Positions 1-45,838 of a stretch of 45,838 nt of DNA are shown here, piece by piece. Positions within the stretch are counted from its first letter, which is position 1; the number at the start of each line of letters is the position of its first letter. Where the stretch lies: assembly GCA_014143165.1 (NCBI GenBank), contig GCA_014143165.1_4843.1; one strand, written 5' to 3'. This DNA comes from a phage. The notes beneath the pieces were generated by a model. It ran no database searches, was not told the origin of the DNA, and saw only the letters and a list, made by a program, of their open reading frames with translations. The position numbers and the translations under genes were made by a program.

Positions 1-763
1 GCGCATAGATGACATTGTCATATACAAACGTTTTATCCTGCGTCCAGGCGTTGTACCACGGTGTATCTGTAATTTTAAATAACTCTCCCTGGATAAAATC
101 TTCAGAAGCATAAAAAAGAGGCTGACCAGGAATACGTTCATATACAAAACGAGTATTGACGAATCTACTAATGTCAGGCAGGGATGTGACCTTATATGTC
201 TTCCCATTGCCATTAATTTTCTGACCAACTGGTGCGGCGTTTAATACGCCATTAAGCGCTGAGGTGTCATCGGTGACCCCATCACCTTTTGCATTCCACC
301 CGCGCGGGTCGAATGTGTCTCTCCATCTTGCGATCTGCAAACCTGGATATTTTGTTGCGCCATCAGGGTCAGAAAGCTGGCTTCTTAATGAAGCATCACC
401 AACACTCACCCAAGCCCCCAGACCAACACCACCAGATGTTTCAGGTGTTGAACCGGCTGGAACGTTTTTTGGAAACTCCCCATCCCAACGATAATATTCT
501 CCGTTCGCTTCATAACGCAGTGTCTGATTTGGCAATGTCAGTGTCGCGCCATCTTCAAAGCTATCCATTGTGATGTAGCCGTAGTTACGGATAGCCTCTT
601 CTGCTGTGTACTGAAAGCCAGCAATTGTCCAGCGGCGTACTCCGAAGCGATCGGTGTAGCAATGTGCGTCAGATGTCACCACCTCGTCGATTTTCCCGGC
701 ATTAAATTTCAGGTCGCGCGTGTCTTCTGACGGAATTGGTTTATTGGTTGGTGTGGTAGCCAT
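1..763 (-). CDS. tail fibre protein, N-terminal part (gene runs off the window start)
   Basis: ATG at 763..761 preceded by AGGAG; frame open to position 1. Product begins MATTPTNKPIPSEDTRDLKFNAGKIDEV..., resembling conserved N-terminal anchors of phage tail fibres. Lies directly downstream of the J-like gene. Confidence 0.55.
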   Translation of the reverse strand, partial: MATTPTNKPIPSEDTRDLKFNAGKIDEVVTSDAHCYTDRFGVRRWTIAGFQYTAEEAIRNYGYITMDSFEDGATLTLPNQTLRYEANGEYYRWDGEFPKNVPAGSTPETSGGVGLGAWVSVGDASLRSQLSDPDGATKYPGLQIARWRDTFDPRGWNAKGDGVTDDTSALNGVLNAAPVGQKINGNGKTYKVTSLPDISRFVNTRFVYERIPGQPLFYASEDFIQGELFKITDTPWYNAWTQDKTFVYDNVIYA

Positions 764-802
764 TATAATAAATGCTCCTTTGTGAATTTGATGTATATTG
801 TA

Positions 803-4603
<3,801 letters not shown>

Positions 4604-4604
<1 letters not shown>

Positions 4605-6979
4605 TATTCGGTTGCTCTCCTGTTGGCGTTGTAGTTCCTACCGATGCTTTGCCCTATAGGTCCGTTGTTCTCAATATCACTCACAATCGTCTCAATTGTC
4701 ACGCTGCCGTCACCATTATCTCTGGCGCTGCTGCTAACCTGCGCTGAGCTGTTGTTGATGACGTTATTATAAACCACAACGCCACTGCTACCTCCGGTAA
4801 GGTCTTTATTGCTGATTACTGAACCATCGTTGCCTGGAATCATATACTGGCGACCGTTGGATGCCTGGAATATTTCTGGTGCGTTTCCCTCGCCCACTTC
4901 GTACATACTTCCGGCGCTAACAGGGCCACCATTTTTTCGCTTGCCAGCAATACCCATTGCCAGTGCGCCGAGAACGGCACCTACACCAATTGCAGCCGCG
5001 CCACCGAATGAGCCGATTGATGCCACGATTGCCGCTGGAGTCCATGCCGCCGTGGTGGTTGCTGCTGCCGCCGTTGATGCTGCTGTTGTGGTTGCCAGCC
5101 CTGCTGTTTGCGCTGCTGTGGTGGTAGCTGTTGCCGCAACCTGCGCAGTCTGCCCCATAACGGCGGATTTAACCCACTGAACTCCCATTTCAACAAAGCT
5201 GTTTACCAGAGAATTCAGCACCGTAGAGCCGAGGCTGCGCATTGCATCCTGAACGCTCATTGTGCCTGTGAGCAATCCAGTGATGCTGTTTGATGCTGTG
5301 CTCATCGCTGAATCAAGCGCCGTGCCGAACAATTGCGCCCCGAGGCTTTGCTGCTGCCATTCAGCCCACATCGCATCCATTCTCTGCTGGCGATACTGCG
5401 CTTCAATTGCTGCGCGAGTCTGCTCAATCTCCGTTATTTTCTGCGGATATGCTGCGGCGTAGGCGTCAAGGTCAGCCATGCGTTGCTGGTATTCGCTATC
5501 AATGCCAGTCGTTGGAGACGCAATGGCACGCAATCCCTGATATGATTTTTCTACGCGCTGCTTTTCCTTCTCCGCCGCCGCCTGTTCCTTCAGTGCGCTT
5601 TTCTGGTCCCAAATCTTCGCAGCGTACTCGCCAGCCAGTTTTATTTGCTCCTGAGTGGCAGCTTTGCCAAGCGATTGTTGCGCGTTGAGGATGGCTTGCT
5701 CGCGGGATAGTTCGCTGGTAGATGTTGCATTTAGCATGGTTTGCTGGCGTAATTTCTCCAGCTTTTCAGCTACTGATTCAGCTTGTCGTTCTTCGGCGCT
5801 TTTGCCCTTTCCTTTTCCTTTTTTGTCTTTTGTTGGTGCTTGTGCAATCTTCAGGTGTTTTGTTGCTTCAGCCTGTTTCTTTGTCTGCTCGTAACCTTCT
5901 GCTGATGCCTTGACGAATCGCTCGACCTGATCGTTATATTGTTTTTGCTTCTCAATATCATCATCACCAAAAAGCGCATCGACTCCCATCTGCGCCCATG
6001 CGCCCGGGTTTAGCTTAGAAATGACAGTGGCGAGAGATAAAATCTTATCGCTTGTGCTGGTTGATTTGTCGCCGAGGAAATCAATGTATTTTGCCAGCTG
6101 GTCGATAATCTCTACTGCTGTTTTTGATGCACCAGTGGCATCGTTAACGGCAACCACAAGTTTGGAGAATGAAACTTCAAGAGAACCAACAGCCTGATCC
6201 ATTGTGCGAGGAAGTTTTTCAAACTCAGCATTGACCACGCTTGTCCTGTCCTGAATGGCATTTAGCGCATCTTCTGCTGTCAGTTTGCCATCGAGCATTC
6301 TGGCGCGAAGTTCACCCATTGAAATACCAAGACCCGCCGCAATCTGGCGAGCAAGCTCAGGCATCTGCTCAAGGATGGAGTTAAATTCTTCGGCGCGGAT
6401 TGTACCAGAAGCAATTGACTGACCGAACTGACGCAGGGCGTTCGCCATTTCTTCTGTTGATGACCCGCCGATTCGACCTATTTTTTGCAGGGTATCGGTA
6501 AGGTTCAGAACCTGCGCATTTGTCGCGCCAGCCTCCTTCAGTGATGACGTTAATGTTTCCCACAACTTCGTAGTGTCACTGAGGCTTGCGCCAGTGGTTG
6601 AGGCGATATTTGCCAGTGAACTGAATGTTTCGTTCGCGGTTTTCGCATCAGTTGATAATCGAGCAATCCTTGCCTGAAGCTGAGTCATGTTATCGGCAAC
6701 CTCAAGGAATCGCTTTCCCCATTCGATAATCAGTGACACGGATATTGCGCCAGCAAGAGCTGTCATCTGCGTTTTTAGCCCTGAAGCTGCGCCGCCAGCA
6801 TTCTTCATCCCACTGCCAGCATTTCTGGCGTTTTTATCCAGCTTGCCAAGCGCGCTTGTGGTTTTGTTGGTTGATGATTCAAGGTCATCTAAAGTCTTAT
6901 TGGCTGTTGTCGCACCAGCTTTCAGGCCTTTAACATCCATCCCGACTTCATAGACAATTCCGCCGACTTCTTCAGCCAT
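4604..6979 (-). CDS. tail tape measure protein
   Basis: 791 aa, coiled-coil-rich with Ala/Gly/Thr-rich hydrophobic segment near the C-terminus; flanked by chaperone and minor tail genes. Confidence 0.85.
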
Positions 6980-7695
6980 TATGTATTCCTCGCTTTTTTC
7001 GCTTTGCGTTCAGCCAGTGCCTTCATACGCTCGCGGTCTGCTTTAGCCTGATCGTACTCTGCCGCGCGCTCTTCTTTCGTTAACCCTTTCGGCTCTGGGT
7101 ATTTATTTTTAATCATCATCTGAAACTCTGTCATAGACAGGTTTTCAGCTTCGTCACGTGTCATATCGAAATGCGTGCGTGCTGAGATGATGTATTGCGA
7201 CGCATGAAACTCGTTTGTGGTTTTCTTCCCCCGCTCTTCCAGACGTTCAGGCACTTTGAGTGGCGACTTGCCAATGATGCCGTGCTGCATCAGGTTGCGC
7301 GCAATAATAATAATGTCACTCACTGGCATCATGCCAGGAACGTATCGCACGCCGCGTGGTGTTGGCTTCCATCCACCAATCAGCACTGAAACATCATCTT
7401 CGCAACATGACTGCATGACAATATAGGCCGCGCTCAGCACGTGTCTACCATACACAGGCTTGCTGATAGTTTTCATAACCTGCATCTGAGCACCAAATGG
7501 CAGGTATTCTACGTGCTGCAATGGCGCAACATAATCAATGCCATTGAGTCTGGCGTACACCTCGACGATTTCTTTTGGTGTGCCGATTTCATTCATTGCG
7601 CGGAATGATGGCTTAAAGAAAAAACTTCTGTCAGAAAGCGAGATGCGCATCTCTCCGATTTCTGTTAGTGGCGTGCGATTGCTCATGTTTTGCAT
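6979..7695 (-). CDS. tail assembly chaperone (G/GT-like position)
   Basis: 238-aa ORF directly upstream of tape measure with ATGA start/stop overlap; assignment by position. Confidence 0.45.
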   Translation of the reverse strand: MQNMSNRTPLTEIGEMRISLSDRSFFFKPSFRAMNEIGTPKEIVEVYARLNGIDYVAPLQHVEYLPFGAQMQVMKTISKPVYGRHVLSAAYIVMQSCCEDDVSVLIGGWKPTPRGVRYVPGMMPVSDIIIIARNLMQHGIIGKSPLKVPERLEERGKKTTNEFHASQYIISARTHFDMTRDEAENLSMTEFQMMIKNKYPEPKGLTKEERAAEYDQAKADRERMKALAERKAKKARNT

Positions 7696-7735
7696 CCTGA
7701 ATTTGACTGATGTTGATTATATCATCTCAGTGGTG

Positions 7736-7764
7736 TTGACACCTGTGAGGTGGTGATGTAGATT
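7736..7764 (+). promoter_or_regulatory. sigma70-type promoter (TTGACA-17 bp-TAGATT)
   Basis: TTGACA at 7736-7741, 17-bp spacer, TAGATT at 7759-7764; a GAGG RBS and ATG follow. Confidence 0.5.
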
Positions 7765-7787
7765 CAAGTCATCGAAACGAGGTATGA

Positions 7788-7994
7788 ATGAGGTTAGCTA
7801 TGGACGTTGTTATTTTGTTGTTTTTTGTTGGCTTGGTGATATTTGCGTACCTTCTGCCATCTTTTGTGGCCCTGCAACGCAAGCACGTAAACACGACTGC
7901 AATCTGCGTACTGAATATTCTTGTCGGATGGAGCTTTATTGGATGGGTTGCGGCACTGGTTTGGGCATTGGTTAAAAGTGGCGACAAGAAATGA
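7788..7994 (+). CDS. superinfection-immunity-like small membrane protein
   Basis: Product ...LPSFVALQRKHVNTTAICVLNILVGWSFIGWVAALVWALVK matches the hydrophobic GW..IGW..AL.WAL pattern of Imm-type superinfection immunity proteins; own promoter; antisense to tail genes. Confidence 0.55.
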   Translation: MRLAMDVVILLFFVGLVIFAYLLPSFVALQRKHVNTTAICVLNILVGWSFIGWVAALVWALVKSGDKK

Positions 7995-8133
7995 ACGAGC
8001 AAACAAAAGCAGACCTGATTTTCTACACTGAACTGTATGTTGATGCAGGTTACGACTATGAAGAAGCTGAACGCATGGCGAAAGACTTACTCCGCGTGAT
8101 TGGTGTTATTTTTGATGAGGACAAGGTGATATG
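7991..8133 (+). CDS. hypothetical small protein (47 aa)
   Basis: ATG overlaps the upstream stop (ATGA); not in the supplied ORF track (below 60 aa). Confidence 0.3.
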
Positions 8134-8331
8134 AGCCAGTGGATTAAGTGTGGTGAGATGCTTCCTGGCGATGGGTATACGGATAAGGAGTTCCTGGTGT
8201 ATGAAATGTTGAATAACGCAGTTCAGCATGATTATTACATCGTTCCTGATGATGGTAGAAAGCCATTCTGGAATCACTATGGTAAGTACGTGACTCACTG
8301 GATGCCACTACCAGAGCCACCACAAGAATAA
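8131..8331 (+). CDS. DUF551-like phage protein
   Basis: C-terminal ...YVTHWMPLPEPPQE as in DUF551 proteins; last gene of the small plus-strand unit. Confidence 0.5.
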   Translation: MSQWIKCGEMLPGDGYTDKEFLVYEMLNNAVQHDYYIVPDDGRKPFWNHYGKYVTHWMPLPEPPQE

Positions 8332-8335
8332 AACA

Positions 8336-8362
8336 AAGCCCCTTTCGGGGCTTTTTCTTTAT
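8336..8362 (+). terminator. rho-independent terminator
   Basis: GCCCC-TTTC-GGGGC hairpin followed by TTTTTCTTT. Confidence 0.6.
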
Positions 8363-9078
8363 CAGGATACGGTGCAAGCCGTGCTCAGGATAACTTCAGG
8401 GTCAGTAGATGAATCAGTTACCGTAACGGTATACACGCCAGCAGTTGGGCTTGCCAGTGATGCGCCAGATTCGCCGCCAACAACCGCGCCATCTTTGCGC
8501 CATACATAAGTGTAAGGTGTAACGCCACCCTCAACAGCAACAGTTAACGGGCTGCCAGTGCTGCCAGTTGATTGCAGGTCGGTGGTGAATGCCAGAGGTT
8601 CAAGGCTTTCAATTGACACCGTATCGCCGTCGTAAGGCTTGAACTCAACGGAACCGGTGACAATATCGTTTGTTCCACCTTCCCATGACAACCCGGTGAT
8701 GTTGCAGTACGCGGTGGTGATGGTGCTGCCAGTGACTTGACGAACCCACAGAGACGGTTGCCTGCGCGCACTCATCTCAGTGGTGAACATCTGGATTAGT
8801 TTATGAATACCATACTCGTCTGATTTATCATTTTTTTTAATTTCAAAATCACCGCTGATAGTCATGTCCGCTGTTGTCACCAGAGTGGCGACGAAGCCGC
8901 TATTGGTATCAGCTTCACTTGATGTGGTATTAGGGCTGAAATCAACCCCGTTATTGGTGAGTGAGCCAAAATACTTCCAATCTTCCTGTGACGGTTCTGC
9001 ATCTGAGCACCCGTCAGCAAGGAAGATTCGCATCATTCTTCCCACCAGAATTCCGTTGTTATTTGCACAAATAGCCAT
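8362..9078 (-). CDS. major tail protein with C-terminal Ig-like domain
   Basis: 238 aa; C-terminal ...TVAVEGGVTPYTYVWRKDGAVVGG...GVYTVTVTD is Ig-like (Big_2-type); sits upstream of chaperone and tape measure. Confidence 0.65.
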   Translation of the reverse strand: MAICANNNGILVGRMMRIFLADGCSDAEPSQEDWKYFGSLTNNGVDFSPNTTSSEADTNSGFVATLVTTADMTISGDFEIKKNDKSDEYGIHKLIQMFTTEMSARRQPSLWVRQVTGSTITTAYCNITGLSWEGGTNDIVTGSVEFKPYDGDTVSIESLEPLAFTTDLQSTGSTGSPLTVAVEGGVTPYTYVWRKDGAVVGGESGASLASPTAGVYTVTVTDSSTDPEVILSTACTVS

Positions 9079-9129
9079 TTCGATCTCCGAATTGTGTTAG
9101 CTGCTAACGTGGTGATTATATCACAGGTG

Positions 9130-9158
9130 TTGACAGTGATTATTTTGTGGTGTAGATT
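9130..9158 (+). promoter_or_regulatory. sigma70-type promoter (TTGACA-17 bp-TAGATT)
   Basis: TTGACA 9130-9135, 17-bp spacer, TAGATT 9153-9158; same architecture as the 7736 promoter. Confidence 0.5.
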
Positions 9159-9165
9159 AAAGTCT

Positions 9166-9612
9166 ACTTAAGATATGAATTGATTTATGCGTGAGTTTTC
9201 AACTTTCTGAAAGGAAGGTGACCAAAATGAATGAAATCTCAATTTGAAGAGGTCAAAATAATTAGCGGTCGAGAGACGCCGGACGCGTAACCGGCACACA
9301 ACAGGTAAGAGCATTGGTGTACCAGAAGCCCGTGGGTTATGGCTAAGGAGTCCCAAGTGAGCGCATAAGTGCTCTTTCCGTTGTGGTGAATGCGCAGGCT
9401 GATGCGCGAAAGACATTGCAGCTATTGCGGAAAAGAGCTGTTCGGCGGGGCAATTAAACGCCCGTGAGAGTCTGAAATAACCGCAAGCCGGAGATCAGCA
9501 CCGGCCACCACAACACTTAATATCCAGCATTATCGCAATCATATGTAGGGGTATGTATGGGTTACGGGGCTGGATATTAAGAAAGCACGCTGGCAATGCT
9601 TAAACCAGTAAT
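9166..9612 (+). ncRNA. candidate structured non-coding RNA (about 450 nt, unknown class)
   Basis: Promoter-to-terminator interval with no plus-strand ORF over 25 codons and no RBS-ATG pair; perfect 13-bp inverted repeat CTTAATATCCAGC (9516-9528) / GCTGGATATTAAG (9569-9581) plus several short GC stems. Confidence 0.3.
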
Positions 9613-9641
9613 AAGGCCGCCAAGTGCGGCTTTATTTATTT
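9613..9641 (+). terminator. rho-independent terminator
   Basis: GCCGC-CAAGT-GCGGC hairpin followed by TTTATTTATTT. Confidence 0.55.
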
Positions 9642-10010
9642 AACAACCCGCAAAAGCAACTCATGCACAGGTCTTTTTTCTTCCGTCAGCATTGGCCTAC
9701 CGAGCGGAGCCTGCAACTGGATGTAGTTCACGCACAAATCAATCGGATGCGTCTTGATGTATTCGATAATCTCATTGGCTTTAGCGTCAACATCCGACAC
9801 GTTATACTGTCCATGTTTGCCGACAACGTACAGCGAGAAATAAAAGTCACCACCAAGTCCATCCATCACCTGCGTGCCGCCGTTGGATTGCAGGACAATA
9901 AATTGCTCGTTGCCATTTTCGGTGTCATTCCAGAACTGCAATTGCGAAGTCCAGCCATCATACAATCCAGCATCCTGAAGATATGCATCAACCAGCTCAA
10001 GCATATTCAT
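9636..10010 (-). CDS. putative tail completion / tail terminator protein
   Basis: 124-aa ORF between the gp10-like connector gene and the major tail gene; call by position. Confidence 0.35.
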   Translation of the reverse strand: MNMLELVDAYLQDAGLYDGWTSQLQFWNDTENGNEQFIVLQSNGGTQVMDGLGGDFYFSLYVVGKHGQYNVSDVDAKANEIIEYIKTHPIDLCVNYIQLQAPLGRPMLTEEKRPVHELLLRVVK

Positions 10011-10471
10011 TAGAGTGTCATCTCCTTCTTAATTACGCTATCAACAAGGTCTTTTGTGCGCTGCGCCGCTTTGGTCAGGAATTGTGGTTCACCACCCGGC
10101 GACCAGTATGTGCCATTTCCGTTGCTGCGTGGTTTACCTGCAAGTTTGCCACTGGCGCTATGAACGTACAGCGCATATTTTGCAGAGTAGCCAACTTTGC
10201 CAGTGATTCGCGTTCCGCTAACTTCCACAGTATCAAACTGACTGTTAATCAGCGTCGATGTATCAATTGGCGTTAGCGTGGCTGATTCGGTGCGGATGAT
10301 GTATGTCGCCGATTTCATAGCACGCACAGCTTTCGTGGCAATTATCTCACCCACAATCTGCGATGTTCTGGCGATGGCTTCGTTAATACCTTTGAGTTTT
10401 GCTGGCATGTTAGCACCACTCCATCCATCCAAAGCATTTTTTGTATGCCCCACCACAGGATAAATCATCAC
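10010..10471 (-). CDS. head-tail connector protein (HK97 gp10-like)
   Basis: 153 aa; ...KYALYVHSASG...PQFLTKAAQ resembles the HK97 gp10 family signature; synteny. Confidence 0.5.
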   Translation of the reverse strand: MMIYPVVGHTKNALDGWSGANMPAKLKGINEAIARTSQIVGEIIATKAVRAMKSATYIIRTESATLTPIDTSTLINSQFDTVEVSGTRITGKVGYSAKYALYVHSASGKLAGKPRSNGNGTYWSPGGEPQFLTKAAQRTKDLVDSVIKKEMTL

Positions 10472-10606
10472 TTTTTCTTGTGGCCTTGGATGCCTTTCTT
10501 TTCCAGTACCTGCCAGATGGTTTTACATACGCACTAAACCAGATTCTTGAGCCTGATTTGTTTCTGCTCTGTTTGTGGTTCTTGAGCTTTAATTTTTCAT
10601 CTTTCA

Positions 10607-10954
10607 TTATGTAATCAACGCAAAGTCAGGTGGCTCAGCGCGATTGAACGTATTGCCGTAATTAATCACATTCAGAATCTGGTTTGCGCCAGCCACCAGC
10701 GGGTCAGCTTCTGTCACCGTGCCAATCATGATGTAATCACCTACCTTAGCGCCAGTGTATTCTGTCCAGAAAGTATTCTTCTGCACAATCTCATTGCCTT
10801 TCGCGTCAGTCGATACATCATCGTTAAAGCCATAATCGCACATGATGCTCACTGGCGCATCAAAAGTCGGCTTGCCGTACTTGTCAGTTCCGCTTTTGTG
10901 CCAGATGGTGCATGGTTGCGTATAGCTCCAGTTAGCCAGCGAGGTCATTTGCAC
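10607..10954 (-). CDS. putative head-tail adaptor / head closure protein
   Basis: 115-aa ORF in the connector region; position only. Confidence 0.3.
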   Translation of the reverse strand: MQMTSLANWSYTQPCTIWHKSGTDKYGKPTFDAPVSIMCDYGFNDDVSTDAKGNEIVQKNTFWTEYTGAKVGDYIMIGTVTEADPLVAGANQILNVINYGNTFNRAEPPDFALIT

Positions 10955-11373
10955 TTACTCCCACGCACAACCGCAAACCACGGTTTACCGCTTCCGTCAG
11001 GGTCTTCCACTAAATCGCCAGTGCATCCGGCTGTATCCAGTAGTTTCATCTGATTGTACAACGCCACCCACGGCTTACTGCCATACGCGAATGATTGTGA
11101 AGCTCCAGATGGTGCGCTCTGACTGGTAACGTAGCGACCGGCGGTATTTGCGCTAATCAGGATGGAAGCCCACAGCATGATCGCATTTTGTCGGCACTCA
11201 TCATTTGGATAGTTCAGTTCAAGGCATTCGCTGATTGACGCCACAAGGCACAGAATGCCAGATGCATCTGTTGTGGTGATAGTCATTCCGCGCGATGCCA
11301 TCTGACTAACCAGTTCTTCAGGTGTTGGTGCTGTCATTTCTTTTTGACTCCCGGACTTTCCACCATATCTCAA
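10945..11373 (-). CDS. hypothetical structural-module protein
   Basis: 142-aa ORF; start uncertain. Confidence 0.3.
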   Translation of the reverse strand: MRYGGKSGSQKEMTAPTPEELVSQMASRGMTITTTDASGILCLVASISECLELNYPNDECRQNAIMLWASILISANTAGRYVTSQSAPSGASQSFAYGSKPWVALYNQMKLLDTAGCTGDLVEDPDGSGKPWFAVVRGSKCK

Positions 11374-11602
11374 ACAGATTCTTTATTACCAGAGACAGAG
11401 CGCCGAGGATTGACGCCACTGCCGCCAACTCCGTCAGGCTGTGTGGAATCATAGCTTCAAAATAAGACTGCGCGACAGGTGTTTGCTCTGCAACCTTCAG
11501 GCCAATGCCAGTGCCAATAGAAGCATAGCCGGCCTTATCAATCACCTGCCCCGTCGTCCCGCTTATAACTTGCTCTGCGACCTGTCTTAGTGTTTCGTTC
11601 AT
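11318..11602 (-). CDS. hypothetical protein with hydrophobic C-terminal segment
   Basis: 94-aa ORF; C-terminal LTELAAVASILGALSLVIKNLFEIWW is membrane-like. Confidence 0.3.
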   Translation of the reverse strand: MNETLRQVAEQVISGTTGQVIDKAGYASIGTGIGLKVAEQTPVAQSYFEAMIPHSLTELAAVASILGALSLVIKNLFEIWWKVRESKRNDSTNT

Positions 11603-11634
11603 TGCGAGTATCGCTGATGATATGTTTCCAGTGG

Positions 11635-12075
11635 TTATAGATTTGAATCAGCGAAAAAACGATAGCAACCACGCCAAGAATAATGTCCAATTTCGCCGGC
11701 CCATTTAAAAGTGATGGAAAGGATGAACAGATGGATGCCGATAATAATAAATGCGTACTGCGCATGAAGCGGCGTTTCTACAGGCGTGATAAATTCCCAT
11801 ACGAATGACTCTATCGCAACCAGCCATTCGTAAAGGCTCATCGTCAGCACGCAGAGCGCCATTTTTGTACTTTTGCGCAGCGCAATAGCCGGAAACAACC
11901 AGACCATAGACTGTGCAAGGTAATACAGATATTCGGCGGGAAATGAATCAACAAGCACCCATCCAAGATACACAGACATCGCCATTGCCGGAATGAACAC
12001 CAGAAACGCAACCATGCCCGTGCAGGCGAACCCCAGCACATACATGATCATGATGGCAATGTCTGCGCCGAACAT
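11635..12075 (-). CDS. polytopic membrane protein (unknown function)
   Basis: 146 aa with about four hydrophobic helices; preceded by a 39-aa basic ORF at 12079..12195 with GGAG RBS. Confidence 0.4.
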   Translation of the reverse strand: MFGADIAIMIMYVLGFACTGMVAFLVFIPAMAMSVYLGWVLVDSFPAEYLYYLAQSMVWLFPAIALRKSTKMALCVLTMSLYEWLVAIESFVWEFITPVETPLHAQYAFIIIGIHLFILSITFKWAGEIGHYSWRGCYRFFADSNL

Positions 12076-12241
12076 TATTTTTTACCGCGCGATGGTGAGC
12101 GGGCAGAGCCGTTTGGTTTCACTGCGCCAGTTTTGCCGCCAGTTTTGGTATTGCCAGTAGCGCGAGAACGAGACGGACCGTTTGTTGAACCCATGTTCAA
12201 ATCTCCTGTTGTTTGATTAGCATGATTTTAGCATATTCCTG

Positions 12242-12270
12242 TTGACGTAGATTGACGTAGCGTTTATAGT
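12242..12270 (+). promoter_or_regulatory. sigma70-type promoter (TTGACG-17 bp-TATAGT) with tandem TTGACGTAGA
   Basis: TTGACG at 12242-12247 and 12252-12257; TATAGT at 12265-12270; drives the plus-strand ParB/MTase/clamp unit. Confidence 0.45.
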
Positions 12271-12311
12271 TGTTGATGTAGAAACAGCAATAAATGTTAG
12301 AGGTGATGAAA

Positions 12312-12485
12312 ATGGAAGGTGAAACAGAAGTTTTTGCTGTTGATGTTTTTTATCAAGCATCAGACGAAGGCATTCCAGCTCACTGGTGCTGCCAGTTTAT
12401 TCGCGATGGATGGACTGGTTATGAATATTTTGATAACTCAGAAGATGCATATAACTATGCTTACTCACATGGATTTCAAGGATAA
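12312..12485 (+). CDS. hypothetical small protein
   Basis: GAGGTGA RBS 5 nt upstream of ATG 12312; first gene of the operon. Confidence 0.4.
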   Translation: MEGETEVFAVDVFYQASDEGIPAHWCCQFIRDGWTGYEYFDNSEDAYNYAYSHGFQG

Positions 12486-12488
12486 ACA

Positions 12489-13298
12489 ATGAAAACACTC
12501 AGCAAAATATATTCAGACAAAGAAACGCGCAACGGCATCGCTGTTAACAAAACCTATCTCGTGCCAGTTGAGCAAATCTATCTGGAACCGGGCTACAACA
12601 TCCGTGAAGCAGATGAGCAGCATGTGGAATATTTCGCGCAGTGCTGGGAATCAGGTCAGCCACTGCCAGCATTAACAGTTATTCCTGACGAGAAGGGAAT
12701 CCGCATTCTTAATGGTCAGCATCGCTATCTCGGCGAATTGCGTGCCATTGAGCGTGGCGCGCCAATCGTTCGCATTGAGTGTAATGATTTTACAGGAGAC
12801 GAAGCAGATAAAATCGCCTTCATGGTGTCATCCAGTCAGGGTAAGCAGCTCGACCCGTTTGAGCGCGCAAAGGCTTACACGAGACTGAAAGGTTTTGGCT
12901 GGACGAATGAAGAAATCGCCAAAAAGGTAGGCCGCTCAGTATCTGATGTGCAAATGCATCTGTCACTGGGTGATGTTCCAGCGGAAGTGAAAGCGCGCAT
13001 CAGTGCAGGACAAATCAGCTATGCAAATGCCGTAGCGGTAACGCGCGAGCATGGTGATGATGCGGCTAAAGTTATCGACGAGGCAGTCGAAGAGGCCAAA
13101 GCACAAGGCAAAGACAAGGTCACAGCGAAAGTACTGAAGGCGAAAAAGATTAAGCCAGTAGACCGCCTGATTGAGTTATTGAAGCCAGCCGACCATGTGA
13201 TTCTCCCCGCTGGTCATGTGGTGGCAGAGGATGAGGAATTTATCCAGATTCCTGTCGCAGACATTCACGAGGTTATGGCAATTCTGGAGAAGATGTGA
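12489..13298 (+). CDS. ParB-like N-terminal-domain (ParB/Srx fold) DNA-binding protein
   Basis: N-terminal ...VPVEQIYLEPGYNIRE... and ...LNGQHRYLGELRA (ParB GERRxRA-box-like), followed by HTH-like WTNEEIAKKVGRSVSDVQMHLSL. Confidence 0.65.
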   Translation: MKTLSKIYSDKETRNGIAVNKTYLVPVEQIYLEPGYNIREADEQHVEYFAQCWESGQPLPALTVIPDEKGIRILNGQHRYLGELRAIERGAPIVRIECNDFTGDEADKIAFMVSSSQGKQLDPFERAKAYTRLKGFGWTNEEIAKKVGRSVSDVQMHLSLGDVPAEVKARISAGQISYANAVAVTREHGDDAAKVIDEAVEEAKAQGKDKVTAKVLKAKKIKPVDRLIELLKPADHVILPAGHVVAEDEEFIQIPVADIHEVMAILEKM

Positions 13299-14095
13299 TG
13301 ATAGTCCACTACTACAATGAGTGGGACAAGGGCGCAGCGGCATGGCTGCGCGAATTAATTAACAATAAACTAATTCCTTACGGATATGTCGATGAGCGAT
13401 CAATTACCGAAGTCACCCCTTCAGACCTGGAAGGATTTACACAATGTCACTTCTTTGCCGGAATCGGAGGGTGGCCCCTTGCACTCCAGCTGGCAGGAAT
13501 ACCAGAGAGCACTCGACTCTGGACAGGATCACCACCTTGCCAGCCGTTTAGCGTTGCCGGTCAGTCTCGCGGATTTGATGACGAACGACACCTTGCCCCT
13601 GTATTTCTCCGGCTCATCAGAGAGTGCAAACCTGAATTGCTATTTGGAGAGCAGGTTGCGGCAGCAATTGCAAAGCACTGGCTCGACTTTGTATTCCTTA
13701 ACCTGGAAGAAAAAGGCTACACCTGCGGGGCGGCAGTATTGCCAGCTTGCAGCGTCGGCTCTCCACAGGAAAGGAAAAGAACCATCTTTGGCGCGAGGAT
13801 GGGCGACACCAACAGCGCGAGGATGGAAGGATTATGGGAATCTCAGCAAGTCATTTTACAGAAAGGACGGAAAATTCAGGAACGATACTCTTTATCGCCA
13901 GATGTGGCTTCATGTTTATGGGATTCATGGAAACCCAAACATGGAGCAGATAAAGAAACTAGAGTCATACCAGGCGGATTTTGCGAGGCAACTCATGGGG
14001 TATCCGCAAGAGTGGGACGACTGCGCGGTTATGGCAATGCCATAGTTCCACAAGTCGCAGCAGAATTCATTAAAGCATTCATGAGGTCCGTTTAA
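13295..14095 (+). CDS. compact DNA (cytosine-5)-methyltransferase
   Basis: Motif I FFAGIGGW, motif IV GSPPCQPFSVAGQ, motif VI LLFGEQV, motif VIII GSPQERKRTIFGA, motif X GYGNAIVPQVAAEFIKAF. A second open frame (13386..14045) carries a motif-IX-like FARQLMGYPQEW (see findings). Confidence 0.7.
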   Translation: MMIVHYYNEWDKGAAAWLRELINNKLIPYGYVDERSITEVTPSDLEGFTQCHFFAGIGGWPLALQLAGIPESTRLWTGSPPCQPFSVAGQSRGFDDERHLAPVFLRLIRECKPELLFGEQVAAAIAKHWLDFVFLNLEEKGYTCGAAVLPACSVGSPQERKRTIFGARMGDTNSARMEGLWESQQVILQKGRKIQERYSLSPDVASCLWDSWKPKHGADKETRVIPGGFCEATHGVSARVGRLRGYGNAIVPQVAAEFIKAFMRSV

Positions 14096-14268
14096 TGACA
14101 CCAGAACAATTCATCGAAAAACAACTACGCGCCAAACTGCCGGACATCGACCAGATGGCAATTGATGCGGCAATTCAGTATTACAAGCGCAATCAGAGCG
14201 AAAAGAAGGGTGGCATTTTTGAAGAGTGCCTGAAGGTTGCAAAACAACACATGATTAAGGTGAAGTGA
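14095..14268 (+). CDS. hypothetical small protein (57 aa)
   Basis: ATG overlaps the MTase stop (TAATG); ends TGATG overlapping the next start. Confidence 0.3.
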   Translation: MTPEQFIEKQLRAKLPDIDQMAIDAAIQYYKRNQSEKKGGIFEECLKVAKQHMIKVK

Positions 14269-14807
14269 TGAAACTAAAAATCAGCAAATTATTACTTGAA
14301 TCAGCATTAATATTTCAGGCTCGCAACGATGTGCGGTATTACCTGAATGGAATCTGCTTCATGCCTGATGGTCGCATTGCATCAACTGACGGTCATCGCG
14401 CATTTATTGGTGGCAACCATGACAATACGCTGACAGAAAATGTGATTATCAAGATTGGCAAGTCACCAACAAAGCGCTATGACTACGCCATCATTGATAC
14501 CAAAGCGAAAATTGCAACGTATCATGATGAAGCTGGTGTGATGGTTGGCACTGGTATCTGCGAAGAGATTGACGGACGATTCCCGGATATTGACCGCATC
14601 ATTCCGAAGCAGATCTCGCCAACAGAGGAAATTGGCTTCAATGCTGGCTATCTTGTTGATGTCGAGAAAGCTGCGAAGCTATTTAACCCTAGATTATGTG
14701 GAGTTAAGTTTGAATTGAATGGAAATACAAATGCCGCAGTTTGCTGCCTTAGTGCGCCAACTGGCGAAACTGCGAAGATTGTTGTTATGCCGATGAGGAT
14801 TTATTAA
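14268..14807 (+). CDS. truncated DNA polymerase III beta sliding clamp homolog (DnaN domain II plus C-terminal strand)
   Basis: NDVRYYLNGICF...STDGHRA matches DnaN QDVRYYLNGMLFE...ATDGHRLA; DGRFPDIDRIIP matches DGRFPDYRRVLP; EIGFNAGYLVDV matches EIGFNVSYVLDV; C-terminal KIVVMPMRIY matches DnaN's YVVMPMRL. Only about 180 aa versus about 366 for DnaN. Confidence 0.7.
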   Translation: MKLKISKLLLESALIFQARNDVRYYLNGICFMPDGRIASTDGHRAFIGGNHDNTLTENVIIKIGKSPTKRYDYAIIDTKAKIATYHDEAGVMVGTGICEEIDGRFPDIDRIIPKQISPTEEIGFNAGYLVDVEKAAKLFNPRLCGVKFELNGNTNAAVCCLSAPTGETAKIVVMPMRIY

Positions 14808-15088
14808 TGAGTGAAGAGATGAAGCCATGCAGGCTTTGCGGAGTTAAGCAAAGCGGCGTCGATGAACATAATAATGAATACGAAAAACTTGTCAGCCTTG
14901 TTCTTCGTTCTGGAGACGAAAGAGAACTGCTTGAGTTGATTGACCTGATGAGAGGCAAAATAATAACGTCGGTAACAACATCAATTGGTAGCAGTAAGTT
15001 GGCATATGAAAGCCGCGAACTTTATCATGTTCAAGTCATGCATGACGCAATATCTTTACTGCGTGAAAAGCTAATTTCCAGACAGTAA
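14807..15088 (+). CDS. hypothetical protein
   Basis: 93-aa ORF, start overlaps the upstream stop; last gene before the terminator. Confidence 0.4.
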   Translation: MSEEMKPCRLCGVKQSGVDEHNNEYEKLVSLVLRSGDERELLELIDLMRGKIITSVTTSIGSSKLAYESRELYHVQVMHDAISLLREKLISRQ

Positions 15089-15092
15089 ACCA

Positions 15093-15120
15093 AAGCCCCT
15101 TTACGGGGCTTTTCTTTTAT
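15093..15120 (+). terminator. rho-independent terminator
   Basis: GCCCC-TTTA-CGGGGC hairpin plus TTTTCTTTTAT; nearly identical to the terminator at 8336-8362. Confidence 0.6.
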
Positions 15121-15980
15121 CACGCCAGATAAGTATCATCCTCAAACCACGAGACATACGCATTGATATTCTGCACCGCAGTATCCAGTGATGTTATGCG
15201 AAGCAAATACGTCGTATTTGGTGCCATGATAATCTGCTCGCCGAGTTTCGCCTGCGAGTTACCCTGACCCTGATTCGATGCGTTGCCCTCACTGTACGTC
15301 GCCGCCACCGTCAGCTGCCCAATACTTGTGATTGTAGAGCCAGTCAGAAGCTGCGCCGTAGCTGCCTGCGGCGTTATGTCGTTTGGGTTGTTAATCTCTG
15401 CCGCCGTACCGCCAGTGGCAACCGCGCCGCGATAGATTGATGCAACAACACCTTTCCCCGTATAACCAATAATGCGCTGGTTGAATATCACCTGCTTTGT
15501 TCCGGTGATAAAGATGCTGTCAAGGTTTGAGCTGCCAGCGACATCAGTTACTCTGCGCGACGCAGTGAACAGCTTGCCTTGCTTATTGGCGCGTTCAATA
15601 TATGACTGCGTGGTGATGTCGCTTAGCGCAACATCTGGCTGAAGGTTTACCACCGATTGCGGAGACACGCCAGCTCGCCACGCCGAAACGCGCAGCGAGT
15701 TTACTGCCGCTGGCAATTCAGTTTTGATTATCTTCAGGCGCAGCGCTACGCCGTAATAATTATTATTGTTGACGTCAATCCAGTAGTTGCCAGACTCAAA
15801 TGGCGACACCTTCACGGACACGGTTCCGCTCACCAACGGCGTGTATGCGCCAGATGAATTAAGCGGCATCACGTTAACCTGTAGCGCAGTCCAGTCAGCG
15901 GACATCAGCTCGTCAAGCGTCACCTCGCCGTCATCCCGCGTGGTGAATATGTCGTATCTTACAGCCATAGAAACCCCCAA
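15120..15980 (-). CDS. putative virion structural protein (unknown role)
   Basis: 286-aa Thr/Ser/Gly-rich ORF between the capsid gene and the connector genes. Confidence 0.35.
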   Translation of the reverse strand: MGVSMAVRYDIFTTRDDGEVTLDELMSADWTALQVNVMPLNSSGAYTPLVSGTVSVKVSPFESGNYWIDVNNNNYYGVALRLKIIKTELPAAVNSLRVSAWRAGVSPQSVVNLQPDVALSDITTQSYIERANKQGKLFTASRRVTDVAGSSNLDSIFITGTKQVIFNQRIIGYTGKGVVASIYRGAVATGGTAAEINNPNDITPQAATAQLLTGSTITSIGQLTVAATYSEGNASNQGQGNSQAKLGEQIIMAPNTTYLLRITSLDTAVQNINAYVSWFEDDTYLA

Positions 15981-16004
15981 TAAAAAACCCGCATAATGCG
16001 GGTT
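15978..16004 (-). terminator. rho-independent terminator (minus strand)
   Basis: AACCCGC-ATTAT-GCGGGTT hairpin followed by a T-run on the minus strand, downstream of the capsid gene and a small ORF. Confidence 0.5.
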
Positions 16005-16008
16005 CAGT

Positions 16009-16206
16009 TTACTCTGCTTTCTTTTTCTTTGTCGTCTTTTCTTGCGGGGTTGCGACTTCGAAAGACTTTTCCAGTTCTGGCATAACGCGCAGCTTTGACA
16101 TCAGATGATCAGCAGGCTCCGTGATAACCTCGCCAAGCTGTAACTCACGAATCTTGCCTTTCTCTTTCACAAAGATTCCTCGTGCGATGACTTCGTATTT
16201 AGCCAT
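16009..16206 (-). CDS. hypothetical small protein
   Basis: 65-aa ORF immediately downstream of the major capsid gene. Confidence 0.35.
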   Translation of the reverse strand: MAKYEVIARGIFVKEKGKIRELQLGEVITEPADHLMSKLRVMPELEKSFEVATPQEKTTKKKKAE

Positions 16207-16248
16207 TATTCACCTCAAATTCACAAAGGGGCTTTCGCCCCTTTTCTA

Positions 16249-17319
16249 TTACTGCGGAGTTTGTGTACCGTAGCCGTTGAACACTTTGGACTTACCGGAG
16301 AAATCCTTGCGCACCTGAAGCCCCATAGCAGACCATACGAGGAAGTTAAAGTTATCGTGCGGATTGTCACGGGCTGCCGCATAGGTGGAAACAGGCTGAG
16401 CAACACGCGGACGGATGTACATGTCGTTGCGAACGTAGCCAACGAAATGGTTGCCAGTCAGCAGGAAGTTGGTGCCAATCTTGCCGATGCGACCATTGCC
16501 GAATTGCGTGATGTACTGCTCAACAGTGCCGCCTTTGAAGCCTGCCGCATCAGAATACGGACGCATGAAGCTACGACGCACTGCCGGGGAAACCCACAGA
16601 GTCACCTGCTCAAATACGTTCTGTGCATCCAGAATAGCCTGGAAATCCTGATTGAAGAATTTCACGATTTCGTCTGGCGTTGCGGTTTGCAGGTCGATAT
16701 TCAGACCGCCGGAAGCATTCAGGTTAACCTGAATAGTGTTCGGGTGGTTGGTGATACCGTAGCCAGTGTAAACGCCATTCACGTTCAGAGTCTGGTCGCC
16801 AGTCAGCAGGTACTGCGCCATATCGGAACGCAGGTTGAAGGTGACGTTAGCCTGATCGTCCAGTAGTGGGTCAAAACCTTCAGACTGCATACCCAGCAGT
16901 TCGCGCCATTCGCGGCTGTAGCCAGTCTTGAAGATTGGAATCACATCGCCAGTGTAATCGTAGCGAGTTTTATCCAAATCTTCTGGCTCCTGACCAGACA
17001 GAGTGCGAACAACTTTACCAGCATCGGAAGCAATGCGGCTGATTGCCACAGTCTTACCGATATTGATGTTTGCCGCGATGCCCATCAGGTCAGCCATCAT
17101 ATCCTGACCAGCTTCGTTGCGGAAAACGCGAGTGGTAACGTTATCCACGTCGCGCCAGTAATCTTTCGTTACCAGTGCTGTGGCGTTAACGCCGTAAGTT
17201 TTCGCCAGTTCAGCTTCTGCATTGCAGAACACTTTACGGTCGATGGTCAGATGTTTCCACTGGTCAGCCACTACTGCGGAGTTGGCTACCAAATCTTTGG
17301 TAAAAATAATCTTTTCCAT
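16249..17319 (-). CDS. major capsid protein
   Basis: 356-aa ORF after scaffold/protease and decoration-like genes and before a strong terminator; size and position typical of HK97-fold capsid proteins. Confidence 0.65.
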   Translation of the reverse strand: MEKIIFTKDLVANSAVVADQWKHLTIDRKVFCNAEAELAKTYGVNATALVTKDYWRDVDNVTTRVFRNEAGQDMMADLMGIAANINIGKTVAISRIASDAGKVVRTLSGQEPEDLDKTRYDYTGDVIPIFKTGYSREWRELLGMQSEGFDPLLDDQANVTFNLRSDMAQYLLTGDQTLNVNGVYTGYGITNHPNTIQVNLNASGGLNIDLQTATPDEIVKFFNQDFQAILDAQNVFEQVTLWVSPAVRRSFMRPYSDAAGFKGGTVEQYITQFGNGRIGKIGTNFLLTGNHFVGYVRNDMYIRPRVAQPVSTYAAARDNPHDNFNFLVWSAMGLQVRKDFSGKSKVFNGYGTQTPQ

Positions 17320-17321
17320 TA

Positions 17322-19075
<1,754 letters not shown>

Positions 19076-19112
19076 ACTAACCCCTGCTGTTGGTTAACTT
19101 AGGAATTATATC

Positions 19113-20510
19113 ATGCCGAAGAAGATGACTATTGATGAGCTCAAAGAAAAGATTCGTAGCGTTCATGGCGAGACGTATGAGTATGATTTTCATACCTTCC
19201 ATGGCTGCCACTCACCAATGAAAATAGTATGCAAAAAGCATGGGGAATTCTGGCAAAAGCCATCCAAACACCTTCATGGTCAGGGGTGTGCAAAGTGCCA
19301 AAGGGGCGTTATTTCTGTCGATGACTTCAAATCAATGGCCTCCGCTATTCATGACGGGAAATATGACTATAGCAAGGTTTTTTTTGAAGCGTTTTCAAGG
19401 GCAAAGATAACAATCGGATGCCCGATTCATGGGTGGTTTGAGCAATTGGCCTACATTCATCTGAAGAGGGGTAATGGATGCCCAAGGTGTGGAGATGAGA
19501 GATCGAGAAAAGCCAAGTTAAAAAAGTTCAGCAATTTTGTTGATGATGCGAAATACGTCCATGGTGATAAGTATGAGTATTCCCCGAATGGTTTTACTGG
19601 TTCTCGAGGCAAGATTAATATCTTATGTCCTACACATGGTGAGTTTACTCAAGGTGCCGCAAATCACCTGGCTGGTAATGGGTGCCCATCGTGCGCAAGA
19701 GTGATGTCAAACATAGAAGCCGATATCCTTGCATTTGTTAAGTCACTGGACCCACATGTGATCAGCAGGGATAGAGCAACGATAGCACCATATGAACTGG
19801 ATATAGTCTCAAGAGCAAAATCATTAGCCATAGAGGTAAACGGCACATACTGGCACTCGGAGAGGGCTGGGAAAGATAGGTTATATCACAAAATGAAAAG
19901 AGAGATGGTTGAAGAATCTGGGATGAGATTGATAAGCATAAGAAGTGATATATGGAGAGATAAGCGCGAATTAGTAGAGGAAATAATAATTAATGCCATG
20001 GGGGCATCTGAGAGCAGGAAGGTTGACGCAAGAAAGTGCACCATTAAAGATGTATCACCATCTGAATCAAGGGCTTTTCTTGATAGATACCATGTTATGG
20101 GAGGGAGGAATGCCAGTAGGCACTTCGGTTTATTTTGTGGCGGTGAACTGGTATCTGTTATGTCATTTACAGTAAGGAAAGGTTCTGTTGAGTTAGTTAG
20201 ATTCGCATCTAAATGCAATGTTCGTGGTGGGTTAACAAAGATGCTAAAACACTGCTCATCAGTTGTTGGTTTTGATAAGTGTTTCAGCTATGTAGACCTT
20301 GATTTGTTTACCGGTAAATCATACCTCTTAGCTGGCTTTAAAGCTGTAAGCATAAAACCCGGATTCGCGATTGTTAACGGAAATCATGTGGAATCAAGGC
20401 AAAAGTGGAATAAGGCACCTAATGGCATGACTCAGAGCGAATGGTACGAATCTGAAGGCGTAAGCAGGATATGGGATAGCGGACAAATGAGAATAGAGTG
20501 GAGTAAATAG
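19113..20510 (+). CDS. endonuclease-like protein: three tandem zinc-ribbon repeats, PD-(D/E)xK (Vsr-like) core, unknown C-terminal domain
   Basis: Three repeats of C-x2-HG-x-F-x-Q...HL-x-G-x-GCP-x-C; nuclease-like YELDIV...LAIEVNGTYWHSE; about 140-aa C-terminal domain of unknown fold; inserted antisense between structural genes. Confidence 0.55.
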   Translation: MPKKMTIDELKEKIRSVHGETYEYDFHTFHGCHSPMKIVCKKHGEFWQKPSKHLHGQGCAKCQRGVISVDDFKSMASAIHDGKYDYSKVFFEAFSRAKITIGCPIHGWFEQLAYIHLKRGNGCPRCGDERSRKAKLKKFSNFVDDAKYVHGDKYEYSPNGFTGSRGKINILCPTHGEFTQGAANHLAGNGCPSCARVMSNIEADILAFVKSLDPHVISRDRATIAPYELDIVSRAKSLAIEVNGTYWHSERAGKDRLYHKMKREMVEESGMRLISIRSDIWRDKRELVEEIIINAMGASESRKVDARKCTIKDVSPSESRAFLDRYHVMGGRNASRHFGLFCGGELVSVMSFTVRKGSVELVRFASKCNVRGGLTKMLKHCSSVVGFDKCFSYVDLDLFTGKSYLLAGFKAVSIKPGFAIVNGNHVESRQKWNKAPNGMTQSEWYESEGVSRIWDSGQMRIEWSK

Positions 20511-20518
20511 AAAGTAAA

Positions 20519-20543
20519 AGGTGTCATTTGACACCTTTTTTTG
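20519..20543 (+). terminator. rho-independent terminator
   Basis: GGTGTC-ATTTG-ACACC hairpin followed by TTTTTTT. Confidence 0.5.
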
Positions 20544-20856
20544 TGGTCGAATTATAACACAGGGAGATATAGCACCATGAGGCGGTAGCCAGTGCAAATA
20601 ATGGCGAATCGGTGAGTGCGTATAGCGTGAGAAAGTAAGGGATGGGGATTATGTTCATGGGCTACCTCCTGATTAAATGATAGCAGCCCATGATGAACAA
20701 AAGATATACGGTGTTAGTCTGAAATCACATCATCCATGAATGCAAGCGCAGCACCTGAAAGACAGAACAGAGCGCCATAGCAAATCATCTGGTAGAGAGT
20801 GTCAGCCTCAAATACCCTCGCGAATGCGTAAGCGGATAAAATCCACAGTAATGGAA

Positions 20857-21183
20857 TCATAACCCAGCCTCCTGCTTTGCGCGGTGAACGTATGACATAA
20901 ACTTGCCAATTGGCATTTCCTTGCGGATTTGCGCCAGTATCGCCCCGTGAATCATTCTTTCCTCGCCGTAATACAACTTATCAAGTCGAGTTTTAATGAG
21001 TGCTCGCGTACGTTTCATGTGGTCGCGTGCCTTAAGTGCTTTCTCATGCCATACGCGGTCATTCTTCTTATCAGCATATTGCAGTTGGCGTTCAACAGTT
21101 TCGATTTCAAACGCCAGTTGCACGTCATAATCTTCGAGCTGAATGATGTCTGCTTTCATAATGTCGTTTAGTTGGATAATCAT
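20857..21183 (-). CDS. hypothetical early protein
   Basis: 108-aa ORF; overlaps the upstream gene stop. Confidence 0.4.
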   Translation of the reverse strand: MIIQLNDIMKADIIQLEDYDVQLAFEIETVERQLQYADKKNDRVWHEKALKARDHMKRTRALIKTRLDKLYYGEERMIHGAILAQIRKEMPIGKFMSYVHRAKQEAGL

Positions 21184-21557
21184 TTTTTCACCTTTAAGTT
21201 GTGTTTTGTTAATTCATTAATGACATCATTTTGGTCGCACAGCAGCAAATGCATATTGCTTAGGTCAATCTCAATTGCTGCGCGAGATGCTTGCCATGTT
21301 TGCCAGTGACCTTGGACATCATCAATCACATACTGACCACCAACATTACCACTGCCAACCTCGTGGTGATTTTCAGGGTAACGAACAAGGTCTGATTCCT
21401 CACCTCCGCGTCGCAACCAGCTTGTTTCAAACTGCTCTCTACTCGTCATCTTCACTTCCTCCACTATCCATCCCATCTCTTTACGGTTATTGGCAATAAA
21501 CTCATCTGATGTCACAAACAGAGTTCTGCCGGATTTATGCTTAATAGCCCATCTCAT
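21180..21557 (-). CDS. hypothetical early protein
   Basis: 125-aa ORF. Confidence 0.4.
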   Translation of the reverse strand: MRWAIKHKSGRTLFVTSDEFIANNRKEMGWIVEEVKMTSREQFETSWLRRGGEESDLVRYPENHHEVGSGNVGGQYVIDDVQGHWQTWQASRAAIEIDLSNMHLLLCDQNDVINELTKHNLKVKK

Positions 21558-21682
21558 TTAGTGCATCCTCAGCAAGTTTGCGGAACATGATTTGCACTCT
21601 TGCCACCTTACGCCATTCCGCTTCGGTGAGAATCACATCCTCATGCTGCGGCATTCCCGACATTTCGCATGGCGGTAATGGC

Positions 21683-22171
21683 TCATACTCTTGCTTCTTG
21701 CGTTTGGCTTTCCCCATAATGACCCCTCACATTGCGAAGAAGTGAATTGAACAGGTTGCTGACGTTAACTTCCTGCTCACGCCACGAATAACGCCACAGC
21801 TTCTTGTGGTGGTCATAGCTTCGCGTCACATCACCGTTATGAAACATGATGCGGATTCTGCTTTTCACGATTCGGTAATCAATACCAGTGGCTACGCTGA
21901 TTTCTTTCACTTCCGCGCCAGCATTATCAAGCAGGTGACACTTAATCGCATCATCAATGCCAGCAGCATCATCAGAGATGAAATATTTATACTGCCACTT
22001 GCCACCACGAATCACTGACTTCTCACGGCGAATGAAGCCAAGAGCAAGCATCTCATGCAAACGATGCGTTGTAGTGCTTGAATGTTTTCCGCTGCAATGC
22101 TTCTCAATGTATGCGCGAGTTGCACCAGGATGATTGATAATCACGCGCATGATTTGTGATTTATAATCCAT
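21683..22171 (-). CDS. putative winged-helix DNA-binding protein
   Basis: ATG at 22171 lies just after the Lar-like stop; product MDYKSQIMRVIINHPGATRAYIEKHC...HRLHEMLALGFIRREK...GGKW has a winged-helix-like pattern. The longer track ORF (to 22336) overlaps the Lar-like gene. Confidence 0.4.
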   Translation of the reverse strand: MDYKSQIMRVIINHPGATRAYIEKHCSGKHSSTTTHRLHEMLALGFIRREKSVIRGGKWQYKYFISDDAAGIDDAIKCHLLDNAGAEVKEISVATGIDYRIVKSRIRIMFHNGDVTRSYDHHKKLWRYSWREQEVNVSNLFNSLLRNVRGHYGESQTQEARV

Positions 22172-22418
22172 AATCGCGTTCCTTTGCTGCATGATTGAAG
22201 TCGTCGGCTGTGTAGAGGTGTCCGTTGCGGGTATTCCATCTTCCCTTTGCGCTACGTAATCTGACGTATTCTTCACTTTTCTTGCCACAATCAAGGCATT
22301 CAATAATCCATCCGTGAGGTACTGCGCAAGGAACAACCCTTAAGCCACCGCAATTATCACACTCTAGCAATCCGTGCTCATTCATCATCGGCATATATGG
22401 CACTGTCATTTTATCCAT
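22161..22418 (-). CDS. Lar-family-like restriction-alleviation zinc-ribbon protein
   Basis: CDNCGG...CLDCGKK zinc ribbon followed by ...AKGRWNTRNG, resembling the Lar pattern (CPFCG...WNRR). Confidence 0.45.
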   Translation of the reverse strand: MDKMTVPYMPMMNEHGLLECDNCGGLRVVPCAVPHGWIIECLDCGKKSEEYVRLRSAKGRWNTRNGHLYTADDFNHAAKERDYGL

Positions 22419-22600
22419 TCTCCAATGTTGTTAAATTTAGGCGTATCACCAGACCAGTCGATAACGTCTCTTTGCTGACTGCGTTTGCGTTGCAGGCGGT
22501 TTCGCACCTCTCGCAGTTCACATTCCAGCCATTCGCAAGTACGCTCAACTTCATCCAGTCGCTGGATTAGCGATTGCTCGTACAGTTCGTCATGCGCCAT
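22406..22600 (-). CDS. hypothetical early protein
   Basis: 64-aa helical ORF. Confidence 0.35.
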   Translation of the reverse strand: MAHDELYEQSLIQRLDEVERTCEWLECELREVRNRLQRKRSQQRDVIDWSGDTPKFNNIGEWIK

Positions 22601-22660
22601 TTATAATTTCTCCCGTAGAATTTGATAACAACGTGCTCAACGCACAGATAACCTTCATCT

Positions 22661-22858
22661 TCAACCGTTACTGGTTGAACTATAAACCAACGCAGATATA
22701 AGTTCGTCAGCCTTTTCACGACCTGCAACCTCCGCTTCAAGCGCCAGTGAACACATGGCAGTTTCCACATACTTAATGGTATCTTCGCGAACGTTAAGGA
22801 TTTCCATAACCTCGCGCACCTCTTTCTGATATCTCGCTGCTATTTCTTTGTATTGCAT
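22661..22858 (-). CDS. hypothetical early protein
   Basis: ATG at 22858 with AAGGTGA RBS; first gene downstream of the minus-strand TTGACGTAGATTG element at 22899..22887. Confidence 0.4.
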   Translation of the reverse strand: MQYKEIAARYQKEVREVMEILNVREDTIKYVETAMCSLALEAEVAGREKADELISALVYSSTSNG

Positions 22859-22958
22859 TTCCACATCACCTTTTCCGTTGTGGTACAATCTACGTCAATA
22901 AGTATTGACTAAATGATGTAGATTGGTCAACAATAATTTCCGAAAAGGAGTAGTAAAT

Positions 22959-23174
22959 ATGCCAAGACCACGACGCGAGCCGATGGACATTATCACCAGC
23001 ATTGTGGAGAAGCGGCAGCCGCTGACGCTCCGTGATGTTCGCTACTTTGCCCGTTGCTATGTGGCGCTGGCTGATATGTCTAAAAATGACATGTATGATT
23101 TAATTCGTGCCAACTTCAGTGTTGACGAGAATAACAAAGTCACAATAAAGGAGAGTGATGATGGATTGGAATGA
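22959..23174 (+). CDS. hypothetical protein
   Basis: AAGGAG RBS 8 nt upstream of ATG 22959. Confidence 0.4.
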   Translation: MPRPRREPMDIITSIVEKRQPLTLRDVRYFARCYVALADMSKNDMYDLIRANFSVDENNKVTIKESDDGLE

Positions 23175-23643
23175 TGTGTTCGAATACCGTGATGGGTTGC
23201 TATATTGGAAGATAAAAACAAACAGAAACATGAAAATAGGGAGGATGGCAGGAAGCATGGCAGGTAATGGGTACATGCAGGTTCATTGCTTTGGAAAAGT
23301 GCGACTGATGCATAGAATAATTTGGGAAATGCACAATGGTGAGATACCGGAGGGGATGGAGATTGATCATATAAACCACATTCGTGATGATAATAGGATT
23401 GAGAATCTCAGATTGGTAAGCAGAAAGCAGAACGCCAAGAATCTTTCTATGCGATCTGATAACACGAGTAATGTTGTCGGAGTTAGTTGGGATAATAAGA
23501 GTAAGAAATGGTATGCAAAGATTGCCGTGAACGGAAAGCAGATTGCGCTTGGCAGATTCTCAAACTTGTCAATGGCTGCAGAGTGCAGAAAAGCAGCTGA
23601 GGAAAAATATTGTTTCCATAAAAATCACGGAGCATTAAAGTAA
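23155..23643 (+). CDS. HNH homing endonuclease with AP2 DNA-binding domain
   Basis: HNH motif EIDHINHIRDDNRIENLRLVSRKQN; AP2-like GVSWDNKSKKWYAKIAVNGKQIALGRFSNLSMAA. Confidence 0.75.
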   Translation: MMMDWNDVFEYRDGLLYWKIKTNRNMKIGRMAGSMAGNGYMQVHCFGKVRLMHRIIWEMHNGEIPEGMEIDHINHIRDDNRIENLRLVSRKQNAKNLSMRSDNTSNVVGVSWDNKSKKWYAKIAVNGKQIALGRFSNLSMAAECRKAAEEKYCFHKNHGALK

Positions 23644-23913
23644 ATGAAAGATACAGATCAACTCATCACCGAACGCGGCAATCGATACGGTAAATTCAAA
23701 GATGGCGCTGAAATTATGCAGGAACTGAAAGATGTGATGCGAGAAGTGGATGGATGGCATAATCTCACACCAAGCCAACGCGAGGCACTCGACATGATTC
23801 AGCACAAGATTGGGCGCATCCTGAATGGCGACCCGACATATGATGATAGCTGGAAGGATATTGCTGGCTATGCAACGTTAATTGTTAATGAACTGAATGG
23901 AGAGATTAAATAA
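23644..23913 (+). CDS. hypothetical protein
   Basis: 89-aa ORF, ATG overlaps the upstream stop. Confidence 0.4.
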   Translation: MKDTDQLITERGNRYGKFKDGAEIMQELKDVMREVDGWHNLTPSQREALDMIQHKIGRILNGDPTYDDSWKDIAGYATLIVNELNGEIK

Positions 23914-24221
23914 TGGCATTCTGCGACATCACCATCGCGCAACGAAACGCGAACTATACCAACATTGCTGACACATCAGCACAACTGGTATCACTGAACA
24001 GTGACGGCGGCGCAGTGCTGAAAATCGGCACTGAAACAGCGCAATTCATCGTGCAGAACCTGTCGCAGGCAAACGCGAAGCAGATGCTGATTAGCACTGG
24101 CAGCGTGCTGTTTTTGGCTGGTAATTACAATGCACCTAATCTTGAGTGTTCGCTGGTGCGCATCATTGAAACTGCGACTGAGGAATCTATTGATGAGCCA
24201 GCAACATTGCCAGCAGAGTGA
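23913..24221 (+). CDS. hypothetical protein
   Basis: 102-aa ORF. Confidence 0.35.
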   Translation: MAFCDITIAQRNANYTNIADTSAQLVSLNSDGGAVLKIGTETAQFIVQNLSQANAKQMLISTGSVLFLAGNYNAPNLECSLVRIIETATEESIDEPATLPAE

Positions 24222-24351
24222 ACCACCAAAACCATCGGCATGGTGCGAGGAAATGGAACGCAATGCGAAAGATGGCGATGAGGCGTATGTTTATTTCCAG
24301 CTAAAGTAGATGTGGAAACAGAGAGAAAACTCAGAGCAAGCCAATTAAACA

Positions 24352-24378
24352 CAAGCCCCGTCATGGGGCTTTTTTTCA
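24352..24378 (+). terminator. rho-independent terminator
   Basis: CCCC-GTCAT-GGGG hairpin followed by TTTTTTT. Confidence 0.55.
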
Positions 24379-24717
24379 TCCCTTAAACCTTATCCAGCCG
24401 AACATCCTGACACCAAGCCACATAACGCCAGCTCTCAGTGATGAAACACCACTATCCTTTAATGCCTGCCTGAAGCAATCATCAGCAAAATGCCTGTCTG
24501 AATGGGTGGCGTACAGATAGTCATGAACGGCTGAGGCTTTCTGACCAACGTCACCAATAGAAGCGAACAGGTAAGGAAGCCTCGGGCCACTGGCAAAATC
24601 AGTGCGAAATCCTGCTGGAACTTTTATTTCCTGATTCCTGAACTCATAGATTAATGGCTCCATTAGCGTCCACGTTGAGTTTTTGTTCAGCTTGACGATA
24701 AGGTCGGATTTGAACAT
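24376..24717 (-). CDS. DUF1353-like phage protein
   Basis: ...KVPAGFRTDFASGPR...AVHDYLY matches the DUF1353 signature. Confidence 0.55.
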   Translation of the reverse strand: MFKSDLIVKLNKNSTWTLMEPLIYEFRNQEIKVPAGFRTDFASGPRLPYLFASIGDVGQKASAVHDYLYATHSDRHFADDCFRQALKDSGVSSLRAGVMWLGVRMFGWIRFKG

Positions 24718-25206
24718 TTATTTTTGTCTCCTTGTCAGTGATTCATATTGCTTCTGGCACGCTAATCCCGCTTCTCTTGCCCTGTCAGCGTAATCTGCCA
24801 GTTGTCGATTTCTTTCGACAGATTTGCTGAGCACGTCTCCAAGCAAAACTCCGGTTTCTGCGGCTGGATTGCCAATGGACTCAGTGGTGGAATATCCGAC
24901 GAGCTGCTTGCGGATGTTTGCAAGTTGTTGCTGCAACCTGCCAGACTTAGCGGCAGCATTAACAGCATCATTGCGCGCAGCATCAATCCTTTGCTGTGCA
25001 TCAGCCTGAATCTTTTGCAGTTCTGCATTGCGTCGTTGCTCCTCTTGTTCGTCTGCGGCCTTCTGGTCTTCGATAGCTTGAGCTTTGCCTTCTGCGTATC
25101 GCTGGTCGCCGTACTCTATAACCCCTCCACGAATCCACAACGCGCTAGCGGCAACAATTATAATAATTGCCAGCGGTCGCCAGTATTTAGCGAGAATCGA
25201 CATCAT
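24718..25206 (-). CDS. i-spanin (Rz-like)
   Basis: N-terminal TM helix (LAIIIIVAASALWI) then long coiled-coil; contains an embedded lipoprotein ORF in another frame. Confidence 0.6.
   Translation of the reverse strand: MMSILAKYWRPLAIIIIVAASALWIRGGVIEYGDQRYAEGKAQAIEDQKAADEQEEQRRNAELQKIQADAQQRIDAARNDAVNAAAKSGRLQQQLANIRKQLVGYSTTESIGNPAAETGVLLGDVLSKSVERNRQLADYADRAREAGLACQKQYESLTRRQK
24762..24983 (-). CDS. o-spanin (Rz1-like), embedded in the i-spanin gene
   Basis: Signal peptide with lipobox MLRAMMLLMLPLSLAGC; Pro/Ser-rich mature part; wholly inside 24718..25206 in a different frame. Confidence 0.55.
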   Translation of the reverse strand: MLRAMMLLMLPLSLAGCSNNLQTSASSSSDIPPLSPLAIQPQKPEFCLETCSANLSKEIDNWQITLTGQEKRD

Positions 25207-25426
25207 CGCGCAGCCTCCGGTTTTCCTTCCTCATGCCGTGCATTTTGCTGAGGATGCCAACAAGCATGATTGAGTAGCTCACACCTTTAACCACGATTGG
25301 CGGTAGCGCCGCTTTCAGGTCATCCGGCATCATTACCCACACATGCATCATTGCATCAGGCCATAGCTGTAACAATGAGCAGAATGAAATCCACGCGCCG
25401 AGCAGCCAGTTGCTTAGCTTTTTCAT
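25187..25426 (-). CDS. putative holin
   Basis: 79 aa with two hydrophobic segments and a charged C-terminus; between endolysin and spanins. Confidence 0.45.
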   Translation of the reverse strand: MKKLSNWLLGAWISFCSLLQLWPDAMMHVWVMMPDDLKAALPPIVVKGVSYSIMLVGILSKMHGMRKENRRLRDDVDSR

Positions 25427-25863
25427 TGCCCCATATACATAGCGCGCTCTGCGTTACGCCTCCGCGTCAGGCCATTCATAACCTTGCCAGCAGCACGATT
25501 CCACACGAGGAACTGACTCGCTGCGCAGGTGTAGCACTTCTCATTATGTTTGCGCAGCAGAGTTGATTTGCGGAAATTTCCCAGACCGATGTTGTAGGCC
25601 AGAGACACCATTGCATCGAATTGCGACTGAGTGGTTGGCGCAGCTAACAGTGCTGACACGCCATCCTCAAACTTCTTCACGTCACTATCCAGCCATGCGT
25701 TAGCCATTTCCTGCGTCACTGTCATTCCAGGCTTCACGTCTGCGCCAGTGTGGCCATATCCAGCAGTCCACGGAGCGCCACCCGTAGCCGGGTCAGGATA
25801 AGCACTAAGCTCCAGCCCTTCAAATGACTTGATGAGTTCTTTGCCGCGTTGCGATAGTTTCAT
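25423..25863 (-). CDS. endolysin (T4-lysozyme-like, GH24)
   Basis: N-terminal ...LIKSFEGLELSAYPD...WTAGYGHTG... matches the lysozyme E..D..T catalytic region. Confidence 0.75.
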   Translation of the reverse strand: MKLSQRGKELIKSFEGLELSAYPDPATGGAPWTAGYGHTGADVKPGMTVTQEMANAWLDSDVKKFEDGVSALLAAPTTQSQFDAMVSLAYNIGLGNFRKSTLLRKHNEKCYTCAASQFLVWNRAAGKVMNGLTRRRNAERAMYMGQ

Positions 25864-25906
25864 TCTGCCTCCTGTTCAAATAATGATTAATTCTATCACA
25901 ATGATA

Positions 25907-25937
25907 TTGACGTAGATTGAGTGGTGGTGCATAGTAT
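25907..25937 (+). promoter_or_regulatory. sigma70-type promoter with TTGACGTAGATTG element
   Basis: TTGACG 25907-25912 followed by TAGATTG; TAGTAT about 19 bp downstream; precedes the plus-strand unit 25968-27369. Confidence 0.45.
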
Positions 25938-25967
25938 CTACATCAAATGACGAATGAGGAATAAAAG

Positions 25968-26351
25968 ATGGGAATGTACACAGAATTGGTTCTGAAGTGT
26001 CAAATCAAGGGCGACGCACCGAAAGAGGTGATGGATGTAATCCAGTACATGTTTGCTGGTGCAGATGAGCCAGCAAAGCTTCCTGAGCATGAATTTTTCA
26101 CACTACCGCGCTGGGATTCCATTGGTAACTGCTGTAGCTTTTACCATCACCCATCAGTAGTCAATAGTTGCCCAAAATTTGACTACAGCGAAGAGCAATA
26201 CATCTTCAGTCGTAGCGATATCAAAAACTATAGCGGTGAGATTCAGGCATTTCTGGATTGGGTAAAGCCTTACATTGACGCAATGGAAGGCCAGTGCATT
26301 GGTTGGACTTGGTATGAAGAAGAATTGCAGCCTACATTAATTATCTTTTAA
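25968..26351 (+). CDS. hypothetical protein
   Basis: 127-aa ORF. Confidence 0.4.
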   Translation: MGMYTELVLKCQIKGDAPKEVMDVIQYMFAGADEPAKLPEHEFFTLPRWDSIGNCCSFYHHPSVVNSCPKFDYSEEQYIFSRSDIKNYSGEIQAFLDWVKPYIDAMEGQCIGWTWYEEELQPTLIIF

Positions 26352-26510
26352 GGTTAAATCATGGTAATGGTCAAATTCAAAGAAAACGGACGCTGCGGAG
26401 TGTTCAATCTTGAGCAAATCAAAATCCGTCCGTGCGGTAAGGTGGTTGCGCCATTTGGTATGGTGCAGATGCGCGAAGTTGAGATTGTTGAATATATTAA
26501 GTGAGGTTGC

Positions 26511-26762
26511 ATGAAAGAGTTTAAGGGAATCCCGGGGTCGTGGCATTACGATGATGAACTTGGTTGGGTCTATATTAAAGGCAGCCAATTCGTGTGCGAT
26601 GTTACCGATAAGGATAATGCCAACCTCATCGCCGCAGCGCCTGAGCTTCTGGAGGCTTTGCAGAAAATGCTCAGCAAAGCGTATAAGCAAAACTGGAATG
26701 ATGCATACCCAGAAGAGCTTAAATCAGCACAGAGTGCAATCAACAAAGCACTGGGAGAATGA
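26511..26762 (+). CDS. hypothetical protein
   Basis: 83-aa ORF. Confidence 0.4.
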   Translation: MKEFKGIPGSWHYDDELGWVYIKGSQFVCDVTDKDNANLIAAAPELLEALQKMLSKAYKQNWNDAYPEELKSAQSAINKALGE

Positions 26763-26764
26763 AA

Positions 26765-27369
26765 TGAAACTTATCGACCTGTTAGTTCAAGAATTACCTA
26801 AGCGTGGCGGGTGGCCTCATAATGCTCTGTCAATTACTCAAGATGATGACGGTTCGCTGTGTGTATGGGACACGAATGATCCCCACTATGATGGATTTTC
26901 ATGGAAACATCACACTGGGAATAGCCTTGTGCATTACTGGCATGGAATTGAGGACGTACCTTTATCTTGCGACCACAGGGAGTCGATAGTGACCTATTGG
27001 CAATATAAAGCAGCACTCGCCGCATCGCAAAAGCCAACATGGAACGGCGAAGGTCTTCCTCCTGCTGGGTGTGAGTGTGAGTTTATAAGCAACGACACAT
27101 CATGGGGAGTTGTCAGAGTTATTGGAATGGATGATGACAAGGTTGTAATTAAGCCGTCTGGAGAAATTTATTACGGAATAACTCCATCTAATAGACAGGT
27201 ATTCCGCCCACTCCGCACAGAAGCGGAAATGAAGCATGAGGCAGTGCTTGAATCTATCTGCGCGGTATTAGAGATGGTAGCGCAGGATTACAAGCGCAGT
27301 GATGAGGCCAAACTCATTTATGAAGCTATCGCAGCAGGAAAGATTCCCGGCGTTAAACTGGATGATTAA
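26765..27369 (+). CDS. hypothetical protein
   Basis: ATG at 26765 (MKLIDLLVQELPKRGGWPHNA...); the track ORF from 26551 probably over-extends it. Confidence 0.4.
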
Positions 27370-27447
27370 AACAATATTCAGCGTCGTAGAGATATTGTGC
27401 TATGCGATAATAATATTTGTTCTGTGCATGCTGATAAGATAAATCAA

Positions 27448-27472
27448 ATCCCTCACTTAGAGGGCTTTTTGT
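27448..27472 (+). terminator. rho-independent terminator
   Basis: CCCTC-ACTTA-GAGGG hairpin followed by CTTTTTG. Confidence 0.5.
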
Positions 27473-28403
27473 TTGCCAGTTGCCATGCTTCGCGCTGTTT
27501 ATCAAGTCTTCCCTGTGACGACTCAAGAATAACTGGCTTGCCATCCATTAACAATGCAGGTGCTTGCGCGCAGTGACAATTATATCTGTTGCCATTCTCG
27601 CTGTAGAACGTGTCAATTTCTTCTGGCGTGTAAAACCGTCCATGCCGTGCCGCATGAGTCTGGCGGGTTGTGCGCATTAATGCAGATTGCCACAGCATTA
27701 CCGTCTCAATACCCAACTCCTCGCGCGCCTCAATGACTTCTTTCCTGTTAGCCTGCCGCAGTGTTCCGGTGATTTCAGTCTGCGCTATCTGTTTCGCGTA
27801 GCTGTGAGACACATCGACACGCTTAACGATATCATCTTCAACATCGCGAGGGTTAGCGCCGCGAGCAATGCCTTCCATAATGACAGATGCCAGTTGCTGG
27901 CGGGAGTAATCACTCAATCCGCGCCAGTCTGAATATCCTGCTGTGTACGCCAATTGGAGTCGACTCAGGTAAGCTTCACTGTAGAGTATCGCGGCAATCG
28001 GCCTCTGTTCTGCATAAACAGGAGACAGACTTGACAGTTCAGAGTTAGCCTTCTGCGTGCCAGCCTGATACGCATCACCAATGAACACGTTAGCCCACAG
28101 TCTGCCGTGACTGAAATCATCACCTTCAAGCAGAATCTCGTCAATCAGCGCCTGCAACTCATCCATGAACGTGGCAGCTCGCGCGCTGCTGAAATCATAG
28201 AAATATAGGCCGCTTGATTCTGCGTTAGCCTGACTACTCGGAATAGTGCGAAACAACTCAAGCGCACGAGTCCTGAGTTGTTTGTATTTACGCGTTATAA
28301 CCTTGTCCATTTTAGACAAGCGAGTCGCAGCGCCCAACGGGTCGGTCAGGCTCTGTGATATGCGCGGTTGGGGAAGTCTTGTGTTAAACCTGAGTATCTT
28401 CAT
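27453..28403 (-). CDS. head morphogenesis protein (Mu F / SPP1 gp7-like)
   Basis: Position immediately downstream of the portal gene; about 317 aa. Start chosen at ATG 28403; the track ORF extends to 28484. Confidence 0.5.
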
Positions 28404-29796
28404 TTTCGTCTTCCGGTGGTGTGTCTTCGCGGTAGGCTTCGTCGAGTTCAATCGGGTCCATACCAACCATGCCGCGAGCCTCATCGACGGTCAGCAATGC
28501 AGATTGACCAGCATCAAAGAACGACTTGTTCGCAGTGGCGAGTTTAGCCAGCAATTCAGCTTTATCCAGTTCCGATGGTGCCAGCAGGTCATCCCATTTA
28601 ACCTTGTAGCCATTTGCCGTGGCTTTATCGACAATGCCGAACTGAATCATGCGCTCAACGAACATTGAAATAACATAGTCAACCCACGTTTCACGGCGCT
28701 GTTTGGCGGTCATCGCCTCCTGCATCTTGTCTTCATCACTCGCAAGGCGTCCGGTTTGCTGACCAAAAATGACGGTGAACGGAAGCGCCATTGATGCAGC
28801 GAACTGGTTGGCTGCCACCTCCCATGTGGGTTTCGGGTCAGCTGGAGTCACAGCGAGAACTTTTGCATCCGCACCCATTGTGAACATAGCGGCGTCGATG
28901 CCTGAGTTTAACGCCTCAATGTTCTCATTCATGATGTCGGTAAGTTCTTCAATATCGACACCCATCGACTGCGCAAGACTTGCTGGCGTTACGTTATCTT
29001 TCGTGTAGTTAACTGCCAGTTGACGGCTGGCATTCTTCAGGAAGCCTTCTGCTGAGCTACCGGAAACCTTCGCCATGTCGATAAGGCTGTTGTAGCCAGC
29101 ACGCAACATCGGGATGCCACTGAACATGCTGCCGTCAAAACTACCCTCAGCCAGAATAATGATGCGGTCAGGGTGAATCTGTACAGAACGCTCAGGTTTG
29201 CCGTCGCTATCAAAGTCCTCCACGGCGCTTTCCTGGTATTCGTACATCTCAGGCATGCCGTAGTCTTCGCTGGTTTCATCGTTATTCCATGCGCTGGCGC
29301 GGAGCTGCTCTTCCCACACTGGAATGAAGCGAACGATGGATTTATCTTTAATGCGGCGGGTTTTGGTGATATCTACCGGTTCGTTCCACTGGCGACCATC
29401 ACGGATTTGCAGGATAACAGCGGAATAGCGGTTGATGGCGTTGCGCTTGTCAGCCTCTTTGATGAACGGATATGCGCGCTTCATTATGTCGTTGATGGAT
29501 AGCTCCCACGACGTTGAGTTCTTATCATCCTCGCCATCTTCAACTACTTCAGGGTATTTCTGCCAGCATTTATTAATAATGCGGTTAATGCCAGCAGCGG
29601 CGGCTGGATGTCGCTCATAGGCGTAGCGGAACATCTCGGCGGTGATTTCCTGCGGGTATCCCAGTTCCTTCCACATAAATTCACGTTTCTGGTCCAGATT
29701 CTTCCCGCCAGCGCAAAGCCGTTGCTGCTGAATCGCCCGGTTATTGTTCGCCACGCGGTCGCGTATATAAGCGTTTAGTGCATCAATTTTGGACAT
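28384..29796 (-). CDS. portal protein
   Basis: 470-aa ORF between terminase and head morphogenesis genes, acidic C-terminus. Confidence 0.65.
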
Positions 29797-29802
29797 ATGT
29801 CA

Positions 29803-29833
29803 CCAATAAAAAATCCCTCACGATGGAGGGATT
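29803..29833 (-). terminator. rho-independent terminator (minus strand)
   Basis: Minus-strand hairpin TCCCTC-CATCGT-GAGGGA followed by TTTTTTATT, just upstream of the portal start. Confidence 0.5.
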
Positions 29834-29858
29834 ATAGCATGACTGCTTGGCGCAAAAG

Positions 29859-30200
29859 TCATCCAAAGAACGACTTATTTGGTATTGTCGCCTCAGACTT
29901 AATTATGTATTTCCTGTAATCATCATCACCATTTTCTTTATGTGACAGATTTCCTTTCGGATTGGTTTCAAACATGCCAACAGGCAGATATTCACGAGAG
30001 AAGACGTTATGCCATTTACCATATTTTGTTAATTGACCATCTGAGTAGTGTGTTGGACCACACGCTGAACACAACTTCATCCCGCGACGCTCTGGAGCGT
30101 AAGACCAGTCAAAGAAACCCTCAAAGATACCAACGAAACCCTGAGACGACAGAGCTGTGTTCTCTACGCAGCCGCAATTATCACATTGGAATAAACTCAT
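29859..30200 (-). CDS. zinc-ribbon protein (unknown function)
   Basis: ATG 30200 with GAGGTGA RBS; product MSLFQCDNCGC...KLCSACG has two CxxC pairs. Confidence 0.4.
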   Translation of the reverse strand: MSLFQCDNCGCVENTALSSQGFVGIFEGFFDWSYAPERRGMKLCSACGPTHYSDGQLTKYGKWHNVFSREYLPVGMFETNPKGNLSHKENGDDDYRKYIIKSEATIPNKSFFG

Positions 30201-30229
30201 TATTTCACCTCTATTTAATATATAAATGG

Positions 30230-30481
30230 TCACTTGTTGCGATTTCGATTTCTGTATGCCGGATAGAATTTTGACAGAGGCCACACCCAGAATTTCCACA
30301 GCATCTCATCGTAGCTTGGTAGCGCCTCATGAAACACCCTCCCGGAGGAATAACCATCAGGGTCTTCTGTATAGAAGTAGTCTATAAATCTCCCACGGGC
30401 GATATAAACAAGCTGATGTCTTATCAGGATATAAACAAAGAACGCCGTAACGATAAGAGTAAGAATTATTCCTATCATCAC
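30230..30481 (-). CDS. small membrane protein
   Basis: N-terminal TM helix MMIGIILTLIVTAFFVYILI. Confidence 0.4.
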   Translation of the reverse strand: MMIGIILTLIVTAFFVYILIRHQLVYIARGRFIDYFYTEDPDGYSSGRVFHEALPSYDEMLWKFWVWPLSKFYPAYRNRNRNK

Positions 30482-30487
30482 TCCACC

Positions 30488-30649
30488 TTATTTAATGCAT
30501 TGATACAACAGAAACGGCACGACGCCAGTTACCACGGAGAAAAACGAACCAATCATGAAGTGTATCTTGCTTAGCTGTTGCACTCCAGCGGCTATAAACC
30601 ACCAGAATATAAAGTTCAATGGAATCCATAACGACCAGAATAGTGCCAT
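30488..30649 (-). CDS. small membrane protein (53 aa)
   Basis: MALFWSLWIPLNFIFWWFIAAG...; not in the supplied track; preferred over the overlapping track ORF 30492..30719. Confidence 0.3.
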   Translation of the reverse strand: MALFWSLWIPLNFIFWWFIAAGVQQLSKIHFMIGSFFSVVTGVVPFLLYQCIK

Positions 30650-31008
30650 CACTCCACCTTTTCGAATTTATCAATGACAACATCAATACCTTGCTCTCGT
30701 AGCTTAGCAACTGCATCATCAGAAAAGAATTTATCTAACGCCGTCACGGCGCTATCAGCAATTGCGAGTCTTCCTATCTTCTCAGCAATGCAGCCGTTAC
30801 TCAGCACCACTTCAGCATGAATAAAATAAACGCTCATCACTCAATCTCCTCACCATTAATCCAGCGCTGCAGGACTTCGATTAGCTGCGCAGCCTGTTGT
30901 TTATCAATCCTGACATAATCTCCAGTAAAATCCTGCACACAAATAGTGTCGTAATCCGTGAACACATTAATCTCCAGACAGTTAGCTGTTTCCTCAATTT
31001 TCATCACA

Positions 31009-31215
31009 TCACCCTCTCAAAAAATCATTCTTGCAGCAGATACCCTTATATCCGCGCTTCTCTTGCAGGTTAACGAAAACATCATCAATAACGCGCAGCA
31101 GGAAATCCTCGTCGATGTCATACCGACGGCAAATTACCTCGTCAGGCACACCAGCACGCGCTAGTGAATAAACCCGCTCTTTCTCCTCCTGTGTGAATCC
31201 TGCATAGCTGCGCAT
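31009..31215 (-). CDS. small putative DNA-binding protein
   Basis: ATG 31215 with GGAG RBS, just downstream of the minus-strand promoter; helix-turn-helix-like ...SLARAGVPDEVICRRYDIDEDFLLRVI. Confidence 0.3.
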   Translation of the reverse strand: MRSYAGFTQEEKERVYSLARAGVPDEVICRRYDIDEDFLLRVIDDVFVNLQEKRGYKGICCKNDFLRG

Positions 31216-31246
31216 AGTTATATCTCCGATAAACCTGATGTAGATT

Positions 31247-31275
31247 ATACTATGCGCTCGGTGTAGATTGGTCAA
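31247..31275 (-). promoter_or_regulatory. sigma70-type promoter (minus strand)
   Basis: Minus-strand TTGACC (31275..31270), 17-bp spacer containing AATCTACA, then TAGTATAAT. Confidence 0.45.
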
Positions 31276-31291
31276 GTGTGGTGATGCAGAT

Positions 31292-32716
31292 TTATCTCCT
31301 GCGCCGGATTAGCATCCCGCTACCGCGCTGGACGATGTGATCATTAAGTGCGTAACGAACCGCATCCCAGTAGTGGTTATATGCATCAACAATATCAGTC
31401 AGCACATTCCCTGTCAGCTTATCGACCTTGTAGCTGTACATTGCAGCTTCATTCTGCATCTCCTTGCATCGTTCGTGAATAACAATGCCGTCACAGCCGC
31501 GCAGCCACGTTACACCATCTTCAACGCTACCTGGCCATTTCGTGCATGGATGAATATCAAATCCAGAACGCTTTATGTGGCTGATTGTTTCAGGCCGAGC
31601 ACAGTCGGCATACCATCGTGCGCGCTTAGCCATCGGGAATGATTGTTGCATCGCGGCTGGCGTGTCAGTAATCTCAAGCCCAACCCTGCCATACTCGCGA
31701 TTAATATAAATGTTGCGCCGTCCACCTGGTAATTCTTCGATGTAAACCTCAACCATCGCGGTAGGGTCAGTGGAGAAACCGAAGTCCATACCGAAGTATG
31801 GTCCATGCCATTCAGGTTTAACCTCAAAGTTGTCGACGCGCCATTTGCCGCCGAAGACTTGTTCGTCGCTGCGCTTGTTGAAGGATCCCATCCAAATCCA
31901 GCGATAACGGTCGTAATCAGTTCGCTTCATTTGCTCCATAGCGGATGGCAACGGCGTATCCCAGAACCACGGGTTGTCTGAATAGTTACATTCGATAATC
32001 AGTATTTCATCATTTTCGAATATGCCATCAACCATCTGTGAGTGATAGGGGGCAATCCAGTTTTTCCACGTCGGGTCTGTGTCTTTGTTGGGGTTGAATG
32101 AGCACCACAACTCAGAGTTTGCAGCACGGATGGTAGGCACGAGAATATCCCAGCTTGTCTGGCTGACGTTCTCTGCTTCCTCTACCCAGCCAACGGTAAT
32201 GCCAGCAAAACCTTTAACCGTAGTCTGGTTGCGATACAACCCTTTGAAGCGGAATTTAGCTTTGGTCTTCTTGTGTGTTATCTCGTTGTTGATAACACGG
32301 AACTCAGCTGACTCACCCTTACGCGCTATTTCGTCGCACAATTCCTGATAGCTTGAGTCTTCAATGGATTGCTGAATCTCACGAAAGCAGGCGAAACGGT
32401 CAGGTCGAAACCTTGCACGCTCAGTAAGTATAGTGATAATCGTTCTCGTCTTACCTGACCCGCGGCCACCGTAGACAAACTTGAATCGTTTGGGATAAAG
32501 CAGGCGCTCCAGTTTTGCAGGAATCAGGTGGTCGGCATGATTAGTTACATTGGTCACATCATCAACGCCAGTGGCGGTCATCCTTAACCGCTTAATGACA
32601 TTCTTCTGCATGTCGCAGATGCCAAAGATAGCTGACTCTGCAACATCAGTCATTGCATCATCAATCTGCGCTTCCAGCTTTTCGATTGCTAGAGCGGAAA
32701 GGCGTTTACGAGCCAT
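31292..32716 (-). CDS. terL: terminase large subunit
   Basis: Walker A VYGGRGSGKT; 474 aa with C-terminal nuclease-like region; followed by the portal gene after an inserted small-gene block. Confidence 0.85.
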   Translation of the reverse strand: MARKRLSALAIEKLEAQIDDAMTDVAESAIFGICDMQKNVIKRLRMTATGVDDVTNVTNHADHLIPAKLERLLYPKRFKFVYGGRGSGKTRTIITILTERARFRPDRFACFREIQQSIEDSSYQELCDEIARKGESAEFRVINNEITHKKTKAKFRFKGLYRNQTTVKGFAGITVGWVEEAENVSQTSWDILVPTIRAANSELWCSFNPNKDTDPTWKNWIAPYHSQMVDGIFENDEILIIECNYSDNPWFWDTPLPSAMEQMKRTDYDRYRWIWMGSFNKRSDEQVFGGKWRVDNFEVKPEWHGPYFGMDFGFSTDPTAMVEVYIEELPGGRRNIYINREYGRVGLEITDTPAAMQQSFPMAKRARWYADCARPETISHIKRSGFDIHPCTKWPGSVEDGVTWLRGCDGIVIHERCKEMQNEAAMYSYKVDKLTGNVLTDIVDAYNHYWDAVRYALNDHIVQRGSGMLIRRRR

Positions 32717-32844
32717 TGATTAGCCCCTGCAAAACAGTCATCACCTCTTCATCGGTCATTGCTTTATCAAATGTAACGCCGCGACTACTGCTGTTGCGTG
32801 GCAATAGCACCTCATCACATTTTGATTTATAGTTATTTGCTTCA

Positions 32845-33264
32845 TCATCCATTCTGCTGCTCCAGTAATTTCTCCAGTCGCTCAAGTCGCGCGGCGAGTT
32901 CGGTGACTTCTGCAATATCCAGTCCTGTCCTGATAACTTCAGCAAATGTCTTGCCAATGTCCACAGGCATGACGCCAGATGCGATGCCTCGAATAACGGC
33001 ATCAATCTTCTGAACGGGGGTTCCATCATCAGGGAAGTCCACCTCAAACACCGGGGCAACAGGTTTAGGTAATGGGCTGAATCGAACGATAAGCTCCTTC
33101 ATCATCGCGGTGTCACGTTCAATCATTGCCATCTCAACGATGGTGTCATAGAGCTTTTCCTCACTAAACCCCTTTCTCTCAAGAGCTTCAACGAGCAACT
33201 TACGCTTGTCTTTTCCGCGTTTATTTTGCGGTTGATTTTCTTTACTGAATAGCTTTTTAGCCAT
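32845..33264 (-). CDS. terS: putative terminase small subunit
   Basis: 139-aa basic N-terminus and coiled-coil C-terminus, immediately upstream of terL. Confidence 0.45.
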   Translation of the reverse strand: MAKKLFSKENQPQNKRGKDKRKLLVEALERKGFSEEKLYDTIVEMAMIERDTAMMKELIVRFSPLPKPVAPVFEVDFPDDGTPVQKIDAVIRGIASGVMPVDIGKTFAEVIRTGLDIAEVTELAARLERLEKLLEQQNG

Positions 33265-33914
33265 AGATAAAACCTATCAATATTCCGCTATTTTTCCGTT
33301 ATTCGATATTGTAACAGATTCTACACCATGACGTTAATGGCAAAAAAGAACCCGCACAAGGCGGGTTAAAGGTTGGGTGATGATATGAGTGAAGCAATGG
33401 TTGTTATGCGTTTATTGTACACCATCATTATCACGCTTGCCAGCATAGCACCATGCATTTTCATTTCGCGTCTGCACATGAACGATTTCAAGCGCATCAG
33501 GGAATGTCTTTGCGACCTTCGCGATGAAATCGTCCAGTTCGTGTTGTTTGGCGAGATTCCAGACTTTCTGCTTAGTGGTTTGCATTAGCATAATCCCTCG
33601 TGGAGCACATGCACTTAATGTTATGCACGCCATTGTCAGGCACAACCTCAATGTAATTACCTATCTGCACCATCATGTAATGACATGTCTTCATACTGTC
33701 CCAGTAGCGCTCCCACATGTTTTGCATTGCGTCACTGATATCGTTAAACATAATGCACAACTCCTGCGATAGCGGCTACCAGAGCCAGAGCGTACACAGC
33801 AAGGAAGATTTTATCGCCAGCGGTGTAGCGGCGTCGTTGGTGTCTGGTCATATGTATTCCTCCACTAAAGCGTGCGCCACAAAGAGCGCACTGATAATTA
33901 ATATGAACGGGTAG

Positions 33915-34382
33915 CTATTCACTTTTAGCCAGGGTTTCGAATTGCTGGTTGGTCGTGTCGCAATGGGTATCAGTATCTTTTGCATCACCGCTTAACTTTG
34001 CGTGCAAATGGATAACGCGCCAACCTCTACTAATCCAGTCATCTGCAATACCCTTGCTGCGAGTTATTGCTGGAATGCCAAGTCCATTATCATAATGAAT
34101 CCATGCCATTGGTTCATTGCTATAAGCGTTACGAAGTTTCTGTATCTCATCATCCATAGACAAAAACTTCTCGTGTGCCAATTTGACAGCTGCATCCGCT
34201 TTTCTCATTGACTCCATAGCTAATTCATTCTCAGCTTCCAGCGCCGCGCATTTGGCTTGCAGCGCCTCGTAGTCACGGTGCCTTACATAAATACCATCAT
34301 CCGAAAGTTCCATTCTGGCTTCGCTAAGGTTGCAATTACCATCCATATCGCCAACAAGGTCATAACGCTTAACTTCACTCAT
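33915..34382 (-). CDS. hypothetical early protein
   Basis: 155-aa ORF. Confidence 0.4.
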   Translation of the reverse strand: MSEVKRYDLVGDMDGNCNLSEARMELSDDGIYVRHRDYEALQAKCAALEAENELAMESMRKADAAVKLAHEKFLSMDDEIQKLRNAYSNEPMAWIHYDNGLGIPAITRSKGIADDWISRGWRVIHLHAKLSGDAKDTDTHCDTTNQQFETLAKSE

Positions 34383-34617
34383 ACCCTAACCCCCCATAAT
34401 TTCTTCGTAATAGCTATCTTCTTCAAACTCAATCTTTGCGATTTTGAATGCATCCTCATCGGTGATGTCAATCGCTTTGAATTTGCACTTCGCCAGCACG
34501 ATGCAGCCAGACAGGATTAGCCACTTATTCCACCAGCGAACTCGCTTAATTGCCTTGCTCGCATACATTTTGTTCTGTACAAACCAGAGCTCGTATGTTT
34601 TTACTTTTGCCATATCA

Positions 34618-35267
34618 TCACCCTATTTCACATATCATATAAACTTTCCTCATTAGGCCGTCAAACAGCATTGGGTGTATAGAATCACATAACCCCTTAA
34701 TTTGCTTTGCTTGCTTTATCTTTTCATTCTTCCATGCCTGATGCGCTTCAATCACCGAACTGAAATAGCCTAAAAATACTGTACGACCATTGCCATCACC
34801 TATGTGCGCTTGATAGGCGCCAGAACACTTATTAAATGACACACCTATAGGCAAGTCACCTCTCGAGGCATTCCTTGCTGTCACGAAGTTGTTTAGGTGT
34901 GGAGGCACGTAAACACATGCTTCAGGTGAGTAAGTCAAATTACCCGGAATCAATATATCCTTATCAAGGTGCCACCCTTCAACGTAATGGTTCTTCCACC
35001 ACAAATTAAAGTTTGAAAACATCAGCCACTCATTACAACAAGTAACATTCTCATATGTTTTGTGTTGTTTTTGAATCCATCATCAAAACACCTCCTGAGC
35101 ATTTGATACCATTGGCTATATCCATAATGTTGCACCTTTTTACCATCAACTTTCATCGCAACACCGAAGCCACAATCATTAACTCCAACACCAAATATTG
35201 GCTTTCTTTTTCCTTTCTTTATATCTCTGTTAAGCTCCATTTTTATGGAGAGATTTTTCTTTTGCAT
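34618..35267 (-). pseudogene. HNH homing endonuclease (with AP2-like domain) split by a frameshift
   Basis: Two abutting ORFs, 35022..35267 and 34618..35022, overlap as TGATG. Family-like sequence ...RCFDDGFKNNTK / TYENVTCCNEWLMFSNFNLWWKNHYVEGWHLDKD... continues across frames; both frames are open around the T/A runs at 35058-35072. Confidence 0.5.
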
Positions 35268-36009
35268 TTCTTTTCCTCATGGCCTTTAGTCTGCAATATG
35301 GACAGCAGTACTTCTTGTCACTTCTGCATCCTGGCAACAGGTCTTTCCCGCACATCAAGCACTTCATTATTAATCCTCACAATAAAGATAACACATAGCT
35401 GTTATCATATCAAGATGTAATGCAATCCATTATCACAATAAAACATATCAAAAGTGGTAGCTTTCCTGTTCAGAACACGATAATCAGCTCATCCATTACT
35501 CTGCGCTTACCTTCACCATTAAACACGCGCACAACGCGATTTACACGTATAGATTCCATTGCATTGCGTGCCTGCTTGCTCATAAAGTTCTGCGCGCCAA
35601 CATGACCAAGTTCTTGTTCCAGCTTCTCTCGTCGATAGATAGTCTTTGCCATTTATTGCACCTCGTAAGAATTAGTGATTGCCTTAATGCGGCGACGATA
35701 CCATTGCATGATGTGCTCGTTATGCCAGTTGCTCATTCTGCTACCCCTTGTACCCTGATTTAGAAACTGCCACTGCGATAATGATGAACGCCACGATAAC
35801 AATACTGGCGATAAGTTCTAATGCTGCGCCTGTCATTTGCTTAACCCATACGCGGATATTAAAGCCTGCATTGCTGCGTTCCAGAATGCTTCGGCAAGAA
35901 TGCTGTTGTTTGTGCGCTCAACTGCAATGCGTGCCATAGCCTGAGCATCCTCAAATTCTTCAAGGTCTTTGTTCTTCATCTCTTCAACCTCACTTGTTTC
36001 GATGAGTTC

Positions 36010-36038
36010 AATCTACATCAGATGTGATTCTACGTCAA
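36010..36038 (-). promoter_or_regulatory. sigma70-type promoter (minus strand; TTGACG-17 bp-TAGATT)
   Basis: Minus-strand TTGACG (36038..36033), 17-bp spacer, TAGATT (36015..36010); first gene ATG at 35979 with GAGG RBS. Confidence 0.5.
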
Positions 36039-36252
36039 CACACAGAGAAAGAAAAAGAACGACTAAATGTTAGTGAACGTTAGCTTACATGCATAGTTAC
36101 ATGTATCACTAATAGTAACCTTTGTTTATTACCTCTATAAAGTATATTAAGATCTTCTTTATATTTATTATAGATATTAATACCTTACGCTACAGAAAAA
36201 CGAAAACCAGCAATTAAGCTGGTTATTTTTTAGTGGTTTTTAGTATTTTTTT

Positions 36253-36480
36253 GCTTCCCGGGCTTCCCGTGATTTCTGGTAAGCGTTTTTTTCTTTGTTT
36301 TCAGTAGCTTCGTAGTGTTTTTTGTATCGCTTCCCGCTTCCAAGAAAAATAATTTTTGAATTTTAAAACTCTCAATTTTTTCGAAAATCTTCTCGGGAAG
36401 CGGGAAGTTGGGAAGCGACCACTTAAACCATTGATTTTTCTGTATTTCCGCTTCCCGGGTTAAAATAAACATTGGGAAGC
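36253..36480. repeat. iteron array (GCTTCCC / GGGAAGC heptamers) in an AT-rich intergenic region; putative replication origin
   Basis: GCTTCCC at 36253, 36263, 36329, 36450 (plus GCTTCC at 36336); GGGAAGC at 36395, 36410, 36474 (plus GGGAAGT at 36402); interspersed A/T-rich tracts; sits between divergent early and replication gene blocks. Confidence 0.5.
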
Positions 36481-36647
36481 CAAATTATTGAAAAATAAAG
36501 AAAAGTTGCCACTCTGGAAGCTGTTATACACCTGTTGGAAATTGTTGTCAACAACCCGGAGCCTGGATCAGCTGCGTGGAATATGCTTGCTGATGTGTCT
36601 TTTTTCCTTTATTCTTTTTTTTGCCAAAAACCAAGCGGAGGTGAGTG

Positions 36648-36878
36648 ATGAGCAACGTGAAGAACGACTACAGATTTGGCAGTGCGATTGGCGAGGTCTG
36701 GGATTTTGTGCGTGATATGTTGGTTGGTGAGTGTAAGGAGTTTAACTTTGATGAGTTAACCGCTAATGAAGGATTAAGGGGATTCAGAGTTAACCTTCAT
36801 AAGGTTGCAGTGCGGAACGGATGGATGTTTAAAACACGAGCTAAGGCTGGTGGTTTGTGGGTTAAGCGGATTAAGTGA
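36648..36878 (+). CDS. hypothetical protein
   Basis: GGAGGTGA RBS then ATG 36648; first plus-strand gene after the iteron region. Confidence 0.45.
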   Translation: MSNVKNDYRFGSAIGEVWDFVRDMLVGECKEFNFDELTANEGLRGFRVNLHKVAVRNGWMFKTRAKAGGLWVKRIK

Positions 36879-36889
36879 GGTGTTGGGAT

Positions 36890-37312
36890 ATGAAAAGGTA
36901 CTACATTGAGGCAGTTGGGCCTGATGGTAAAAAGGTGTATGCCAGCGGTAGATGTGGTTTTCTGCATGATTTTACCTATGCCAAGTTTTTCAAAACAATA
37001 GAGGAGGCTGAGAGGTATATGGCGTTGCGGAAGCCGCATCTCCCATGTGAAATAAAATGCAAGGAGCAAAGGGTAAAAAAACGGGCCGCGTCTGTGCGGG
37101 AGCAAAAACCGACAATGGAGGGAGAGGCTCGAAGCTTCGTCTACCGACTTGGTTTGGGTAAGGGAAAGCATTTTGTGTTTGATGATTTTGCGTTGATAAG
37201 GAGTATTGAGCAGTTGAGAATTGCGCTTTCCGTAGTTGGTAAGAAGCTGCAAAAAAAATTCAGTGTCAAGATGGTTGCACGTAATACCGCTTATGTGGTG
37301 AGGGTTAAATGA
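36890..37312 (+). CDS. hypothetical protein
   Basis: ORF in the replication block; start uncertain (36875 or 36890). Confidence 0.4.
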   Translation: MKRYYIEAVGPDGKKVYASGRCGFLHDFTYAKFFKTIEEAERYMALRKPHLPCEIKCKEQRVKKRAASVREQKPTMEGEARSFVYRLGLGKGKHFVFDDFALIRSIEQLRIALSVVGKKLQKKFSVKMVARNTAYVVRVK

Positions 37313-39642
37313 TGATTGGTTATGAAGATTACCGCAAATGTGGCTTCCCTATTATTGGAATCCATGCAATGGATATCGACCGCAATTGCACATGCGGTGA
37401 TCCAGAGTGCAATGCTGCTGGTAAGCATCCGGTTATGAGTAACTGGCAGCTTGGAGTTATATGGGCTGATGACCAGATTGAAAATATGGCTGAATATGGT
37501 CAACTGCAGTCATTCGGTGTCCTTGTGAATGGTTATCTGGTCGTTGATATTGATCCACGCAACGGAGGTAATGATGGATATGAATCTCTTTGTGATGCCT
37601 TAGACGTAGAGCTTGCTGACGAAGCTGGTTTTACGGTTAAGACTGGCGGTGGTGGTCGGCACATCTATTACAAACTTCCTGAAGGAATAAAGCTGCGCTC
37701 TCATGACAGAAGGTTTAAGGGTATTGACTTTAAATCATCTGGTTTTGTTGTTGGCTGTGGTTCTTTTCATAAAACCGGAAACTTTTATGAGGCCGAGCAT
37801 GGATCCCCTTCAGAGATAACTGAATGTCCATCTGAACTTATTGAGCTTTTGTTGCGCCCTGAGAGAACAGAAGACGAGGTTTTCACGCTTGATAGTAAAA
37901 ATTACAGCATTGCCGAAATGGAGGATATGCTCAAATACATCAAAGATGGTGATGAGTATGACCCATGGCTTCATGTAGGTATGGCTATCCACGAAGCTAC
38001 AGAAGGCAATGGTTTTGAGCTTTGGGATAGATGGTCATCGCAGTTCAGCAAATACAGAGCTGAAGAGATGGACGCAAAATGGCACTCCTTTGGAAAGGAC
38101 GGCGTTAGCGAAAAGATAACCGAAGCAACGCTGGTTTATCTCGCGCAAGAGGGAGGGTGGGTAAGGCAAGTAACTTTTGAGGCTACTCCAGAGGAAATTG
38201 AGAAACTTGAGTCTTTCGAGCGAGAGATGGCAATGGGTGTTGGGGAATGCCCTGTAGAGTACAAAAGTGTTGATGTCCGTTATCCCCCTGGATTTGTTGG
38301 TCGCCTTACGGCGTGGATTAATAAGAACTGTGCAGAGAAGCGAGAGAATATTGCAGCACTTGCTGCATTGCACGCTGCATCCATGATTTGCGGTGCGTCA
38401 TCTGATATTTACCTTACAAACAGGAAGGCTTTGCCAAACCTGTTTGCTGTTGGTATAGCTGGTTCAGGTTCTGGTAAGGGTGATGTTCTTGCTGCGCTAC
38501 AAAAGATAATTGATTGCTCAGGATTGAGCAAGACTGTCGCCGGTAAGATACGTTCAGAGCGTGCGATATATGAAGGTCTTTGCGCTAACCAGATGTTTAA
38601 TATCATCATGGATGAGATTGGGATAAAACTTGGGAGTGTTGTTGGTCAGAAAGTAAGCGAGTACAACATGGCAACCGCTGGTGCGATCATGGAGGCTTAC
38701 ACGTCAGAAGTTCTTTATTGTGACCAGCGGGTTACTGAGGATTTCATTAAGTCTTTCGAAAAAAGAAAGGCTATGCTGTTAATGGCTATTGAGGAAAATG
38801 AGATACAGGCAGACCCCGTAGACATTAAGTGTCAGTTTGATGATGTGATAAACAGAATTGACGGAGCTATAAGGAATCCATTTTTTTCAATCTTTGGTGT
38901 GTCTACTGATGATCAGTTTAAGCGACTTATCACTGAAGAAAACATTAAGTCAGGTCTTATGGGTCGCGCAATGATTATGCAGGAGTTACAGGAGATTGCT
39001 GACGAAAACGAAAACGTAAACTACTGTGATCTACCTATGGATATGCAACTGACCATAAAAACAATAATAAATGGCGGAACGGCTGGGCACAAAAACTGGA
39101 CAGACTCAATAATCAGTCAAAAAGAAAGACGGATTATAAAAGCTACGCCTGAAGTTTCTCAGCTCGCTAAAGAGTTCTTCTCATGGATTAAAACCGTTGC
39201 AAGAAAGCATGTAGAAAATGGTACTGGTTATCACCCATTGATAAACAGATGCGCCGTGAAGGTGGCAAAGATTGCTGGCATTCTCGCGTGCGATACTGGC
39301 GTCATAACCATGGAGCACTTGAGATATGCGGTAGCATTAACAATTAAATCAACAAGCGATCTGATGATGCGTGCTGACAGTATCGCCGGAGCGAAGTCTA
39401 AAGCTATGGAAGAAAGAATTGAAGGTATTTTCTCCATGGTTAAAGAATATGTTAAGCGTGGAATGACCAAAACAGCAATGGTTAGAGGGGTAGCAAAAGA
39501 AGGTGGGTATAAACGTGCTGATGTCGAGAGGTGCGTAGAGAAGTTGTTATCAGATGGTATTATTTGCATTGATGAAAATGCAAAAAGAACATCTCACAAC
39601 GTAATAATTTACAAATTAACAAATGATGAGGTTGAGATATGA
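37309..39642 (+). CDS. DNA primase-polymerase (prim-pol N-terminal domain) replication protein
   Basis: N-terminal ...GVLVNGYLVVDIDPRNGG...TVKTGGGGRHIYYKLPEG...FKGIDFKSSGFVVGCGSFH matches the prim-pol fold; 777 aa with a long C-terminal extension. Confidence 0.65.
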   Translation: MMIGYEDYRKCGFPIIGIHAMDIDRNCTCGDPECNAAGKHPVMSNWQLGVIWADDQIENMAEYGQLQSFGVLVNGYLVVDIDPRNGGNDGYESLCDALDVELADEAGFTVKTGGGGRHIYYKLPEGIKLRSHDRRFKGIDFKSSGFVVGCGSFHKTGNFYEAEHGSPSEITECPSELIELLLRPERTEDEVFTLDSKNYSIAEMEDMLKYIKDGDEYDPWLHVGMAIHEATEGNGFELWDRWSSQFSKYRAEEMDAKWHSFGKDGVSEKITEATLVYLAQEGGWVRQVTFEATPEEIEKLESFEREMAMGVGECPVEYKSVDVRYPPGFVGRLTAWINKNCAEKRENIAALAALHAASMICGASSDIYLTNRKALPNLFAVGIAGSGSGKGDVLAALQKIIDCSGLSKTVAGKIRSERAIYEGLCANQMFNIIMDEIGIKLGSVVGQKVSEYNMATAGAIMEAYTSEVLYCDQRVTEDFIKSFEKRKAMLLMAIEENEIQADPVDIKCQFDDVINRIDGAIRNPFFSIFGVSTDDQFKRLITEENIKSGLMGRAMIMQELQEIADENENVNYCDLPMDMQLTIKTIINGGTAGHKNWTDSIISQKERRIIKATPEVSQLAKEFFSWIKTVARKHVENGTGYHPLINRCAVKVAKIAGILACDTGVITMEHLRYAVALTIKSTSDLMMRADSIAGAKSKAMEERIEGIFSMVKEYVKRGMTKTAMVRGVAKEGGYKRADVERCVEKLLSDGIICIDENAKRTSHNVIIYKLTNDEVEI

Positions 39643-40034
39643 TTAATTACAAGTATCTGGTGATGAGAGGTTTGTATGACTATTTTGAGTCAGAAAATCC
39701 TGAGCGCGCACATGATAACGCAATATCCATGATGACAGGAAAGCACCTGATGGAAGTTTACTACTGGAAAATGCCTGTATTCCGCTGCAATATGGGTATC
39801 TGCATTGATGATGACGTACTGTTTTGTCGAATACAATATGAAAACAATGTTGGCATAGTGACAGCATCGTACAGGGATGTTGCAAGAAAATCCGGGAACT
39901 GGCATCCAAGCGAAGTATTTGCTGGTGACGCACTATTTAATTTCTGTAAGGCGTTTGGTGTTTTGTATGAGGATGTAAGCAAAGAGTATAGCGGAAGGCG
40001 TGAGAAAGATAGCTTAAGCTCAAAAGGAGCATAA
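39639..40034 (+). CDS. hypothetical protein
   Basis: 131-aa ORF overlapping the primase stop. Confidence 0.4.
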   Translation: MINYKYLVMRGLYDYFESENPERAHDNAISMMTGKHLMEVYYWKMPVFRCNMGICIDDDVLFCRIQYENNVGIVTASYRDVARKSGNWHPSEVFAGDALFNFCKAFGVLYEDVSKEYSGRREKDSLSSKGA

Positions 40035-40035
40035 C

Positions 40036-40066
40036 AAAAAGCCCGCAAACGCGGGCTTTATTATTT
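40036..40066 (+). terminator. rho-independent terminator
   Basis: GCCCGC-AAAC-GCGGGC hairpin followed by TTTATTATTT. Confidence 0.6.
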
Positions 40067-40303
40067 AACAATCCATTTTGTAACAGCTGGCCTTAAATCT
40101 TCCTTTCTGAAAAATCCACCAGTAAGTTTCTCGGCATCAATTGCTGCTGTAGCGCTAATTCTTCCTCTTGACACCCACTGATTGACAGCCTGTTTTGACA
40201 CACCAAGAAACCTTGCCAGTTGTGATTGCCCTCCAACATAATCAATCAGCTCTGACAGCTTCGTCTGTTCCATTTCTCTTATCTGTTCTGCGATGCTTTT
40301 CAT
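40061..40303 (-). CDS. HTH (Cro/XRE-like) transcriptional regulator
   Basis: ATG 40303 with GAGGT RBS; HTH ...QSQLARFLGVSKQAVNQWVSRG; antisense to the replication genes. Confidence 0.55.
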   Translation of the reverse strand: MKSIAEQIREMEQTKLSELIDYVGGQSQLARFLGVSKQAVNQWVSRGRISATAAIDAEKLTGGFFRKEDLRPAVTKWIVK

Positions 40304-40437
40304 GTGTTTACCTCTGCTATCTGTATGCAGCAATAATGAACTCAAAAAAAATTTTCGTCAAGGTATTGCGTTTACCATCACGTTGACGTATCTTTAAGTC
40401 ACACCAGCGATATGCTGAGTTAAATCGAGAGGACACT

Positions 40438-41280
40438 ATGAGCTTATCAATGATTCAAAAACCAAAACCAGCAGCGCCAATCATAACATTGGTTGGTACT
40501 CCAGGTGTAGGCAAGACAACTCTTGCGGCGCTATTCCCAAACCCAGTGTTTATTCAGGCTGAAGAGATCACTGGTGTTTTTGATGACTGGGATGATGAAA
40601 AGAAACCTGATTCATTTCCTGTTCTGAAGCGCGCTGACGCTAAACGCAAAACAAGCACAAAGGATGATTTGCTGTCACAGCTACGCGCATTAATTACTGA
40701 GGAACATAATTACAAAACGCTTGTAATTGACTCAATCACAAGCCTGCATTCAATGTTTGAGCATGAGGTTTGTGAAAATTACGGTGTTGACAACGTTGGT
40801 TCTGCGGCTGGTGGTTACAACAAAGGATATATTGTTGTTTCTGAAATGCACGCTGAAATAATAAATGCATGTAAGTATCTTCGCAAAGAAAAAGGGATGA
40901 GCATTATTTATCTTGCGCACGCAGGTGTTAAAAAGATGAAGAATCGCCCTGATGCTGATGAATACACTGTTTACACACTTGACATGCATGATGCTTCTGT
41001 TTCTGGTTATGTGAATCTTAGTGATGCTGTTATTTACATCAGGAATGAGGAGTTTGTGAAAGGTACTGAAACTGATAAAAAAGGTCAGGTAACTAAGTTT
41101 GGTAAAGTTGTTCAGACTGGTCAGCGAGTTCTTATTACCTCTGGTGATGGTCGCATTGGGTATGTTAATGCTAAAAACAGATACAACCTTGAGCCTGAAA
41201 TTCCTTTTGAAAAAGGTGAGAACCCGCTTTTGAGTGAGATTAAATATTATGCATCTCTACGAGATAACCAAACAGCTTAA
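40438..41280 (+). CDS. AAA-family ATPase (Sak4-like)
   Basis: Walker A LVGTPGVGKTT near the N-terminus; 280 aa; followed by Gp157-like and DUF669 genes. Confidence 0.7.
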   Translation: MSLSMIQKPKPAAPIITLVGTPGVGKTTLAALFPNPVFIQAEEITGVFDDWDDEKKPDSFPVLKRADAKRKTSTKDDLLSQLRALITEEHNYKTLVIDSITSLHSMFEHEVCENYGVDNVGSAAGGYNKGYIVVSEMHAEIINACKYLRKEKGMSIIYLAHAGVKKMKNRPDADEYTVYTLDMHDASVSGYVNLSDAVIYIRNEEFVKGTETDKKGQVTKFGKVVQTGQRVLITSGDGRIGYVNAKNRYNLEPEIPFEKGENPLLSEIKYYASLRDNQTA

Positions 41281-41728
41281 TGAACTGCTGGCGATGGAGG
41301 ATATTCCACGAGAGCAGATTGAAGATACTATAAACCTTATTGAAGAGGAGTTTGAAGGAAAGGCTGAAATGGTTGCTGCTTACATTCGTGAGCTTGAAGC
41401 TGATGAGGCCGGACTGAATTCTGAGATTGACCGACTTTCTGAGCGTAAGCGTGTTTTAGTTTCGAAGATTGATAATCTTAAGGATTATCTTCGTCAGAAC
41501 ATGATGGCTTCAGGAAAGACGAACATCAAAGGTAAGTTGTTCAGTATCACGCTTGGCAAACCATCACCAGTTCTTGATGTGTTTGTTCCTGTTGAGCAGC
41601 TTCCTGAGCAGTACCGTGTTGTGAAAGTGTCGGCAGATAACGCAGCGATTAAAAATGCGATTAAAGCCGGGATTGAAATTAATGGTTGTGCCATCACCGA
41701 CGGCAAACCGAAACTGATCATCAAATAA
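41249..41728 (+). CDS. Gp157-like protein
   Basis: Coiled-coil N-terminus; position between the Sak4-like ATPase and DUF669 genes; start 41249 (track start 41234). Confidence 0.45.
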   Translation: MHLYEITKQLNELLAMEDIPREQIEDTINLIEEEFEGKAEMVAAYIRELEADEAGLNSEIDRLSERKRVLVSKIDNLKDYLRQNMMASGKTNIKGKLFSITLGKPSPVLDVFVPVEQLPEQYRVVKVSADNAAIKNAIKAGIEINGCAITDGKPKLIIK

Positions 41729-41744
41729 TCGAGAGGACACAAAA

Positions 41745-42266
41745 ATGGGTTTCTGGAATCTTTCTGACGGTAAAGCTGTTGAATCTAAATCTGAATTTGA
41801 GCTGGGTGGTGGTTTCGAAGTAATTCCTGATGGTAGCCGTGTTCTTGCTGCCGTTGAAGAATGTAAAGACGACCAGTGGGAAGGTGAGCGATTCTTCAAT
41901 CTTAAGTGGAGAATCCTTGAGGGTGAATATAAAAATCGCATCATCTTCCAGAAGCTGAAAGTATTTAGCTCTAAAGAAAAGCAGCGAGACAATGCTATCA
42001 CTATGCTTGCAGCAATTGACGCAAACGCTGGTGGAAAGCTGATGGCATCAGGAAAAGAGCCGACTGATTTTGCTATTGCCAGTGCGCTTGCGAATCGCCC
42101 GATGATTCTTCTTCTGCGCGTTTGGGAATCTGAGGATAAGCAAAAAACTGGTAACTATGTGGCTGGTGTATTTGGTCGTCAACAGACAAAAGCAGCACCT
42201 GCTACTAAGCAGTCAGCGCCGTCTAACGAGCCGCCGATGGACTTTGATGATGACATTCCGTTCTGA
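41745..42266 (+). CDS. DUF669-type single-strand-binding-like protein with SSB-type C-terminal tail
   Basis: GAGAGGA RBS; C-terminus ...SAPSNEPPMDFDDDIPF is the canonical SSB acidic tip. Confidence 0.6.
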   Translation: MGFWNLSDGKAVESKSEFELGGGFEVIPDGSRVLAAVEECKDDQWEGERFFNLKWRILEGEYKNRIIFQKLKVFSSKEKQRDNAITMLAAIDANAGGKLMASGKEPTDFAIASALANRPMILLLRVWESEDKQKTGNYVAGVFGRQQTKAAPATKQSAPSNEPPMDFDDDIPF

Positions 42267-42287
42267 TGATTTGATGTTTGTTTAAAT

Positions 42288-42311
42288 GAAGCCCCGTTAA
42301 GGGGCTTTTAA
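42288..42311 (+). terminator. rho-independent terminator
   Basis: GCCCC-GTTAA-GGGGC hairpin followed by TTTTA. Confidence 0.5.
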
Positions 42312-42323
42312 TTGGAGTTTTAT

Positions 42324-42701
42324 ATGTACGAAGTTATCTGTGATTACTGCAATATTGCAACAAGACTAGCTAAAGGGAGTGAAATTTACCCGCACAGACA
42401 AGATCTTTATGCGCTTAATTTCTATCTGTGCGATTCCTGTGGTGCTTATGTTGGTTGCCATAAAAATGGTGATGGAAAAAGGCCTCTTGGAAGGGTAGCA
42501 AATGAAGAATTAAGGAAGGCAAAAAGCAAAGCACATGCTGCATTTGATCCTCTATGGAAATCAGGAAAAATGTCGCGAGGTGCTGCTTACTCTGCATTAG
42601 CTAGTTCGATGGCAATAAAAAAAGATAAATGCCACATAGGAATGTTTGATGTTAAACAATGCGAGTATGTTGTCGAGTGGTGCAAGGAGTTTTGTTTATG
42701 A
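42324..42701 (+). CDS. zinc-ribbon protein (unknown function)
   Basis: GGAG RBS then ATG 42324; CDYC...CDSCGAYVGCH zinc-binding pattern. Confidence 0.4.
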   Translation: MYEVICDYCNIATRLAKGSEIYPHRQDLYALNFYLCDSCGAYVGCHKNGDGKRPLGRVANEELRKAKSKAHAAFDPLWKSGKMSRGAAYSALASSMAIKKDKCHIGMFDVKQCEYVVEWCKEFCL

Positions 42702-44563
42702 AATATACGCTAAGGCCATACCAACAAGAAGCTGTGGATTCAGCTATGGCACACATTCGCAGCACCATCTCCTCATGCGTTATCATCCTCCCGACAGGTG
42801 CAGGAAAATCTATGGTTGTGGCAGAACTTGCATCTCGTATTTATGGTATGAGCAAAAAGCGAGTTTTGTGTATTGCTCCCACAGCGGAACTCGTCACACA
42901 AAATCGCGCTAAATATCTTCTTACTGGAGAGCCAGCCAGCATGTTCAGTGCGAAGGCCGGACCAAAGAACCTGCGCCATCCGGTTGTTTTTGGCTCACCA
43001 GTTACAATCAAGAACTCAATAGAGATGTTTGGTGATAAGTATGGTGCTGTCATTATTGATGAGTGTGATGGAATAACACCAACCATTAAATTTATTATTA
43101 ATGAGATGAAGCGCCGAAATCCAAAGCTGCGTGTTATTGGGATGACCGCTACGCCTTATCGCCTTGGAACTGGATACATCTACAAAGAGCACTACCTAGA
43201 CGGTCCTACAGATGAAGAAACAGCCATAGACCCATATTACGACAAAGTCGTTTATGAGCTTGAAGCTAAATTTCTCATCGAAAATGGATATCTTACGCCA
43301 CCAGTTACAGATCCTGTTTTTGACGAGTATGATACGTCTTGTCTTGAAAAGGATAAGTTAGGTCGGTACACAACAGCTTCAGTTGAAAAGGCGATGGTTG
43401 GCAAGGGGAGGAAAACATCACGCATTGTTGAAGATATTATCCGTCGCTCTGTTAATCGGCGCGGAACGATGATTTTTGCCAGCACCAAGAAGCACGCTAT
43501 GGAGATAATGGAGTCGCTTCCTCCAGGTTCTTATAGCTATGTTTTTGGTGATATGCCAACATCAGATCGCAACAAGGCAATATCAGACTTCAAGTCGCAA
43601 AAAGTTAAATACATCGTCAACCAGAATATCCTTACTGTAGGGGTGGATGTTCCTCATTGTGATCACATAGCAGTAATGAGAGCCACAGAATCACCAAGAC
43701 TGTACCAGCAAATAATTGGCAGGGGGACGCGTCTTTATGAAGGTAAGCAAGACTTTCTTGTCAGCGATTACGCAGGCAATATTCAGCGACACTTTTCTGA
43801 GACCGGGGACTTGTTCACTCCAGAAATAAAAGCAACAAGGAAAAAACCATCAGTCCCAATGGATGTTAAATGCCCGTTATGTGGATTTATCAATGAATTT
43901 GGTGTGCGTCCTAATCCTGAAAATCTTGAAGTTGACAAGGAAGGTTACTGGCTTGATTTGGCTGGTGACAGAGTGATGATTGATATTTTTGATAAGTCAG
44001 GTGAAAAAATTGGAAGCAAACCTATGCCTGCTCATTTTGGCAGAAGATGTAAAAACTACGTTATGCAAGGTCCACTAAGAGAAATGCACAGATGTACTTA
44101 TAAATGGTCGGTAAAAGAGTGTCCTGATTGCGGGTTTGAAAATGATATAGCGGCAAGAAACTGCACATCATGCGGCGCTGAAATCATTGACCCAAACCAA
44201 AAGCTAAAGGAAGAAGCTGACAGGCTTGATTCTTCTCCTTATGCAACCAAGCAATCAAGCGTAACCATGATGAACATCATGAAGCATTACGTTTCAAGCG
44301 GTGAAGATTTGGTGCACGTAAAATTTGCTATTGAACAGAAACCATTTTTTGTTAGCAAGTTCTACAATCCAAACTCTGAGAAGGAATGGATGAAGAAGGA
44401 GTGGGAAGAGTTTTGTGAGAAGTGCTTTGGTGAATCCGACATGTCAATTGATGACGCAATAGCAAAAAGAGATGAGGCTGTCGCGCCATCAGTGATTATG
44501 TTCAGAAGAGATAAGGGTAGTAAATATTTCAACGTTAAAGGCATGTATTGGGGGGTATTATGA
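42698..44563 (+). CDS. SF2 DNA helicase with C-terminal zinc ribbons
   Basis: Walker A ILPTGAGKS, DExD-type IIDECD, motif III TATPYR, motif VI QQIIGRGTRL; C-terminal CPLCG and CPDCG...CTSCG. Confidence 0.8.
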   Translation: MKYTLRPYQQEAVDSAMAHIRSTISSCVIILPTGAGKSMVVAELASRIYGMSKKRVLCIAPTAELVTQNRAKYLLTGEPASMFSAKAGPKNLRHPVVFGSPVTIKNSIEMFGDKYGAVIIDECDGITPTIKFIINEMKRRNPKLRVIGMTATPYRLGTGYIYKEHYLDGPTDEETAIDPYYDKVVYELEAKFLIENGYLTPPVTDPVFDEYDTSCLEKDKLGRYTTASVEKAMVGKGRKTSRIVEDIIRRSVNRRGTMIFASTKKHAMEIMESLPPGSYSYVFGDMPTSDRNKAISDFKSQKVKYIVNQNILTVGVDVPHCDHIAVMRATESPRLYQQIIGRGTRLYEGKQDFLVSDYAGNIQRHFSETGDLFTPEIKATRKKPSVPMDVKCPLCGFINEFGVRPNPENLEVDKEGYWLDLAGDRVMIDIFDKSGEKIGSKPMPAHFGRRCKNYVMQGPLREMHRCTYKWSVKECPDCGFENDIAARNCTSCGAEIIDPNQKLKEEADRLDSSPYATKQSSVTMMNIMKHYVSSGEDLVHVKFAIEQKPFFVSKFYNPNSEKEWMKKEWEEFCEKCFGESDMSIDDAIAKRDEAVAPSVIMFRRDKGSKYFNVKGMYWGVL

Positions 44564-45015
44564 TTTTTCCAGAAGGCGTTAAGGTATATGGCGATTTAGA
44601 TTACAGAAACAAAAAGTGCCCGTCAGAAGATGCTGAGCTGGAGACTTTTGTTAATCAGATAAGGAAGCTATATCCTGACTTTGCAAGAGTTATGATTCAT
44701 GTGCCAAATGAAGGAAAGCGTAAAGGGTATGAAGTTGAAAACCTGAAGAAAAAGGGCGCGTTAAACTTCGGCGCCTCGGACATCATTATCGTCGGAAAGC
44801 AATCATTTGTTATGGAGATGAAAAGAATGGATCATACTTTATCAAAATGGCAGCCAGGTCAAATGGCATACCTCAAGGCTGCAAAAGAATTAGACTCCTT
44901 CGCGTGTGTATGCCTCGGTTGGGAAGCGGCGATGATGGCATTTAACGACTGGAGAGCAATAAATTACCCAAACTATAAAAAACCATCAGAGCCATTGATA
45001 TTTGATGGTTTTTAG
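44560..45015 (+). CDS. VRR-NUC domain nuclease
   Basis: ATG overlaps the helicase stop (ATGA); PD-(D/E)xK-type GASDIIIV...FVMEMKR; ends at TAG 45013-45015. Confidence 0.65.
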   Translation: MIFPEGVKVYGDLDYRNKKCPSEDAELETFVNQIRKLYPDFARVMIHVPNEGKRKGYEVENLKKKGALNFGASDIIIVGKQSFVMEMKRMDHTLSKWQPGQMAYLKAAKELDSFACVCLGWEAAMMAFNDWRAINYPNYKKPSEPLIFDGF

Positions 45016-45132
45016 CAACCACGCCAGCAATCAGGCCAACAACCGCAACGACAACAACAGCCACCAAAACAACAAAGCCCACAAGGAGGGAATGAGCCTC
45101 CTATGGACTTCGATGATTCAATACCCTTCTGA
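45016..45132 (+). other. in-frame post-amber extension encoding an SSB-type linker and acidic tail
   Basis: Same frame as VRR-NUC, directly after TAG: QPRQQSGQQPQRQQQPPKQQSPQGGNEPPMDFDDSIPF then TGA, then terminator. Confidence 0.35.
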
Positions 45133-45142
45133 TGATAAAACT

Positions 45143-45170
45143 AACCCCGCCGAAGCGGGGTTTTGTTTAT
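45143..45170 (+). terminator. rho-independent terminator (possibly bidirectional)
   Basis: CCCCGC-CGAA-GCGGGG hairpin followed by TTTTGTTTAT; abuts the stop of the minus-strand tail fibre gene. Confidence 0.55.
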
Positions 45171-45838
45171 TACTTCTGTTCAAGAGCAGAAAGTCTGGCT
45201 TCGATTCTTTCCAGTTTTCTTCGCTGATAAGCAGCTTCAGCAAAGAAAATTCCGTCAGGCCGAACACCCCATTCCTCACCCTCTTCGTGAATAACCACCT
45301 CGGTGTATACAGGTTCTTCCGTGGTAGTGACATTACCCTCATCGTCAGTGTGTTCAACGATTTCATTGTGCGAAAATACCATATCGGTAAACCGTGGATA
45401 CTTGTCATAGCACAGAACGGCATAACGACAATCCGTACTGTTTTCGTCCATCAGACCATGTGCAATGAATACATCACGAATTTGCTGAGCAATAACCCCG
45501 AAGTGAATACGAGCATCATTGCCTTTCAGTTGAACAGCATCTAACCACTGGTACATGATGTAGTGAACGTCACCCCAGGCATCCAGGAAAGCATCATCAA
45601 AAACTACCGGCTCTGTCTTTAATGTTCCGTCACTGGTAACCACAGGATTGGAGCCAAGATAAACTGTCGAGAACCTGTTTCTCGGACCACCAAGAGCATT
45701 TACATTATCACGATAAGGTTTAACATCTCCGTTCTCAAAAAGATGTTCGAGTGCGTTATATACCGCGCGACGTGGAGTACTGCTTCCGGAACCATGCAAC
45801 GTTATCATTGCACCATCTGCTGAAGACGTTGTTTCACC
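45170..45838 (-). CDS. tail fibre protein, C-terminal part with intramolecular-chaperone-like domain (gene enters from beyond the window end)
   Basis: Frame open from the window end to TAA at 45170-45172; C-terminal ...IHFGVIAQQIRDVFIAHGLMDE...AEAAYQRRKLERIEARLSALEQK resembles S74-type self-cleaving chaperone domains of tail fibres. Confidence 0.55.
   Translation of the reverse strand, partial: GETTSSADGAMITLHGSGSSTPRRAVYNALEHLFENGDVKPYRDNVNALGGPRNRFSTVYLGSNPVVTSDGTLKTEPVVFDDAFLDAWGDVHYIMYQWLDAVQLKGNDARIHFGVIAQQIRDVFIAHGLMDENSTDCRYAVLCYDKYPRFTDMVFSHNEIVEHTDDEGNVTTTEEPVYTEVVIHEEGEEWGVRPDGIFFAEAAYQRRKLERIEARLSALEQK

Follow-up and report, generated by a model that had tools for sequence, protein, structure and literature searches.

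The DNA analysed here, termed the window (45,838 nt), is the complete, circularly permuted genome (~46 kb) of a lytic siphophage from the Skatevirus/Swiduovirus/Shuimuvirus cluster (Skate-like). Intergenic sequence accounts for about 8-9% of the genome. Over conserved genes, the DNA identity to the phages IME207, VLCpiS13a and pIS4-A is about 70%, and the portal/structural module is shared with the temperate phage ENT47670. The replication module of about 9 kb (36230-45015) has been swapped in; it has its own promoter, TTGACG-N17-CATTAT, and zero copies of the motif described below. The recurring unit of this motif is the asymmetric 11-mer TGAYGTAGAWT, with GTAGATT as its core, and it is found at the following promoters, designated P1 to P9.

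7736..7764, plus strand: P1, TTGACA-N17-TAGATT, in which the motif TGATGTAGATT (7754-7764) forms the -10; the superinfection-immunity operon starts 42 nt downstream, at 7800.
9130..9158, plus strand: P2, TTGACA-N17-TAGATT, with the motif variant TGGTGTAGATT at 9148-9158; it would drive a 480-nt non-coding stretch where relatives have tRNA genes.
12242..12284, plus strand: P3, TTGACGTAGATT with the motif (12243-12253) abutting and overlapping the -35, then N17 and the -10 TATAGT (12265-12270); it serves the ParB-like/methylase/RusA operon.
12253-12263, plus strand: degenerate copy TGACGTAGCGT within P3.
12274-12284, plus strand: third P3 copy, TGATGTAGAAA, at about +1.
22887..22930, minus strand: P4, TTGACC (22930-22925), N18, AATACT (22906-22901), 35 nt upstream of the operon containing a tandem winged-helix gene; the motif TGACGTAGATT (22897-22887) lies at about +1 or, alternatively, may act as its own -10.
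22905..22924, plus strand: P5, TTGACT, 8 nt, TAGATT, with the motif TGATGTAGATT at 22914-22924, 41 nt before the gene at 22959.
25907..25945, plus strand: P6, TTGACGTAGATT (motif 25908-25918), N17, CATAGT.
25945-25935, minus strand: reversed copy TGATGTAGATA, immediately 3' of the P6 -10.
31236..31292, plus strand: three copies at 23-bp spacing, TGATGTAGATT (31236-31246), CGGTGTAGATT (31259-31269) and TGATGCAGATT (31282-31292).
31275-31247, minus strand: P7, TTGACC (31275-31270), N17, TAGTAT (31252-31247), overlapped by the three plus-strand copies; promoter of small genes upstream of portal.
33308..33337, minus strand: P8, TTAACG-N18-TGT-TACAAT, promoter of the terS-like/terminase operon.
33328-33318, minus strand: motif variant TGGTGTAGAAT in the P8 spacer, just after a terminator.
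36010..36038, minus strand: P9, TTGACGTAGAAT-N6-TGATGTAGATT, with one copy (36037-36027) abutting the -35, the other (36020-36010) forming the -10, and a 17-bp spacer; it lies 37 nt upstream of a small early-type gene block and, in Akira, adjoins the genome end.

An earlier note on this DNA had reported a recurrent 8-mer, GTAGATTG, at or beside -35/-10 hexamers. The element is real, as every coordinate listed there holds the sequence given, and the observation as a whole is confirmed. GTAGATTG occurs seven times against 1.27 expected (0 of 100 shuffles reach seven), with six occurrences at the sites already listed; the seventh (3589-3596, minus strand), absent from that list, lies inside a tail gene. 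The enriched 8-mer is nevertheless only part of the unit. Exact TGAYGTAGAWT occurs in eight copies in the window against 0.13 expected, no shuffle contains more than one, and all eight copies are intergenic. GTAGATT is followed by C or A at the 7755, 9151 and 31238 sites, while GTAGAAT is found at the 33316 site and at one of the two copies in 36010-36038. A 14-mer that had also been singled out, TGTAGATTGGTCAA, corresponds to the overlap at which the P5 motif abuts, in reverse, the TTGACC -35 of P4. It has two exact occurrences in the window, but is not enriched when up to three mismatches are allowed: it then matches 8 sites where 4.8 are expected, a number equalled or exceeded in 10 of 100 shuffles.

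In an unbiased scan, GTAGATT is the joint top intergenic-enriched 7-mer of the window, tied with the terminator stem words AAGCCCC/GGGGCTT, and it ranks first in IME207, VLCpiS13a and pIS4-A. A logo of 33 non-orthologous sites shows that the four bases 5' of the search anchor, which played no part in site selection, are T (31/33), G (32/33), A (25/33; G in 7/33) and C/T (33/33). Almost no information is present outside positions -5 to +8. Where TGRYGTAnnnT occurs, it reads TAGA(T/A)T in 72 of 83 intergenic instances compared with 3 of 50 coding ones, and coding regions contain almost no motif copies. The 11-mer shows no dyad symmetry. Paired copies form direct repeats 10, 17, 23 or 31 bp apart or inverted repeats of 25-29 bp, and their arrangement is not fixed.

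The earlier note had proposed a motif search across the genome and its relatives; this search gave a frequency above expectation, and ten relatives have 8-10 copies apiece. ENT47670 contains no copy, and GTAGAWT occurs there 5 times against 7.3 expected. In comparison with the Klebsiella-type relatives, the flanks are scrambled, while the words TTGACA, the motif, TATAG and TGnTAnAAT are kept. P1 is conserved in swi2, IME207, Segz_1, VLCpiS13a and pIS4-A with a diverged spacer. At P3, TATAG and a downstream GAYGTAGAAAC are kept in VLCpiS13a and pIS4-A, and the TAGAAA variants at about +1, which lack the critical -7 T, are conserved in three clades. P4 retains TTGACN-N18-AATACT and GTAGATT in six of six aligned genomes; across the same genomes, a TTGAC directly 5' of GTAGATT is not conserved. 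At P9, one clade has TAGATT at the -10 position and the other clade has TATAGT, which suggests that the two hexamers are interchangeable as -10. No published description of TGAYGTAGAWT was found in the literature, nor any transcription study, start mapping or expression data for this phage group.

The placement of the motif at or beside -35/-10 hexamers is borne out by promoter geometry. Of the 61 exact copies in seven genomes, 51 are followed after 30-72 nt by a same-strand start codon, and the distances fall into two groups. The 30-46 nt group fits the motif as a -10, and the 50-72 nt group fits TTGACGTAGATT as a -35 that is followed, 17 bp on, by a distinct -10. At P1, P2 and P9, TAGATT is the -10 hexamer of TTGACA-N17-type promoters. 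The other motif promoters possess ordinary -35/-10 hexamers, and their core adjoins the -35 (forward or reversed), falls within the spacer or lies at about +1. Directly after the -35, the core is forward at 12242, 25907 and 36038 and reversed at 22930 and 31275, occupying the same spacer segment in both orientations. A TTGACA with at most one mismatch 16-18 bp upstream of TAnnnT is present at P1, P2, P3, P7 and P9, and the exact copies are intergenic and mostly upstream of a co-oriented gene, as expected of sigma-70 promoters. P6 reads TTGACG-17-CATAGT, P8 TTAACG-18-TACAAT and P4 TTGACC-18-AATACT, and P5 has a weak candidate -10 only. A generic sigma-70 scan of the window found promoter-like sites no commoner than in shuffled sequence, so that hexamer assignments at weak sites (AATACT, CAAnAT) are soft. 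Relative to TAGATT, the TG of the motif lies at -17/-16 (also at -14/-13 when Y is T), with A/G at -15 and C/T at -14; the TG at -15/-14 of extended -10 promoters is therefore not present.

That TG characterises a second promoter class, TGnTAnAAT, which is an extended -10 without a -35. It precedes the tailspike, tail, head, portal, terminase-side and lysis operons, and its copies include the following.

797..805, minus strand: TGATACAAT, ahead of the tailspike gene that spans the window ends.
3376..3384, minus strand: TGATAGAAT, 92 nt before the tail gene 803-3289; kept in Akira.
7716..7724, minus strand: TGATATAAT, 35 nt before the tail gene 6979-7686, back-to-back with P1 and 11 bp from its -35.
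9115..9123, minus strand: TGATATAAT, 42 nt before the major tail protein gene 8362-9078 and 6 bp from the P2 -35.
12225..12233, minus strand: TGCTAAAAT, 36 nt before the head-tail block (12194 downwards) and 8 bp from the P3 -35 hexamer.
19105..19113, minus strand: TGATATAAT, 35 nt before the capsid-module gene 17789-19075.
22881..22889, plus strand: late-type TGGTACAAT, whose TACAAT (22884-22889) overlaps the opposite-strand TAGATT of P4 by 3 bp (22887-22889).
25890..25898, minus strand: TGATAGAAT, 32 nt before the lysis cassette (endolysin 25423-25863) and 8 bp from the P6 -35 hexamer.
29831..29839, minus strand: TGCTATAAT, 40 nt before the portal gene 28384-29796.

Of the 13 TGnTAnAAT copies in the window, 10 fall between genes, where 1.2 would be expected. 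The majority stand 32-49 nt upstream of late operons, likewise in the relatives, and they are often back-to-back with a motif promoter. The motif itself is built into nearly every non-structural promoter of the phage and its relatives. It precedes small-gene, accessory and DNA-metabolism operons, in agreement with the proposal that it marks early and accessory operons. The accompanying statement that it is not evident before late genes holds in so far as the structural and lysis operons have TGnTAnAAT, but copies do occur in the P8 spacer and overlapping P7.

The favoured explanation, given an even chance, is that the motif is both a signature of non-late sigma-70 promoters and the site of a putative phage factor acting on the whole class. 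Motif promoters would be the early, accessory and DNA-metabolism promoters of the lineage, read by the host sigma-70 RNA polymerase, and the motif would probably double as the binding site of a phage-encoded protein. Such a factor could switch the entire class at once, most simply by shut-off, while the structural and lysis operons would use -35-independent TGnTAnAAT promoters. Given the back-to-back layout, silencing a motif promoter would also free the late promoter. A binding site is most likely in view of invariant bases that sigma-70 does not need and of a core found beside the -35 in either orientation. Also counted in favour of a factor beyond sigma-70 are the invariant TG at -17/-16 rather than -15/-14, the G-10 and T-8 that are fixed although they depart from the consensus, and the copies at about +1, including the cross-clade TAGAAA variants. 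On the other side, none of the candidate factors withstood testing. Nearly all exact copies face a downstream gene, and a directional promoter element therefore fits at least as well as an operator.

The strongest rival is judged rather unlikely. According to this explanation, the motif is purely a promoter, a self-sufficient lineage-specific -10-type element used by sigma-70 holoenzyme alone with no phage protein bound, and copies beside a -35 or in a spacer are second, overlapping promoters of the same operon. Besides the co-orientation of the 51 of 61 exact copies 30-72 nt before a start codon, it is favoured by TAGATT retaining the key -10 positions T-12, A-11 and T-7 and replacing TATAGT in P9 orthologues. 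It also accommodates Akira, which has the motif without the sole predicted regulator, and a core gene set that yielded no DNA-binding protein where scanned. Known sigma-70 contacts, however, leave the invariant T-17, G-16, A-15, Y-14 and G-13 and the fixed G-10 and T-8 unexplained, and the TG is two bases off the extended -10 position. The conserved TAGAAA copies of P3 without the -7 T, and the core placed in the same post--35 segment in both orientations, are likewise at odds with it. Furthermore, the reversed copies at 31236-31292 are intact although they face no gene in the window or in IME207; small plus-strand genes are present there in swi2, Segz_1 and Akira.

The sole predicted regulator referred to above is encoded in the P4 operon.

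21683..22171, minus strand: tandem winged-helix protein of 162 aa, PHROG 1687, annotated 'MarR'.

Among the conserved proteins it alone is predicted to be a DNA-binding regulator, and its gene is found in 158 phage records, all in this cluster. The product was modelled as two tandem winged-helix domains (pLDDT 80.5). Its best fold matches are multi-winged-helix proteins, MarR/ArsR match one domain only, and neither a Pfam MarR match nor a sigma-like fold match was obtained. A MarR-family regulator has a single winged HTH per subunit, forms a dimer and binds a palindromic operator; the model, with two winged helices in tandem, and the non-palindromic motif do not match this pattern. Akira has only a 30-aa remnant of the gene, yet nine motif copies. 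The protein is thus a candidate motif reader that is not needed for motif retention. Nine small non-structural proteins (44-108 aa) are conserved in all seven genomes. Eight of the nine, all but 20524-20658, were scanned against Pfam or PHROGs and contain no recognisable DNA-binding domain and no match to a sigma-like protein of the phiEco32 gp36 or T4 gp55 type; at 44-108 aa, the nine are too small for a sigma factor.

These results weigh on a further explanation, regarded as improbable, in which the motif is a single-element promoter and a phage sigma-like or sigma-appropriating factor redirects host RNA polymerase. Motif promoters would then form a middle class overlapping early sigma-70 promoters, analogous to those of phiEco32 gp36 or T4 MotA/AsiA. 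In its favour, the motif keeps within narrow limits of distance from the gene start but varies in its offset to the sigma-70 hexamers, and at some sites, namely P5 and a palindromic motif pair in Segz_1, a -35 at suitable spacing is missing. The GAYGTA core also resembles AATGTA of phiEco32 (PMC12276001). Against it, apart from the sigma-like match missing among the eight scanned proteins and the small size of all nine, the 162-aa regulator folds as two winged helices rather than sigma domains 2 and 4 and is dispensable in Akira. Moreover, a good sigma-70 promoter is already present at many motif sites.

The earlier note had suggested the HTH protein at 40061-40303 (minus strand) as the regulator. 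This protein is a genuine HTH of the Cro/YdaS type (Pfam YdaS_toxin 7.6e-18, P22_Cro 3.9e-10; PHROG 35 'transcriptional repressor'). The motif is very improbable as its operator, as tblastn found no homologue in swi2, IME207, VLCpiS13a, Segz_1, pIS4-A or Akira, all six bearing 8-10 motif copies, and the gene lies in the motif-free replacement module. A Cro/CI-type operator, in addition, would need a dyad for a dimer, whereas the motif is asymmetric. The interpretation offered in the earlier note is partly supported. That the repeats are remnants of a recent promoter-cassette duplication, with no selection as a motif, is scarcely credible; P1 and P9 do share extra sequence 3' of the motif (GTAGATTnAAnTCATCGAAAC), but a mere duplication is contradicted by the nearly information-free surroundings of the 33 non-orthologous sites, by persistence in relatives despite scrambled intergenic flanks and by the near absence of coding-region copies.

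Among known systems, T4 AsiA and gp39 of the Thermus phage P23-45 shut off early -35/-10 promoters while -35-independent ones stay active. The arrangement here is alike in that the non-late promoters are -35-dependent and the late ones are extended -10 promoters without a -35; it differs in that no AsiA- or gp39-like protein was identified and in that those systems are not known to have an 11-mer in their early promoters. KorB and KorA of IncP plasmids are global repressors with repeated operators that overlap promoters, as palindromes bound by dimers. Here, too, one short word stands at many promoters in variable position to the -35/-10, but the word is asymmetric, and the ParB/KorB-like protein (12489-13298) is largely absent from the motif-bearing VLCpiS13a. 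Unlike the T4 MotA box, a fixed box near -30 that replaces the -35 and is combined with a sigma-70 -10, the motif varies in position (-10, -35-abutting, spacer, +1) and good -35 hexamers are present. The -10 of lambda PRM is TAGATT as well. In phiEco32, gp36-dependent middle/late promoters carry AATGTA centred at -11.5 (PMC12276001). These promoters share with the motif a short single element near the -10, a related core and repetition before many operons; no gp36-like sigma was found here, and the motif is associated with non-late genes and accompanied by good -35 hexamers. Extended -10 promoters (TGnTATAAT) are matched by the TGnTAnAAT class and not by the motif. The canonical sigma-70 promoters of lytic coliphages are similar to the motif promoters in their TTGACA/TTGACG, 17-bp spacer and TAnnnT, and in standing 30-45 nt ahead of the Shine-Dalgarno sequence and start codon. 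In contrast to these, the -10 is here fixed as TAGATT together with five further invariant upstream bases, and this word recurs directly behind the -35, within spacers and at +1.

The recurring unit is TGAYGTAGAWT (Y = C or T, W = A or T), an asymmetric 11-mer built around the core GTAGATT. The window contains eight exact copies versus 0.13 expected, all eight of them intergenic. The shorter pattern GTAGAWT occurs 16 times, and 12 of these copies are intergenic (binomial p ~6e-11), in a genome with an intergenic share of ~8-9% according to gene calls by a simple self-trained codon model. High-order Markov k-mer enrichment was uninformative because the sub-words are themselves enriched, while a second-order model and intergenic-versus-coding tests worked. 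An unbiased scan that ranked 7-mers for enrichment in intergenic DNA put GTAGATT first in IME207, VLCpiS13a and pIS4-A, second in swi2, and joint first in the window, level with the terminator stem words AAGCCCC/GGGGCTT. AAGCCCC and AAAGCCC rank near the top in each genome. In the window, terminators form a near-identical hairpin family, AAAGCCCC-loop-GGGGCTTT, with several bidirectional members (8335-8354, 15092-15112, 24353-24371, 16207-16248, 42267-42323 and others).

The extent of the unit was read from a logo of intergenic GTAGAWT sites from the window and four relatives, taking one site per orthologous group (n = 33). The four bases 5' of this anchor, which were not used in site selection, are T (31/33), G (32/33), A (25/33, with G in 7/33) and a pyrimidine (33/33). 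On the 3' side of the anchor come G or C and then A, and flanks further out carry almost no information, so these are not instances of a longer repeated sequence. The two halves of the 11-mer go together in non-coding DNA only, as TGRYGTAnnnT reads TAGA(T/A)T in 72 of 83 intergenic but 3 of 50 coding cases. An earlier note had reported an 8-mer, GTAGATTG, recurring at promoters. Every coordinate in it holds the sequence reported there, and the 8-mer exceeds chance (seven copies versus 1.27 expected, a number reached in none of 100 shuffles). The listed positions are right, although several hold GTAGATT followed by C or A, or GTAGAAT, rather than the exact 8-mer, and a copy at 3589-3596, inside a tail gene, was missing from the list.

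The genome (46% G+C) belongs among the lytic siphophages of the Skatevirus/Swiduovirus/Shuimuvirus cluster, to which most of it is ~89-92% identical at the DNA level. It matches, among others, Escherichia phage swi2, Salmonella/Klebsiella phage IME207 and the BASEL phage Bas80. Phages of the Skatevirus type are often isolated on Salmonella, E. coli and Klebsiella, are under development for biocontrol and have members in the BASEL collection. The tailspike gene spans both ends, so the window represents the entire genome in circularly permuted form and the motif count for this phage is complete. The exact 11-mer is present in 8-10 copies in each of ten relatives, which include swi2, IME207, Bas80, VLCpiS13a, KFS-SE2, Segz_1, F14, pIS4-A and Akira. 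In conserved genes, the DNA of VLCpiS13a and pIS4-A is only ~70% identical to that of the window, and their portal proteins show ~70% identity. In the temperate Cronobacter phage ENT47670, whose structural module is related (42% portal identity), the 11-mer is missing and GTAGAWT is not over-represented (5 versus 7.3 expected). The motif thus belongs to the lytic lineage and not to the host or the structural genes. A viral-contig scan for TTGACGTAGATTGA returned mostly same-cluster contigs of 46-48 kb and scattered single matches, and was uninformative on distant lineages. In Segz_1, a perfect palindrome at 23365-23395, ATTCTACAT-TTGA-ATGTAGAAT, consists of two motif cores pointing apart between two divergent genes.

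Among the relatives compared, a ~9-kb replication/recombination module at 36230-45015 is unique to the window genome. It encodes prim-pol/PriCT-2/DUF3987, a Cro-like HTH protein, AAA_24, Gp157, DUF669, DUF3268 and a DEAD helicase, and stands in place of the usual helicase/primase/exonuclease VIII/Erf/SSB module of the cluster. This module contains no copy of the lineage's promoter motif and has its own TTGACG-N17-CATTAT promoter. Also absent from the relatives is a C5 cytosine methylase gene at 13298-14095.

Of the 61 exact copies in seven genomes, 51 have a same-strand start codon 30-72 nt downstream, at distances that fall into two groups. In the near group (30-46 nt), TAGATT of the motif occupies the expected position of the -10 hexamer. 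Far-group copies (50-72 nt) read TTGACGTAGATT, the first bases forming the -35, and a separate -10 follows 17 bp downstream. Of the motif-bearing promoters of the window (P1 to P9), five illustrate the two arrangements:

7736-7764, plus strand: P1, TTGACA/TTGACG exactly 17 bp 5' of the motif TAGATT
9130-9158, plus strand: P2, TTGACA/TTGACG exactly 17 bp 5' of the motif TAGATT
12242-12270, plus strand: P3, far-group motif with TATAGT as -10
25907-25935, plus strand: P6, far-group motif with CATAGT as -10
36038-36010, minus strand: P9, TTGACA/TTGACG exactly 17 bp 5' of the motif TAGATT, and a far-group motif whose -10 is TAGATT itself

At the -10 position of P9, TAGATT is found in the clade of the window and TATAGT in Klebsiella-type relatives; this swap between orthologues suggests that the two hexamers would be interchangeable as -10. 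Other promoters place the motif differently. P4 (minus strand) keeps TTGACN-N18-AATACT in all six aligned genomes, with GTAGATT beginning near +1, 6-7 nt past the -10. P5 and P8 hold the motif within the spacer, P8 being the terS-like/terminase promoter, TTAACG-18-TACAAT with TG. P3 has a third motif copy, TGAYGTAGAAAC, at about +1, which is kept in three clades; it reads TAGAAA and lacks the critical T at -7, yet is conserved. Reversed copies lie directly 3' of the -10 in P6 and P7. In P4 and P7, a reversed core comes right after the -35 (TTGACC|AATCTAC), filling the spacer segment that the forward core takes up in TTGAC|GTAGATT. This abutment explains the two identical 14-mers of the earlier note: TGTAGATTGGTCAA arises from a motif copy abutting the TTGACC -35 of the opposite strand, and shows no enrichment as a unit once mismatches are allowed.

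Downstream of P2, a non-coding stretch of ~480 nt (9160-9635, plus strand) ends in a hairpin and T-run terminator. Relatives have tRNA-Met (plus Arg or Gly) at this position; ARAGORN found no tRNA and Rfam no family in the stretch, which folds better than shuffled sequence (z = -2.9) and is common to IME207. Possibly the stretch yields a structured RNA or is what is left of a decayed tRNA island.

The earlier observation that the motif is not evident before late genes was borne out, and these genes carry a signal of their own, the extended -10 TGnTAnAAT. One such word is TGATATAAT, a consensus extended -10, the reverse complement of which, ATTATATCA, lies just 5' of the -35 of P1 and P2. In the window, 10 of 13 copies are intergenic versus 1.2 expected (p ~1e-8):

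797-805, 7716-7724, 9115-9123, 12225-12233, 19105-19113, 25890-25898, 29831-29839 and 33308-33316, minus strand: TGnTAnAAT
3376-3384, minus strand: TGnTAnAAT, 92 nt before the tail gene 803-3289
22881-22889, plus strand: TGnTAnAAT, outside the set of eight described next

Eight copies precede, by 32-49 nt, the tailspike, tail, major tail, head-tail, capsid, lysis, portal and terS-like genes. None of these eight promoters has a good -35, the terS-like one having only TTAACG. The pattern is also present in all relatives examined (swi2, IME207, VLCpiS13a, Segz_1, pIS4-A and Akira). We infer the labels early and late from gene content only. In four divergent regions (starting at 7716/7736, 9115/9130, 12225/12242 and 25890/25907 for the late-type and motif partner, respectively), 6-11 bp separate the late-type -10 from the -35 of the opposite-strand motif promoter, and at 22881-22897 the two -10 hexamers share 3 bp. 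This spacing suggests that a motif promoter and its late partner would be occupied in a mutually exclusive manner.

Beside the promoter of the capsid module, on the opposite strand, lies a gene for a 465-aa HNH/homing endonuclease (19113-20510, plus strand; PHROG 559), whose start codon overlaps the TGATATAAT of that promoter by one base. The gene is absent from IME207 and Segz_1, has only weak partial matches elsewhere in swi2 and VLCpiS13a, and Akira encodes an endonuclease in the same position. Another HNH gene is located at 23158-23643.

The motif is very probably a promoter-embedded cis element of the non-late class. Its promoters likely use sigma-70, given the TTGACA-N17-TAnnnT geometry and because neither the annotated nor the scanned proteins include a phage polymerase or sigma factor. 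Chances are about even that it combines a sigma-70 promoter element with the site of a putative sequence-specific phage protein. Such an added protein is favoured because invariant bases are not predicted by sigma-70 contacts (TG lies at -17/-16, and G-10 and T-8 are fixed), because the core recurs next to the -35 in either orientation, and because conserved copies at about +1 would be unable to act as -10. A plain sigma-70 element is a somewhat unlikely reading, in favour of which stand the near-universal co-orientation of copies with genes and the retention of the motif in Akira without an intact winged-helix gene. A promoter of a redirected polymerase is improbable, and none of the nine small core proteins is large enough for a sigma factor.

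Several candidate readers of the motif were considered. The regulator proposed in the earlier note, the HTH protein at 40061-40303, is a genuine Cro/YdaS-type protein, but it is excluded: it has no homologue in six relatives carrying the motif and lies in the motif-free module with its own promoter. The ParB/KorB-like protein (12489-13298) was also rejected, as VLCpiS13a has only a 19% fragment and the motif is non-palindromic. The motif is not known to match the consensus site of a host transcription factor (IHF, NarL, DeoR, NsrR and others).

Just one predicted regulator is conserved, a 162-aa protein encoded in the P4 operon (21683-22171, minus strand), which matches PHROG 1687 ('MarR') and has no Pfam match and no PDB sequence match. 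AlphaFold with a 9-sequence alignment predicts two tandem winged-helix domains (pLDDT 80.5); the single-sequence model was unusable (pLDDT 40). Foldseek matched multi-winged-helix proteins (SelB C-terminus, RPC62, TFIIIC), MarR/ArsR proteins over one domain only, and nothing sigma-like. A hidden sigma factor was rejected on the fold of two winged helices and the missing PDB match. Family members occur in this phage cluster only (158 phage records), and a deep search yielded eight representative clusters among 1.8 billion proteins, hence no informative remote homologues. As modelled, a two-winged-helix monomer would suit an asymmetric site of 11-13 bp. Akira has just a 30-aa remnant of the gene, yet its genome still holds nine exact copies of the motif where they are normally found; motif retention therefore does not require the protein, whose case as the essential reader is weakened.

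The seven-genome core also includes nine small non-structural proteins of 44-108 aa. Conserved small proteins are encoded, for instance, at 20857-21183, 22406-22600, 22959-23174, 31009-31215, 33412-33585 and 35470-35652. Eight of the nine, all but 20524-20658, were scanned and had no recognisable domains, and PDB sequence searches with three conserved small proteins gave no match. A tentative and rather doubtful proposal is that a small phage protein, possibly one of these conserved proteins of 44-108 aa, reads the 11-mer. This reader would switch the whole non-late promoter class and would also hand the shared intergenic regions to late transcription, a handover proposed because late extended -10 promoters stand back-to-back with motif promoters.

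The two-class promoter map offers a ready operon and timing annotation for >200 genomes, as well as promoters usable as engineering parts and, in the 11-mer, a specific bait for the putative regulator. The literature found on the motif and these phage genera comprises genome announcements and host-range work, with no promoter or transcriptome study; the gene timing of Skatevirus-like phages appears unpublished. A lineage-specific phage promoter or operator word is a well-known kind of feature, and this particular motif and the two-class map appear to be undescribed so far. If the 11-mer is purely sigma-70, it would be a natural example of strong selection on positions that current sigma-70 models deem unimportant. 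If a small protein reads it, the arrangement would be a compact early-to-late switch of a kind so far undescribed in small lytic siphophages of enterobacteria.

Follow-up and report, generated by a model that had tools for sequence, protein, structure and literature searches.

Layout of the two cassettes

The window, by which we mean the whole 45,838-nucleotide stretch of DNA that was analysed, comes from a Skate/Shuimu/Buchananvirus-like enterobacterial siphophage, a group that we take from its description to be virulent. The strand of the genes is tracked by flips in GC skew, and because the skew switches with gene strand, the + strand open reading frames resemble genuine genes. Two + strand cassettes end at convergent junctions, each of which contains a hairpin, T1 or T2.

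7736..8331, + strand: cassette 1, antisense within the - strand tail gene cluster
7736-7764, + strand: candidate sigma70-like promoter of cassette 1 (TTGACA-N17-TAGATT)
7788-7994, + strand: Imm-like membrane protein gene, cassette 1
7991-8134, + strand: 47-aa ORF, cassette 1
8131-8331, + strand: DUF551 protein gene, cassette 1; its TAA opens the T1 unit
8329..8364, no single strand: T1, predicted bidirectional intrinsic terminator between the DUF551 TAA (+) and the major tail protein TGA (-)
8362..9078, - strand: major tail protein gene, with T1 at its 3' end
12242..15088, + strand: cassette 2, closed by T2
12242-12270, + strand: sigma70-like, promoter-like site of cassette 2
12294-12485, + strand: 63-aa ORF, first gene of cassette 2
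12489-13298, + strand: ParB/KorB-HTH protein gene, cassette 2, conserved in all relatives
13295-14095, + strand: C5 DNA methyltransferase gene, cassette 2, variable between relatives
14095-14268, + strand: 57-aa ORF, cassette 2
14265-14807, + strand: RusA-like/clamp-like protein gene, cassette 2, conserved in relatives
14807-15088, + strand: 93-aa ORF, last gene of cassette 2; its TAA opens the T2 unit
15086..15122, no single strand: T2, predicted bidirectional intrinsic terminator between the TAA of the 93-aa gene (+) and the p286 TGA (-)
15120..15968 (ORF 15120-15980), - strand: p286, late-strand accessory gene (phrog_5335); probable ATG at 15968, giving 282 aa
15985..16005, - strand: terminator AACCCGC-ATTAT-GCGGGTT upstream of p286, with CAATAAAAA on its left shoulder

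The cassette 1 genes were named with the help of the IME207 and Sa179lw annotations, the latter also serving for the start-region genes described below. GC content is 43.9% in cassette 1 versus about 49% in its neighbours, and 41.1% in the 93-aa gene and 38% in the first gene of cassette 2 versus 48-52% in the flanking structural genes; these differences are modest. The sites at 7736 and 12242 agree with the sigma70 consensus at 10 of 12 positions and are members of a repeated promoter family. Our promoter calls depend on the motif of this family (TTGAC-N17-GTAGATT); in a simple scan, promoter-like sites were not enriched over shuffles.

A sequence-only reading of this DNA had described near-identical terminators, sharing about 28 of 30 bases, that close two different accessory units. 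We confirm both points. Identity over the noted span is 29/31 plus one indel, and the TAAs end the + strand genes at 8131-8331 and 14807-15088. That reading emphasized the accessory units; the - strand partners at these junctions are the genes at 8362-9078 and 15120-15980, and the TCA in each unit is their TGA stop.

T1 and T2 as predicted terminators

T1 (8329-8364, TAAAACAAAGCCCCTTTCGGGGCTTTTTCTTTATCA) has its stem at 8335-8342/8347-8354 and the loop TTTC (GAAA on the - strand), and T2 (15086-15122, TAAACCAAAGCCCCTTTACGGGGCTTTTCTTTTATCA) has its stem at 15092-15099/15105-15112 and the loop TTTAC. Both have the same stop-to-stop geometry: TAA, 3 nt, AAAGCCCC, loop, GGGGCTTT, 7 nt, TCA. Each spans the entire 30-31-nt gap separating the convergent stop codons, which adjoin the hairpin with the same 3-nt and 7-nt spacers. 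In each 8-bp stem, 5 pairs are G-C; the loops measure 4-5 nt, and z lies between -2.6 and -3.8. Hairpin energies on the + and - strands are -13.4 and -17.4 kcal/mol for T1 and -13.6 and -15.0 kcal/mol for T2. The U-rich tracts 3' of the hairpin are TTTTTCTTT (+) and TTTGTTTTA (-) in T1 and TTTTCTTTT (+) and TTTGGTTTA (-) in T2. A hairpin, a U-tract on both strands and a place after convergent stops are all present, and T1 and T2 look like bidirectional Rho-independent terminators. From these features we infer termination, its bidirectionality and the early or late assignment of the adjoining units.

The stem AAGCCCC-loop-GGGGCTT is found at three of the six convergent junctions in the window. 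Same-stem hairpins number 4 in the window and 3 in Sa179lw, and the two others in the window lie elsewhere:

24346..24378, no single strand: T3 hairpin (AAGCCCC GTCAT GGGGCTT), at a convergent junction 3' of the - strand DUF1353 gene
24376-24717, - strand: DUF1353 gene, final gene of the lysis-module region
42289..42307, + strand: T4 hairpin (AAGCCCC GTTAA GGGGCTT), 3' of the SSB gene in a co-directional setting

T1 and T2 are more alike than the stem alone requires. Over the complete stop-to-stop unit, 33 of 37 aligned positions are identical, with one indel in the loop. Among 13 terminator-like hairpins in the window they are the top-scoring of 78 pairs, with a score of 25; the runner-up scores 19, and the pairs average 6.3 (sd 5.6). 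For the flanks, we compared identity to T1 over 10+10 nt with that of 246 unrelated viral terminators having the identical 8-bp stem. T2 agrees at 15 of 20 positions, versus 8.4±2.25 and a maximum of 13 in the null set; p is roughly 0.01 allowing for six same-stem pairs, with null contigs that are mixed in composition.

Much of this likeness could have arisen by convergence, with T1 and T2 independent and their similarity, flanks included, due to selection for an optimal two-way terminator between stops. The core of 20-22 nt, AAAGCCCC-loop-GGGGCTTT, follows a generic terminator design that is widespread in enterobacterial phages. The 20-nt core is present in at least 120 unrelated viral contigs, TTTC/GAAA being the most frequent loop, and matches with E<=1 were found in 1511 phage records, 427 of them spanning at least 80% of the 42-nt query. 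The 1511 records include T4-like and T1-like phages with similar junctions. For example, a Pseudotevenvirus and a Drexlerviridae phage, from unrelated families, have the identical 20-mer where a hypothetical gene and a structural gene converge. A search of 2.3 Gb gave an 88% match to T1 over 42 nt in an unrelated T4-like phage, so similarity of the T1-T2 level can arise without homology. Function also constrains what the flanks are made of, namely an A-rich side, a T-rich side and stop codons. Among relatives the T2 loops are quite diverse (same-stem loops range overall from 3 to 6 nt), which makes the near-identity of the loops in the window partly luck. However, the flank identity exceeds that of all 246 unrelated examples, the spacer geometry is identical, and 34-nt copies identical to T1 occur at other slots within the phage group; the T2 of one relative (L030), for instance, equals the T1 of the window at 34/34 positions. 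Convergence alone is a serious contender whose probability we judge to be somewhat less than even. The generic two-way design of an 8-bp stem with a short loop, shoulders rich in A on the left and in T on the right, and stops close by gives rise to most of the likeness. A generic consensus, which the sequence-only reading named as the alternative, largely accounts for the core, but the flanks exceed the generic level, and only modestly. This surplus would be compatible with shared ancestry within the phage group.

Conservation and exchange at the junctions

T1 is kept in 36/36 related loci, always between the DUF551 and major tail protein genes, and is 97-98% conserved, while its surroundings are less so (left flank 77%; right flank 86%, dropping to 65%). 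No exchange between genomes was seen at T1 across these 36 loci, and the boundary is not variable. Judged from these alignments, T1 is a fixed orthologous element under strong constraint. Cassette 1 is likewise present as a unit in 36/36 loci. Its cargo alone varies, and in relatives 609 to 1331 nt separate the promoter from the stop codon of the major tail protein gene. Cassette 2 occurs in all related loci covering its region, again with only the cargo varying: the ParB-like and RusA-like genes are conserved, and variation affects the methylase as well as the genes at either end of the cassette.

The T2 junction is hypervariable. Genes differ on both sides in relatives, and small + strand genes are replaced up to their final one or two codons. 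At least 8 upstream gene families are paired with several downstream contexts, and relatives have at least 12 left/right flank combinations. p286 was found in 12/36 related loci, and a T2-type terminator follows it in 12/12. Comparison with relatives shows p286+T2 to be an indel module between CAATAAAA repeats, which we read as the A-tract shoulder of the terminator. As the co-occurrence of T2 with p286 illustrates, T1 and T2 are elements of the - strand late genes no less than of the accessory units. The terminator at 15985-16005 is of the type found, as the ancestral-type junction terminator, in relatives without p286. Its + strand T-tract is intact (TTTTG/TTTTA) in 10/10 genomes with + strand transcription converging there and degraded (TTCAG/TTTAG) in 13/13 p286 loci (the window and 12 relatives). 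In p286 loci, T2 probably takes over from this terminator for the + strand, a covariation that indirectly supports the predicted termination.

Some relatives also carry genes at a third slot, located where the tape measure gene meets the next tail gene; in the window this slot is empty. The sequence-only reading had taken the reused boundaries as signs of modular acquisition or of recombination between cassettes. Modular acquisition holds for T2 and the third slot, where gain, loss and replacement in relatives fall exactly, and not for T1, where none was found. Recombination between cassettes is not borne out: among related loci, no cargo gene family was common to more than one slot, and nothing pointed to exchange or concerted evolution between T1 and T2. 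Mosaic joints are not confined to the terminators: nearly all gene boundaries show them, and the majority of these boundaries have no terminator.

It is conceivable that the terminator modules and the promoter family are short-homology recombination substrates that actively drive cassette exchange, with the Sak4, SSB, Gam-like and RusA-like proteins encoded by the phage as potential agents. Phage single-strand annealing proteins act in recombination between sequences that are short and diverged (PMC5499656), and there is precedent in T4-like phages for promoter/stem-loop motifs driving cassette exchange (PMC2839356, PMC4122927). All four combinations of TAAACC or CAATAAAA with p286 or a small gene were observed at T2. 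This four-gamete pattern puts the joints inside about 25-30 nt, the sole shared sequence. Similarly, unrelated cargo genes at T2 have the last codon plus TAAACC in common, the p286+T2 indel is bounded by repeats, and three different genes in the third slot are closed by the same hairpin. However, joints at nearly all gene boundaries, mostly terminator-free, are what one would expect if joining were random and selection then kept genomes whose genes are intact. The absence of shared cargo between slots, the lack of any exchange at T1, the low number of copies (3-4 per genome) and the lack of a promoter inside the module also argue against active linkers, which we regard as rather unlikely.

Start region, proposed roles and known systems

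The second repeat lies ahead of two genes for DNA-handling proteins.

40423..40436, + strand: start-region copy A, AATCGAGAGGACAC, in the spacer before the Sak4-like gene
40438-41280, + strand: Sak4-like AAA_24 annealase gene, preceded by copy A
41234-41728, + strand: Gp157/Gam-like gene, 5' of copy B
41727..41740, + strand: start-region copy B, AATCGAGAGGACAC, in the spacer from the Gp157/Gam-like gene to the DUF669 SSB gene
41745-42266, + strand: DUF669 SSB gene, preceded by copy B

The string previously noted before the starts at 40438 and 41745 is indeed repeated: ATCGAGAGGACAC is at 40424-40436 and 41728-41740 and extends to the 14-mer AATCGAGAGGACAC. A bare 14-mer repeat is unremarkable in the window (19 exact pairs versus 6.6 expected), but as a pair of gene-upstream regions the repeat is exceptional. 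In the annotated relative Sa179lw, the upstream regions of the Sak4-like and SSB genes have an exact 16-mer in common; when the upstream regions of its 86 genes were column-shuffled 200 times, the longest common word averaged 10.3±1.0 and never exceeded 14. The motif is exclusive to these two genes, with no other GAGAGGA on either strand of the window. Both copies are kept in 17 relatives, including those with nucleotide identity as low as about 74-78%. No gene gain, gene loss or cassette polymorphism was found there in these 17 relatives, which speaks against the repeat as a cassette boundary.

A Shine-Dalgarno GAGG, 5 nt from the ATG at 40438 and 8 nt from the ATG at 41745, is conserved in the 17 relatives. 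A matched ribosome-binding region, serving two partner genes, is the better interpretation of the repeat. AATCGAGAGGACAC would be held identical at both sites, probably matching translation of the Sak4-like annealase and SSB. Cognate SSB is known to stimulate Sak4 activity (PMC5928155). The start-region sequence TCGAGAGGACA includes GAGG and bases outside it; the conserved region is 11-12 nt (11-16 nt at both sites across diverged relatives), longer than the 4 nt that GAGG needs, so matched translation may not explain everything.

One broader idea is that the 30-nt module TAAA(A/C)CAAAGCCCC-loop-GGGGCTTTT and the TTGAC-N17-GTAGATT promoters are crossover points for the phage's own Sak4/SSB/Gam-like/RusA-like proteins, the Sak4 and SSB start regions co-regulating this machinery. 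We consider this unlikely. If true, the Skate/Shuimu/Buchananvirus-like siphophages would have an equivalent of the T4 PeSL system, and the mosaicism noted in this group would be explained. The start-region repeat might instead be a translational operator through which a phage regulator co-represses the Sak4-like and SSB genes, for which T4 RegA and gp32 autoregulation are models. The extent of conservation in diverged relatives, the restriction to these two genes and the fact that one product is an ssDNA/RNA-binding protein would fit. However, there are two sites only, no candidate repressor was identified, spacing to the ATG is unequal, and a good ribosome-binding site in a slowly evolving operon could be all that lies behind the conservation; an operator seems quite improbable. 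Last, it is extremely improbable that the 20-bp palindromes are operator- or parS-like sites for the cassette 2 ParB/KorB-HTH protein, besides or instead of terminators: they are near-perfect, present in 3-4 copies per genome and accompanied by this conserved protein, but the palindrome is common in unrelated phage families, loops of 3 to 6 nt would alter half-site spacing, and all copies are at expected terminator positions.

We favour, with good confidence, a reading in which T1 and T2 are two-way terminators with separate histories, p286+T2 is an indel module, and AATCGAGAGGACAC is a shared ribosome-binding region. On the + strand, T1 and T2 would end early-type cassettes driven by the sigma70-like promoters at 7736 and 12242. 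On the - strand, T1 would end the major tail protein gene and T2 would end p286, late structural or accessory genes. They would stop convergent transcription from reaching the opposite unit antisense, and probably also define the 3' ends of abundant late mRNAs. T1, T2 and the start repeat are ordinary elements, and T2 marks a gene-swapping spot among related phages.

Like morons (Juhala et al. 2000; PMC3594210), the cassettes are small gene units between structural genes, antisense in this case, with a candidate promoter and a predicted terminator of their own and with GC below that of their neighbours. A superinfection-immunity-like membrane protein is among the cargo, and the third slot is filled in some genomes only. 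Unlike morons, the cassette 1 unit is in every related locus and cassette 2 holds conserved core early genes; presence and absence are seen only for the p286+T2 module and the third slot. Because the group is described as virulent, a moron-type, prophage-expressed benefit to the host does not apply.

The PeSLs of T4-like phages are composites of a promoter and a stem-loop, about 50 per genome, clustered in hyperplastic regions (PMC2839356, PMC4122927). As here, stem-loops with G/C runs are repeated at the borders of variable genes and coincide with indel or replacement joints; they end transcription and shield late virion genes from early transcription, as T1 and T2 would. In contrast, promoter and terminator lie at opposite cassette ends here, copies number four in the window and three in Sa179lw, and no mini-circles are known. 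No promoter hexamers occur within the 30-31 nt of T1 or T2; the candidate promoters are 0.6-2.9 kb off, at the far end of each cassette. Joints coincide with the motif at T2 and the third slot, not at T1, and occur also at motif-free boundaries.

Boundary sequences of lambdoid phages, as far as they are described in PMC11769527 (citing Clark et al. 2001), are likewise short conserved intergenic sequences between exchangeable modules. Here the conserved sequence has an evident predicted role of its own as a terminator, so its conservation need not reflect recombination. Finally, T1 and T2 resemble bidirectional Rho-independent terminators in their GC-rich 8-bp stem, 4-5-nt loop, A-tract upstream, T-tract downstream and position after both stops. 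They differ in nothing of kind; what is particular here is a 36-nt unit, known by its sequence, that is reused at several junctions in one phage group.

Putative two-way terminators and the units they end

The sequence-only reading had described two near-identical terminators, and an alignment of T1 (8329-8364) with T2 (15086-15122) bears this out: 33 of 37 aligned positions are identical, with one indel, in the loop. The unit common to both spans precisely the intergenic stretch from one convergent stop codon to the other, a geometry additional to that reading. It consists of the plus-strand TAA, 3 nt, AAAGCCCC, a loop of TTTC or TTTAC, GGGGCTTT, 7 nt and TCA, which is the TGA stop of the minus-strand gene. 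On either strand the sequence can fold into a hairpin of 8 bp with a U-tract behind it (-13.4 to -17.4 kcal/mol), and by sequence criteria T1 and T2 are predicted bidirectional intrinsic terminators. The same stem is found twice more in the window, at 24353 (a convergent junction) and at 42289 (after the SSB gene), and by our reading of the ORF map three of the six convergent junctions use it. The other strong hairpins, about nine, have different stems, and no other of the 78 hairpin pairs comes close to T1-T2 in similarity. We rejected a mobile palindromic element of the REP or MITE kind, since all copies occupy the exact space between the stop codons of orthologous junctions, and no repeats of the element's own flank them.

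Features on either side of T1 and T2
7736-8331, plus strand: cassette 1, antisense within the minus-strand tail genes, with a DUF6246 gene on one side and the major tail protein gene on the other; TTGACA-N17-TAGATT promoter-like site, Imm-like membrane protein, 47-aa ORF and DUF551 protein
12242-15088, plus strand: cassette 2; ParB/KorB-HTH protein, C5 methyltransferase, RusA-like/clamp-like protein and small ORFs
Right of T2, minus strand: p286 (phrog_5335, no function assigned)
15985-16005: second terminator, to the right of p286, then head genes

The terminators were thought to close two accessory units. Both plus-strand cassettes do end at them, but this is not their sole role: because p286 adjoins T2 and the major tail protein gene adjoins T1, they would end minus-strand late genes just as much.

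The major tail protein allele (8362-9078, minus strand) diverges from that of every relative found, with 73-78% amino-acid identity. Its nucleotide identity to relatives is 65-75% in the 5' two-thirds of the gene and about 90% in the flanking segments, and thus it looks like a swapped allele. A 465-aa ORF (19113-20539, plus strand) lies between the head genes and the next minus-strand block, and ends at a different perfect two-way hairpin (20516-20539). Its hits to DUF723 and to restriction-endonuclease-like and treble-clef zinc-finger entries are weak, and it could be an insertion of the homing-endonuclease type.

T1, T2 and a third slot among relatives

By megablast the window groups with enterobacterial siphophages of about 45-48 kb. 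Its relatives include IME207 (Shuimuvirus), Sa179lw (Buchananvirus), swi2, C1, Sf11, Skate, HC6 and Bas77-80, at about 88-92% identity across 60-88% of the query, with the alignment in many pieces. A subfamily, 'Skatevirinae', has been proposed for this cluster, and its extensive mosaicism has been pointed out (PMC11769527). We compared 36 related loci, namely IME207 (L001), HC6 (L002) and 34 IMG/VR loci (L003-L036) centred on the major tail protein gene, which are not all independent (L014 is the same as IME207, and several IMG/VR entries match GenBank isolates in size). The full annotated Sa179lw genome (L236) was also compared. The blastn comparison of loci covered the plus strand alone.

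A comparison with relatives for cassette gain or loss at the terminator boundaries had been proposed. At T1 neither is seen: T1 is present in 36 of 36 loci, at a constant offset from the stop of the major tail protein gene and always with a DUF551-family gene on its other side, and is thus not a site of gain or loss. It forms an island of conservation, with 97% identity versus 77% in the 60 nt to the left and 86% falling to 65% to the right, and on the minus strand its conserved loop is the GNRA tetraloop GAAA. The interior of cassette 1 varies: among relatives, its promoter lies anywhere from 609 to 1331 nt away from the stop codon of the major tail protein gene.

Gain and loss are evident at T2, where the junction is hypervariable. 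The 15985-type terminator (AACCCGC...GCGGGTT, window 15985-16012) directly follows the RusA-like gene in 10 loci, a AAAGCCCC hairpin takes its place in a few, and the order is RusA-like gene, T2, p286 in 6. The window and 8 related loci carry an extra small gene ahead of the hairpin, translationally coupled to the RusA-like gene; at least six unrelated families are represented among these genes, and two unrelated cargo families have the last codon and TAAACC in common. p286 occurs in 12 loci, each time followed by a T2-type hairpin, and the module of T2 and p286 has CAATAAAA(A) at both ends. All four combinations of two left and two right types exist, so the joints must fall within the hairpin region.

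The 15985-type hairpin itself changes with its neighbours, as seen in the window and at the equivalent sites of loci L003-L035. In all 10 genomes in which it faces cassette 2 without p286, its plus-strand T-tract is TTTTG or TTTTA; the tract is degraded (TTCAG or TTTAG) in all 13 p286-bearing loci (the window plus 12 relatives). In these p286 loci, T2 would shield the 15985-type hairpin from cassette 2 transcription. Because the T-tract covaries with gene content, it supports the reading of these hairpins as terminators.

A third slot is located where the tape measure gene (4604-6979) meets the next tail gene (4131-4604). It is empty in the window, at 4604, and is filled in six relatives (L007, L022, L031, L033, L034 and L036) by a plus-strand gene of 216, 313 or 60 aa that ends at the same AAAGCCCC hairpin.

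We also asked how far a generic terminator consensus alone accounts for the likeness of T1 and T2. For the core it largely does. AAAGCCCC-N3-6-GGGGCTTT occurs in at least 120 stretches of viral contigs, almost all unrelated, with TTTC/GAAA the commonest loop among the matches listed. A 42-nt T1 query hits 1511 phage records at E<=1, 427 of them with at least 80% query coverage. An identical 20-mer is present in Enterobacter phage EC-W1 (Straboviridae) and Escherichia phage JeanPiccard (Drexlerviridae), in both at the junction of a plus-strand hypothetical gene and a minus-strand structural gene. The flanks are another matter: T1 and T2 agree at 15 of 20 positions (10 nt on each side), versus 8.4±2.25 and a maximum of 13 for 246 unrelated examples with the same stem, or roughly p = 0.01 once the window's six pairs with this stem are allowed for. 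Flank likeness thus exceeds the generic level only modestly. Inside the phage group, copies matching T1 perfectly over 28-34 nt are found at other junctions (T2 of L030, third slot of L033 and L031).

Repeats at gene starts and promoter-like sites

A duplicated translation-initiation region was likewise confirmed: AATCGAGAGGACAC precedes the start codons at 40438 and 41745, filling the 15-16-nt spacers ahead of a Sak4-like AAA_24 gene and a DUF669 SSB gene, respectively. Taken as a bare 14-mer it is unremarkable in the window; it is exceptional when gene-upstream regions are compared. In Sa179lw this pair of genes has a 16-mer in common, and the longest shared word in shuffled gene-upstream regions is 10.3±1.0. 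No further copies beyond chance were found at up to 2 mismatches.

The idea that this repeat is a cassette boundary did not hold. The two copies bracket exactly the Sak4-like and Gam-like genes and are kept in 17 relatives, even where nucleotide identity is down to 74-78%, and in all 17 the gene order is unchanged and there is no insertion or deletion between them. Since the cognate SSB stimulates annealing by Sak4 (PMC5928155), a matched ribosome-binding region of two partner proteins would be the simplest explanation; a translational operator is possible but less likely.

The DNA for the C-terminal tail of the DUF669 SSB (42219-42272) matches many otherwise unrelated viral contigs and, in several relatives, a second place about 3 kb downstream, which suggests a common SSB-type C-terminal tip motif.

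A family of promoter-like sites, TTGAC(A/G)-N17-(T)GTAGATT, is also repeated in the window.

Promoter-family sites
7711-7782
9105-9165
12242-12270
22886-22926
25907-25935
36010-36038, minus strand

The sites at 7736 and 9130 both have an upstream palindrome, TGATTATATCA, and the leaders after 7764 and after 36010 (minus strand) are 89% identical over 28 nt. The family may represent early promoters or operators specific to the phage. The conserved site at 9130-9158 (plus strand) is followed by about 450 nt lacking a plus-strand ORF of at least 30 aa, a tRNA or an Rfam match (Rfam and tRNA scans gave zero matches across the window), and this stretch (region 9130-9640) stops at a terminator, 9616-9630. 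In relatives the slot measures 348-826 nt and holds a tRNA-Ile in HC6 and a 66-aa ORF in IME207. In 125 of 140 phage records its last ~100 nt show at least 95% identity; they are almost never annotated and form a hairpin with a 13-bp stem (9515-9527 with 9568-9580) and two compensatory pairs. This core (9508-9608) is a candidate for a small RNA of the phage or a cis element.

A second similar terminator pair, 9613-9649 and 40038-40074, reads AAGGCCGCC...GCGGCTTT and AAAGCCCGC...GCGGGCTTT. Its common right flank, TTTATT(T)ATTTAACAA(C/T)CC, includes the last codons of two unrelated minus-strand genes (9636-10010; 40061-40345, the Sa179lw homologue of which is annotated cro). We looked for paralogy of these genes, next to the hairpins at 9616 and 40038, and found none.

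Recombination and likeness to known elements

The reused boundary elements had been taken to suggest modular acquisition or recombination between cassettes. As judged from sequence comparison, the terminators lie at the borders of modules, and the T2 site is a joint. When the window is aligned with its relatives, homology breaks off at almost all gene boundaries, the majority of which lack a terminator, a spread that fits the general model of phage mosaicism. We think it unlikely that the terminators themselves promote recombination. The phage encodes Sak4-like, SSB, Gam-like and RusA-like proteins, which could serve such a process, and annealases of the Sak4-like kind recombine short diverged sequences (PMC5499656); however, the breakpoints lie mostly away from terminators and no cargo family is found in two slots. 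Shuffling of cargo between slots was rejected, as each family obtained by clustering the hairpin-adjacent genes was confined to a single slot. We likewise rejected gene conversion or concerted evolution of T1 and T2, since their loops are unmatched within genomes (TTCC and TCGC in L024, TTTT and TTTC in L030).

These results define a transcription-unit architecture, of value for annotation, for a large group of enterobacterial phages that are candidates for therapy: the late operons contain early-type cassettes in antisense orientation, each closed by a predicted two-way terminator. The slots at which accessory genes are exchanged are also located, and could be useful landing sites for engineering: one follows the RusA-like gene, and others are around p286, between the tape measure and next tail gene, and within cassette 1. 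The swi2 paper mentions neither terminators, promoters nor mosaicism, and the KlebP_265 paper notes mosaicism, not regulatory boundaries. The terminators and start-region elements are of kinds already known and are of low to modest interest; we found no published description of them in this phage group.

The cassettes resemble morons, small gene units with their own promoter and terminator; unlike morons, they are not polymorphic for presence or absence as units. As in the promoter-early stem-loop cassettes (PeSLs) of T4-like phages, the terminators lie at the borders of variable genes. PeSLs are defined by a composite promoter/stem-loop architecture and by copy number, neither of which the elements of the window share (PMC2839356). 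If the terminators were truly preferred crossover sites, the PeSL idea would reach past the T4-like phages; otherwise they are ordinary elements.

What the first reader, a model, noticed from the sequence alone, without database searches (positions are those of the whole stretch)
9130..9641. ORF-free promoter-to-terminator cassette inside the tail gene block: candidate structured ncRNA
A canonical TTGACA-17-TAGATT promoter and a rho-independent terminator bracket about 450 nt with no credible ORF on either strand. The interval contains a perfect 13-bp inverted repeat (9516-9528 / 9569-9581) closing a 40-nt loop and several GC-rich hairpins with GAAA-type loops. A dedicated transcription unit with no protein product in a compact phage genome suggests a functional RNA. 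An alternative is a protein-binding DNA element.
Basis: partly seen in the sequence, partly recalled or inferred. Interest (0 to 1): 0.65.

Follow-up and report, generated by a model that had tools for sequence, protein, structure and literature searches.

The report
Phage tRNA-like RNA scaffold carrying variable cargo
The ORF-free interval is a real non-coding RNA operon whose core belongs to a widespread, apparently undescribed phage RNA family: a tRNA-shaped scaffold, locked by a loop-loop kiss, that holds a hypervariable RNA insert where the anticodon arm would be.

Summary
A conserved sigma-70 promoter (9130-9158) and a + strand terminator (9616-9641) bracket about 450 nt with no supported ORF, between the tail-terminator and major-tail genes of an IME207-like siphophage.

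The interval is a chain of RNA modules.

The core, module B (9380-9514), has five parts: a 7-9 bp closing helix, an AAU linker, hairpin GCGCA-GGCUGA-UGCGC, a 79-nt cargo, and hairpin GCCGG-AGAUCAGCA-CCGGC. The two loops form a 5-bp Watson-Crick kiss.

All four helices covary in 123 sequences (score 0.349 against 0.108 shuffled, 0/500). The kiss occurs in four compensating versions.

The scaffold is found in hundreds of phage and prophage contigs of alpha-, beta- and gamma-proteobacteria, with at least 175 different cargos. These include a hammerhead ribozyme and a whole tRNA. It lies on the same strand as adjacent tRNA genes (74:0) or in nutL-N leaders.

This exact module is unannotated in 851 of 5426 complete E. 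coli genomes. Rfam 15 and literature searches found nothing.

The proposed mechanism is inferred, not shown: a tRNA mimic processed and stabilised by host tRNA enzymes, displaying interchangeable cargo RNAs. Cargo function is unknown.

The parts
9130..9158 (+). Sigma-70-type promoter: TTGACA, 17 nt, TAGATT. The transcription start is inferred to lie near 9165.
   Evidence: 10 of 12 match. It is conserved in IME207, CECAV048, DS8, LPST49, ZCEC08, ST1UNAM, Bas80 and, with a variant spacer, KP591P3. It is absent in SB28, which has an ORF in the slot.
9165..9267 (+). AT-rich 5' leader. It is shared only with IME207; other relatives have one of two unrelated leaders. It contains a Shine-Dalgarno-like GGAAGGTGA followed by a 6-codon mini-ORF (9227-9247).
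   Evidence: No function is assigned.
9268..9295 (+). Two adjacent hairpins: GUC-GAGA-GAC (a GNRA loop) and GCCGG-ACGCGUAA-CCGGC (a palindromic loop, ACGCGU).
   Evidence: Read. The same pair, with loops ending in ..ACGUAA, recurs at the ends of arrays in distant loci (L006, L010, L016, L021).
9296..9385 (+). Module A: a long interrupted helix. The base pairs ACACAAC(A) with GUUGUG and the upper stem pairs GGUAAGAGCA (9304-9313) with UGCUCUUUCC (9370-9379). It holds a 52-nt variable insert.
   Evidence: inverted repeat I5. Across loci there are 50 distinct arm pairs and 65 distinct inserts, with compensatory changes such as AAGGGUA/UACCCUU, CUAUC/GAUAG and AAAUCUGG/CCAGUUU.
9380..9514 (+). Module B, the tRNA-like scaffold. 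P1 is 9380-9388 paired with 9506-9514, and the AAU linker is 9389-9391.
   Evidence: I3. Covariation was measured on 123 sequences. The module is 96-99% identical in unrelated phages and in 851 of 5426 E. coli genomes.
9392..9407 (+). Hairpin 1 (D-arm position): GCGCA-GGCUGA-UGCGC. Loop bases GCUGA pair with hairpin 2.
   Evidence: Stem covariation is shown. Loop variants GUCGA, GCCGA and GUUGA are matched by UCGAC, UCGGC and UCAAC in hairpin 2.
9408..9486 (+). Cargo, 79 nt. It is the commonest cargo in E. coli, Salmonella and Klebsiella phages. It may form a double pseudoknot (AGAC/GUCU, CAGCU/AGCUG, UUGCGG/CCGCAA, plus hairpin CGGGG/CCCCG).
   Evidence: One compensatory G-C to A-U change is seen in the inner hairpin (L037). 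No Rfam match. The pseudoknot was read by eye and not tested.
9487..9505 (+). Hairpin 2 (T-arm position): GCCGG-AGAUCAGCA-CCGGC. It abuts the 3' strand of P1 directly.
   Evidence: helix 4, and kissing helix 3. It shows a weak 18-nt resemblance to the rydB hairpin.
9516..9581 (+). Module D: a 13-bp perfect stem enclosing an inner 8-bp hairpin with a GGGG loop. It is specific to this phage group.
   Evidence: I1. Across 27 distinct sequences from 32 loci (window included), the variable stem positions show only U-A, C-G or U.G.
9582..9612 (+). Conserved spacer GAAAGCACGCUGGCAAUGCUUAAACCAG. In relatives it is followed directly by tRNA genes (Ser-gct, Arg-tct, Met, Ile).
   Evidence: The window has no tRNA gene. 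IME207, 98.5% identical, has two at this point.
9616..9641 (+). Intrinsic terminator: GCCGC-CAAGU-GCGGC followed by a U-rich tail. It overlaps the stop codon of the convergent tail-terminator gene.

Best explanation
SHOWN. Window 9130-9641 is a self-contained non-coding RNA operon, an 'RNA moron' with its own promoter and terminator. It is set antisense between two tail genes of a virulent IME207-like siphophage and is built from serial structured modules.

Its core, module B (9380-9514), belongs to a large family of phage and prophage RNAs of Proteobacteria with one fixed scaffold and a hypervariable insert. The scaffold has the topology of a tRNA:
- a closing helix whose conserved core is 7 bp (the acceptor position);
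- a 3-nt AAU linker;
- a 5-bp hairpin (the D-arm position);
- the insert (the anticodon-arm position);
- a 5-bp hairpin that abuts the 3' strand of the closing helix (the T-arm position, giving a 12-bp stack).

In place of the D-loop/T-loop elbow, the two hairpin loops form a 5-bp Watson-Crick kissing interaction.

INFERRED. Because it is shaped like a tRNA and is co-transcribed with tRNA genes, the host tRNA-maturation machinery probably recognises and excises the module: RNase P at the 5' side of the closing helix, then 3' trimming. This would do two things. It would punctuate the polycistronic transcript, separating modules from tRNAs and, in lambdoid phages, nutL from the N gene. It would also release a compact, nuclease-resistant small RNA that displays the cargo, as engineered 'tRNA scaffolds' do for recombinant RNAs in E. 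coli.

The cargo would be the effector and would differ from phage to phage: ribozyme, tRNA-like piece, aptamer or decoy. What the window's 79-nt cargo acts on is unknown. A role against host defence or in manipulating the host is a guess, based only on the diversity of cargos and the moron-like genomic position.
For: Transcription unit: the promoter and terminator are conserved across relatives, and the slot is occupied by an anti-repressor gene in SB28.

No coding signal.

Structure: on 123 distinct scaffolds extracted without using P1 complementarity, 94.4% of cells pair against 81.3% in shuffles. 17 of 24 pairs carry double changes. The covariation score is 0.349 against 0.108 (0/500 shuffles reach it), and slid controls give 0.04-0.11.

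Kissing loop: GCUGA/UCAGC, GUCGA/UCGAC, GCCGA/UCGGC and GUUGA/UCAAC occur with different P1 helices and cargos.

tRNA likeness:
- A 7-bp core P1 plus a 5-bp hairpin 2.
- In CECAV048 and ST1UNAM, the same slot with the same P1 holds a canonical D-arm (GCUCAAUGGCGAGC) and T-arm (GCAGGUUCGAUUCCUGU) around a long insert.
- NCCA follows the helix in 27 of 182 copies, where about 4% is expected.
- All 74 tRNA genes near module B are on its strand. They account for 74 of the 88 tRNAs in 3 Mb of loci.

Cargo diversity: at least 175 distinct inserts of 6-170 nt. They include a type I hammerhead (E = 3.8e-5) and a full tRNA (40 bits).

Module as a unit: 9366-9516 is 96-99% identical in lambdoid, P1-like, Stx and T1-like phages whose flanks are unrelated.

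Punctuation context: copies lie 24-29 nt upstream of N antiterminator genes, after nutL boxB. In HK633 the modules lie after PR'/qut.

Sense bias: in co-directional gene blocks, 112 copies are in sense orientation and 40 antisense.

G.U outnumbers A.C 51 to 23 in paired cells.
Against: No expression, processing or binding data exist, so RNase P recognition is argued from shape alone.

Only 13% of copies have a tRNA gene nearby.

The CCA enrichment is modest, about twofold at offsets 7-10, and the window's own copy has no CCA.

The linker is 3 nt rather than 2, the D-position stem is 5 bp, and the T-position loop is 9 nt. This is not a canonical tRNA, and ARAGORN and the Rfam tRNA model do not call it.

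Hairpin 1 is identical over 20 nt in phages of very different hosts. That fits a sequence-specific partner better than a passive chassis.

Some cargos are only 6-28 nt, so the scaffold may have a function of its own.

GUUGUG (9380-9385) can pair with either of two CACAAC copies, so the fold in the window may be dynamic.
Confidence: 0.55

Rival explanations
1. The scaffold itself is the effector. It would be a tRNA mimic that titrates or inhibits a conserved host or defence factor that handles tRNAs, such as an anticodon nuclease, a tRNA-modifying enzyme, RtcB/RtcR or RNase P. The insert would then be a tolerated variable arm.
For: A 20-nt stretch of hairpin 1 is identical across alpha-, beta- and gamma-proteobacterial hosts. 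Scaffolds with almost no cargo exist, for example 6 nt in L239. The modules sit next to phage tRNA genes, which are known counter-measures to tRNA-cleaving defences (background from 10.1101/2023.03.15.532788, listed).
Against: The window's 79-nt cargo is conserved at 96-99% together with the scaffold in unrelated phages and shows a compensatory change. Cargos include functional folds, namely a hammerhead and a tRNA. The median cargo is far longer than a neutral connector needs to be.
Confidence: 0.15
2. It is purely a cis-acting processing or stability element. It would be a tRNA-like or long-hairpin 'punctuation mark' that lets RNase P or RNase III cut polycistronic transcripts or protect their ends. 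In N leaders it would play the role of the lambda RNase III site. The excised RNA would have no role in trans.
For: Copies sit at a fixed 24-29 nt upstream of N start codons and downstream of nutL, with P1 extended to 13-23 bp in some copies. The modules lie between other modules and tRNA genes.
Against: In the window there is nothing downstream to process: no tRNA and no ORF before the terminator. Stand-alone copies lie between terminators. Hypervariable but structured cargos are unnecessary for a cut site.
Confidence: 0.15
3. It is a non-autonomous mobile DNA element (MITE/PATE-like, of the IS200/IS605 type). Its two subterminal hairpins would be ssDNA recognition signals, the cargo would be passenger DNA, and the RNA structure would be incidental.
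For: Hairpin 1 and the reverse complement of hairpin 2 share a GCTGAT core, like imperfect terminal inverted repeats. Symmetric end recognition could also produce the loop-loop covariation. The identical module appears in unrelated phages and plasmids. Cargos are very diverse. P1 length varies from 6 to 23 bp, as if the element had inserted into pre-existing hairpins.
Against: All 74 neighbouring tRNA genes are co-oriented with the module. The sense-to-antisense ratio is 112:40 in co-directional gene blocks. G.U exceeds A.C. Covariation occurs inside each hairpin and in P1. A D-arm/T-arm version occupies the same slot. No transposase was seen next to the copies examined.
Confidence: 0.08
4. 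Module B, or its cargo in the window, is a new self-cleaving ribozyme or ligand-binding aptamer.
For: The motif combines invariant unpaired nucleotides (AAU, AGA, A), a pseudoknot-type tertiary contact and variable peripheral domains. Such motifs are common near hammerheads in phages.
Against: No match to any ribozyme or riboswitch model was found. No conserved internal-loop active-site candidate was identified. Nothing was tested.
Confidence: 0.05
5. The interval encodes a small protein, or it is a protein-binding DNA element (origin, operator or pac site).
For: An 82-aa ORF lies on the - strand. Some deposited genomes annotate hypothetical proteins here.
Against: The ORFs have no Pfam or PHROG family. 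Relatives swap whole segments and carry indels that would break any reading frame. The substitution pattern is RNA-pairing covariation.
Confidence: 0.02

Closest known systems
tmRNA (its tRNA-like domain with a large insert)
   Same: The acceptor-type helix is closed by the 5' and 3' ends. A T-arm stacks on that helix. A D-arm analogue is present. A large functional domain sits where the anticodon arm would be. Some copies end in ACCA.
   Different: ARAGORN finds no tmRNA. There is no tag reading frame and no G3.U70. The elbow is a Watson-Crick kiss rather than a T-loop/D-loop contact. The insert is hypervariable rather than conserved.
Bacterial Y RNA YrlA and other tRNA mimics (mascRNA, viral 3' tRNA-like structures)
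   Same: These are non-tRNA RNAs that copy the tRNA L-shape and are handled by tRNA enzymes. YrlA-type RNAs also occur in phages (my own knowledge; related papers are listed).
   Different: No Rfam match to the Y-RNA or TLS families. YrlA is circularly permuted relative to this RNA and binds Ro. The window contains no Rsr/Ro context.
Engineered 'tRNA scaffold' for recombinant RNA expression in E. coli (Ponchon and Dardel 2007; cited from my own knowledge, see also PMC3401473 listed)
   Same: An arbitrary structured RNA is inserted in place of the anticodon arm of a tRNA-shaped chassis, so that it is processed and protected in vivo. This is what the proposed mechanism works like.
   Different: That system is artificial and uses a true tRNA body. 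Here the chassis is natural, has kissing loops, and its processing has not been shown.
GOLLD and ROOL ornate phage RNAs
   Same: They are large structured RNAs of unknown function, encoded by phages and prophages, and often next to tRNA genes (PMC5737381 and PMC12286853, listed).
   Different: No model match. The sequence and size are different, and the hosts are Proteobacteria rather than Firmicutes or rumen organisms. The array is modular with interchangeable cargos. Oligomerisation was not tested, although the palindromic ACGCGU loop at 9283-9288 is suggestive.
RNase III processing hairpin of the lambda N leader; tRNA punctuation of polycistronic transcripts
   Same: A structured element between nutL and the N start codon, or tRNA-shaped elements between cistrons, serve as cleavage signals.
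   Different: The lambda site is a plain long hairpin with no conserved scaffold. The role here is inferred from position only.
E. coli sRNA RydB (RF00118)
   Same: An 18-nt hairpin, GCCGGAGAUAAGCGCCGG, is flanked by complementary CCCC/GGGG. It resembles hairpin 2 plus P1.
   Different: The scores are 13.7-18 bits against a gathering score of 50. RydB has no hairpin 1 and no kissing partner. At most it is a degenerate relative.

Membership tests
Canonical tRNA | A cloverleaf detected by tRNA finders or covariance models | tested here: not met
   ARAGORN finds 0 genes in the window. There is no Rfam tRNA hit in the window at gathering score, nor at E <= 10 in 8900-9800.
Canonical tRNA | A 7-bp acceptor stem stacked on a 5-bp T stem, a D-arm after a short linker, and an elbow contact between the D and T loops | tested here: inconclusive
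   The topology and helix lengths match: a 7-bp core P1 and a 5-bp hairpin 2 abutting P1. The elbow, however, is a 5-bp Watson-Crick kiss, the linker is 3 nt, and the loops are 6 and 9 nt. It resembles a tRNA but is not a member.
tmRNA | A tRNA-like domain plus a tag ORF, detected by ARAGORN or Rfam | tested here: not met
Any Rfam 15 family (4227 models, including the Y RNA, ROOL, GOLLD, hammerhead, twister, pistol, hatchet and HDV families) | A covariance-model match at the gathering score | tested here: not met
   The window gave 0 hits. The region at E <= 10 gave only chance-level hits. Instances with short cargos gave only a partial rydB hairpin. Fourteen related loci gave only tRNAs and STnc100.
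Hammerhead ribozyme (as cargo) | The CUGANGA...GAAA...UH core with three stems | tested here: not met
   It is not present in the window's cargo. It is present in the cargo of L014 (HH9 model at 28 bits, E = 3.8e-5, below the gathering score of 52; the core was read directly).
Sigma-70 promoter / intrinsic terminator transcription unit | -35 and -10 hexamers with a 16-18 nt spacer, and a GC hairpin followed by a U tract on the same strand | tested here: met
   with conservation shown. Promoter and terminator activity could not be tested.
IS200/IS605-type PATE or MITE | Subterminal hairpins at both ends | tested here: met
   Hairpins 1 and 2 flank the variable segment.
IS200/IS605-type PATE or MITE | Orientation independent of transcription; a linked or trans-acting Y1 transposase; empty sites | tested here: not met
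   The strand bias is 74:0 with tRNA genes and 112:40 in co-directional gene blocks. No transposase is annotated in the contexts inspected. Empty sites were not searched for systematically.
Module B family (defined here) | P1 of at least 6 bp, an AAU linker, a 5-bp hairpin with a GGCUGA-type loop, an insert, a 5-bp hairpin with an AGAUCAGCA-type loop complementary over 5 nt, and the P1 3' strand immediately after | tested here: met
   Window 9380-9514 has every feature.

The most novel reading that the evidence does not exclude
Phages of Proteobacteria possess a natural RNA 'display chassis'. It is a tRNA-mimicking scaffold with a Watson-Crick kissing elbow. It hijacks host tRNA processing to express a rapidly exchanged repertoire of small structured RNAs (ribozymes, tRNA pieces, aptamers or decoys against host defence or host factors), arranged in arrays with tRNA genes. 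This would be an RNA counterpart of protein 'moron' or anti-defence islands. One such RNA would be an abundant, unannotated gene in about 16% of complete E. coli genomes.
Probability: 0.35. Interest if true: 0.9.

Novelty: new variant of a known kind. Interest (0 to 1): 0.8.

Why it matters
If this reading is right, an abundant class of phage RNA genes has gone unannotated. It is present in 851 of 5426 complete E. coli genomes, in P1-like plasmids, in Stx phages, in therapeutic-type T1/Jersey-like phages, and in prophages of Pseudomonas, Burkholderia, Xanthomonas and many other genera.

The family offers several things:
- a new, well-supported RNA tertiary motif, in which a kissing loop replaces the tRNA elbow;
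- a natural precedent for the tRNA-scaffold trick used in RNA biotechnology;
- a ready-made catalogue of hundreds of candidate functional RNA 'cargos' whose targets, possibly defence systems, can now be screened;
- an explanation for 'empty' intergenic regions and spurious hypothetical ORFs in many phage annotations;
- a new component in the nutL-N leaders of some lambdoid phages.

Tried and rejected
Rfam. I ran the whole window at gathering score, the region at E <= 10, 14 related loci, and two short-cargo instances. The only returns were chance hits (Leu/Trp leaders caused by the terminator) and an 18-nt resemblance to rydB.

tRNA/tmRNA finder: nothing in the window.

Literature. Exact-sequence searches for ten scaffold and cargo strings, in DNA and RNA alphabets, found 0 papers. 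Five keyword searches found nothing describing this motif; a sixth query was rejected as malformed. The Pas sRNA preprint (PMC13192938) concerns other prophage sRNAs.

Phi80 M3 RNA. I considered it as a possible classical RNase P substrate related to this element. The phi80 record annotates it as the oop homologue, so I rejected it.

Coding potential: the four ORFs in the interval have no PHROG match, and the 82-aa ORF also has no Pfam match.

Conserved partner protein. The ORFs downstream of 296 copies fall into 148 distinct sequences with no common family, except for a cluster of N antiterminators. No RT, Cas, transposase or nuclease partner emerged.

Other comparisons considered and dropped:
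- Integron attC: P1 is not a conserved GTTRRRY core.
- HDV-like topology for the cargo: the strand order does not fit.
- Guide RNA: the cargos are structured and range from 6 to 170 nt.

Long-range pairing in the 5' leader. I looked for a partner for the ACGCGUAA loop (UUAUGCGU at 9184-9191). It is not conserved in CECAV048 or LPST49, so I did not claim it.

Covariance model. I did not build one, because the long insert sits between two hairpins, where Infernal cannot skip it cheaply.
Full report
**Where the interval sits**

The window is a siphophage 98.5% identical over this region to Salmonella/Klebsiella phage IME207 (Shuimuvirus). The flagged interval, 9079-9635, lies between two genes on the minus strand. 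One is a tail terminator, 9636-10010 (PF23842, E = 2.7e-40). The other, 8362-9078, is annotated as the major tail protein in relatives.

- TTGACA, 17 nt, TAGATT lies at 9130-9158.
- A GC hairpin at 9616-9630 is followed by TTTATTTATTT on the + strand.
- A perfect 13-bp inverted repeat lies at 9516-9528 / 9569-9581.
- No ORF exceeds 82 aa, and none has a Pfam or PHROG match.
- The + strand folds better than all 100 shuffles (z = -2.7).

A consensus-like promoter is not by itself improbable here (3 found, 4.6 expected). This one, however, is conserved in every relative that has RNA in the slot. It is replaced in SB28, where an anti-repressor gene fills the slot. The slot therefore behaves as a 'moron' position with its own promoter and terminator.

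**A short, near-identical piece in unrelated phages**

Comparison with other genomes changed the picture. BLAST showed that window 9366-9516 is 96-99% identical to an unannotated 150-bp piece in quite unrelated phages:
- lambdoid mEp460, downstream of its cI-like repressor;
- P1-like RCS47, immediately after tRNA-Asn and tRNA-Thr;
- Stx2 phages and Klebsiella phages.

The same piece is present in 851 of 5426 complete E. coli genomes, at 723 chromosomal and 237 plasmid places.

**The region is modular**

Reading the homologous loci side by side showed a modular organisation.

Module A is a long interrupted helix (ACAACAGGUAAGRGCA ... UGCYCUUWCCGUUGU) holding a variable insert.

Module B consists of:
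- a closing helix P1;
- an AAU linker;
- hairpin 1, GCGCA-GGCUGA-UGCGC;
- a variable insert (the 'cargo');
- hairpin 2, GCCGG-AGAUCAGCA-CCGGC;
- the 3' strand of P1, immediately after hairpin 2.

The loops of the two hairpins are complementary (GCUGA/UCAGC).

In the window, module A is 9296-9385 and module B is 9380-9514. Within B, P1 is 9380-9388/9506-9514, hairpin 1 is 9392-9407, the cargo is 9408-9486 and hairpin 2 is 9487-9505.

**Distribution of the scaffold**

A scan for hairpin 1 did the same in one-genome-per-species bacterial contigs. There the 20-mer occurs in Enterobacterales, Pseudomonas, Burkholderia, Xanthomonas, Dyella, Rhizobium, Methylobacterium and others, with a few non-proteobacterial MAGs.

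**Covariation test**

To avoid circularity, I located the two hairpins by sequence alone and took the nine bases outside each one blind. This gave 169 distinct scaffolds with 83 different P1 5' strands and 175 different cargos of 6-170 nt.

I aligned 123 of them, with the cargo replaced by a placeholder (alignment A1). On this alignment:
- 94.4% of cells pair, against 81.3% in shuffles;
- 17 of 24 pairs show changes on both sides;
- the covariation score is 0.349, against 0.108 ± 0.005 in shuffles (0 of 500 reach it) and 0.04-0.11 when partners are slid by 1-3 columns.

P1 has a 7-bp core: columns 4-9 pair in 97-99% of sequences and column 3 in 86%, while the outer two columns often do not pair. 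Both hairpin stems are 5 bp and covary.

**The loop-loop contact**

The first two scans fixed one loop each, so I ran two more scans with degenerate loop-1 patterns to test the kiss. Loop 1 GUCGA is accompanied by UCGAC in hairpin 2 in 20 of the 21 GUCGA loci returned by that scan, which carry about ten different P1 helices and several different cargos (L246 is the exception). GCCGA goes with UCGGC, and GUUGA with UCAAC. There are only a few mismatched cases. The kissing interaction is therefore supported by three independent compensatory types.

**The RNA strand is the + strand of the window**

- All 74 tRNA genes near 368 module-B copies are on the module's strand. These account for 74 of the 88 tRNAs in 3 Mb of loci, so they are strongly concentrated next to the module.
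- In co-directional gene blocks, 112 copies are in sense orientation and 40 antisense.
- G.U outnumbers A.C 51 to 23 in paired cells.

**Resemblance to tRNA**

The architecture has the topology of a tRNA. A 7-bp closing helix sits where the acceptor stem would be. A short linker and a hairpin occupy the D-arm position. The insert occupies the anticodon-arm position. A 5-bp hairpin stacks directly on the 3' strand of the closing helix, as the T-arm does. The two loops are tied together where the tRNA elbow would be.

Three further observations support the resemblance:
1. In CECAV048 and ST1UNAM, the same slot with the same P1 (GUUGUGG/CCACAAC) carries a canonical D-arm (GCUCAAUGGCGAGC) and T-arm (GCAGGUUCGAUUCCUGU) around a long insert. 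The annotators even called part of it a 58-nt 'tRNA-Ser'.
2. NCCA follows the end of the helix in 27 of 182 copies, where about 4% is expected from base composition. CCA is about twofold enriched at offsets 7-10.
3. Module B is directly followed or preceded by true tRNA genes. In KP591P3 and IME207, tRNA-Ser(gct), tRNA-Arg(tct) and sometimes tRNA-Met follow it. In P1-like phages, tRNA-Asn and tRNA-Thr precede it.

It is still not a tRNA. ARAGORN and the Rfam tRNA model do not call it. The linker is 3 nt and the loops are 6 and 9 nt.

**The cargos**

The cargos are the striking part. They are almost all different. Some are recognisable:
- a complete type I hammerhead in L014, with its core read directly (HH9 model, E = 3.8e-5);
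- a full tRNA in L113 (40 bits);
- T-arm-like hairpins.

The window's 79-nt cargo is the most frequent one. It travels with its scaffold as a unit between unrelated phages. It carries one compensatory change in an inner hairpin (L037). It can be drawn as a double pseudoknot, which I did not test.

Module A behaves the same way, with 50 arm variants showing compensatory changes and 65 distinct inserts.

**The rest of the window's cassette**

The 13-bp repeat (module D) is conserved only in this phage group. Its variable positions show only U-A, C-G or U.G, never C.A. It is therefore an RNA stem on the + strand.

Upstream lies a GNRA hairpin, and then a GCCGG/CCGGC hairpin with a palindromic ACGCGUAA loop (9268-9295). 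This pair recurs at array ends in distant loci.

The first about 100 nt of the transcript are shared only with IME207.

IME207 carries two tRNA genes and a small ORF between the conserved spacer (9582-9612) and the terminator. The window lacks them.

**An unexpected context: N leaders**

A cluster of module-B copies lies 24-29 nt upstream of lambdoid N antiterminator genes (PF25694, phrog_271). These copies sit just downstream of nutL. L022 has the P22-type boxB, GCGCUGACAAAGCGC (identified from my own knowledge). P1 is extended into a long helix in these copies.

In HK633, modules A and B lie between PR'/qut and the holin gene. The modules therefore sit in heavily transcribed leaders and in tRNA clusters.

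**Mechanism**

Shown: a transcription unit, a covarying tRNA-shaped scaffold with a kissing elbow, hypervariable structured inserts, and co-orientation and adjacency with tRNA genes.

Inferred: host tRNA-processing enzymes, RNase P first of all, recognise the 12-bp helix stack plus elbow and excise the module. This would punctuate the transcript and yield a compact, stable RNA that presents the cargo, as engineered tRNA scaffolds do.

The cargo's target is unknown. An anti-defence or host-manipulation role is a guess from diversity and position. In phage 24-32N, for example, the array lies next to an annotated anti-CRISPR gene.

Points against the inference:
- There are no expression data.
- Only 13% of copies have tRNA neighbours.
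- The CCA signal is modest.
- Hairpin 1 is extremely conserved across host classes, which hints at a specific partner.
- Very short cargos exist.

**Rivals**

I weighed five rival readings: the scaffold as a decoy, a pure processing signal, mobile DNA of the PATE/MITE type, a new ribozyme or aptamer, and a coding or DNA-binding element.

The mobile-DNA rival deserves a note. The two ends resemble imperfect inverted repeats, so the loop covariation alone cannot exclude it. The strand biases, the covariation within each hairpin and in P1, and the D/T-arm version all argue for selection at the RNA level.

**Comparison with what is known**

Rfam 15 has no matching family. The only recurrent hit is an 18-nt resemblance of hairpin 2 to the rydB hairpin (13.7-18 bits against a gathering score of 50). 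E. coli rydB may be a degenerate relative.

Exact-sequence and keyword searches of the paper library found no description of the motif.

The nearest known things are the tmRNA tRNA-like domain, YrlA-type tRNA mimics, GOLLD and ROOL (phage RNAs next to tRNA genes), and the artificial tRNA scaffold. The element works like these but is a member of none.

**Verdict**

The finding is real, and it is considerably more interesting than a one-off hairpin. The window contains one copy of a widespread, unannotated, well-supported phage RNA family whose function is open.

Noticed in passing
L022, L055, L084, L103, L125 and about 15 other loci (e.g. L022 8574-8760): Module B sits in the leader of lambdoid N antiterminator genes, 24-29 nt before the start codon and just after a nutL boxB hairpin. 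P1 is extended into a long helix there. This is the place where lambda has its RNase III site.
   Followed up: partly
L014 3701-3779 (- strand); L006 about 2170-2230: A complete type I hammerhead (CUACGC-CUGAUGA-GGCC AUAA GGCC-GAAA-CCCGCAAGGGU-U|GCGUAG) lies inside a larger conserved RNA. In L014 that RNA is the cargo of module B. In Klebsiella phage UPM 2146 it follows module B.
   Followed up: partly
L113 7100-7178: A full tRNA-like gene (Rfam tRNA model 40 bits; ARAGORN calls it Ser-gct) is nested as the cargo inside a module B scaffold.
   Followed up: no
window 9283-9290 (also L006, L010, L016, L021): The hairpin GCCGG-ACGCGUAA-CCGGC has a self-complementary loop (ACGCGU; ACGU in distant copies). 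This could mediate RNA dimerisation by loop-loop kissing. Not tested.
   Followed up: no
window 9215-9247: GGAAGGTGA followed six bases later by ATG AAT GAA ATC TCA ATT TGA: a Shine-Dalgarno-like site plus a 6-codon mini-ORF in the RNA leader. It is shared only with IME207 and may be chance.
   Followed up: no
window 9079-9126: The 48 nt upstream of the major tail gene are 100% conserved even in relatives whose slot content differs (SB28, KE12). They contain two small palindromes (TTAGCTGCTAA and GTGATTATATCAC). This is probably the 5' UTR or control region of the tail gene. A - strand promoter-like site (9166-9139) overlaps the + strand promoter.
   Followed up: no
window 9380-9385 versus 9297-9302 and 9509-9514: GUUGUG can pair with either of two CACAAC copies, closing module A or module B. 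The two helices are mutually exclusive, so this may be a folding switch or an order-of-folding effect.
   Followed up: partly
window 7788-8354: A second + strand island lies inside the minus-strand tail block. It has three small ORFs (7788-7994, 7991-8134, 8131-8331; the first is annotated 'superinfection immunity protein' in CECAV048) and ends at a perfect bidirectional terminator, AAAGCCCCTTTCGGGGCTTT (8335-8354).
   Followed up: no
L412 2714-2781 (E. coli K-12 rydB): The 3' half of RydB (GCCGGAGAUAAGCGCCGG, then AUGGGG pairing with the 5' CCCC) looks like hairpin 2 plus P1 of module B without hairpin 1. It may be a decayed chromosomal relative.
   Followed up: partly
L001 4543-4712 (IME207) versus window 9610-9616: IME207, 98.5% identical, carries tRNA-Ser(gct), tRNA-Arg(tct) and a small ORF between the conserved spacer and the terminator. 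The window lacks these, so the tRNA genes are optional accessories of the cassette.
   Followed up: yes
L134 643-1146 (Bas80), plus L002 and other deposited genomes: Several deposited annotations place 'hypothetical protein' ORFs or a 58-nt 'tRNA-Ser' over these RNA modules. These are probably mis-annotations.
   Followed up: partly

Follow-up and report, generated by a model that had tools for sequence, protein, structure and literature searches.

The analysed window, i.e., the whole 45,838-nt stretch of DNA, derives from a lytic siphovirus of the Skatevirus type with a genome of about 46 kb. According to the ORF listing, six plus-strand genes form an operon at positions 12294-15088: g63, a ParB-like gene, a C5-cytosine methyltransferase gene, g57, a short homologue of the beta clamp gene (mini-clamp) and gene 6. 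Five of the six are joined by stop/start overlaps of 1-4 nt (GTGA, TAATG), and a gap of 3 nt separates g63 from the ParB-like gene. The flanking genes are structural and lie on the minus strand, so that the operon is antisense to them; the tight packing and the orientation given in the earlier note were both confirmed.

A sigma-70-like promoter (12242..12270, plus strand; TTGACG, a 17-nt spacer and TATAGT, 10 of 12 matches) is located within a 90-nt divergent intergenic region. The TTGACG site proposed earlier is thus present; as promoter-like sites were not more numerous across the region than in shuffled sequences (5 vs 5.7), its function is suggested by its position only. The strong terminator expected at the other end was found as a bidirectional intrinsic terminator (15092..15112; AAAGCCCCTTTACGGGGCTTT and a T-run), which scored on both strands and is common to the operon and the convergent minus-strand gene.

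The first gene, g63 (12294..12485, plus strand), encodes a small protein of 63 aa as listed, with its likely true start at 12312, preceded by GAGG; it is assigned to phrog_37822 (1.9e-16), and no match was obtained in Pfam or NCBIfam. The gene g57 (14095..14268, plus strand; 57 aa, phrog_4439) lies upstream of the mini-clamp gene and is linked to it in this clade. It was cleanly removed in most genome-reduced mutants of phage seszw and is therefore dispensable in the laboratory. The ParB-like and mini-clamp genes are kept in every listed mutant, which fits a core rather than an accessory role, although genes judged essential by homology were not targeted in that study. The last gene, gene 6 (14807..15088, plus strand; 93 aa), is missing from close relatives, no relatives were detected in the libraries searched, and it represents variable 3' cargo.

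The ParB/Spo0J/KorB-like DNA-binding protein (12489..13298, plus strand; 269 aa) consists of an N-terminal ParB/Srx-type domain followed by an HTH, the same order as in chromosomal and plasmid ParB-Spo0J, Noc and KorB. The profile check upheld this assignment: PF17762 (HTH_ParB) scored 44 bits against a cut-off of 22.6, KorB PF08535 scored 26.5 bits, also above the Pfam cut-off, phrog_1033 matched at 3e-88, and residues 40-201 (about 160 residues) align with Thermus thermophilus Spo0J 1vz0 (E=2e-11). However, the protein differs from chromosomal and plasmid ParB in several respects. The CTP-binding site GERRxRA aligns as NGQHRYLG, in which the G and the second R are kept and GERR is changed to GQHR. 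No ParA-like gene is present in Bas77, a relative with full annotation, nor do the large ORFs of the window include one, and no obvious parS was recognised. Moreover, the protein is encoded by a lytic phage, in which a need for partition is not obvious.

The promoter is overlapped by an operator-like motif, TTGAYGTAGA(T), with three copies on the plus strand at 12242, 12252 and 12273 (12242..12281). The sequence TTGACGTAG occurs in five exact copies in the window, compared with about 0.35 expected from its length, and all of them fall in four divergent intergenic regions, each paired with TTGATGTAGA. It is possible, if rather doubtful, that the ParB-like protein regulates transcription in the manner of KorB at the divergent promoters of the phage, including its own, and is not a partition or targeting factor. 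The KorB domain match, the lack of a ParA partner in the whole annotated genome of the relative, the retention of the gene in all listed reduced mutants, and the motif pairs that overlap the -35 element of the operon promoter and are found again in three further divergent intergenic regions are consistent with such a regulator. However, these motifs are only candidate sites for the protein; they consist of 10-mers in direct or inverted orientation, do not form a 16-bp palindrome like parS or OB, and may simply be an extended -35 element.

The methyltransferase gene (13295..14095, plus strand) encodes an alpha chain of 266 aa that carries in one frame motifs I (FAGIGG), IV (PPCQPFS), VI (GEQV), VIII (PQERKR) and X (GNAIVPQVA). 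The profile check agreed with the C5-methyltransferase call (PF00145, 78.4 bits against a cut-off of 22; phrog_363 at 1.5e-73), and the superfamily model TIGR00675 gave 61.7 bits, under its cut-off of 100.65. The best Foldseek matches to the AF2 model were M.HhaI, M.HaeIII and DNMTs, which share the catalytic-domain fold. The variable region (TRD) and motif IX, looked for between motifs VIII and X, are not found in this chain; residues 172-240 are unconserved and modelled with low confidence, and residues 1-170 and 241-266 are modelled confidently. The gene is an orphan phage gene with no restriction partner.

The methylase gene described earlier as compact contains a second ORF nested in its +1 frame (13386..14045, plus strand). 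Its 219-aa product, a putative beta chain, carries a WxTP module and the string ARQLMGYPQEW, is assigned to phrog_1008 (4e-20) and has 211 database homologues. The pattern LMG[YF]PxxW, with LNP or LES ahead of it, is conserved in the +1 frame across the methylase loci, and we take it to be motif IX by comparison with the RECARVMGYPDSY motif of M.HhaI. Residues 77-125 and 195-214 of the beta chain were modelled confidently by AF2, and residues 127-194 with low confidence. In essentially all of about 70 related loci (38-95% amino acid identity) the +1 frame holds a single open run of 220-450 codons, whereas stops number 8-25 in the +2 frame and 0-22 in the reverse frames. A tblastn search with the +1 product as the query found +1-frame homology in nearly all methylase loci.

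The patterns of substitution showed that the nested ORF is under selection. In the N-terminal, core and motif X regions, substitutions are most frequent at the third position of alpha codons; in the middle and pre-X regions the maximum lies at alpha position 1, which is beta position 3. Divergence at fourfold sites between the same genome pairs was 0.103 in the overlapped alpha core, compared with 0.383 in the ParB-like gene and 0.319 in the mini-clamp gene; within the methylase gene, for all clusters, it was 0.19 under the overlap and 0.29-0.41 elsewhere. Synonymous change in alpha is suppressed 2-3.5-fold where beta overlaps it. In one cluster (L008), a duplication splits motif IX of beta from the pre-X motif of alpha, and each survives in its own frame only.

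These results make it improbable that the +1 ORF is an untranslated shadow cast by the alpha frame, with the 266-aa protein as a complete monomeric enzyme. For such a shadow it may be argued that some conserved beta strings are frame-shifted alpha motifs (LPESEGG from FAGIGGW, CAVMAMP from LRGYGNAIV), that Pfam and NCBIfam contain no model for beta, and that shuffling of synonymous codons by itself yields +1 ORFs of considerable length (79-188 codons on average). However, the observed length was matched in only 0-5 of 2000 shuffles (38 of 2000 in one lineage) and exceeds nearly all shuffles in independent lineages, the substitution phase in the alpha middle tracks the beta frame, and the alpha chain, with its unconserved and predicted disordered middle, has no motif IX of its own. 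The biochemically proven precedent of M.EcoHK31I also stands against it.

Likewise improbable is a single polypeptide that arises through two programmed frameshifts, one into +1 past motif VIII and one back ahead of motif X, with the canonical order I-VIII, TRD, IX and X restored. The spliced sequence does resemble a canonical enzyme and extends the phrog_116 alignment to the whole length, and one database protein (P0033) is a fusion of an alpha N-terminus with a beta C-terminus. However, P0033 fuses ahead of motif VI and would be without motifs VI, VIII and X; neither junction shows an evident slippery sequence; and in this phage motif IX would be separated from GNA by only 6 residues. An open alpha middle, or a beta frame open for about 100 codons before the switch, would not be needed, yet both are open in about 70 loci. 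Moreover, splicing the alpha and beta segments into the canonical order brought no gain in PF00145 or PHROG scores, so that the case for beta being homologous to canonical small domains depends on its motif IX pattern.

The arrangement that we favour, two nested genes, matches the known architecture of M.EcoHK31I, reportedly described by Lee et al. in 1995 as a heterodimeric (alpha/beta) C5-cytosine methyltransferase. The methylase would look compact because its second chain is encoded in the +1 frame inside the same DNA. This putative second protein, made probably from one of several internal starts, would bring a small-domain or hinge element with motif IX, and the two chains would associate to give the active enzyme. 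Evolutionary conservation and precedent point to the beta product, and docking of the chains is hypothetical. We infer the association of the chains and, with it, any methylation target.

In M.EcoHK31I the whole beta chain is specified by another frame of the alpha gene, contains motif IX and has a dispensable N-terminus and internal starts (PMC2836561, PMC3404938). Compared by described architecture, the likeness extends to an alpha chain with motifs I-VIII plus X as well as to a dispensable or unstructured N-terminal part of beta with several usable internal start codons; no match by the name M.EcoHK31I was found among plasmids. Unlike M.EcoHK31I, in which the TRD is reported in alpha, the phage enzyme has a conserved variable region (WPTP modules) in beta, is an orphan, and its nested architecture is conserved across about 70 loci of phages, Mu-like ones among them. 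M.AquI is likewise a natural two-chain C5 methyltransferase whose chains must associate, but it is split inside the variable region, so that its small chain carries motif IX as well as motif X (PMC3404938); in the sources consulted on M.AquI, no description was found of one ORF fully nested in the other. For hundreds of phage and prophage genes of this family, the annotation gives one "DNA cytosine methyltransferase" protein each, and the probable second subunit escapes Pfam, NCBIfam and standard gene callers. The nested ORF bears on the expression of such enzymes, on the prediction of their specificity and on the count of overlapping phage genes.

The mini-clamp gene (14265..14807, plus strand) encodes 180 aa, compared with 366 aa in DnaN of E. 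coli (PDB 1MMI/2POL), to which it is homologous in sequence and fold. A phmmer search against the PDB gave E=1e-13 to enterobacterial beta clamps, and the AF2 model, a compact monomer (pLDDT 96.6, pTM 0.91), was closest to E. coli beta in Foldseek. The Pfam DnaN domain matches of 17 and 16 bits fall under the gathering score of 27, and the DnaN equivalog TIGR00663 gave 32 bits against a cut-off of 138. The clamp homology proposed earlier was supported by phmmer and Foldseek, but of the two domains named, 2 and 3, the latter is represented only by its C-terminal half. The label of RusA Holliday-junction resolvase carried by phrog_3007 and by many GenBank records was rejected as a propagated mis-annotation, since sequence and predicted structure are those of a beta clamp.

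The protein covers clamp beta residues of about 136-252 and 311-366, i.e., domain II and the C-terminal half of domain III. All of domain I and the residues of about 253-310 are absent, including the interface residues I78, F106, I272, L273, E298 and E304, and in the model a loop takes the place of the second inner helix of domain II. Three clamp domains, a head-to-tail dimer and a closed ring were looked for and are not features of this protein; it cannot form the canonical beta ring because domain I and the half of domain III that make the dimer interface are missing. In contrast to the interface, the pocket for clamp-binding motifs (subsites I and II) is intact. Fifteen of its 18 listed residues are identical (R152, L155, T172, G174, H175, R176, P242, R246, V360, M362, N320, Y323, P363, M364 and R365), among them the C-terminal MPMR shared with DnaN, and three are changed conservatively (L177A, V247I and V344T). 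Among 84 family members with a mean column identity of 24%, 23 positions are conserved at 75% or more; 11 of these are pocket residues and six more are adjacent to the pocket, so that the pocket comprises the most conserved positions of the family.

Clustering of the family at 50% identity gives at least 189 groups, whose members nearly all measure 170-215 aa. The mini-clamp occurs in 301 deposited phage genomes, where existing annotations call it "DNA polymerase III beta subunit" or "beta clamp domain protein", so the view of the clamp fragment as an unusual addition did not survive. The family is mildly basic (median pI 8.4), and DNA contact is therefore possible. The replication set of the phage consists of a primase, an SNF2-type helicase, Sak4, Gam and SSB; no DNA polymerase or clamp loader is found among its genes, and no clamp-binding motif was found in its replication proteins.

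Interference with host replication or repair factors, suggested earlier, is a viable candidate role, and the conservation of the pocket strengthens it. The mini-clamp may act as a soluble, monomeric, pocket-only decoy or adaptor that keeps the hydrophobic pocket for QLxLF-type clamp-binding motifs. It would capture host clamp-binding proteins, the candidates being clamp-loader delta, Pol III alpha/epsilon, Hda, MutS/MutL and translesion polymerases, and host replication and repair would be redirected or disabled in a phage with no polymerase of its own. We tentatively regard the family as an unrecognised class of phage host-takeover proteins, ring-less and pocket-only copies of the clamp that titrate or re-route its host partners, although the odds are somewhat against it. 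We infer ligand binding by the pocket and its consequence, as well as the timing of expression. The affinity of the beta monomer for delta is about 50 times that of the dimer (PMC11139829).

An unlikely role, although less so than the rejected readings of the methylase, is that of a true processivity factor, which would form a new ring, e.g., of four 1.5-domain protomers, or cap host beta, and tether the host polymerase to phage DNA. Both the fold and the pocket match those of a polymerase tether, a phage with no polymerase must use that of its host, and the retention of the gene in all listed reduced mutants and the basic character of the family agree with this role. However, the canonical head-to-tail interface has lost its two halves, the model shows a loop where domain II should have its second inner helix, the compact monomer is predicted very confidently, and the phage has no clamp loader.

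For the decoy or adaptor, parallels exist in phages that act on the clamp itself. Staphylococcal phage clamp inhibitors target the host clamp. These inhibitors and MuC of phage Mu bind the host clamp, whereas the mini-clamp is a clamp fragment and would compete for the partners of the clamp. MuC uses host beta for late transcription (PMC12867686), and the likeness is that a phage acts on the clamp interaction network. Against the decoy it may be said that, by soaking up Pol III or delta, it would also harm a phage that relies on the Pol III of its host. The beta-clamp pocket is a hub of replication, repair and mutagenesis and an antibiotic target. If the decoy or adaptor reading is true, a natural, stable, monomeric pocket module from a phage would represent a new mechanism of host manipulation and a ready reagent to study or inhibit clamp interactions, and it would give small polymerase-less siphoviruses control of host replication and repair.

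The gene-neighbourhood comparison showed that all three genes, i.e., ParB-like, methyltransferase and mini-clamp, occur together in 13 of 82 loci, all 13 of the Skate/Rouf type. The only stable linkage is that of the ParB-like gene, g57 and the mini-clamp gene, and only within this clade. The methyltransferase family occurs without ParB or clamp in Mu-like and many other phages, and Dhillonvirus EP23 and Kagunavirus Snoke carry the mini-clamp by itself, as an isolated antisense gene. The idea of one device thus fails the refutation test set out in the earlier note, because the three genes occur independently; what stood was the linkage of ParB, g57 and clamp within the clade.

It is therefore quite unlikely that the whole operon is one DNA-modification or anti-restriction system in which the ParB-like protein targets the methylase and the clamp to phage DNA. 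ParB proteins and methylases are often paired or fused, an annotated "anti-restriction protein" is among the variable first genes of the operon in relatives, and in Skarpretter the mini-clamp adjoins Dam and a second methyltransferase, all of which would suit such a system. However, besides the independent occurrence of the genes, the methylase-bearing Skateviruses Bas77-80 reportedly show marked sensitivity towards RM systems (PMC11990801). An anti-restriction function is plausible for the variable cargo only.

On balance, we consider it probable that the cluster is one transcription unit but a mosaic and not a single machine, with a two-chain methylase and a decoy or adaptor mini-clamp among its parts. 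The conserved core would be the ParB/KorB-like DNA-binding protein, the dispensable 57-aa protein and the beta-clamp-derived protein, with exchangeable cargo slots at the 5' end, between the ParB-like gene and g57, and at the 3' end. That a seemingly purposeful operon may be a mosaic with cargo slots calls for caution in guilt-by-association inference. In this phage the middle slot would hold the nested two-chain C5-cytosine methyltransferase; in the type Skatevirus LPST10 and in phage seszw, which have the ParB-like gene, g57 and the mini-clamp gene, the same place is taken by a 72-aa gene or by nothing.

About 200 deposited siphovirus genomes match the region at 80-95% identity, among them the BASEL Escherichia phages Bas77-80, Salmonella Skatevirus phages and Klebsiella relatives, and the 45.8 kb window comprises essentially one entire genome of the Skatevirus-like type. 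Its products include a primase, an SNF2-type helicase, a Sak4-like annealase, a Gam-like protein and an SSB; a DNA polymerase was not found among the large ORFs of the window or in the fully annotated relative Bas77. Six plus-strand ORFs span 12294-15088, with junctions that overlap by 1-4 nt; the sole exception is a 3-nt gap between genes 1 and 2. The flanking genes are structural and located on the minus strand. A promoter-like site (TTGACG-17-TATAGT) lies upstream in a short divergent intergenic region, and a G+C-rich hairpin with T-runs on both strands follows downstream. The ORF map, the junctions and the flanking structural genes bear out the antisense operon with promoter and terminator proposed in the earlier note. 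The frequency of promoter-like matches was not above that in shuffled sequences, and the operon promoter is assigned by its position only.

A 286-aa gene of unknown function (phrog_5335; 15120-15980, minus strand) separates the operon terminator from the capsid genes and is missing at the same position in Bas77 and LPST10; this interval is therefore another variable insertion point. A 465-aa HNH/homing-endonuclease gene (phrog_559, 5e-100; 19113-20510, plus strand) adjoins the minus-strand head genes and is probably a mobile insertion.

The ParB, methyltransferase and DnaN-like genes had been proposed as a possible single module, a reading that the gene-neighbourhood comparison does not uphold. 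The survey covered 76 viral loci with methyltransferase relatives together with Mu-like phage contigs, and ParB, the 57-aa gene (14095-14268; g57) and the clamp were present beside a methyltransferase in only 13 of 82 loci, all belonging to the Skate/Rouf clade. The methylase position is occupied by a 72-aa gene in the type species LPST10 and is empty in phage seszw; the first gene varies among relatives ('anti-restriction protein' or a 207-aa protein), while the last gene (93 aa) is absent from them. A total of 301 phage records contain the mini-clamp. Dhillonvirus EP23 and Kagunavirus Snoke carry it as a single gene, antisense to the head genes and equipped with an RBS and terminators of its own, and in Escherichia phage Skarpretter (locus L087, 2756-5264) it occurs among Dam, dUTPase and an unrelated 242-aa methyltransferase. 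Given this independent occurrence and the variable genes, the operon consists of a conserved ParB-g57-clamp core with cargo slots and is not a novel integrated system. Moreover, the BASEL study found these phages, methylase carriers included, to be markedly sensitive to RM systems, which argues against broad anti-restriction by the methylase and to that extent weakens the proposal of a DNA-modification or anti-restriction module. The Skarpretter locus, with the mini-clamp between Dam and the 242-aa methyltransferase, represents a second, independent clamp-methylase neighbourhood.

The CRISPR-based genome reduction of Skatevirus seszw, in which 53 of 81 genes were removable (PMC9825161), yielded mutants whose deposited genomes are as small as 37.7 kb. 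The comparison of mutant 160S (L091) with the wild type (L092) showed the exact deletion of the g57 homolog (about 173 nt), with the ParB and mini-clamp flanks untouched, and the same deletion is present in most of the mutants; g57 is therefore dispensable, and the clamp does not require it as a partner. All seszw mutants listed retain ParB, the first gene and the mini-clamp intact, and this retention is compatible with the importance of ParB and the clamp. It was rejected as proof that they are essential, because genes judged essential by homology were left untargeted in that study (PMC9825161).

The 266-aa product (13295-14095) was correctly recognised in the earlier note as a C5 methyltransferase (PF00145 at 78 bits). 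Its annotated frame, called alpha, contains motifs I, IV, VI, VIII and X, motif IX is absent, and its middle part is low-complexity and unalignable. A +1-frame ORF of 219 codons (beta, 13386-14045), located wholly within the gene, carries WPTP-type modules and a clear motif IX (…ARQLMGYPQEW). The beta ORF matches phrog_1008 ('DNA methyltransferase', 4e-20) and 211 database proteins, the most distant of them at about 30% identity. These 211 matches carry no Pfam domain, one frameshift chimera excepted, and the beta family has no Pfam or NCBIfam model; the NCBIfam search of all operon products gave superfamily-level matches at most.

The comparison of about 70 homologous loci, which are 38-95% identical in the annotated frame, showed an open +1 frame over 80-90% of the gene in essentially all, while 8-25 stops occur in the +2 frame and 0-22 in the reverse frames. 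Synonymous-codon shuffles that keep the alpha protein and its codon composition produced a +1 ORF as long as the natural one in 0-5 of 2000 trials for eight lineages and in 38 of 2000 for the ninth. In 122 sequence pairs, the substitution peak falls on alpha position 3 across the N-terminus, the catalytic core and motif X; in the middle and pre-X regions it falls on alpha position 1, corresponding to position 3 of the +1 codons. Likewise, the divergence of fourfold-degenerate alpha sites is lower by a factor of 2-3.5 within the overlap with the second frame: it is 0.103 in overlapped alpha versus 0.383 in ParB and 0.319 in the clamp for the same genome pairs and, for all clusters, 0.19 in the overlap versus 0.29-0.41 elsewhere within the gene. 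The Klebsiella phage contigs L008-L010 and L013 contain a duplication of about 25 codons near the methylase 3' end (approximately 4250-4480 of each locus), which has pulled the two overlapping codings apart: copy 1 preserves motif IX, in the +1 frame only, and copy 2 preserves the alpha pre-X motif (FPLGKDIPARV…GNAIVP), in the alpha frame only. The overlap has here undergone subfunctionalisation in nature. An open stretch of 83 codons also exists in the +2 frame of the methylase gene, in the motif VIII/WxTP region (13715-13960), compared with 41-66 codons in most relatives, probably as a by-product of the double constraint.

The synthesis of the methylase as a single double-frameshift product is a weaker alternative. 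Both frames stay open far past the putative switch points, and a double frameshift would not explain this openness; no slippery sites were seen at the switch points, and the alpha-beta-alpha sequence spliced to canonical order gained no score against Pfam or PHROGs. This rescoring also lends no support to a canonical homology of beta. M.EcoHK31I is an enzyme that requires two chains, with the first 42 residues of its beta chain being dispensable and internal methionines acting as starts (PMC2836561; PMC3404938). In view of this precedent of one chain nested in the gene of the other, the phage gene probably belongs to the M.EcoHK31I kind or is closely analogous to it, and would thus encode a nested alpha/beta enzyme of a type known but rarely recognised. 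The tblastn search of alpha against plasmids revealed homologs, none of them named EcoHK31I. The prevalence and conservation of the nested arrangement in phages are seemingly not generally appreciated.

Several candidate beta starts were identified, and they differ by lineage: an ATG at alpha codons 30/32, which some clades combine with GGAG; a TTG/ATG at alpha codon 61, whose Shine-Dalgarno sequence would be the GGAGG of motif I; and an ATG at alpha codon 95 with AAGGA, in lineages where a stop further upstream rules out the earlier starts. The AF2 model of alpha, linker and beta, based on a naturally paired alignment of 31 sequences, had an overall pTM of 0.65. The alpha catalytic domain and X helix, the helix-hairpin of beta (residues 77-125) and its motif IX helices (195-214) were confident, while the alpha middle and the first 76 or so residues of beta were disordered; we infer that beta docks onto alpha. 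A Foldseek search with this model recovered the catalytic domain alone and was uninformative on beta. The beta N-terminus was first suspected of being a pure shadow of alpha, an idea dropped on the fourfold-site divergence and the AF2 model.

The 180-aa mini-clamp (14265-14807) falls below the DnaN thresholds of Pfam and NCBIfam. It is homologous to enterobacterial beta clamps (E=1e-13), and the best structural match of its AF2 model (pLDDT 96.6, pTM 0.91; alignment of 84 diverse relatives) is E. coli beta, in agreement with the truncated DnaN homolog suspected from the sequence. The label 'RusA-like Holliday junction resolvase' (phrog_3007) is wrong, as both sequence and structure are beta-clamp-derived; it spreads via phrog_3007 to many Pharokka-annotated genomes. 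The mini-clamp family, with at least 189 representatives at 50% clustering (E<1e-10) and a uniform length of 170-215 aa, is large, annotated and functionally unexplored, and the literature search on phage truncated clamps or decoys found nothing on it.

According to HMMER, mini-clamp residues 8-117 correspond to clamp residues 136-252 (domain II and the interdomain connector) and residues 118-179 to 311-366 (the second beta-alpha-beta-beta-beta half of domain III), so that domain I and approximately residues 253-310 are missing. The residues of the beta dimer interface (I78, F106, I272 and L273 plus R103, E298 and E304; reviewed in PMC11139829) all lie within the missing parts. The pocket that binds clamp-binding motifs comprises subsite I (R152, L155, T172, G174, H175, R176, L177, P242, R246, V247, V360, M362) and subsite II (H175, N320, Y323, V344, M362, P363, M364, R365) (PMC11139829). 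The mini-clamp equivalents are R24, L27, T41, G43, H44, R45, A46, P107, R111, I112, V173 and M175 for subsite I and N126, Y129, T155, P176, M177 and R178 for the rest of subsite II; 15 of the 18 residues are identical and three changes are conservative. The 84-member alignment has a mean column identity of 24%; 23 of its positions are at least 75% conserved, 11 of them in the pocket and 6 adjacent to it. With the pocket conserved and the interface lost, selection therefore kept the docking pocket and shed everything needed for the ring.

This anatomy suggests a decoy or adaptor reduced to the pocket, and the simplest inference is that the mini-clamp would be a soluble module binding QLxLF-type motifs. 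The clamp-loader delta is bound about 50-fold better by beta in its monomeric form than by dimeric beta (PMC11139829), which makes delta an attractive target; Hda, MutS/MutL and translesion polymerases are further candidates. The outcome could be sequestration (host shut-off, repair evasion) or recruitment. The phage itself relies on the host polymerase, which counts against a crude decoy that soaks up Pol III. Assembly of the mini-clamp into a new oligomeric ring would be another, less probable reading. The scan of the phage proteome for clamp-binding motifs gave none credible in replication proteins.

The ParB family assignment of the 269-aa product also stands: the protein has an N-terminal domain and an HTH, with PF17762 and KorB above the cut-off, and residues 40-201 align with Spo0J (E=2e-11). 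The large ORFs of the window and the fully annotated relative Bas77 include no ParA-like gene. A motif of 10-11 nt, TTGAYGTAGAT, occurs in pairs at the operon promoter and in three other divergent intergenic regions (12242-12281; 22890-22898, minus strand; 25907-25946; 36030-36038, minus strand), overlapping the -35 of the operon promoter, and five exact TTGACG TAG 9-mers are present in the window versus about 0.35 expected. The motif looks like an operator or an extended promoter element common to the phage early promoters. Together with the KorB-domain match, the pairs suggest that ParB may be a KorB-like regulator of early promoters, possibly autoregulating the operon, which is a lead rather than a result. 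Directly upstream of the promoter, at 12210-12240, there is a direct repeat, TTAGCAT(N4)TTTAGCAT, containing TTTAGC, a half-site known from KorB operators.

What the first reader, a model, noticed from the sequence alone, without database searches (positions are those of the whole stretch)
13295..14095. C5-methyltransferase gene with catalytic motifs in two overlapping reading frames
The annotated frame carries motifs I, IV, VI, VIII and X. A second frame (13386..14045) is open for 219 codons, which is unlikely by chance, and encodes FARQLMGYPQEW (13980-14015), a close match to motif IX, just upstream of the motif X codons in the other frame. Possible explanations are compensating frameshifts (an inactivated or sequencing-affected gene), programmed frameshifting, or an overprinted second gene.
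Basis: seen in the sequence. Interest (0 to 1): 0.55.

Follow-up and report, generated by a model that had tools for sequence, protein, structure and literature searches.

The report
Second gene nested inside methyltransferase gene
This phage cytosine-methyltransferase gene carries a second conserved protein-coding gene in its +1 reading frame, a layout found across this whole, very large enzyme family, and the hidden protein probably supplies the DNA-recognition half of a two-chain enzyme.

Summary
Frame 0 (13295/13298..14095) and frame +1 (13386..14045) are both open, and FARQLMGYPQEW lies at 13980-14015.

It is not a mutation, a sequencing error or a frameshift site. In 165 of 169 homologous genes, from enterobacterial, Xanthomonas, Vibrio, Rhodobacter and cyanobacterial phages and prophages of many phyla, the +1 frame is stop-free over more than 70% of the gene (median 88%). 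The +2 frame has a median of 22%.

Codon-position analysis shows interleaved selection:
- Frame 0 alone is constrained over motifs I-IV and X.
- Both frames are constrained over motifs VI-VIII and again just before motif X.
- Frame +1 alone is constrained in the variable region, which holds the W-P-T-P repeats.

An internal GGAG plus ATG is often embedded in frame 0 codons. The +1 protein is PHROG phrog_1008. It is absent from Pfam and NCBIfam and has 29,876 cluster representatives.

The best reading is a two-polypeptide C5 methyltransferase built like M.EcoHK31I, whose beta chain is nested in another frame of the alpha gene and carries motif IX. Here the nested protein also carries the recognition-like region. 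That frame +1 is coding is well supported. Its role as a subunit is inferred. I rate it a new variant of a known kind, with interest 0.7.

The parts
13295..14095 (+). Frame-0 gene (alpha-like chain): C5 DNA methyltransferase large-domain polypeptide, 266 aa from GTG 13295 or 265 aa from ATG 13298.
   Evidence: ORF seen. PF00145 E=8.5e-22. phrog_363 E=1.5e-73. Relatives are annotated from the ATG equivalent to 13298, and P0121 is 265 aa at 99% identity.
13386..14045 (+). Nested +1-frame gene (beta-like chain), 219 aa, lying entirely inside the frame-0 gene.
   Evidence: ORF seen. phrog_1008 E=4e-20. 211 homologs found by word search and 29,876 cluster representatives by HMM. Conserved in 165 of 169 orthologous genes.
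13386..13394 (+). Candidate start codons of the nested gene: ATG 13386 and ATG 13392, with only a weak GGA 8-10 nt upstream of the second.
   Evidence: Across the family, the first +1 ATG clusters at reference codons 29-43. It is preceded by GGAG, GAGG or AGGA in 46% of genes against a 10% background. GGAG within the R35-S36 codons co-occurs with the +1 ATG at codon 39 (53/86 versus 4/79, Fisher p=2e-15). The window's lineage lacks that strong site.
13451..13471 (+). Frame-0 motif I (FFAGIGG, AdoMet binding).
13532..13552 (+). Frame-0 motif IV (PPCQPFS, catalytic Cys).
   Evidence: aligned to M.HhaI PCQAFS.
13613..13795 (+). Doubly constrained block 1 (frame-0 codons 107-167). Frame 0 encodes motifs VI (FGEQV, 13643-13657) and VIII (QERKR, 13766-13780). 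Frame +1 encodes SSESANLNCYLESRLRQQLQSTGSTLYSLTWKKKATPAGRQYCQLAASA.
   Evidence: Many frame-0 third positions have entropy below 0.8 bit, and the +1 residues L, S, R, L, G, S, W, K, T, P are 83-100% conserved. The +1 frame is stop-free here in 165 of 165 genes, against 22% expected. In the AlphaFold model of the +1 protein, the best-predicted part is helix 78-97 plus hairpin 103-125, pLDDT 71-86.
13796..13918 (+). Region constrained in frame +1 only (frame-0 codons 168-208). It holds the W-A-T-P-T-A-R unit at 13800-13820 and the KDG.R.D.L segment. In frame 0 it is a variable, unconstrained but always open linker.
   Evidence: W, T and P are 82-94% conserved, with their own third codon positions near saturation at 1.6-1.7 bit, while the frame-0 residues are 48-67% conserved. 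Length across the family ranges from 23 to 185 codons, and only 1 gene has a +1 stop here. Against relatives with the same recognition region, window +1 identity is 52-66% and frame-0 identity is 32-48%.
13919..13969 (+). Frame-0 conserved segment W..W...GAD..R (codons 209-225).
   Evidence: D219, G220, K221 and R223 are conserved although their third positions vary, and R223 uses both CGN and AGR codons. This shows selection on the frame-0 protein.
13970..14023 (+). Doubly constrained block 2 (codons 226-243). Frame +1 encodes the motif-IX-like FARQLMGYPQEW (13980-14015). Frame 0 encodes GGFCEATHGVSARVGRL.
   Evidence: The +1 residues L, M, G, P and W are 94-98% conserved with free third positions. 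Frame-0 R239, L243 and R244 are conserved through different codon families. hhalign against Dcm aligns motif IX in register.
14033..14059 (+). Frame-0 motif X (GNAIVPQVA). From here on, only frame 0 is constrained. The +1 frame ends at TAG 14043-14045.
   Evidence: aligned to Dcm GNSVVVPVF, P=0.003.

Best explanation
The methyltransferase gene holds two genuine protein-coding genes on the same strand.

Frame 0 makes the catalytic large-domain polypeptide. It carries motifs I, IV, VI, VIII and X, and a freely evolving linker sits where a C5 methyltransferase normally has its target-recognition domain.

Frame +1 starts from an internal ATG (13386 or 13392 in this window). It makes a second protein with four parts:
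- a disordered, unconstrained N-terminus
- a conserved helix-hairpin module (..SRLR..GS.LY.LTWK..TP.GR..)
- one or more W-P-T-P-x-A-x-D units
- a motif-IX-like C-terminus (L.P...R.LMG.P.EW)

The most likely mechanism follows M.EcoHK31I, where the beta chain is nested in another frame of the alpha gene, carries motif IX and is needed for activity. On this model the nested protein binds the frame-0 protein and supplies the small domain (recognition region plus motif IX). The active enzyme would then be a heterodimer encoded by one stretch of DNA.

Shown here:
- Both frames are kept open.
- Both frames are under protein-level purifying selection, in an interleaved pattern, across a very large family.
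- Many members carry an embedded Shine-Dalgarno sequence plus ATG.

Inferred, not shown:
- The nested protein is translated in this particular phage.
- The two chains associate.
- The nested chain determines or stabilises sequence recognition.
For: - Family-wide openness. The +1 frame is stop-free over more than 70% of the gene in 165 of 169 orthologs. No ortholog reaches that in the +2 frame.
- Synonymous shuffles. The +1 frame is stop-free in the N-terminal region in 157 of 165 genes against 45% expected. In the middle region it is stop-free in 165 of 165 against 22% expected. For the window, 0 of 20,000 shuffles were stop-free.
- Codon-position entropies show where each frame is constrained. 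Conserved +1 residues W, T, P, L, G and P have saturated third positions of their own. Conserved frame-0 residues R223, R239 and L243 use several codon families.
- In the region from motif VIII to motif X, the +1 translation is more conserved than frame 0 (52-66% versus 32-48%). In the N-terminal region the reverse holds.
- Internal translation signal. An SD-like sequence lies upstream of the first +1 ATG in 46% of genes against 10% background. GGAG in the R35-S36 codons is linked to the ATG at codon 39, with p=2e-15.
- The +1 family is large and is independently called as genes. It is PHROG phrog_1008.
- AlphaFold predicts a disordered residue 1-77 followed by structured elements.
- hhalign puts the +1 motif in register with Dcm motif IX, while frame 0 alone aligns only at motif X.
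- TIGR00675 and PF00145 match only the N-terminal half of frame 0.
- Precedent: M.EcoHK31I has beta entirely within alpha in another frame, beta carries motif IX, both are required, and the beta N-terminus is dispensable with internal Met starts functional (PMC2836561; PMC3404938).
Against: - There is no expression or activity data for either product.
- This window's lineage has only a weak ribosome-binding sequence before the +1 ATGs.
- The AlphaFold model of the nested protein has low global confidence (pLDDT 59.7, pTM 0.27) and no structural neighbour.
- The frame-0 model failed, so no structural docking argument is possible.
- The motif-IX assignment is not statistically significant.
- Frame 0 also has a conserved, motif-IX-like R.VEPG..PLA.G.P.RVGRL segment, so frame 0 might be a complete short methyltransferase on its own.
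- In M.EcoHK31I the recognition domain is said to lie in alpha, unlike here.
Confidence: 0.6

Rival explanations
1. The nested +1 protein is real and conserved but is not a methyltransferase subunit. It might regulate the enzyme, bind DNA on its own, or counter host defence. Frame 0 alone would then be a complete short-recognition-domain methyltransferase.
For: - Frame 0 has its own conserved W..DW.C.DGK.RPVEPG..PLA.G.P.RVGRLRGYGNAIVP C-terminus under frame-0 selection.
- The +1 profile has no hit in PDB, Pfam or NCBIfam.
- Some family members are fused in frame to unrelated domains: Dam, and DUF2800/PD-(D/E)XK.
Against: - Strict co-inheritance by overlap across all phyla suggests a tight functional tie.
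- The +1 C-terminus aligns in register with canonical motif IX.
- The frame-0 stretch where a recognition domain should sit is unconstrained.
- The EcoHK31I precedent points the other way.
Confidence: 0.25
2. A single-chain enzyme is made by two ribosomal frameshifts: +1 after motif VIII into the recognition/motif IX frame, then -1 back into frame 0 before motif X.
For: The constrained segments, read in order frame 0, then +1, then frame 0, give the canonical order I-VIII, recognition region, IX, X. The hybrid C-terminus aligns to Dcm motifs IX and X together.
Against: - Frame 0 is kept open through the 23-185-codon variable region, and the +1 frame is kept open about 80 codons upstream of motif VI. 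Neither is needed under frameshifting.
- Frame-0 residues 209-225 and +1 residues overlapping motifs VI-VIII are each under their own protein-level selection.
- Internal SD plus ATG signals exist.
- I saw no slippery sequence by eye at 13780-13800 or 14015-14033. No systematic scan for a conserved slippery site was run.
- None of the ten longest of the top 150 +1-family representatives scanned against Pfam carries PF00145 in frame.
Confidence: 0.05
3. The gene is a pseudogene with compensating frameshift mutations, or the sequence has assembly errors.
For: One metagenomic protein (P0033) is a frame-0 to +1 fusion caused by a single-base difference. This shows that such errors or mutations do occur.
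Against: The layout is identical in independent genomes of 13 close relatives at 94-96% identity, and in 165 of 169 distant orthologs. Both frames show purifying selection.
Confidence: 0.01
4. The +1 frame is a non-coding shadow ORF that stays open because of composition or frame-0 amino-acid usage.
For: In the N-terminal third, the +1 translation is poorly conserved and largely mirrors frame-0 motifs.
Against: - Synonymous shuffles that keep the frame-0 protein give many stops.
- The +2 frame and other genes are not open.
- The layout holds from GC 0.47 to 0.71.
- +1 residues are conserved while their own wobble positions vary and the frame-0 residues change.
Confidence: 0.01

Closest known systems
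M.EcoHK31I (E. coli HK31, YGGCCR), a two-polypeptide C5 methyltransferase (Lee, Kam and Shaw 1995, as described in PMC2836561 and PMC3404938)
   Same: [quoted passage not shown] The beta N-terminus is dispensable and several internal Met codons can start it. This matches the unconstrained, disordered N-terminus and the variable start position seen here.
   Different: In EcoHK31I the recognition domain is reported to lie in alpha and beta contributes only motif IX. Here the alpha segment in that position is unconstrained. The nested chain carries a conserved helix-hairpin module overlapping motifs VI-VIII, plus W-P-T-P repeat units, plus the motif-IX-like end. This family consists mostly of phage and prophage orphan enzymes. 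Sequence homology to EcoHK31I could not be tested because no sequence was accessible.
M.AquI alpha/beta (Agmenellum quadruplicatum), cited in PMC3404938
   Same: It is a natural C5 methyltransferase made of two chains that split the enzyme within the variable region.
   Different: The AquI chains are consecutive: alpha has I-VIII, beta has the rest of the variable region plus IX and X. Here motif X stays in the frame-0 chain, and the second chain is nested rather than following.
Phage lambda Rz/Rz1 spanin genes
   Same: A gene is embedded in the +1 frame of another phage gene, and its product works in a complex with the product of the surrounding gene.
   Different: Rz1 is short (about 60 codons) and covers a minority of Rz. 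Here the nested frame covers about 85% of the host gene, with 60-plus codons under double constraint. The function is unrelated.
PHROG families phrog_363 (frame 0) and phrog_1008 / phrog_31772 (frame +1)
   Same: The window's two products match them (E=1.5e-73 and 4e-20). Both are labelled 'DNA methyltransferase'.
   Different: PHROGs treats them as separate protein families and does not record that they are two frames of the same DNA. Pfam and NCBIfam have no model for the +1 family.

Membership tests
C5 DNA methyltransferase (PF00145) - frame-0 product | Pfam gathering score reached | tested here: met
   78.4 bits against a cut-off of 22, E=8.5e-22. Only residues 73-174 match, to profile positions 62-167 of 324.
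C5 DNA methyltransferase (PF00145) - frame-0 product | Motifs I (FxGxGG), IV (PCQ, catalytic Cys), VI (ENV-type Glu) and VIII (QxRxR) | tested here: met
   FFAGIGG, PPCQPFS, FGEQV and QERKR are present. Motifs IV-VIII align to M.HhaI with E=1.5e-17, and motif I aligns separately. All are invariant across the family.
C5 DNA methyltransferase (PF00145) - frame-0 product | Motif X (GN.V.P) in the same chain | tested here: met
   GNAIVPQVA aligns to Dcm GNSVVVPVF, hhalign P=0.003. G, N and A are 99% conserved.
C5 DNA methyltransferase (PF00145) - frame-0 product | Recognition domain and canonical motif IX in the same chain, between VIII and X | tested here: inconclusive
   The frame-0 profile aligns to Dcm only at motif X. 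The region between VIII and W209 is unconstrained in frame 0. A conserved R.VEPG..PLA.G.P segment exists in frame 0. TIGR00675 scores 61.7, below its cut-off of 100.65, and covers the N-terminal half only.
EcoHK31I-type two-polypeptide C5 methyltransferase | Second ORF lies entirely within the first, on the same strand, in a different frame | tested here: met
   13386..14045 lies within 13295..14095, in the +1 frame. This is conserved in 165 of 169 orthologs.
EcoHK31I-type two-polypeptide C5 methyltransferase | Outer chain has motifs I-VIII and X | tested here: met
EcoHK31I-type two-polypeptide C5 methyltransferase | Nested chain carries motif IX | tested here: inconclusive
   The family consensus L-N-P-x-x-S-R-W-L-M-G-x-P-x-E-W aligns in register with Dcm L-T-P-R-E-C-A-R-L-M-G-F, but at hhalign P=0.015 and probability 3%. 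PDB and Pfam profile searches find nothing.
EcoHK31I-type two-polypeptide C5 methyltransferase | Recognition domain in the outer (alpha) chain | tested here: not met
   The segment between VIII and X is constrained in the +1 frame, not in frame 0.
EcoHK31I-type two-polypeptide C5 methyltransferase | Both polypeptides are made and both are required for methylation | not testable with these tools
   This needs expression and methylation assays. The indirect support is an embedded SD plus ATG in many members.
EcoHK31I-type two-polypeptide C5 methyltransferase | Sequence homology to M.EcoHK31I alpha and beta | not testable with these tools
   The original paper (PMC306636) and the sequences are not held. 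No supplement was available.
M.AquI-type split methyltransferase | Second chain follows the first and carries motifs IX and X | tested here: not met
   Motif X is in frame 0, downstream of the +1 stop.
Programmed ribosomal frameshift gene | A conserved shift site, with the alternative frame needed only downstream of it | tested here: not met
   The +1 frame is kept open from about codon 26, in 157 of 165 genes over codons 41-106 against 45% expected. It has its own start signals. I saw no slippery heptamer by eye at the frame boundaries; no systematic scan was run.
PHROG phrog_1008 (+1 product) | Significant match to the family profile | tested here: met
   E=4e-20 for the window. E=4e-35 and 5e-45 for P0054 and P0051.

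The most novel reading that the evidence does not exclude
This may be one of the most widespread long same-strand overlapping gene pairs in bacteria and their viruses, with tens of thousands of sequence clusters across many phyla. On this reading the nested protein is the modular specificity subunit of a heterodimeric C5 methyltransferase. Its W-P-T-P repeat units could be gained, lost or swapped to change the target sequence. The same DNA in frame 0 is only a length-tolerant linker, so specificity could evolve without damaging the catalytic chain.
Probability: 0.4. Interest if true: 0.85.

Novelty: new variant of a known kind. Interest (0 to 1): 0.7.

Why it matters
- Standard annotation misses a conserved protein. 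PGAP, Pfam and NCBIfam record only the frame-0 enzyme, even in textbook phages such as N15 and epsilon15. Some records annotate the wrong frame as the methyltransferase.
- If the enzyme needs both chains, then cloning, expressing or predicting the specificity of these very common phage and prophage 'orphan' cytosine methyltransferases from the frame-0 protein alone will fail or mislead.
- The pair is a large natural data set for studying how two proteins evolve on one stretch of DNA. It has over 160 diverse genes here and about 30,000 clusters in public data, with clear zones of single and double constraint.
- It extends a curiosity known from a single enzyme, M.EcoHK31I, to a whole family, and it suggests a natural scaffold for split, targetable methyltransferases.

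Tried and rejected
- AlphaFold of the frame-0 protein, using 75 close homologs, failed (pLDDT 35.7). It says nothing about whether frame 0 folds as a complete enzyme.
- AlphaFold of the nested protein gave only local confidence. Foldseek against PDB found nothing meaningful.
- Profile searches of PDB found no match at E up to 10. This covered the +1 family (A2), the hybrid C-terminus (A5) and the frame-0 C-terminus (A6).
- A Pfam scan of a hand-made frame 0 / +1 / frame 0 hybrid did not extend the PF00145 match.
- I recalled similar 'L-P-T-P-x-A-x-D ... L-N-P-x-F-x-x-W-L-M-G' sequences in single-frame actinophage methylases. tblastn of two +1 peptides against 50,697 phage records returned only proteobacterial and cyanobacterial phages. 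Every hit I checked was in the +1 frame of the annotated gene, or was the annotated nested frame itself. The recollection is therefore unconfirmed and is not used.
- A look-up of P0040 contigs found nothing on record.
- Lee et al. 1995 and the supplement of PMC2836561 are not held, so homology to M.EcoHK31I stays untested.
- Four literature searches for a description of this nested gene in phage methyltransferases found none. A text search of PMC8788219 for methyltransferase terms also found none. 'Mte8-like protein' is only a GenBank label.
- Compensating frameshifts, sequencing error, a chance shadow ORF and double ribosomal frameshifting were all considered and rejected, as set out under the rival explanations.
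Full report
**1. The observation**

The window is almost a whole genome of an IME207/HC6/Sf11-like siphophage of enterobacteria, 90-92% identical over 25 kb. At 13295..14095, the ORF listing finds a 266-aa ORF. It starts at GTG 13295, or at ATG 13298 as annotated in relatives. One base further along, a 219-aa ORF runs 13386..14045.

Frame 0 carries these motifs:
- FFAGIGG at 13451-13471
- PPCQPFS at 13532-13552
- FGEQV at 13643-13657
- QERKR at 13766-13780
- GNAIVPQVA at 14033-14059

Frame 0 matches PF00145 with E=8.5e-22, but only over residues 73-174. It aligns to M.HhaI over motifs IV-VIII. Frame +1 reads FARQLMGYPQEW at exactly 13980-14015. Every factual element of the finding is correct.

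The double openness is not chance:
- Shuffling synonymous codons while keeping the frame-0 protein gives a mean of 7.8 stops in the +1 frame over codons 31-250. No shuffle out of 20,000 was stop-free.
- Of the 21 stop-free stretches of at least 200 codons in the window, only this locus has an alternative frame open over most of its length. All others are at 41% or less.
- E. coli dcm has at most 88 open +1 codons out of 473.

**2. It is a property of the family, not of this genome**

Close relatives (Bas71-80, HC6, ST1UNAM and others, 94-96% identical) have the same two ORFs. A tblastn search with the +1 peptide 13797-14042 found matches at 55-62% identity in Klebsiella phage SBP, Xanthomonas phage XAP3 and Salmonella phage SAP012. 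It found weaker matches in Kagunavirus, Rhodobacter, Vibrio and cyanobacterial phages.

In each record I inspected, the match lies in the +1 frame relative to the annotated methyltransferase CDS. There are two exceptions in annotation only. Phage K1G has both overlapping ORFs annotated, as 'C-specific methylase' and 'Mte8-like protein'. Cyanophage Cr-LKS3 has only the nested frame annotated, as 'methyltransferase'. The classical phages N15 (gp58) and epsilon15 also carry an unannotated nested ORF, of 242 and 338 codons.

I fetched 160 further loci: 80 bacterial genomes (Proteobacteria, Acidobacteriota, Verrucomicrobiota, Nitrospira, Bacteroidota and others) and 80 IMG/VR contigs.
- Of 169 complete genes, the +1 frame is stop-free over more than 70% of the gene in 165, with a median of 88%.
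- The +2 frame has a median of 22% and never exceeds 70%.
- GC content ranges from 0.47 to 0.71.

This rules out compensating frameshifts, sequencing error and compositional shadow ORFs.

**3. Which frame is selected where**

I built a codon alignment of 165 distinct genes (summarised) and a second alignment guided by the +1 translation. They show interleaved constraint.

| Frame-0 codons | Constrained frame | Evidence |
|---|---|---|
| 5-106 (motifs I-IV) | Frame 0 only | Third positions are near saturation (mean 1.56 bit). The +1 translation is poorly conserved. |
| 107-167 (motifs VI-VIII) | Both | Many frame-0 third positions fall below 0.8 bit. The +1 translation reads ..SS.SA.LQ.SL.SRL..RL...GST.Y.LTWK...TP.GR..C.L.ASA.RTS, with residues 83-100% conserved. 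Several columns are more conserved in +1 than in frame 0. |
| 168 to about 208 | Frame +1 only | Length varies from 23 to 185 codons. W-P-T-P-x-A-x-D units occur in one to several copies. W, T and P are 82-94% conserved while their own third codon positions are at 1.6-1.8 bit, the classical coding signature. The frame-0 residues are only 48-67% conserved. |
| 209-225 | Frame 0 | D219, G220, K221 and R223 are conserved with free wobble. R223 uses both CGN and AGR codons. |
| 226-243 | Both, +1 more strongly | The +1 consensus L-N-P-x-x-S-R-W-L-M-G-x-P-x-E-W has L, M, G, P and W at 94-98% with free third positions. Frame-0 R239, L243 and R244 are kept through different codon families. |
| 244 onward (motif X) | Frame 0 only | |

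For the window itself, I compared it with relatives that share its short recognition-region type. The segment from motif VIII to motif X is 52-66% identical in +1 and 32-48% in frame 0. The N-terminal segment is 60-80% identical in frame 0 and 26-44% in +1. Against Bas80, the few differences in this segment are conservative in +1 (N/D, S/T, K/R) and radical in frame 0 (W/R, V/D, E/G).

**4. Both frames are read through**

Frame 0 stays open through the variable region although its sequence there is free. The +1 frame stays open through codons 41-106 although its sequence there is free: 157 of 165 genes are stop-free against 45% expected from synonymous shuffles. In the middle block the figure is 165 of 165 against 22%. 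Neither would be needed if ribosomes merely switched frames at fixed sites.

The last upstream +1 stop lies at reference codons 18-45 in most genes, and the first +1 ATG lies at codons 29-43. That ATG is preceded by GGAG, GAGG or AGGA in 46% of genes, against 10% for arbitrary positions.

The invariant frame-0 dipeptide R35-S36 is often encoded AGG-AGY or CGG-AGY, which creates GGAG about 9 nt upstream of an ATG formed by GAT-G at codons 39-40. GGAG is present in 53 of 86 genes with that ATG and in 4 of 79 without it (Fisher p=2e-15, not corrected for phylogeny). AGG accounts for 24% of codons at R35 (40 of 165) but 10% of Arg codons elsewhere.

Gene callers start the nested protein at the same profile positions in most of the best 150 representatives. 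The window's lineage uses ATG 13386 or 13392, with only a weak GGA upstream. Translation in this particular phage is therefore inferred.

**5. What the nested protein is**

It has no Pfam or NCBIfam family. It is PHROG phrog_1008. It is very common: 211 hits by word-indexed search, and 29,876 cluster representatives at E up to 0.001 in the 1.84-billion-protein library, of which 8,591 are at E up to 1e-30. PGAP annotates only frame 0 in the 39 E. coli genomes that carry a homolog.

AlphaFold on a 94-sequence alignment gave these results:
- Residues 1-77 are disordered. This fits the unconstrained N-terminus.
- A helix (78-97) and a beta-hairpin (103-125) have pLDDT 71-86.
- The C-terminal helices have pLDDT around 70.
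- The global score is poor (pTM 0.27).

That pattern is what one expects of a chain that folds against a partner, but it proves nothing. Foldseek found no neighbour.

The C-terminal motif resembles canonical motif IX. hhalign of a family profile (+1 motif followed by frame-0 motif X) against the C-terminus of E. coli Dcm aligns LNP..SRWLMG.P with LTPRECARLMGF and GNAIVP with GNSVVV in one alignment of 38 columns (P=0.015). The pure frame-0 profile aligns only at motif X, over 19 columns (P=0.003). This is suggestive, not significant.

**6. Mechanism and comparison with known systems**

The constrained pieces, read as frame 0, then +1, then frame 0, reproduce the canonical order: I-VIII, recognition region, IX, X. 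The extra double-constrained blocks and the full-length openness of both frames argue for two separate polypeptides rather than one frameshifted chain.

There is an exact precedent for the layout. [quoted passage not shown] Alpha has motifs I-VIII and X, beta has motif IX, and both are required. The first 42 or so residues of beta are dispensable, and internal Met codons can initiate it (PMC2836561; PMC3404938). M.AquI is another natural two-chain C5 enzyme, with consecutive chains.

I therefore propose that frame 0 is the large catalytic domain plus hinge. The nested protein would be the small domain, comprising the recognition region and motif IX, and would bind frame 0 in trans.

There are differences from EcoHK31I as described:
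- The recognition-like region here lies in the nested chain, not in alpha.
- The nested chain has an extra conserved module overlapping motifs VI-VIII.
- This family consists mainly of phage and prophage orphan enzymes.

I could not test whether EcoHK31I belongs to the same sequence family, because neither the paper nor the sequence is held. The main rival is that frame 0 is a complete short enzyme and the nested protein does something else. Frame 0's own conserved R.VEPG..PLA.G.P.RVGRL segment keeps this alive.

**7. Novelty**

Four literature searches and one text search within a paper found no description of this nested gene in phage methyltransferases. The principle is known from one enzyme. 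The family-wide extent, the pattern of interleaved constraint and the placement of the recognition-like repeats in the nested frame appear not to be described in the literature I could search. I rate it a new variant of a known kind.

**8. Confidence**

| Claim | Confidence |
|---|---|
| The +1 frame is a real, selected coding frame | About 0.9 |
| It is the beta-like recognition/motif IX subunit of a heterodimeric methyltransferase | About 0.55-0.6 |
| Double ribosomal frameshifting | About 0.05 |
| Pseudogene, sequencing error or chance | About 0.01 each |

Noticed in passing
window 13310-13348 versus 13451-13471: The frame-0 N-terminus YYNEWDKGAAAWL aligns to the motif-II region of M.HhaI (residues 36-47). 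TIGR00675 aligns frame-0 residue 6 to profile position 25. Yet this segment lies upstream of motif I (FFAGIGG). The order therefore looks like II-I-IV, a possible local permutation of the AdoMet-binding half.
   Followed up: no
P0241 and P0304 (representatives of the nested-protein family): Two family members continue in frame into other domains. P0241 (497 aa) ends in a phage Dam N6-adenine methyltransferase domain (PF05869). P0304 (758 aa) ends in DUF2800/PD-(D/E)XK nuclease. These could be read-through into the next gene or real fusions.
   Followed up: partly
P0033 (289 aa, 11-kb metagenome contig), equivalent to window ~13600-13612: A called protein joins frame-0 residues 1-103 to the +1 frame at LAPAF|SGSSES. 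This is consistent with loss of one base in TTTCTCC. It is either a natural frameshift mutant or an assembly error.
   Followed up: partly
window 13290-13300 and 14090-14100: The genes are chained by overlapping stop and start codons. The ParB-like gene (12489..13298) ends in TGA inside GTGATGA at the methyltransferase start. The methyltransferase stop TAA (14093-14095) overlaps the ATG of the next ORF (14095..14268). This suggests translational coupling along the operon.
   Followed up: no
L003 (Klebsiella phage ZX4) 2506-2952 and L005 (Klebsiella phage SBP) 1846-2322: In some relatives a homing-type nuclease gene sits directly downstream of, and overlaps the end of, the methyltransferase gene: endonuclease VII in ZX4 and HNH in SBP. 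The window's gene order lacks it.
   Followed up: no
L014 (cyanophage Cr-LKS3) 1015-1752; L007 (K1G) 1002-1826 and 1090-1782: Public annotation is inconsistent. Cr-LKS3 annotates only the nested frame as 'methyltransferase'. K1-type phages annotate both frames. Most phages, and PGAP in 39 E. coli genomes, annotate only frame 0.
   Followed up: yes

Follow-up and report, generated by a model that had tools for sequence, protein, structure and literature searches.

The window, by which we mean the whole stretch of 45,838 nucleotides that was analysed, covers approximately an entire siphovirus genome of ~46 kb, whose near relatives include Escherichia phage Sa179lw (Buchananvirus) and the Salmonella phages 64795_sal3 and seszw. 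Embedded antisense among the head and tail genes of this phage is a compact plus-strand cassette (12242-15112), the features of which are collected in Table 1. The gene of interest, here called the mini-clamp gene, begins with ATG at 14268 and ends with TAA at 14805-14807, and its product of 179 aa has the position and length given in the original prediction; all of the peptides quoted there (NDVRYYLNGICF, STDGHRA, DGRFPDIDRIIP, EIGFNAGYLVDV and KIVVMPMRIY) were found in it. In the sequence TGATG the start codon shares bases with the stop codon of the 57-aa gene upstream, and in TAATG the stop codon overlaps the start of the 93-aa gene. The 93-aa ORF has no family match and is absent from the closest relatives.

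Some features of the neighbouring genes were recorded on the way. The C5 methyltransferase-like protein is compact, with a Pfam match that covers model positions 62-167 of 324 only, and the closest relatives, Sa179lw and sal3, carry small ORFs where the window phage has the methyltransferase. An ORF of 219 aa (13386-14045), on the strand of the methyltransferase gene but in a different frame, overlaps that gene and holds a motif-IX-like sequence, ARQLMGYPQEW. It was considered as the carrier of methyltransferase motif IX and set aside; it is without a Pfam match and is probably a chance ORF. Phage DNA-modifying enzymes that need a ParB partner are reported in a 2026 paper (PMC13229309).

Table 1. 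Features of the mini-clamp cassette in the window, and antisense loci of the family in five phage groups
Feature	Position	Strand	Basis or remark
Sigma-70-like promoter candidate, TTGACG-17-TATAGT	12242..12270	+	Consensus scan, 10/12 matches; such sites are no commoner in the region than in shuffled sequence, so a candidate only; heads the cassette
Upstream cassette genes	12294..14268	+	Short gaps or overlapping stop/start codons between them
Acidic 63-aa ORF	first gene of cassette	+	'Anti-restriction protein' in relatives' records
ParB-HTH (KorB-like) protein	12489-13298	+	'ParB-like' in relatives' records
C5 DNA methyltransferase-like protein	13295-14095	+	Overlaps the ParB-HTH gene (stop/start)
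57-aa ORF	14095-14268	+	Directly upstream of the mini-clamp gene
Shine-Dalgarno-like AAGGTG	14257..14262	+	5 nt before the mini-clamp ATG; read from the sequence
Mini-clamp gene	14268..14807	+	179 codons + TAA; ORF list, DnaN homology, PHROG 3007, dN/dS
Domain II equivalent, residues 1-101	14268..14570	+	DnaN ~126-237; hhalign, AF2, cleft mapping
II/III connector DGRFPDIDRIIPKQ, residues 102-116	14571..14615	+	DnaN 238-251; P242, R246 and V247 equivalents
Second half of DnaN domain III, residues 117-179	14616..14804	+	DnaN 312-366; one beta-alpha-beta-beta-beta module
93-aa ORF	14807..15088	+	Downstream of the mini-clamp gene; start overlaps its stop
Bidirectional terminator-like hairpin AAAGCCCC...GGGGCTTT	15092..15112	.	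Closes the cassette
Antisense loci of five groups	window 12242-15112; L127 10362-11696; L128 3962-4483; L131 4004-4552; L133 2498-2995		Opposite orientation inside the head/tail cluster

Relation of the mini-clamp to the bacterial sliding clamp

When the mini-clamp was compared with all PDB chains by phmmer, the significant matches were beta sliding clamps only, with enterobacterial clamps (Enterobacter and E. coli in the lead) at E 1.3e-13 to 6e-12 and a few P450-type chains at E >1. BLASTP against E. coli K-12 DnaN gave E 2e-12 over DnaN 136-288 and E 7e-6 over DnaN 316-366. A profile of the family (136 members) aligned to E. coli DnaN with 99.5% probability and E 2.9e-23 (hhalign), and matched the PDB at E 1e-31. 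The homology to DnaN that had been proposed is thus borne out by pairwise and by profile alignment, all of it significant (phmmer, BLASTP, hhalign). The top structural matches are all beta sliding clamps or other proteins of the clamp fold, namely PCNA, 9-1-1 and viral processivity factors.

Scores against curated models are low. TIGR00663 gives 32.2 bits against a curated cut-off of 137.65, PF02767 and PF02768 give 17.1 and 16.4 bits against cut-offs of 27, and the Pfam search returned no match to PF00712, the clamp N-terminal domain. Because these scores fall under the curated cut-offs, standard annotation does not recognise a clamp, and public records label the protein inconsistently: 'RusA-like Holliday junction resolvase' is the RefSeq label, and 'DNA polymerase III beta subunit' and 'putative DNA polymerase' also occur. 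The RefSeq label traces to PHROG 3007, which the mini-clamp matches over its full length (E 1.6e-62, residues 1-178 on profile positions 1-186 of 190), and it is carried by RefSeq NC_054637, NC_031918, NC_048178 and others. A RusA identity is not supported: no RusA family appears among the Pfam matches at E up to 10, and both fold and sequence are those of DnaN. None of the three labels describes the content of the sequence.

As aligned, the mini-clamp begins with the equivalent of domain II, continues through the II/III connector and ends with the second half of domain III, which makes 1.5 clamp domains. The domain II part carries the cleft motifs NDVRYYLNG (residues 20-28) and STDGHR (residues 39-44), and the second channel-lining helix of this domain is reduced to a short loop at residues 64-72 in the AF2 secondary structure. 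The C-terminal module (residues 117-179) contains the N320 and Y323 equivalents and the terminal cleft strand VVMPMRIY; compared with the six half-domains of DnaN, it scored 31.5 bits with the second half of domain III, 7.6 with the first half and <0 with the other four. The profile alignment has a single large gap, in which DnaN 252-311 is skipped. Domain I is entirely missing, as had been predicted. The companion claim, that most of domain III is also absent, has to be corrected, since about half is missing (the first half, DnaN ~252-311) and the second half is kept.

Both sides of the head-to-tail dimer interface, that is the domain I strand at ~R103-F106 on one side and I272/L273 with ~298-305 on the other, lie in the deleted segments. 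The interface residues are marked by the I272A/L273A clamp variant, which is monomeric (PMC11139829), and the R103C/I305C cross-linked clamp (PDB 3pwe) was used as a further source. The loss of the dimerisation elements put forward in the original prediction is therefore seen in the alignment, where domain I and DnaN 252-311, with I272/L273, are both deleted. With these segments gone, the mini-clamp is predicted to be incapable of making a head-to-tail dimer ring.

A clamp of another build was weighed at this point. Each protein would contribute 3 of the 12 beta-alpha-beta-beta-beta modules, and four copies joined through two kinds of two-fold interface would close into a ring and so hold a polymerase on phage DNA. 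EBV BMRF1 is a tetrameric ring with two such kinds of two-fold interface, and in the mini-clamp family the 179 aa correspond to three modules of ~60 aa, with lengths kept within a narrow range of 170-195 aa. An AlphaFold model of four tethered copies, crude in that it was built on a 14-sequence alignment, reached a pTM of 0.46, which is above our expectation for four independent units, and yielded no confident ring and no clamp-like arc. Over the five four-copy models (tethered copies, same 14-sequence alignment), mean pLDDT ran from 76 down to 55, and at most one copy superposed on a clamp chain. Residues 121-125 and 145-149 form regular strands in the four-copy model and not in the monomer model; this favours a multi-copy assembly to the extent that some self-association is possible. 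Against a four-copy ring, the subfamily of the mini-clamp lacks the channel-lining helix of domain II, and the pairs of clefts, placed on opposite faces, would mismatch the one-sided host clamp loader. Taken together, the four-copy result, the lost helix and the lost interfaces make a canonical or alternative ring unlikely, and the four-copy ring itself is regarded as very improbable.

Conservation of the cleft and of the family

In DnaN, subsite I of the protein-binding cleft is made up of R152, L155, T172, G174, H175, R176, L177, P242, R246, V247, V360 and M362, and subsite II of H175, N320, Y323, V344, M362, P363, M364 and R365 (2024 review, PMC11139829). These residues were mapped from the review onto an alignment of 136 diverged family members. 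The equivalents of R152, L155, T172, G174, H175, P242, Y323, M362 and P363 are 91-99% conserved and that of R365 is 85% conserved, in agreement with the original prediction that the partner-binding elements are kept. Of the 16 positions most conserved in the family, 10 are DnaN cleft residues, and the mean top-residue frequency is 0.74 at cleft positions vs 0.41 at all positions, figures to be read with the caveat that the same residues are the most conserved across DnaN generally and that finding homologues by sequence may inflate the signal. The other strongly conserved positions are mostly in the same motifs (DVRYYLNG, DGxFPD), as sequence neighbours of cleft residues. No second conserved motif or surface stands out in the alignment of the 136 members, which fits a protein that binds through a single interface.

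At an overall identity of ~30%, the near-invariance of the cleft indicates that selection acts on it. The mini-clamp lacks the full set of three domains, has no dimer interface and scores below the curated cut-offs; among the features by which DnaN is recognised it has only the QLxLF-binding hydrophobic cleft between domains II and III, as judged by residue conservation. By these family criteria the protein is best classed as a derivative of DnaN and not as a member.

The gene is widespread. Homologues were sought in other phages, as the original prediction had advised, and tblastn located the gene in at least 301 cultured phage genomes, whose hosts include Salmonella, Escherichia, Vibrio, Klebsiella, Proteus and Pseudomonas. 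When 1.8 billion cluster representatives were searched exhaustively, 186 clusters came out at E <1e-10; the best 150 of these 186 are mostly 165-225 aa, the rest being shorter or fragment-length, and most of the clusters of 165-225 aa align end to end at 28-50% identity. Scanning viral contigs with a back-translated DVRYYLNG DNA pattern returned ~100 mini versions vs ~9 full-length clamps. On one viral contig (L061, 5009-5656) a DnaN of the full-length type is split, with the PF00712 domain as a separate ORF beside an ORF of 215 aa, so complete clamps are also carried by some phages.

That the ORF might be a decayed remnant had been raised along with the original prediction, and the corresponding reading is that of a functionless fragment of a captured dnaN in decay. 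The Edwardsiella phage PEi21 homologue, split into two ORFs, would suit it. Set against this are a dN/dS of 0.12-0.18 in comparison with two close relatives, which denotes purifying selection, an intact gene in 284 of the 301 phage genomes, and conservation of a ~180-aa protein over its full length across hundreds of clusters (made at 50% identity), even where identity falls to ~30%; the window copy also has a Shine-Dalgarno sequence and start and stop codons that overlap the flanking genes. The decay reading is effectively refuted by the conservation data, its probability being negligible, and the mini-clamps are a large, old and conserved family.

Two side observations concern individual members. 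The PEi21 copy (L130, 4001-4528) consists of two short ORFs of 69 and 81 aa, is frameshifted or mis-sequenced, and is the sole clearly broken copy noticed. About one quarter of the family members have a low-complexity tail of 10-90 aa after the (I/V)MPMR motif (for example L013, L035, L036, L047, L069, L073, L091, L102, L123 and L124, and P0231, P0257 and P0267); the window mini-clamp is without one. The 53 distinct tails include 24 with a terminal -AA, the ends of others being -LA, -VA or -KKVA, and about half hold a P-x-[WFY]-hydrophobic motif such as PSWL, PAWA, PDWL or PDFL. These endings resemble the ssrA-type and MuA/YbaQ-type recognition signals of ClpX, and would suggest regulated instability of the tailed relatives.

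Genomic contexts and possible functions

The replication enzymes of the carriers vary, being DnaB-type, primase-helicase, PolA or none, and the gene is portable across these systems. Among the proteins of the window phage are a Prim-Pol/PriCT-2/DUF3987 primase-helicase, an SF2 helicase and a Sak4-type ATPase; in Sa179lw, a close relative, an SSB and a Gam-like protein are annotated. Neither a family A nor a family B DNA polymerase was found in the window phage, from which we infer that it relies on host Pol III. In the lambdoid Hafnia phage yong1 the order is cro-cII-gene-O-P, another locus reads DnaB-x-gene-RecT, and elsewhere the mini-clamp follows a helicase; Pantoea phage Nafs113 has helicase-nuclease-gene, and in Edwardsiella phage PEi21 the mini-clamp lies directly after a DNA polymerase.

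In Sortsne (L129, 3309-5300) and IME_EC2 (L134, 1816-4022) the mini-clamp lies between two DNA methyltransferase genes. In Dhillonvirus, represented by Escherichia phage WF5505 (L127), it is immediately downstream of nmad5, in a phage with its own family A polymerase; a ParB-like identity of this upstream gene was considered and rejected, as the gene is Nmad5. Kagunavirus, Gorganvirus and Shewanella phage 1/41 have it as a lone antisense gene within the structural cluster. Together with the group of the window phage and Dhillonvirus, five unrelated groups hold the gene in opposite orientation inside the head/tail cluster.

Clustering of neighbours by BLAST over 47 dereplicated viral loci revealed no partner gene common to more than six loci, and no Pfam family was matched by more than two of 118 neighbour proteins. 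Since replication types vary and no neighbour is fixed, these contexts point to a conserved host target rather than to a fixed phage partner. As neither a phage partner nor a further motif stands out as conserved, a conserved host protein is predicted as the most likely target.

The mechanism proposed here, to which we lean with some reserve, is that of a cleft module acting as a competitive sponge for selected host clamp clients. The mini-clamp would be a free-standing cleft module of the beta clamp, folded as a rigid piece of the clamp and expressed from the cassette headed by the sigma-70-like promoter candidate. Its cleft would bind the clamp-binding motifs (QLxLF-type) of host proteins off DNA, and it would have no role as a processivity ring. 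Candidate clients are clamp-loader delta, Pol III alpha and epsilon, Pol II, IV and V, MutL and MutS, and Hda. The sponge would compete selected clients off the host clamp and might thereby rewire host replication and repair for the phage, which is the least certain step. The original prediction had spoken of a decoy for clamp-binding proteins, and the passage from binding clients to acting as a decoy is the weakest part of the proposal.

Among the candidate clients, clamp-loader delta is an attractive candidate for the predicted target. Delta plugs L73 and F74 into subsite I, and a structure of delta bound through the cleft to a monomeric clamp variant is available (PMC11139829). The difference in the affinity of delta between clamp forms has been put down to the energy of opening the dimer (PMC11139829).

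Further considerations restrain the sponge mechanism. The family is much more basic than DnaN, with a median pI of 8.2 vs 5.25, which counts against a sponge and might indicate DNA binding instead. The window phage and the lambdoid carriers need host Pol III and the host clamp, so that a general decoy would hurt them, which argues against an indiscriminate inhibitor. The sponge would therefore need selectivity, and its targets might be delta during unloading, translesion polymerases in competition with Pol III or proteins of mismatch repair; otherwise the protein would be an adaptor. The selective sponge and the adaptor are equally open.

As an adaptor, the mini-clamp would be a 'tool-belt' without a ring: its cleft would hold one client, which could be a polymerase, ligase or repair enzyme of the host or a DNA-modifying enzyme of the phage, and another, lineage-specific surface or its basic face would tie that client to the phage replisome or to phage DNA, so that replication is coupled to modification or repair of phage DNA. 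The basic pI of the family suits such a role, as do the positions in replication modules (yong1, the DnaB-x-gene-RecT locus, helicase-nuclease-gene and PEi21 after its polymerase) and the recurrence of DNA-modification neighbours, with Sortsne, IME_EC2, the Nmad5 of Dhillonvirus and the ParB-HTH and C5 methyltransferase genes of the window. The Dam of Sortsne ends in ...QAEMIFDGKTLI, and its C-terminal QAEMIF is similar to the hexameric clamp-binding motif, which would also favour an adaptor. This hexamer was rejected as a conserved clamp-binding motif, as it is absent from three Dam homologues, and a regex scan of the window phage proteins for clamp-binding motifs gave four weak internal matches, none of them convincing. 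With no neighbour conserved over the 47 loci and no second conserved surface evident as well, the adaptor is considered rather unlikely on the whole.

The accessory, 'moron'-like antisense position in the structural cluster of five unrelated phage groups brings in a further reading, in which a mimic of the clamp cleft serves against host defence. It would soak up effectors of the host or of prophages that dock on the cleft, as SocB-type toxins do, or that sense phage replication via the clamp. We know of no defence system in Enterobacteria that needs the clamp cleft, and a PADLOC search for defence-system membership gave no matches. The label of the first cassette gene in relatives, anti-restriction, would fit such a role, and the positions in replication modules fit it less well. 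In favour as well is the Dhillonvirus neighbour nmad5, which governs sensing by the Tmn defence system, where a single substitution leads to escape, and which is toxic to clone (PMC11846954). The clamp-like neighbour of nmad5 is not mentioned in that paper (PMC11846954). Weighed together, an anti-defence decoy is improbable.

A broader proposal, that the family makes up a widespread class of cut-out clefts with one of several functions, is held to be doubtful. Such a protein could be a selective sponge, directed at the delta wrench, at SOS-induced translesion polymerases or at mismatch repair; in the -AA-tailed relatives it could be a short-lived or client-degrading factor; or it could be a four-copy ring of new symmetry.

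Comparison with known systems and significance

Nothing on the mini-clamp family came up when 8 million papers and preprints were searched for phage clamps of a truncated, decoy or DnaN-like kind. The closest protein is DnaN itself (E. coli P0A988; PDB 2pol, 1mmi), with which the mini-clamp shares fold and ancestry, the best matches being gamma-proteobacterial clamps. It also retains domain II, the connector, almost every cleft residue and the second half of domain III. Unlike DnaN, the mini-clamp is half the size, lacks domain I, the first half of domain III and the second domain II helix, is basic where DnaN is acidic, and stays below all curated thresholds.

By analogy, the nearest natural precedent would be beta*, which was reportedly described by Skaliter, Paz-Elizur and Livneh in 1996 as a UV-inducible, 26-kDa product of an internal start that comprises the C-terminal two-thirds of E. 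coli DnaN, and which is said to form a ring-like trimer that supports polymerase processivity. It is said to start at about DnaN 135, near the start of the mini-clamp at ~130, and to keep the cleft as the mini-clamp does; unlike the mini-clamp, which is without half of domain III, beta* reportedly keeps all of domains II and III.

Phage proteins directed at the same node form a second comparison. Phage G1 ORF240 and coliphage N4 gp8 target the host clamp system, gp8 by binding clamp-loader delta. Gp168 of the Staphylococcus phage Twort (complex with the beta clamp, PDB 7evp) is likewise a phage product aimed at the node of clamp and clamp loader, as is proposed here for the mini-clamp. None of the three is related to the mini-clamp; they are small proteins with the clamp itself or delta as their binding partner, whereas the mini-clamp would imitate the docking site. 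The herpesvirus processivity factors have the clamp fold without a canonical ring (HSV UL42 as a monomer, HCMV UL44 and KSHV PF-8 as dimers, and EBV BMRF1); unlike the mini-clamp, they have two full domains and bind their own viral polymerase and DNA, and no sequence relation to the mini-clamp is detectable.

The mini-clamp is thus a widely distributed, conserved, half-length relative of the clamp that, to judge from its retained cleft, probably binds host clamp clients off DNA. At least 301 phages carry the gene, many of them proposed for the biocontrol of Salmonella, E. coli and Klebsiella, under labels that misdescribe the protein. The beta clamp cleft is the hub at which all five polymerases of E. 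coli are coordinated with the clamp loader, Hda and mismatch repair, and is an antibiotic target. If the proposal is true, the family would represent a new viral way to disturb the host replisome or to borrow from it, and would provide a ready tool to titrate clamp clients in vivo and a minimal scaffold for cleft-binding drug screens.
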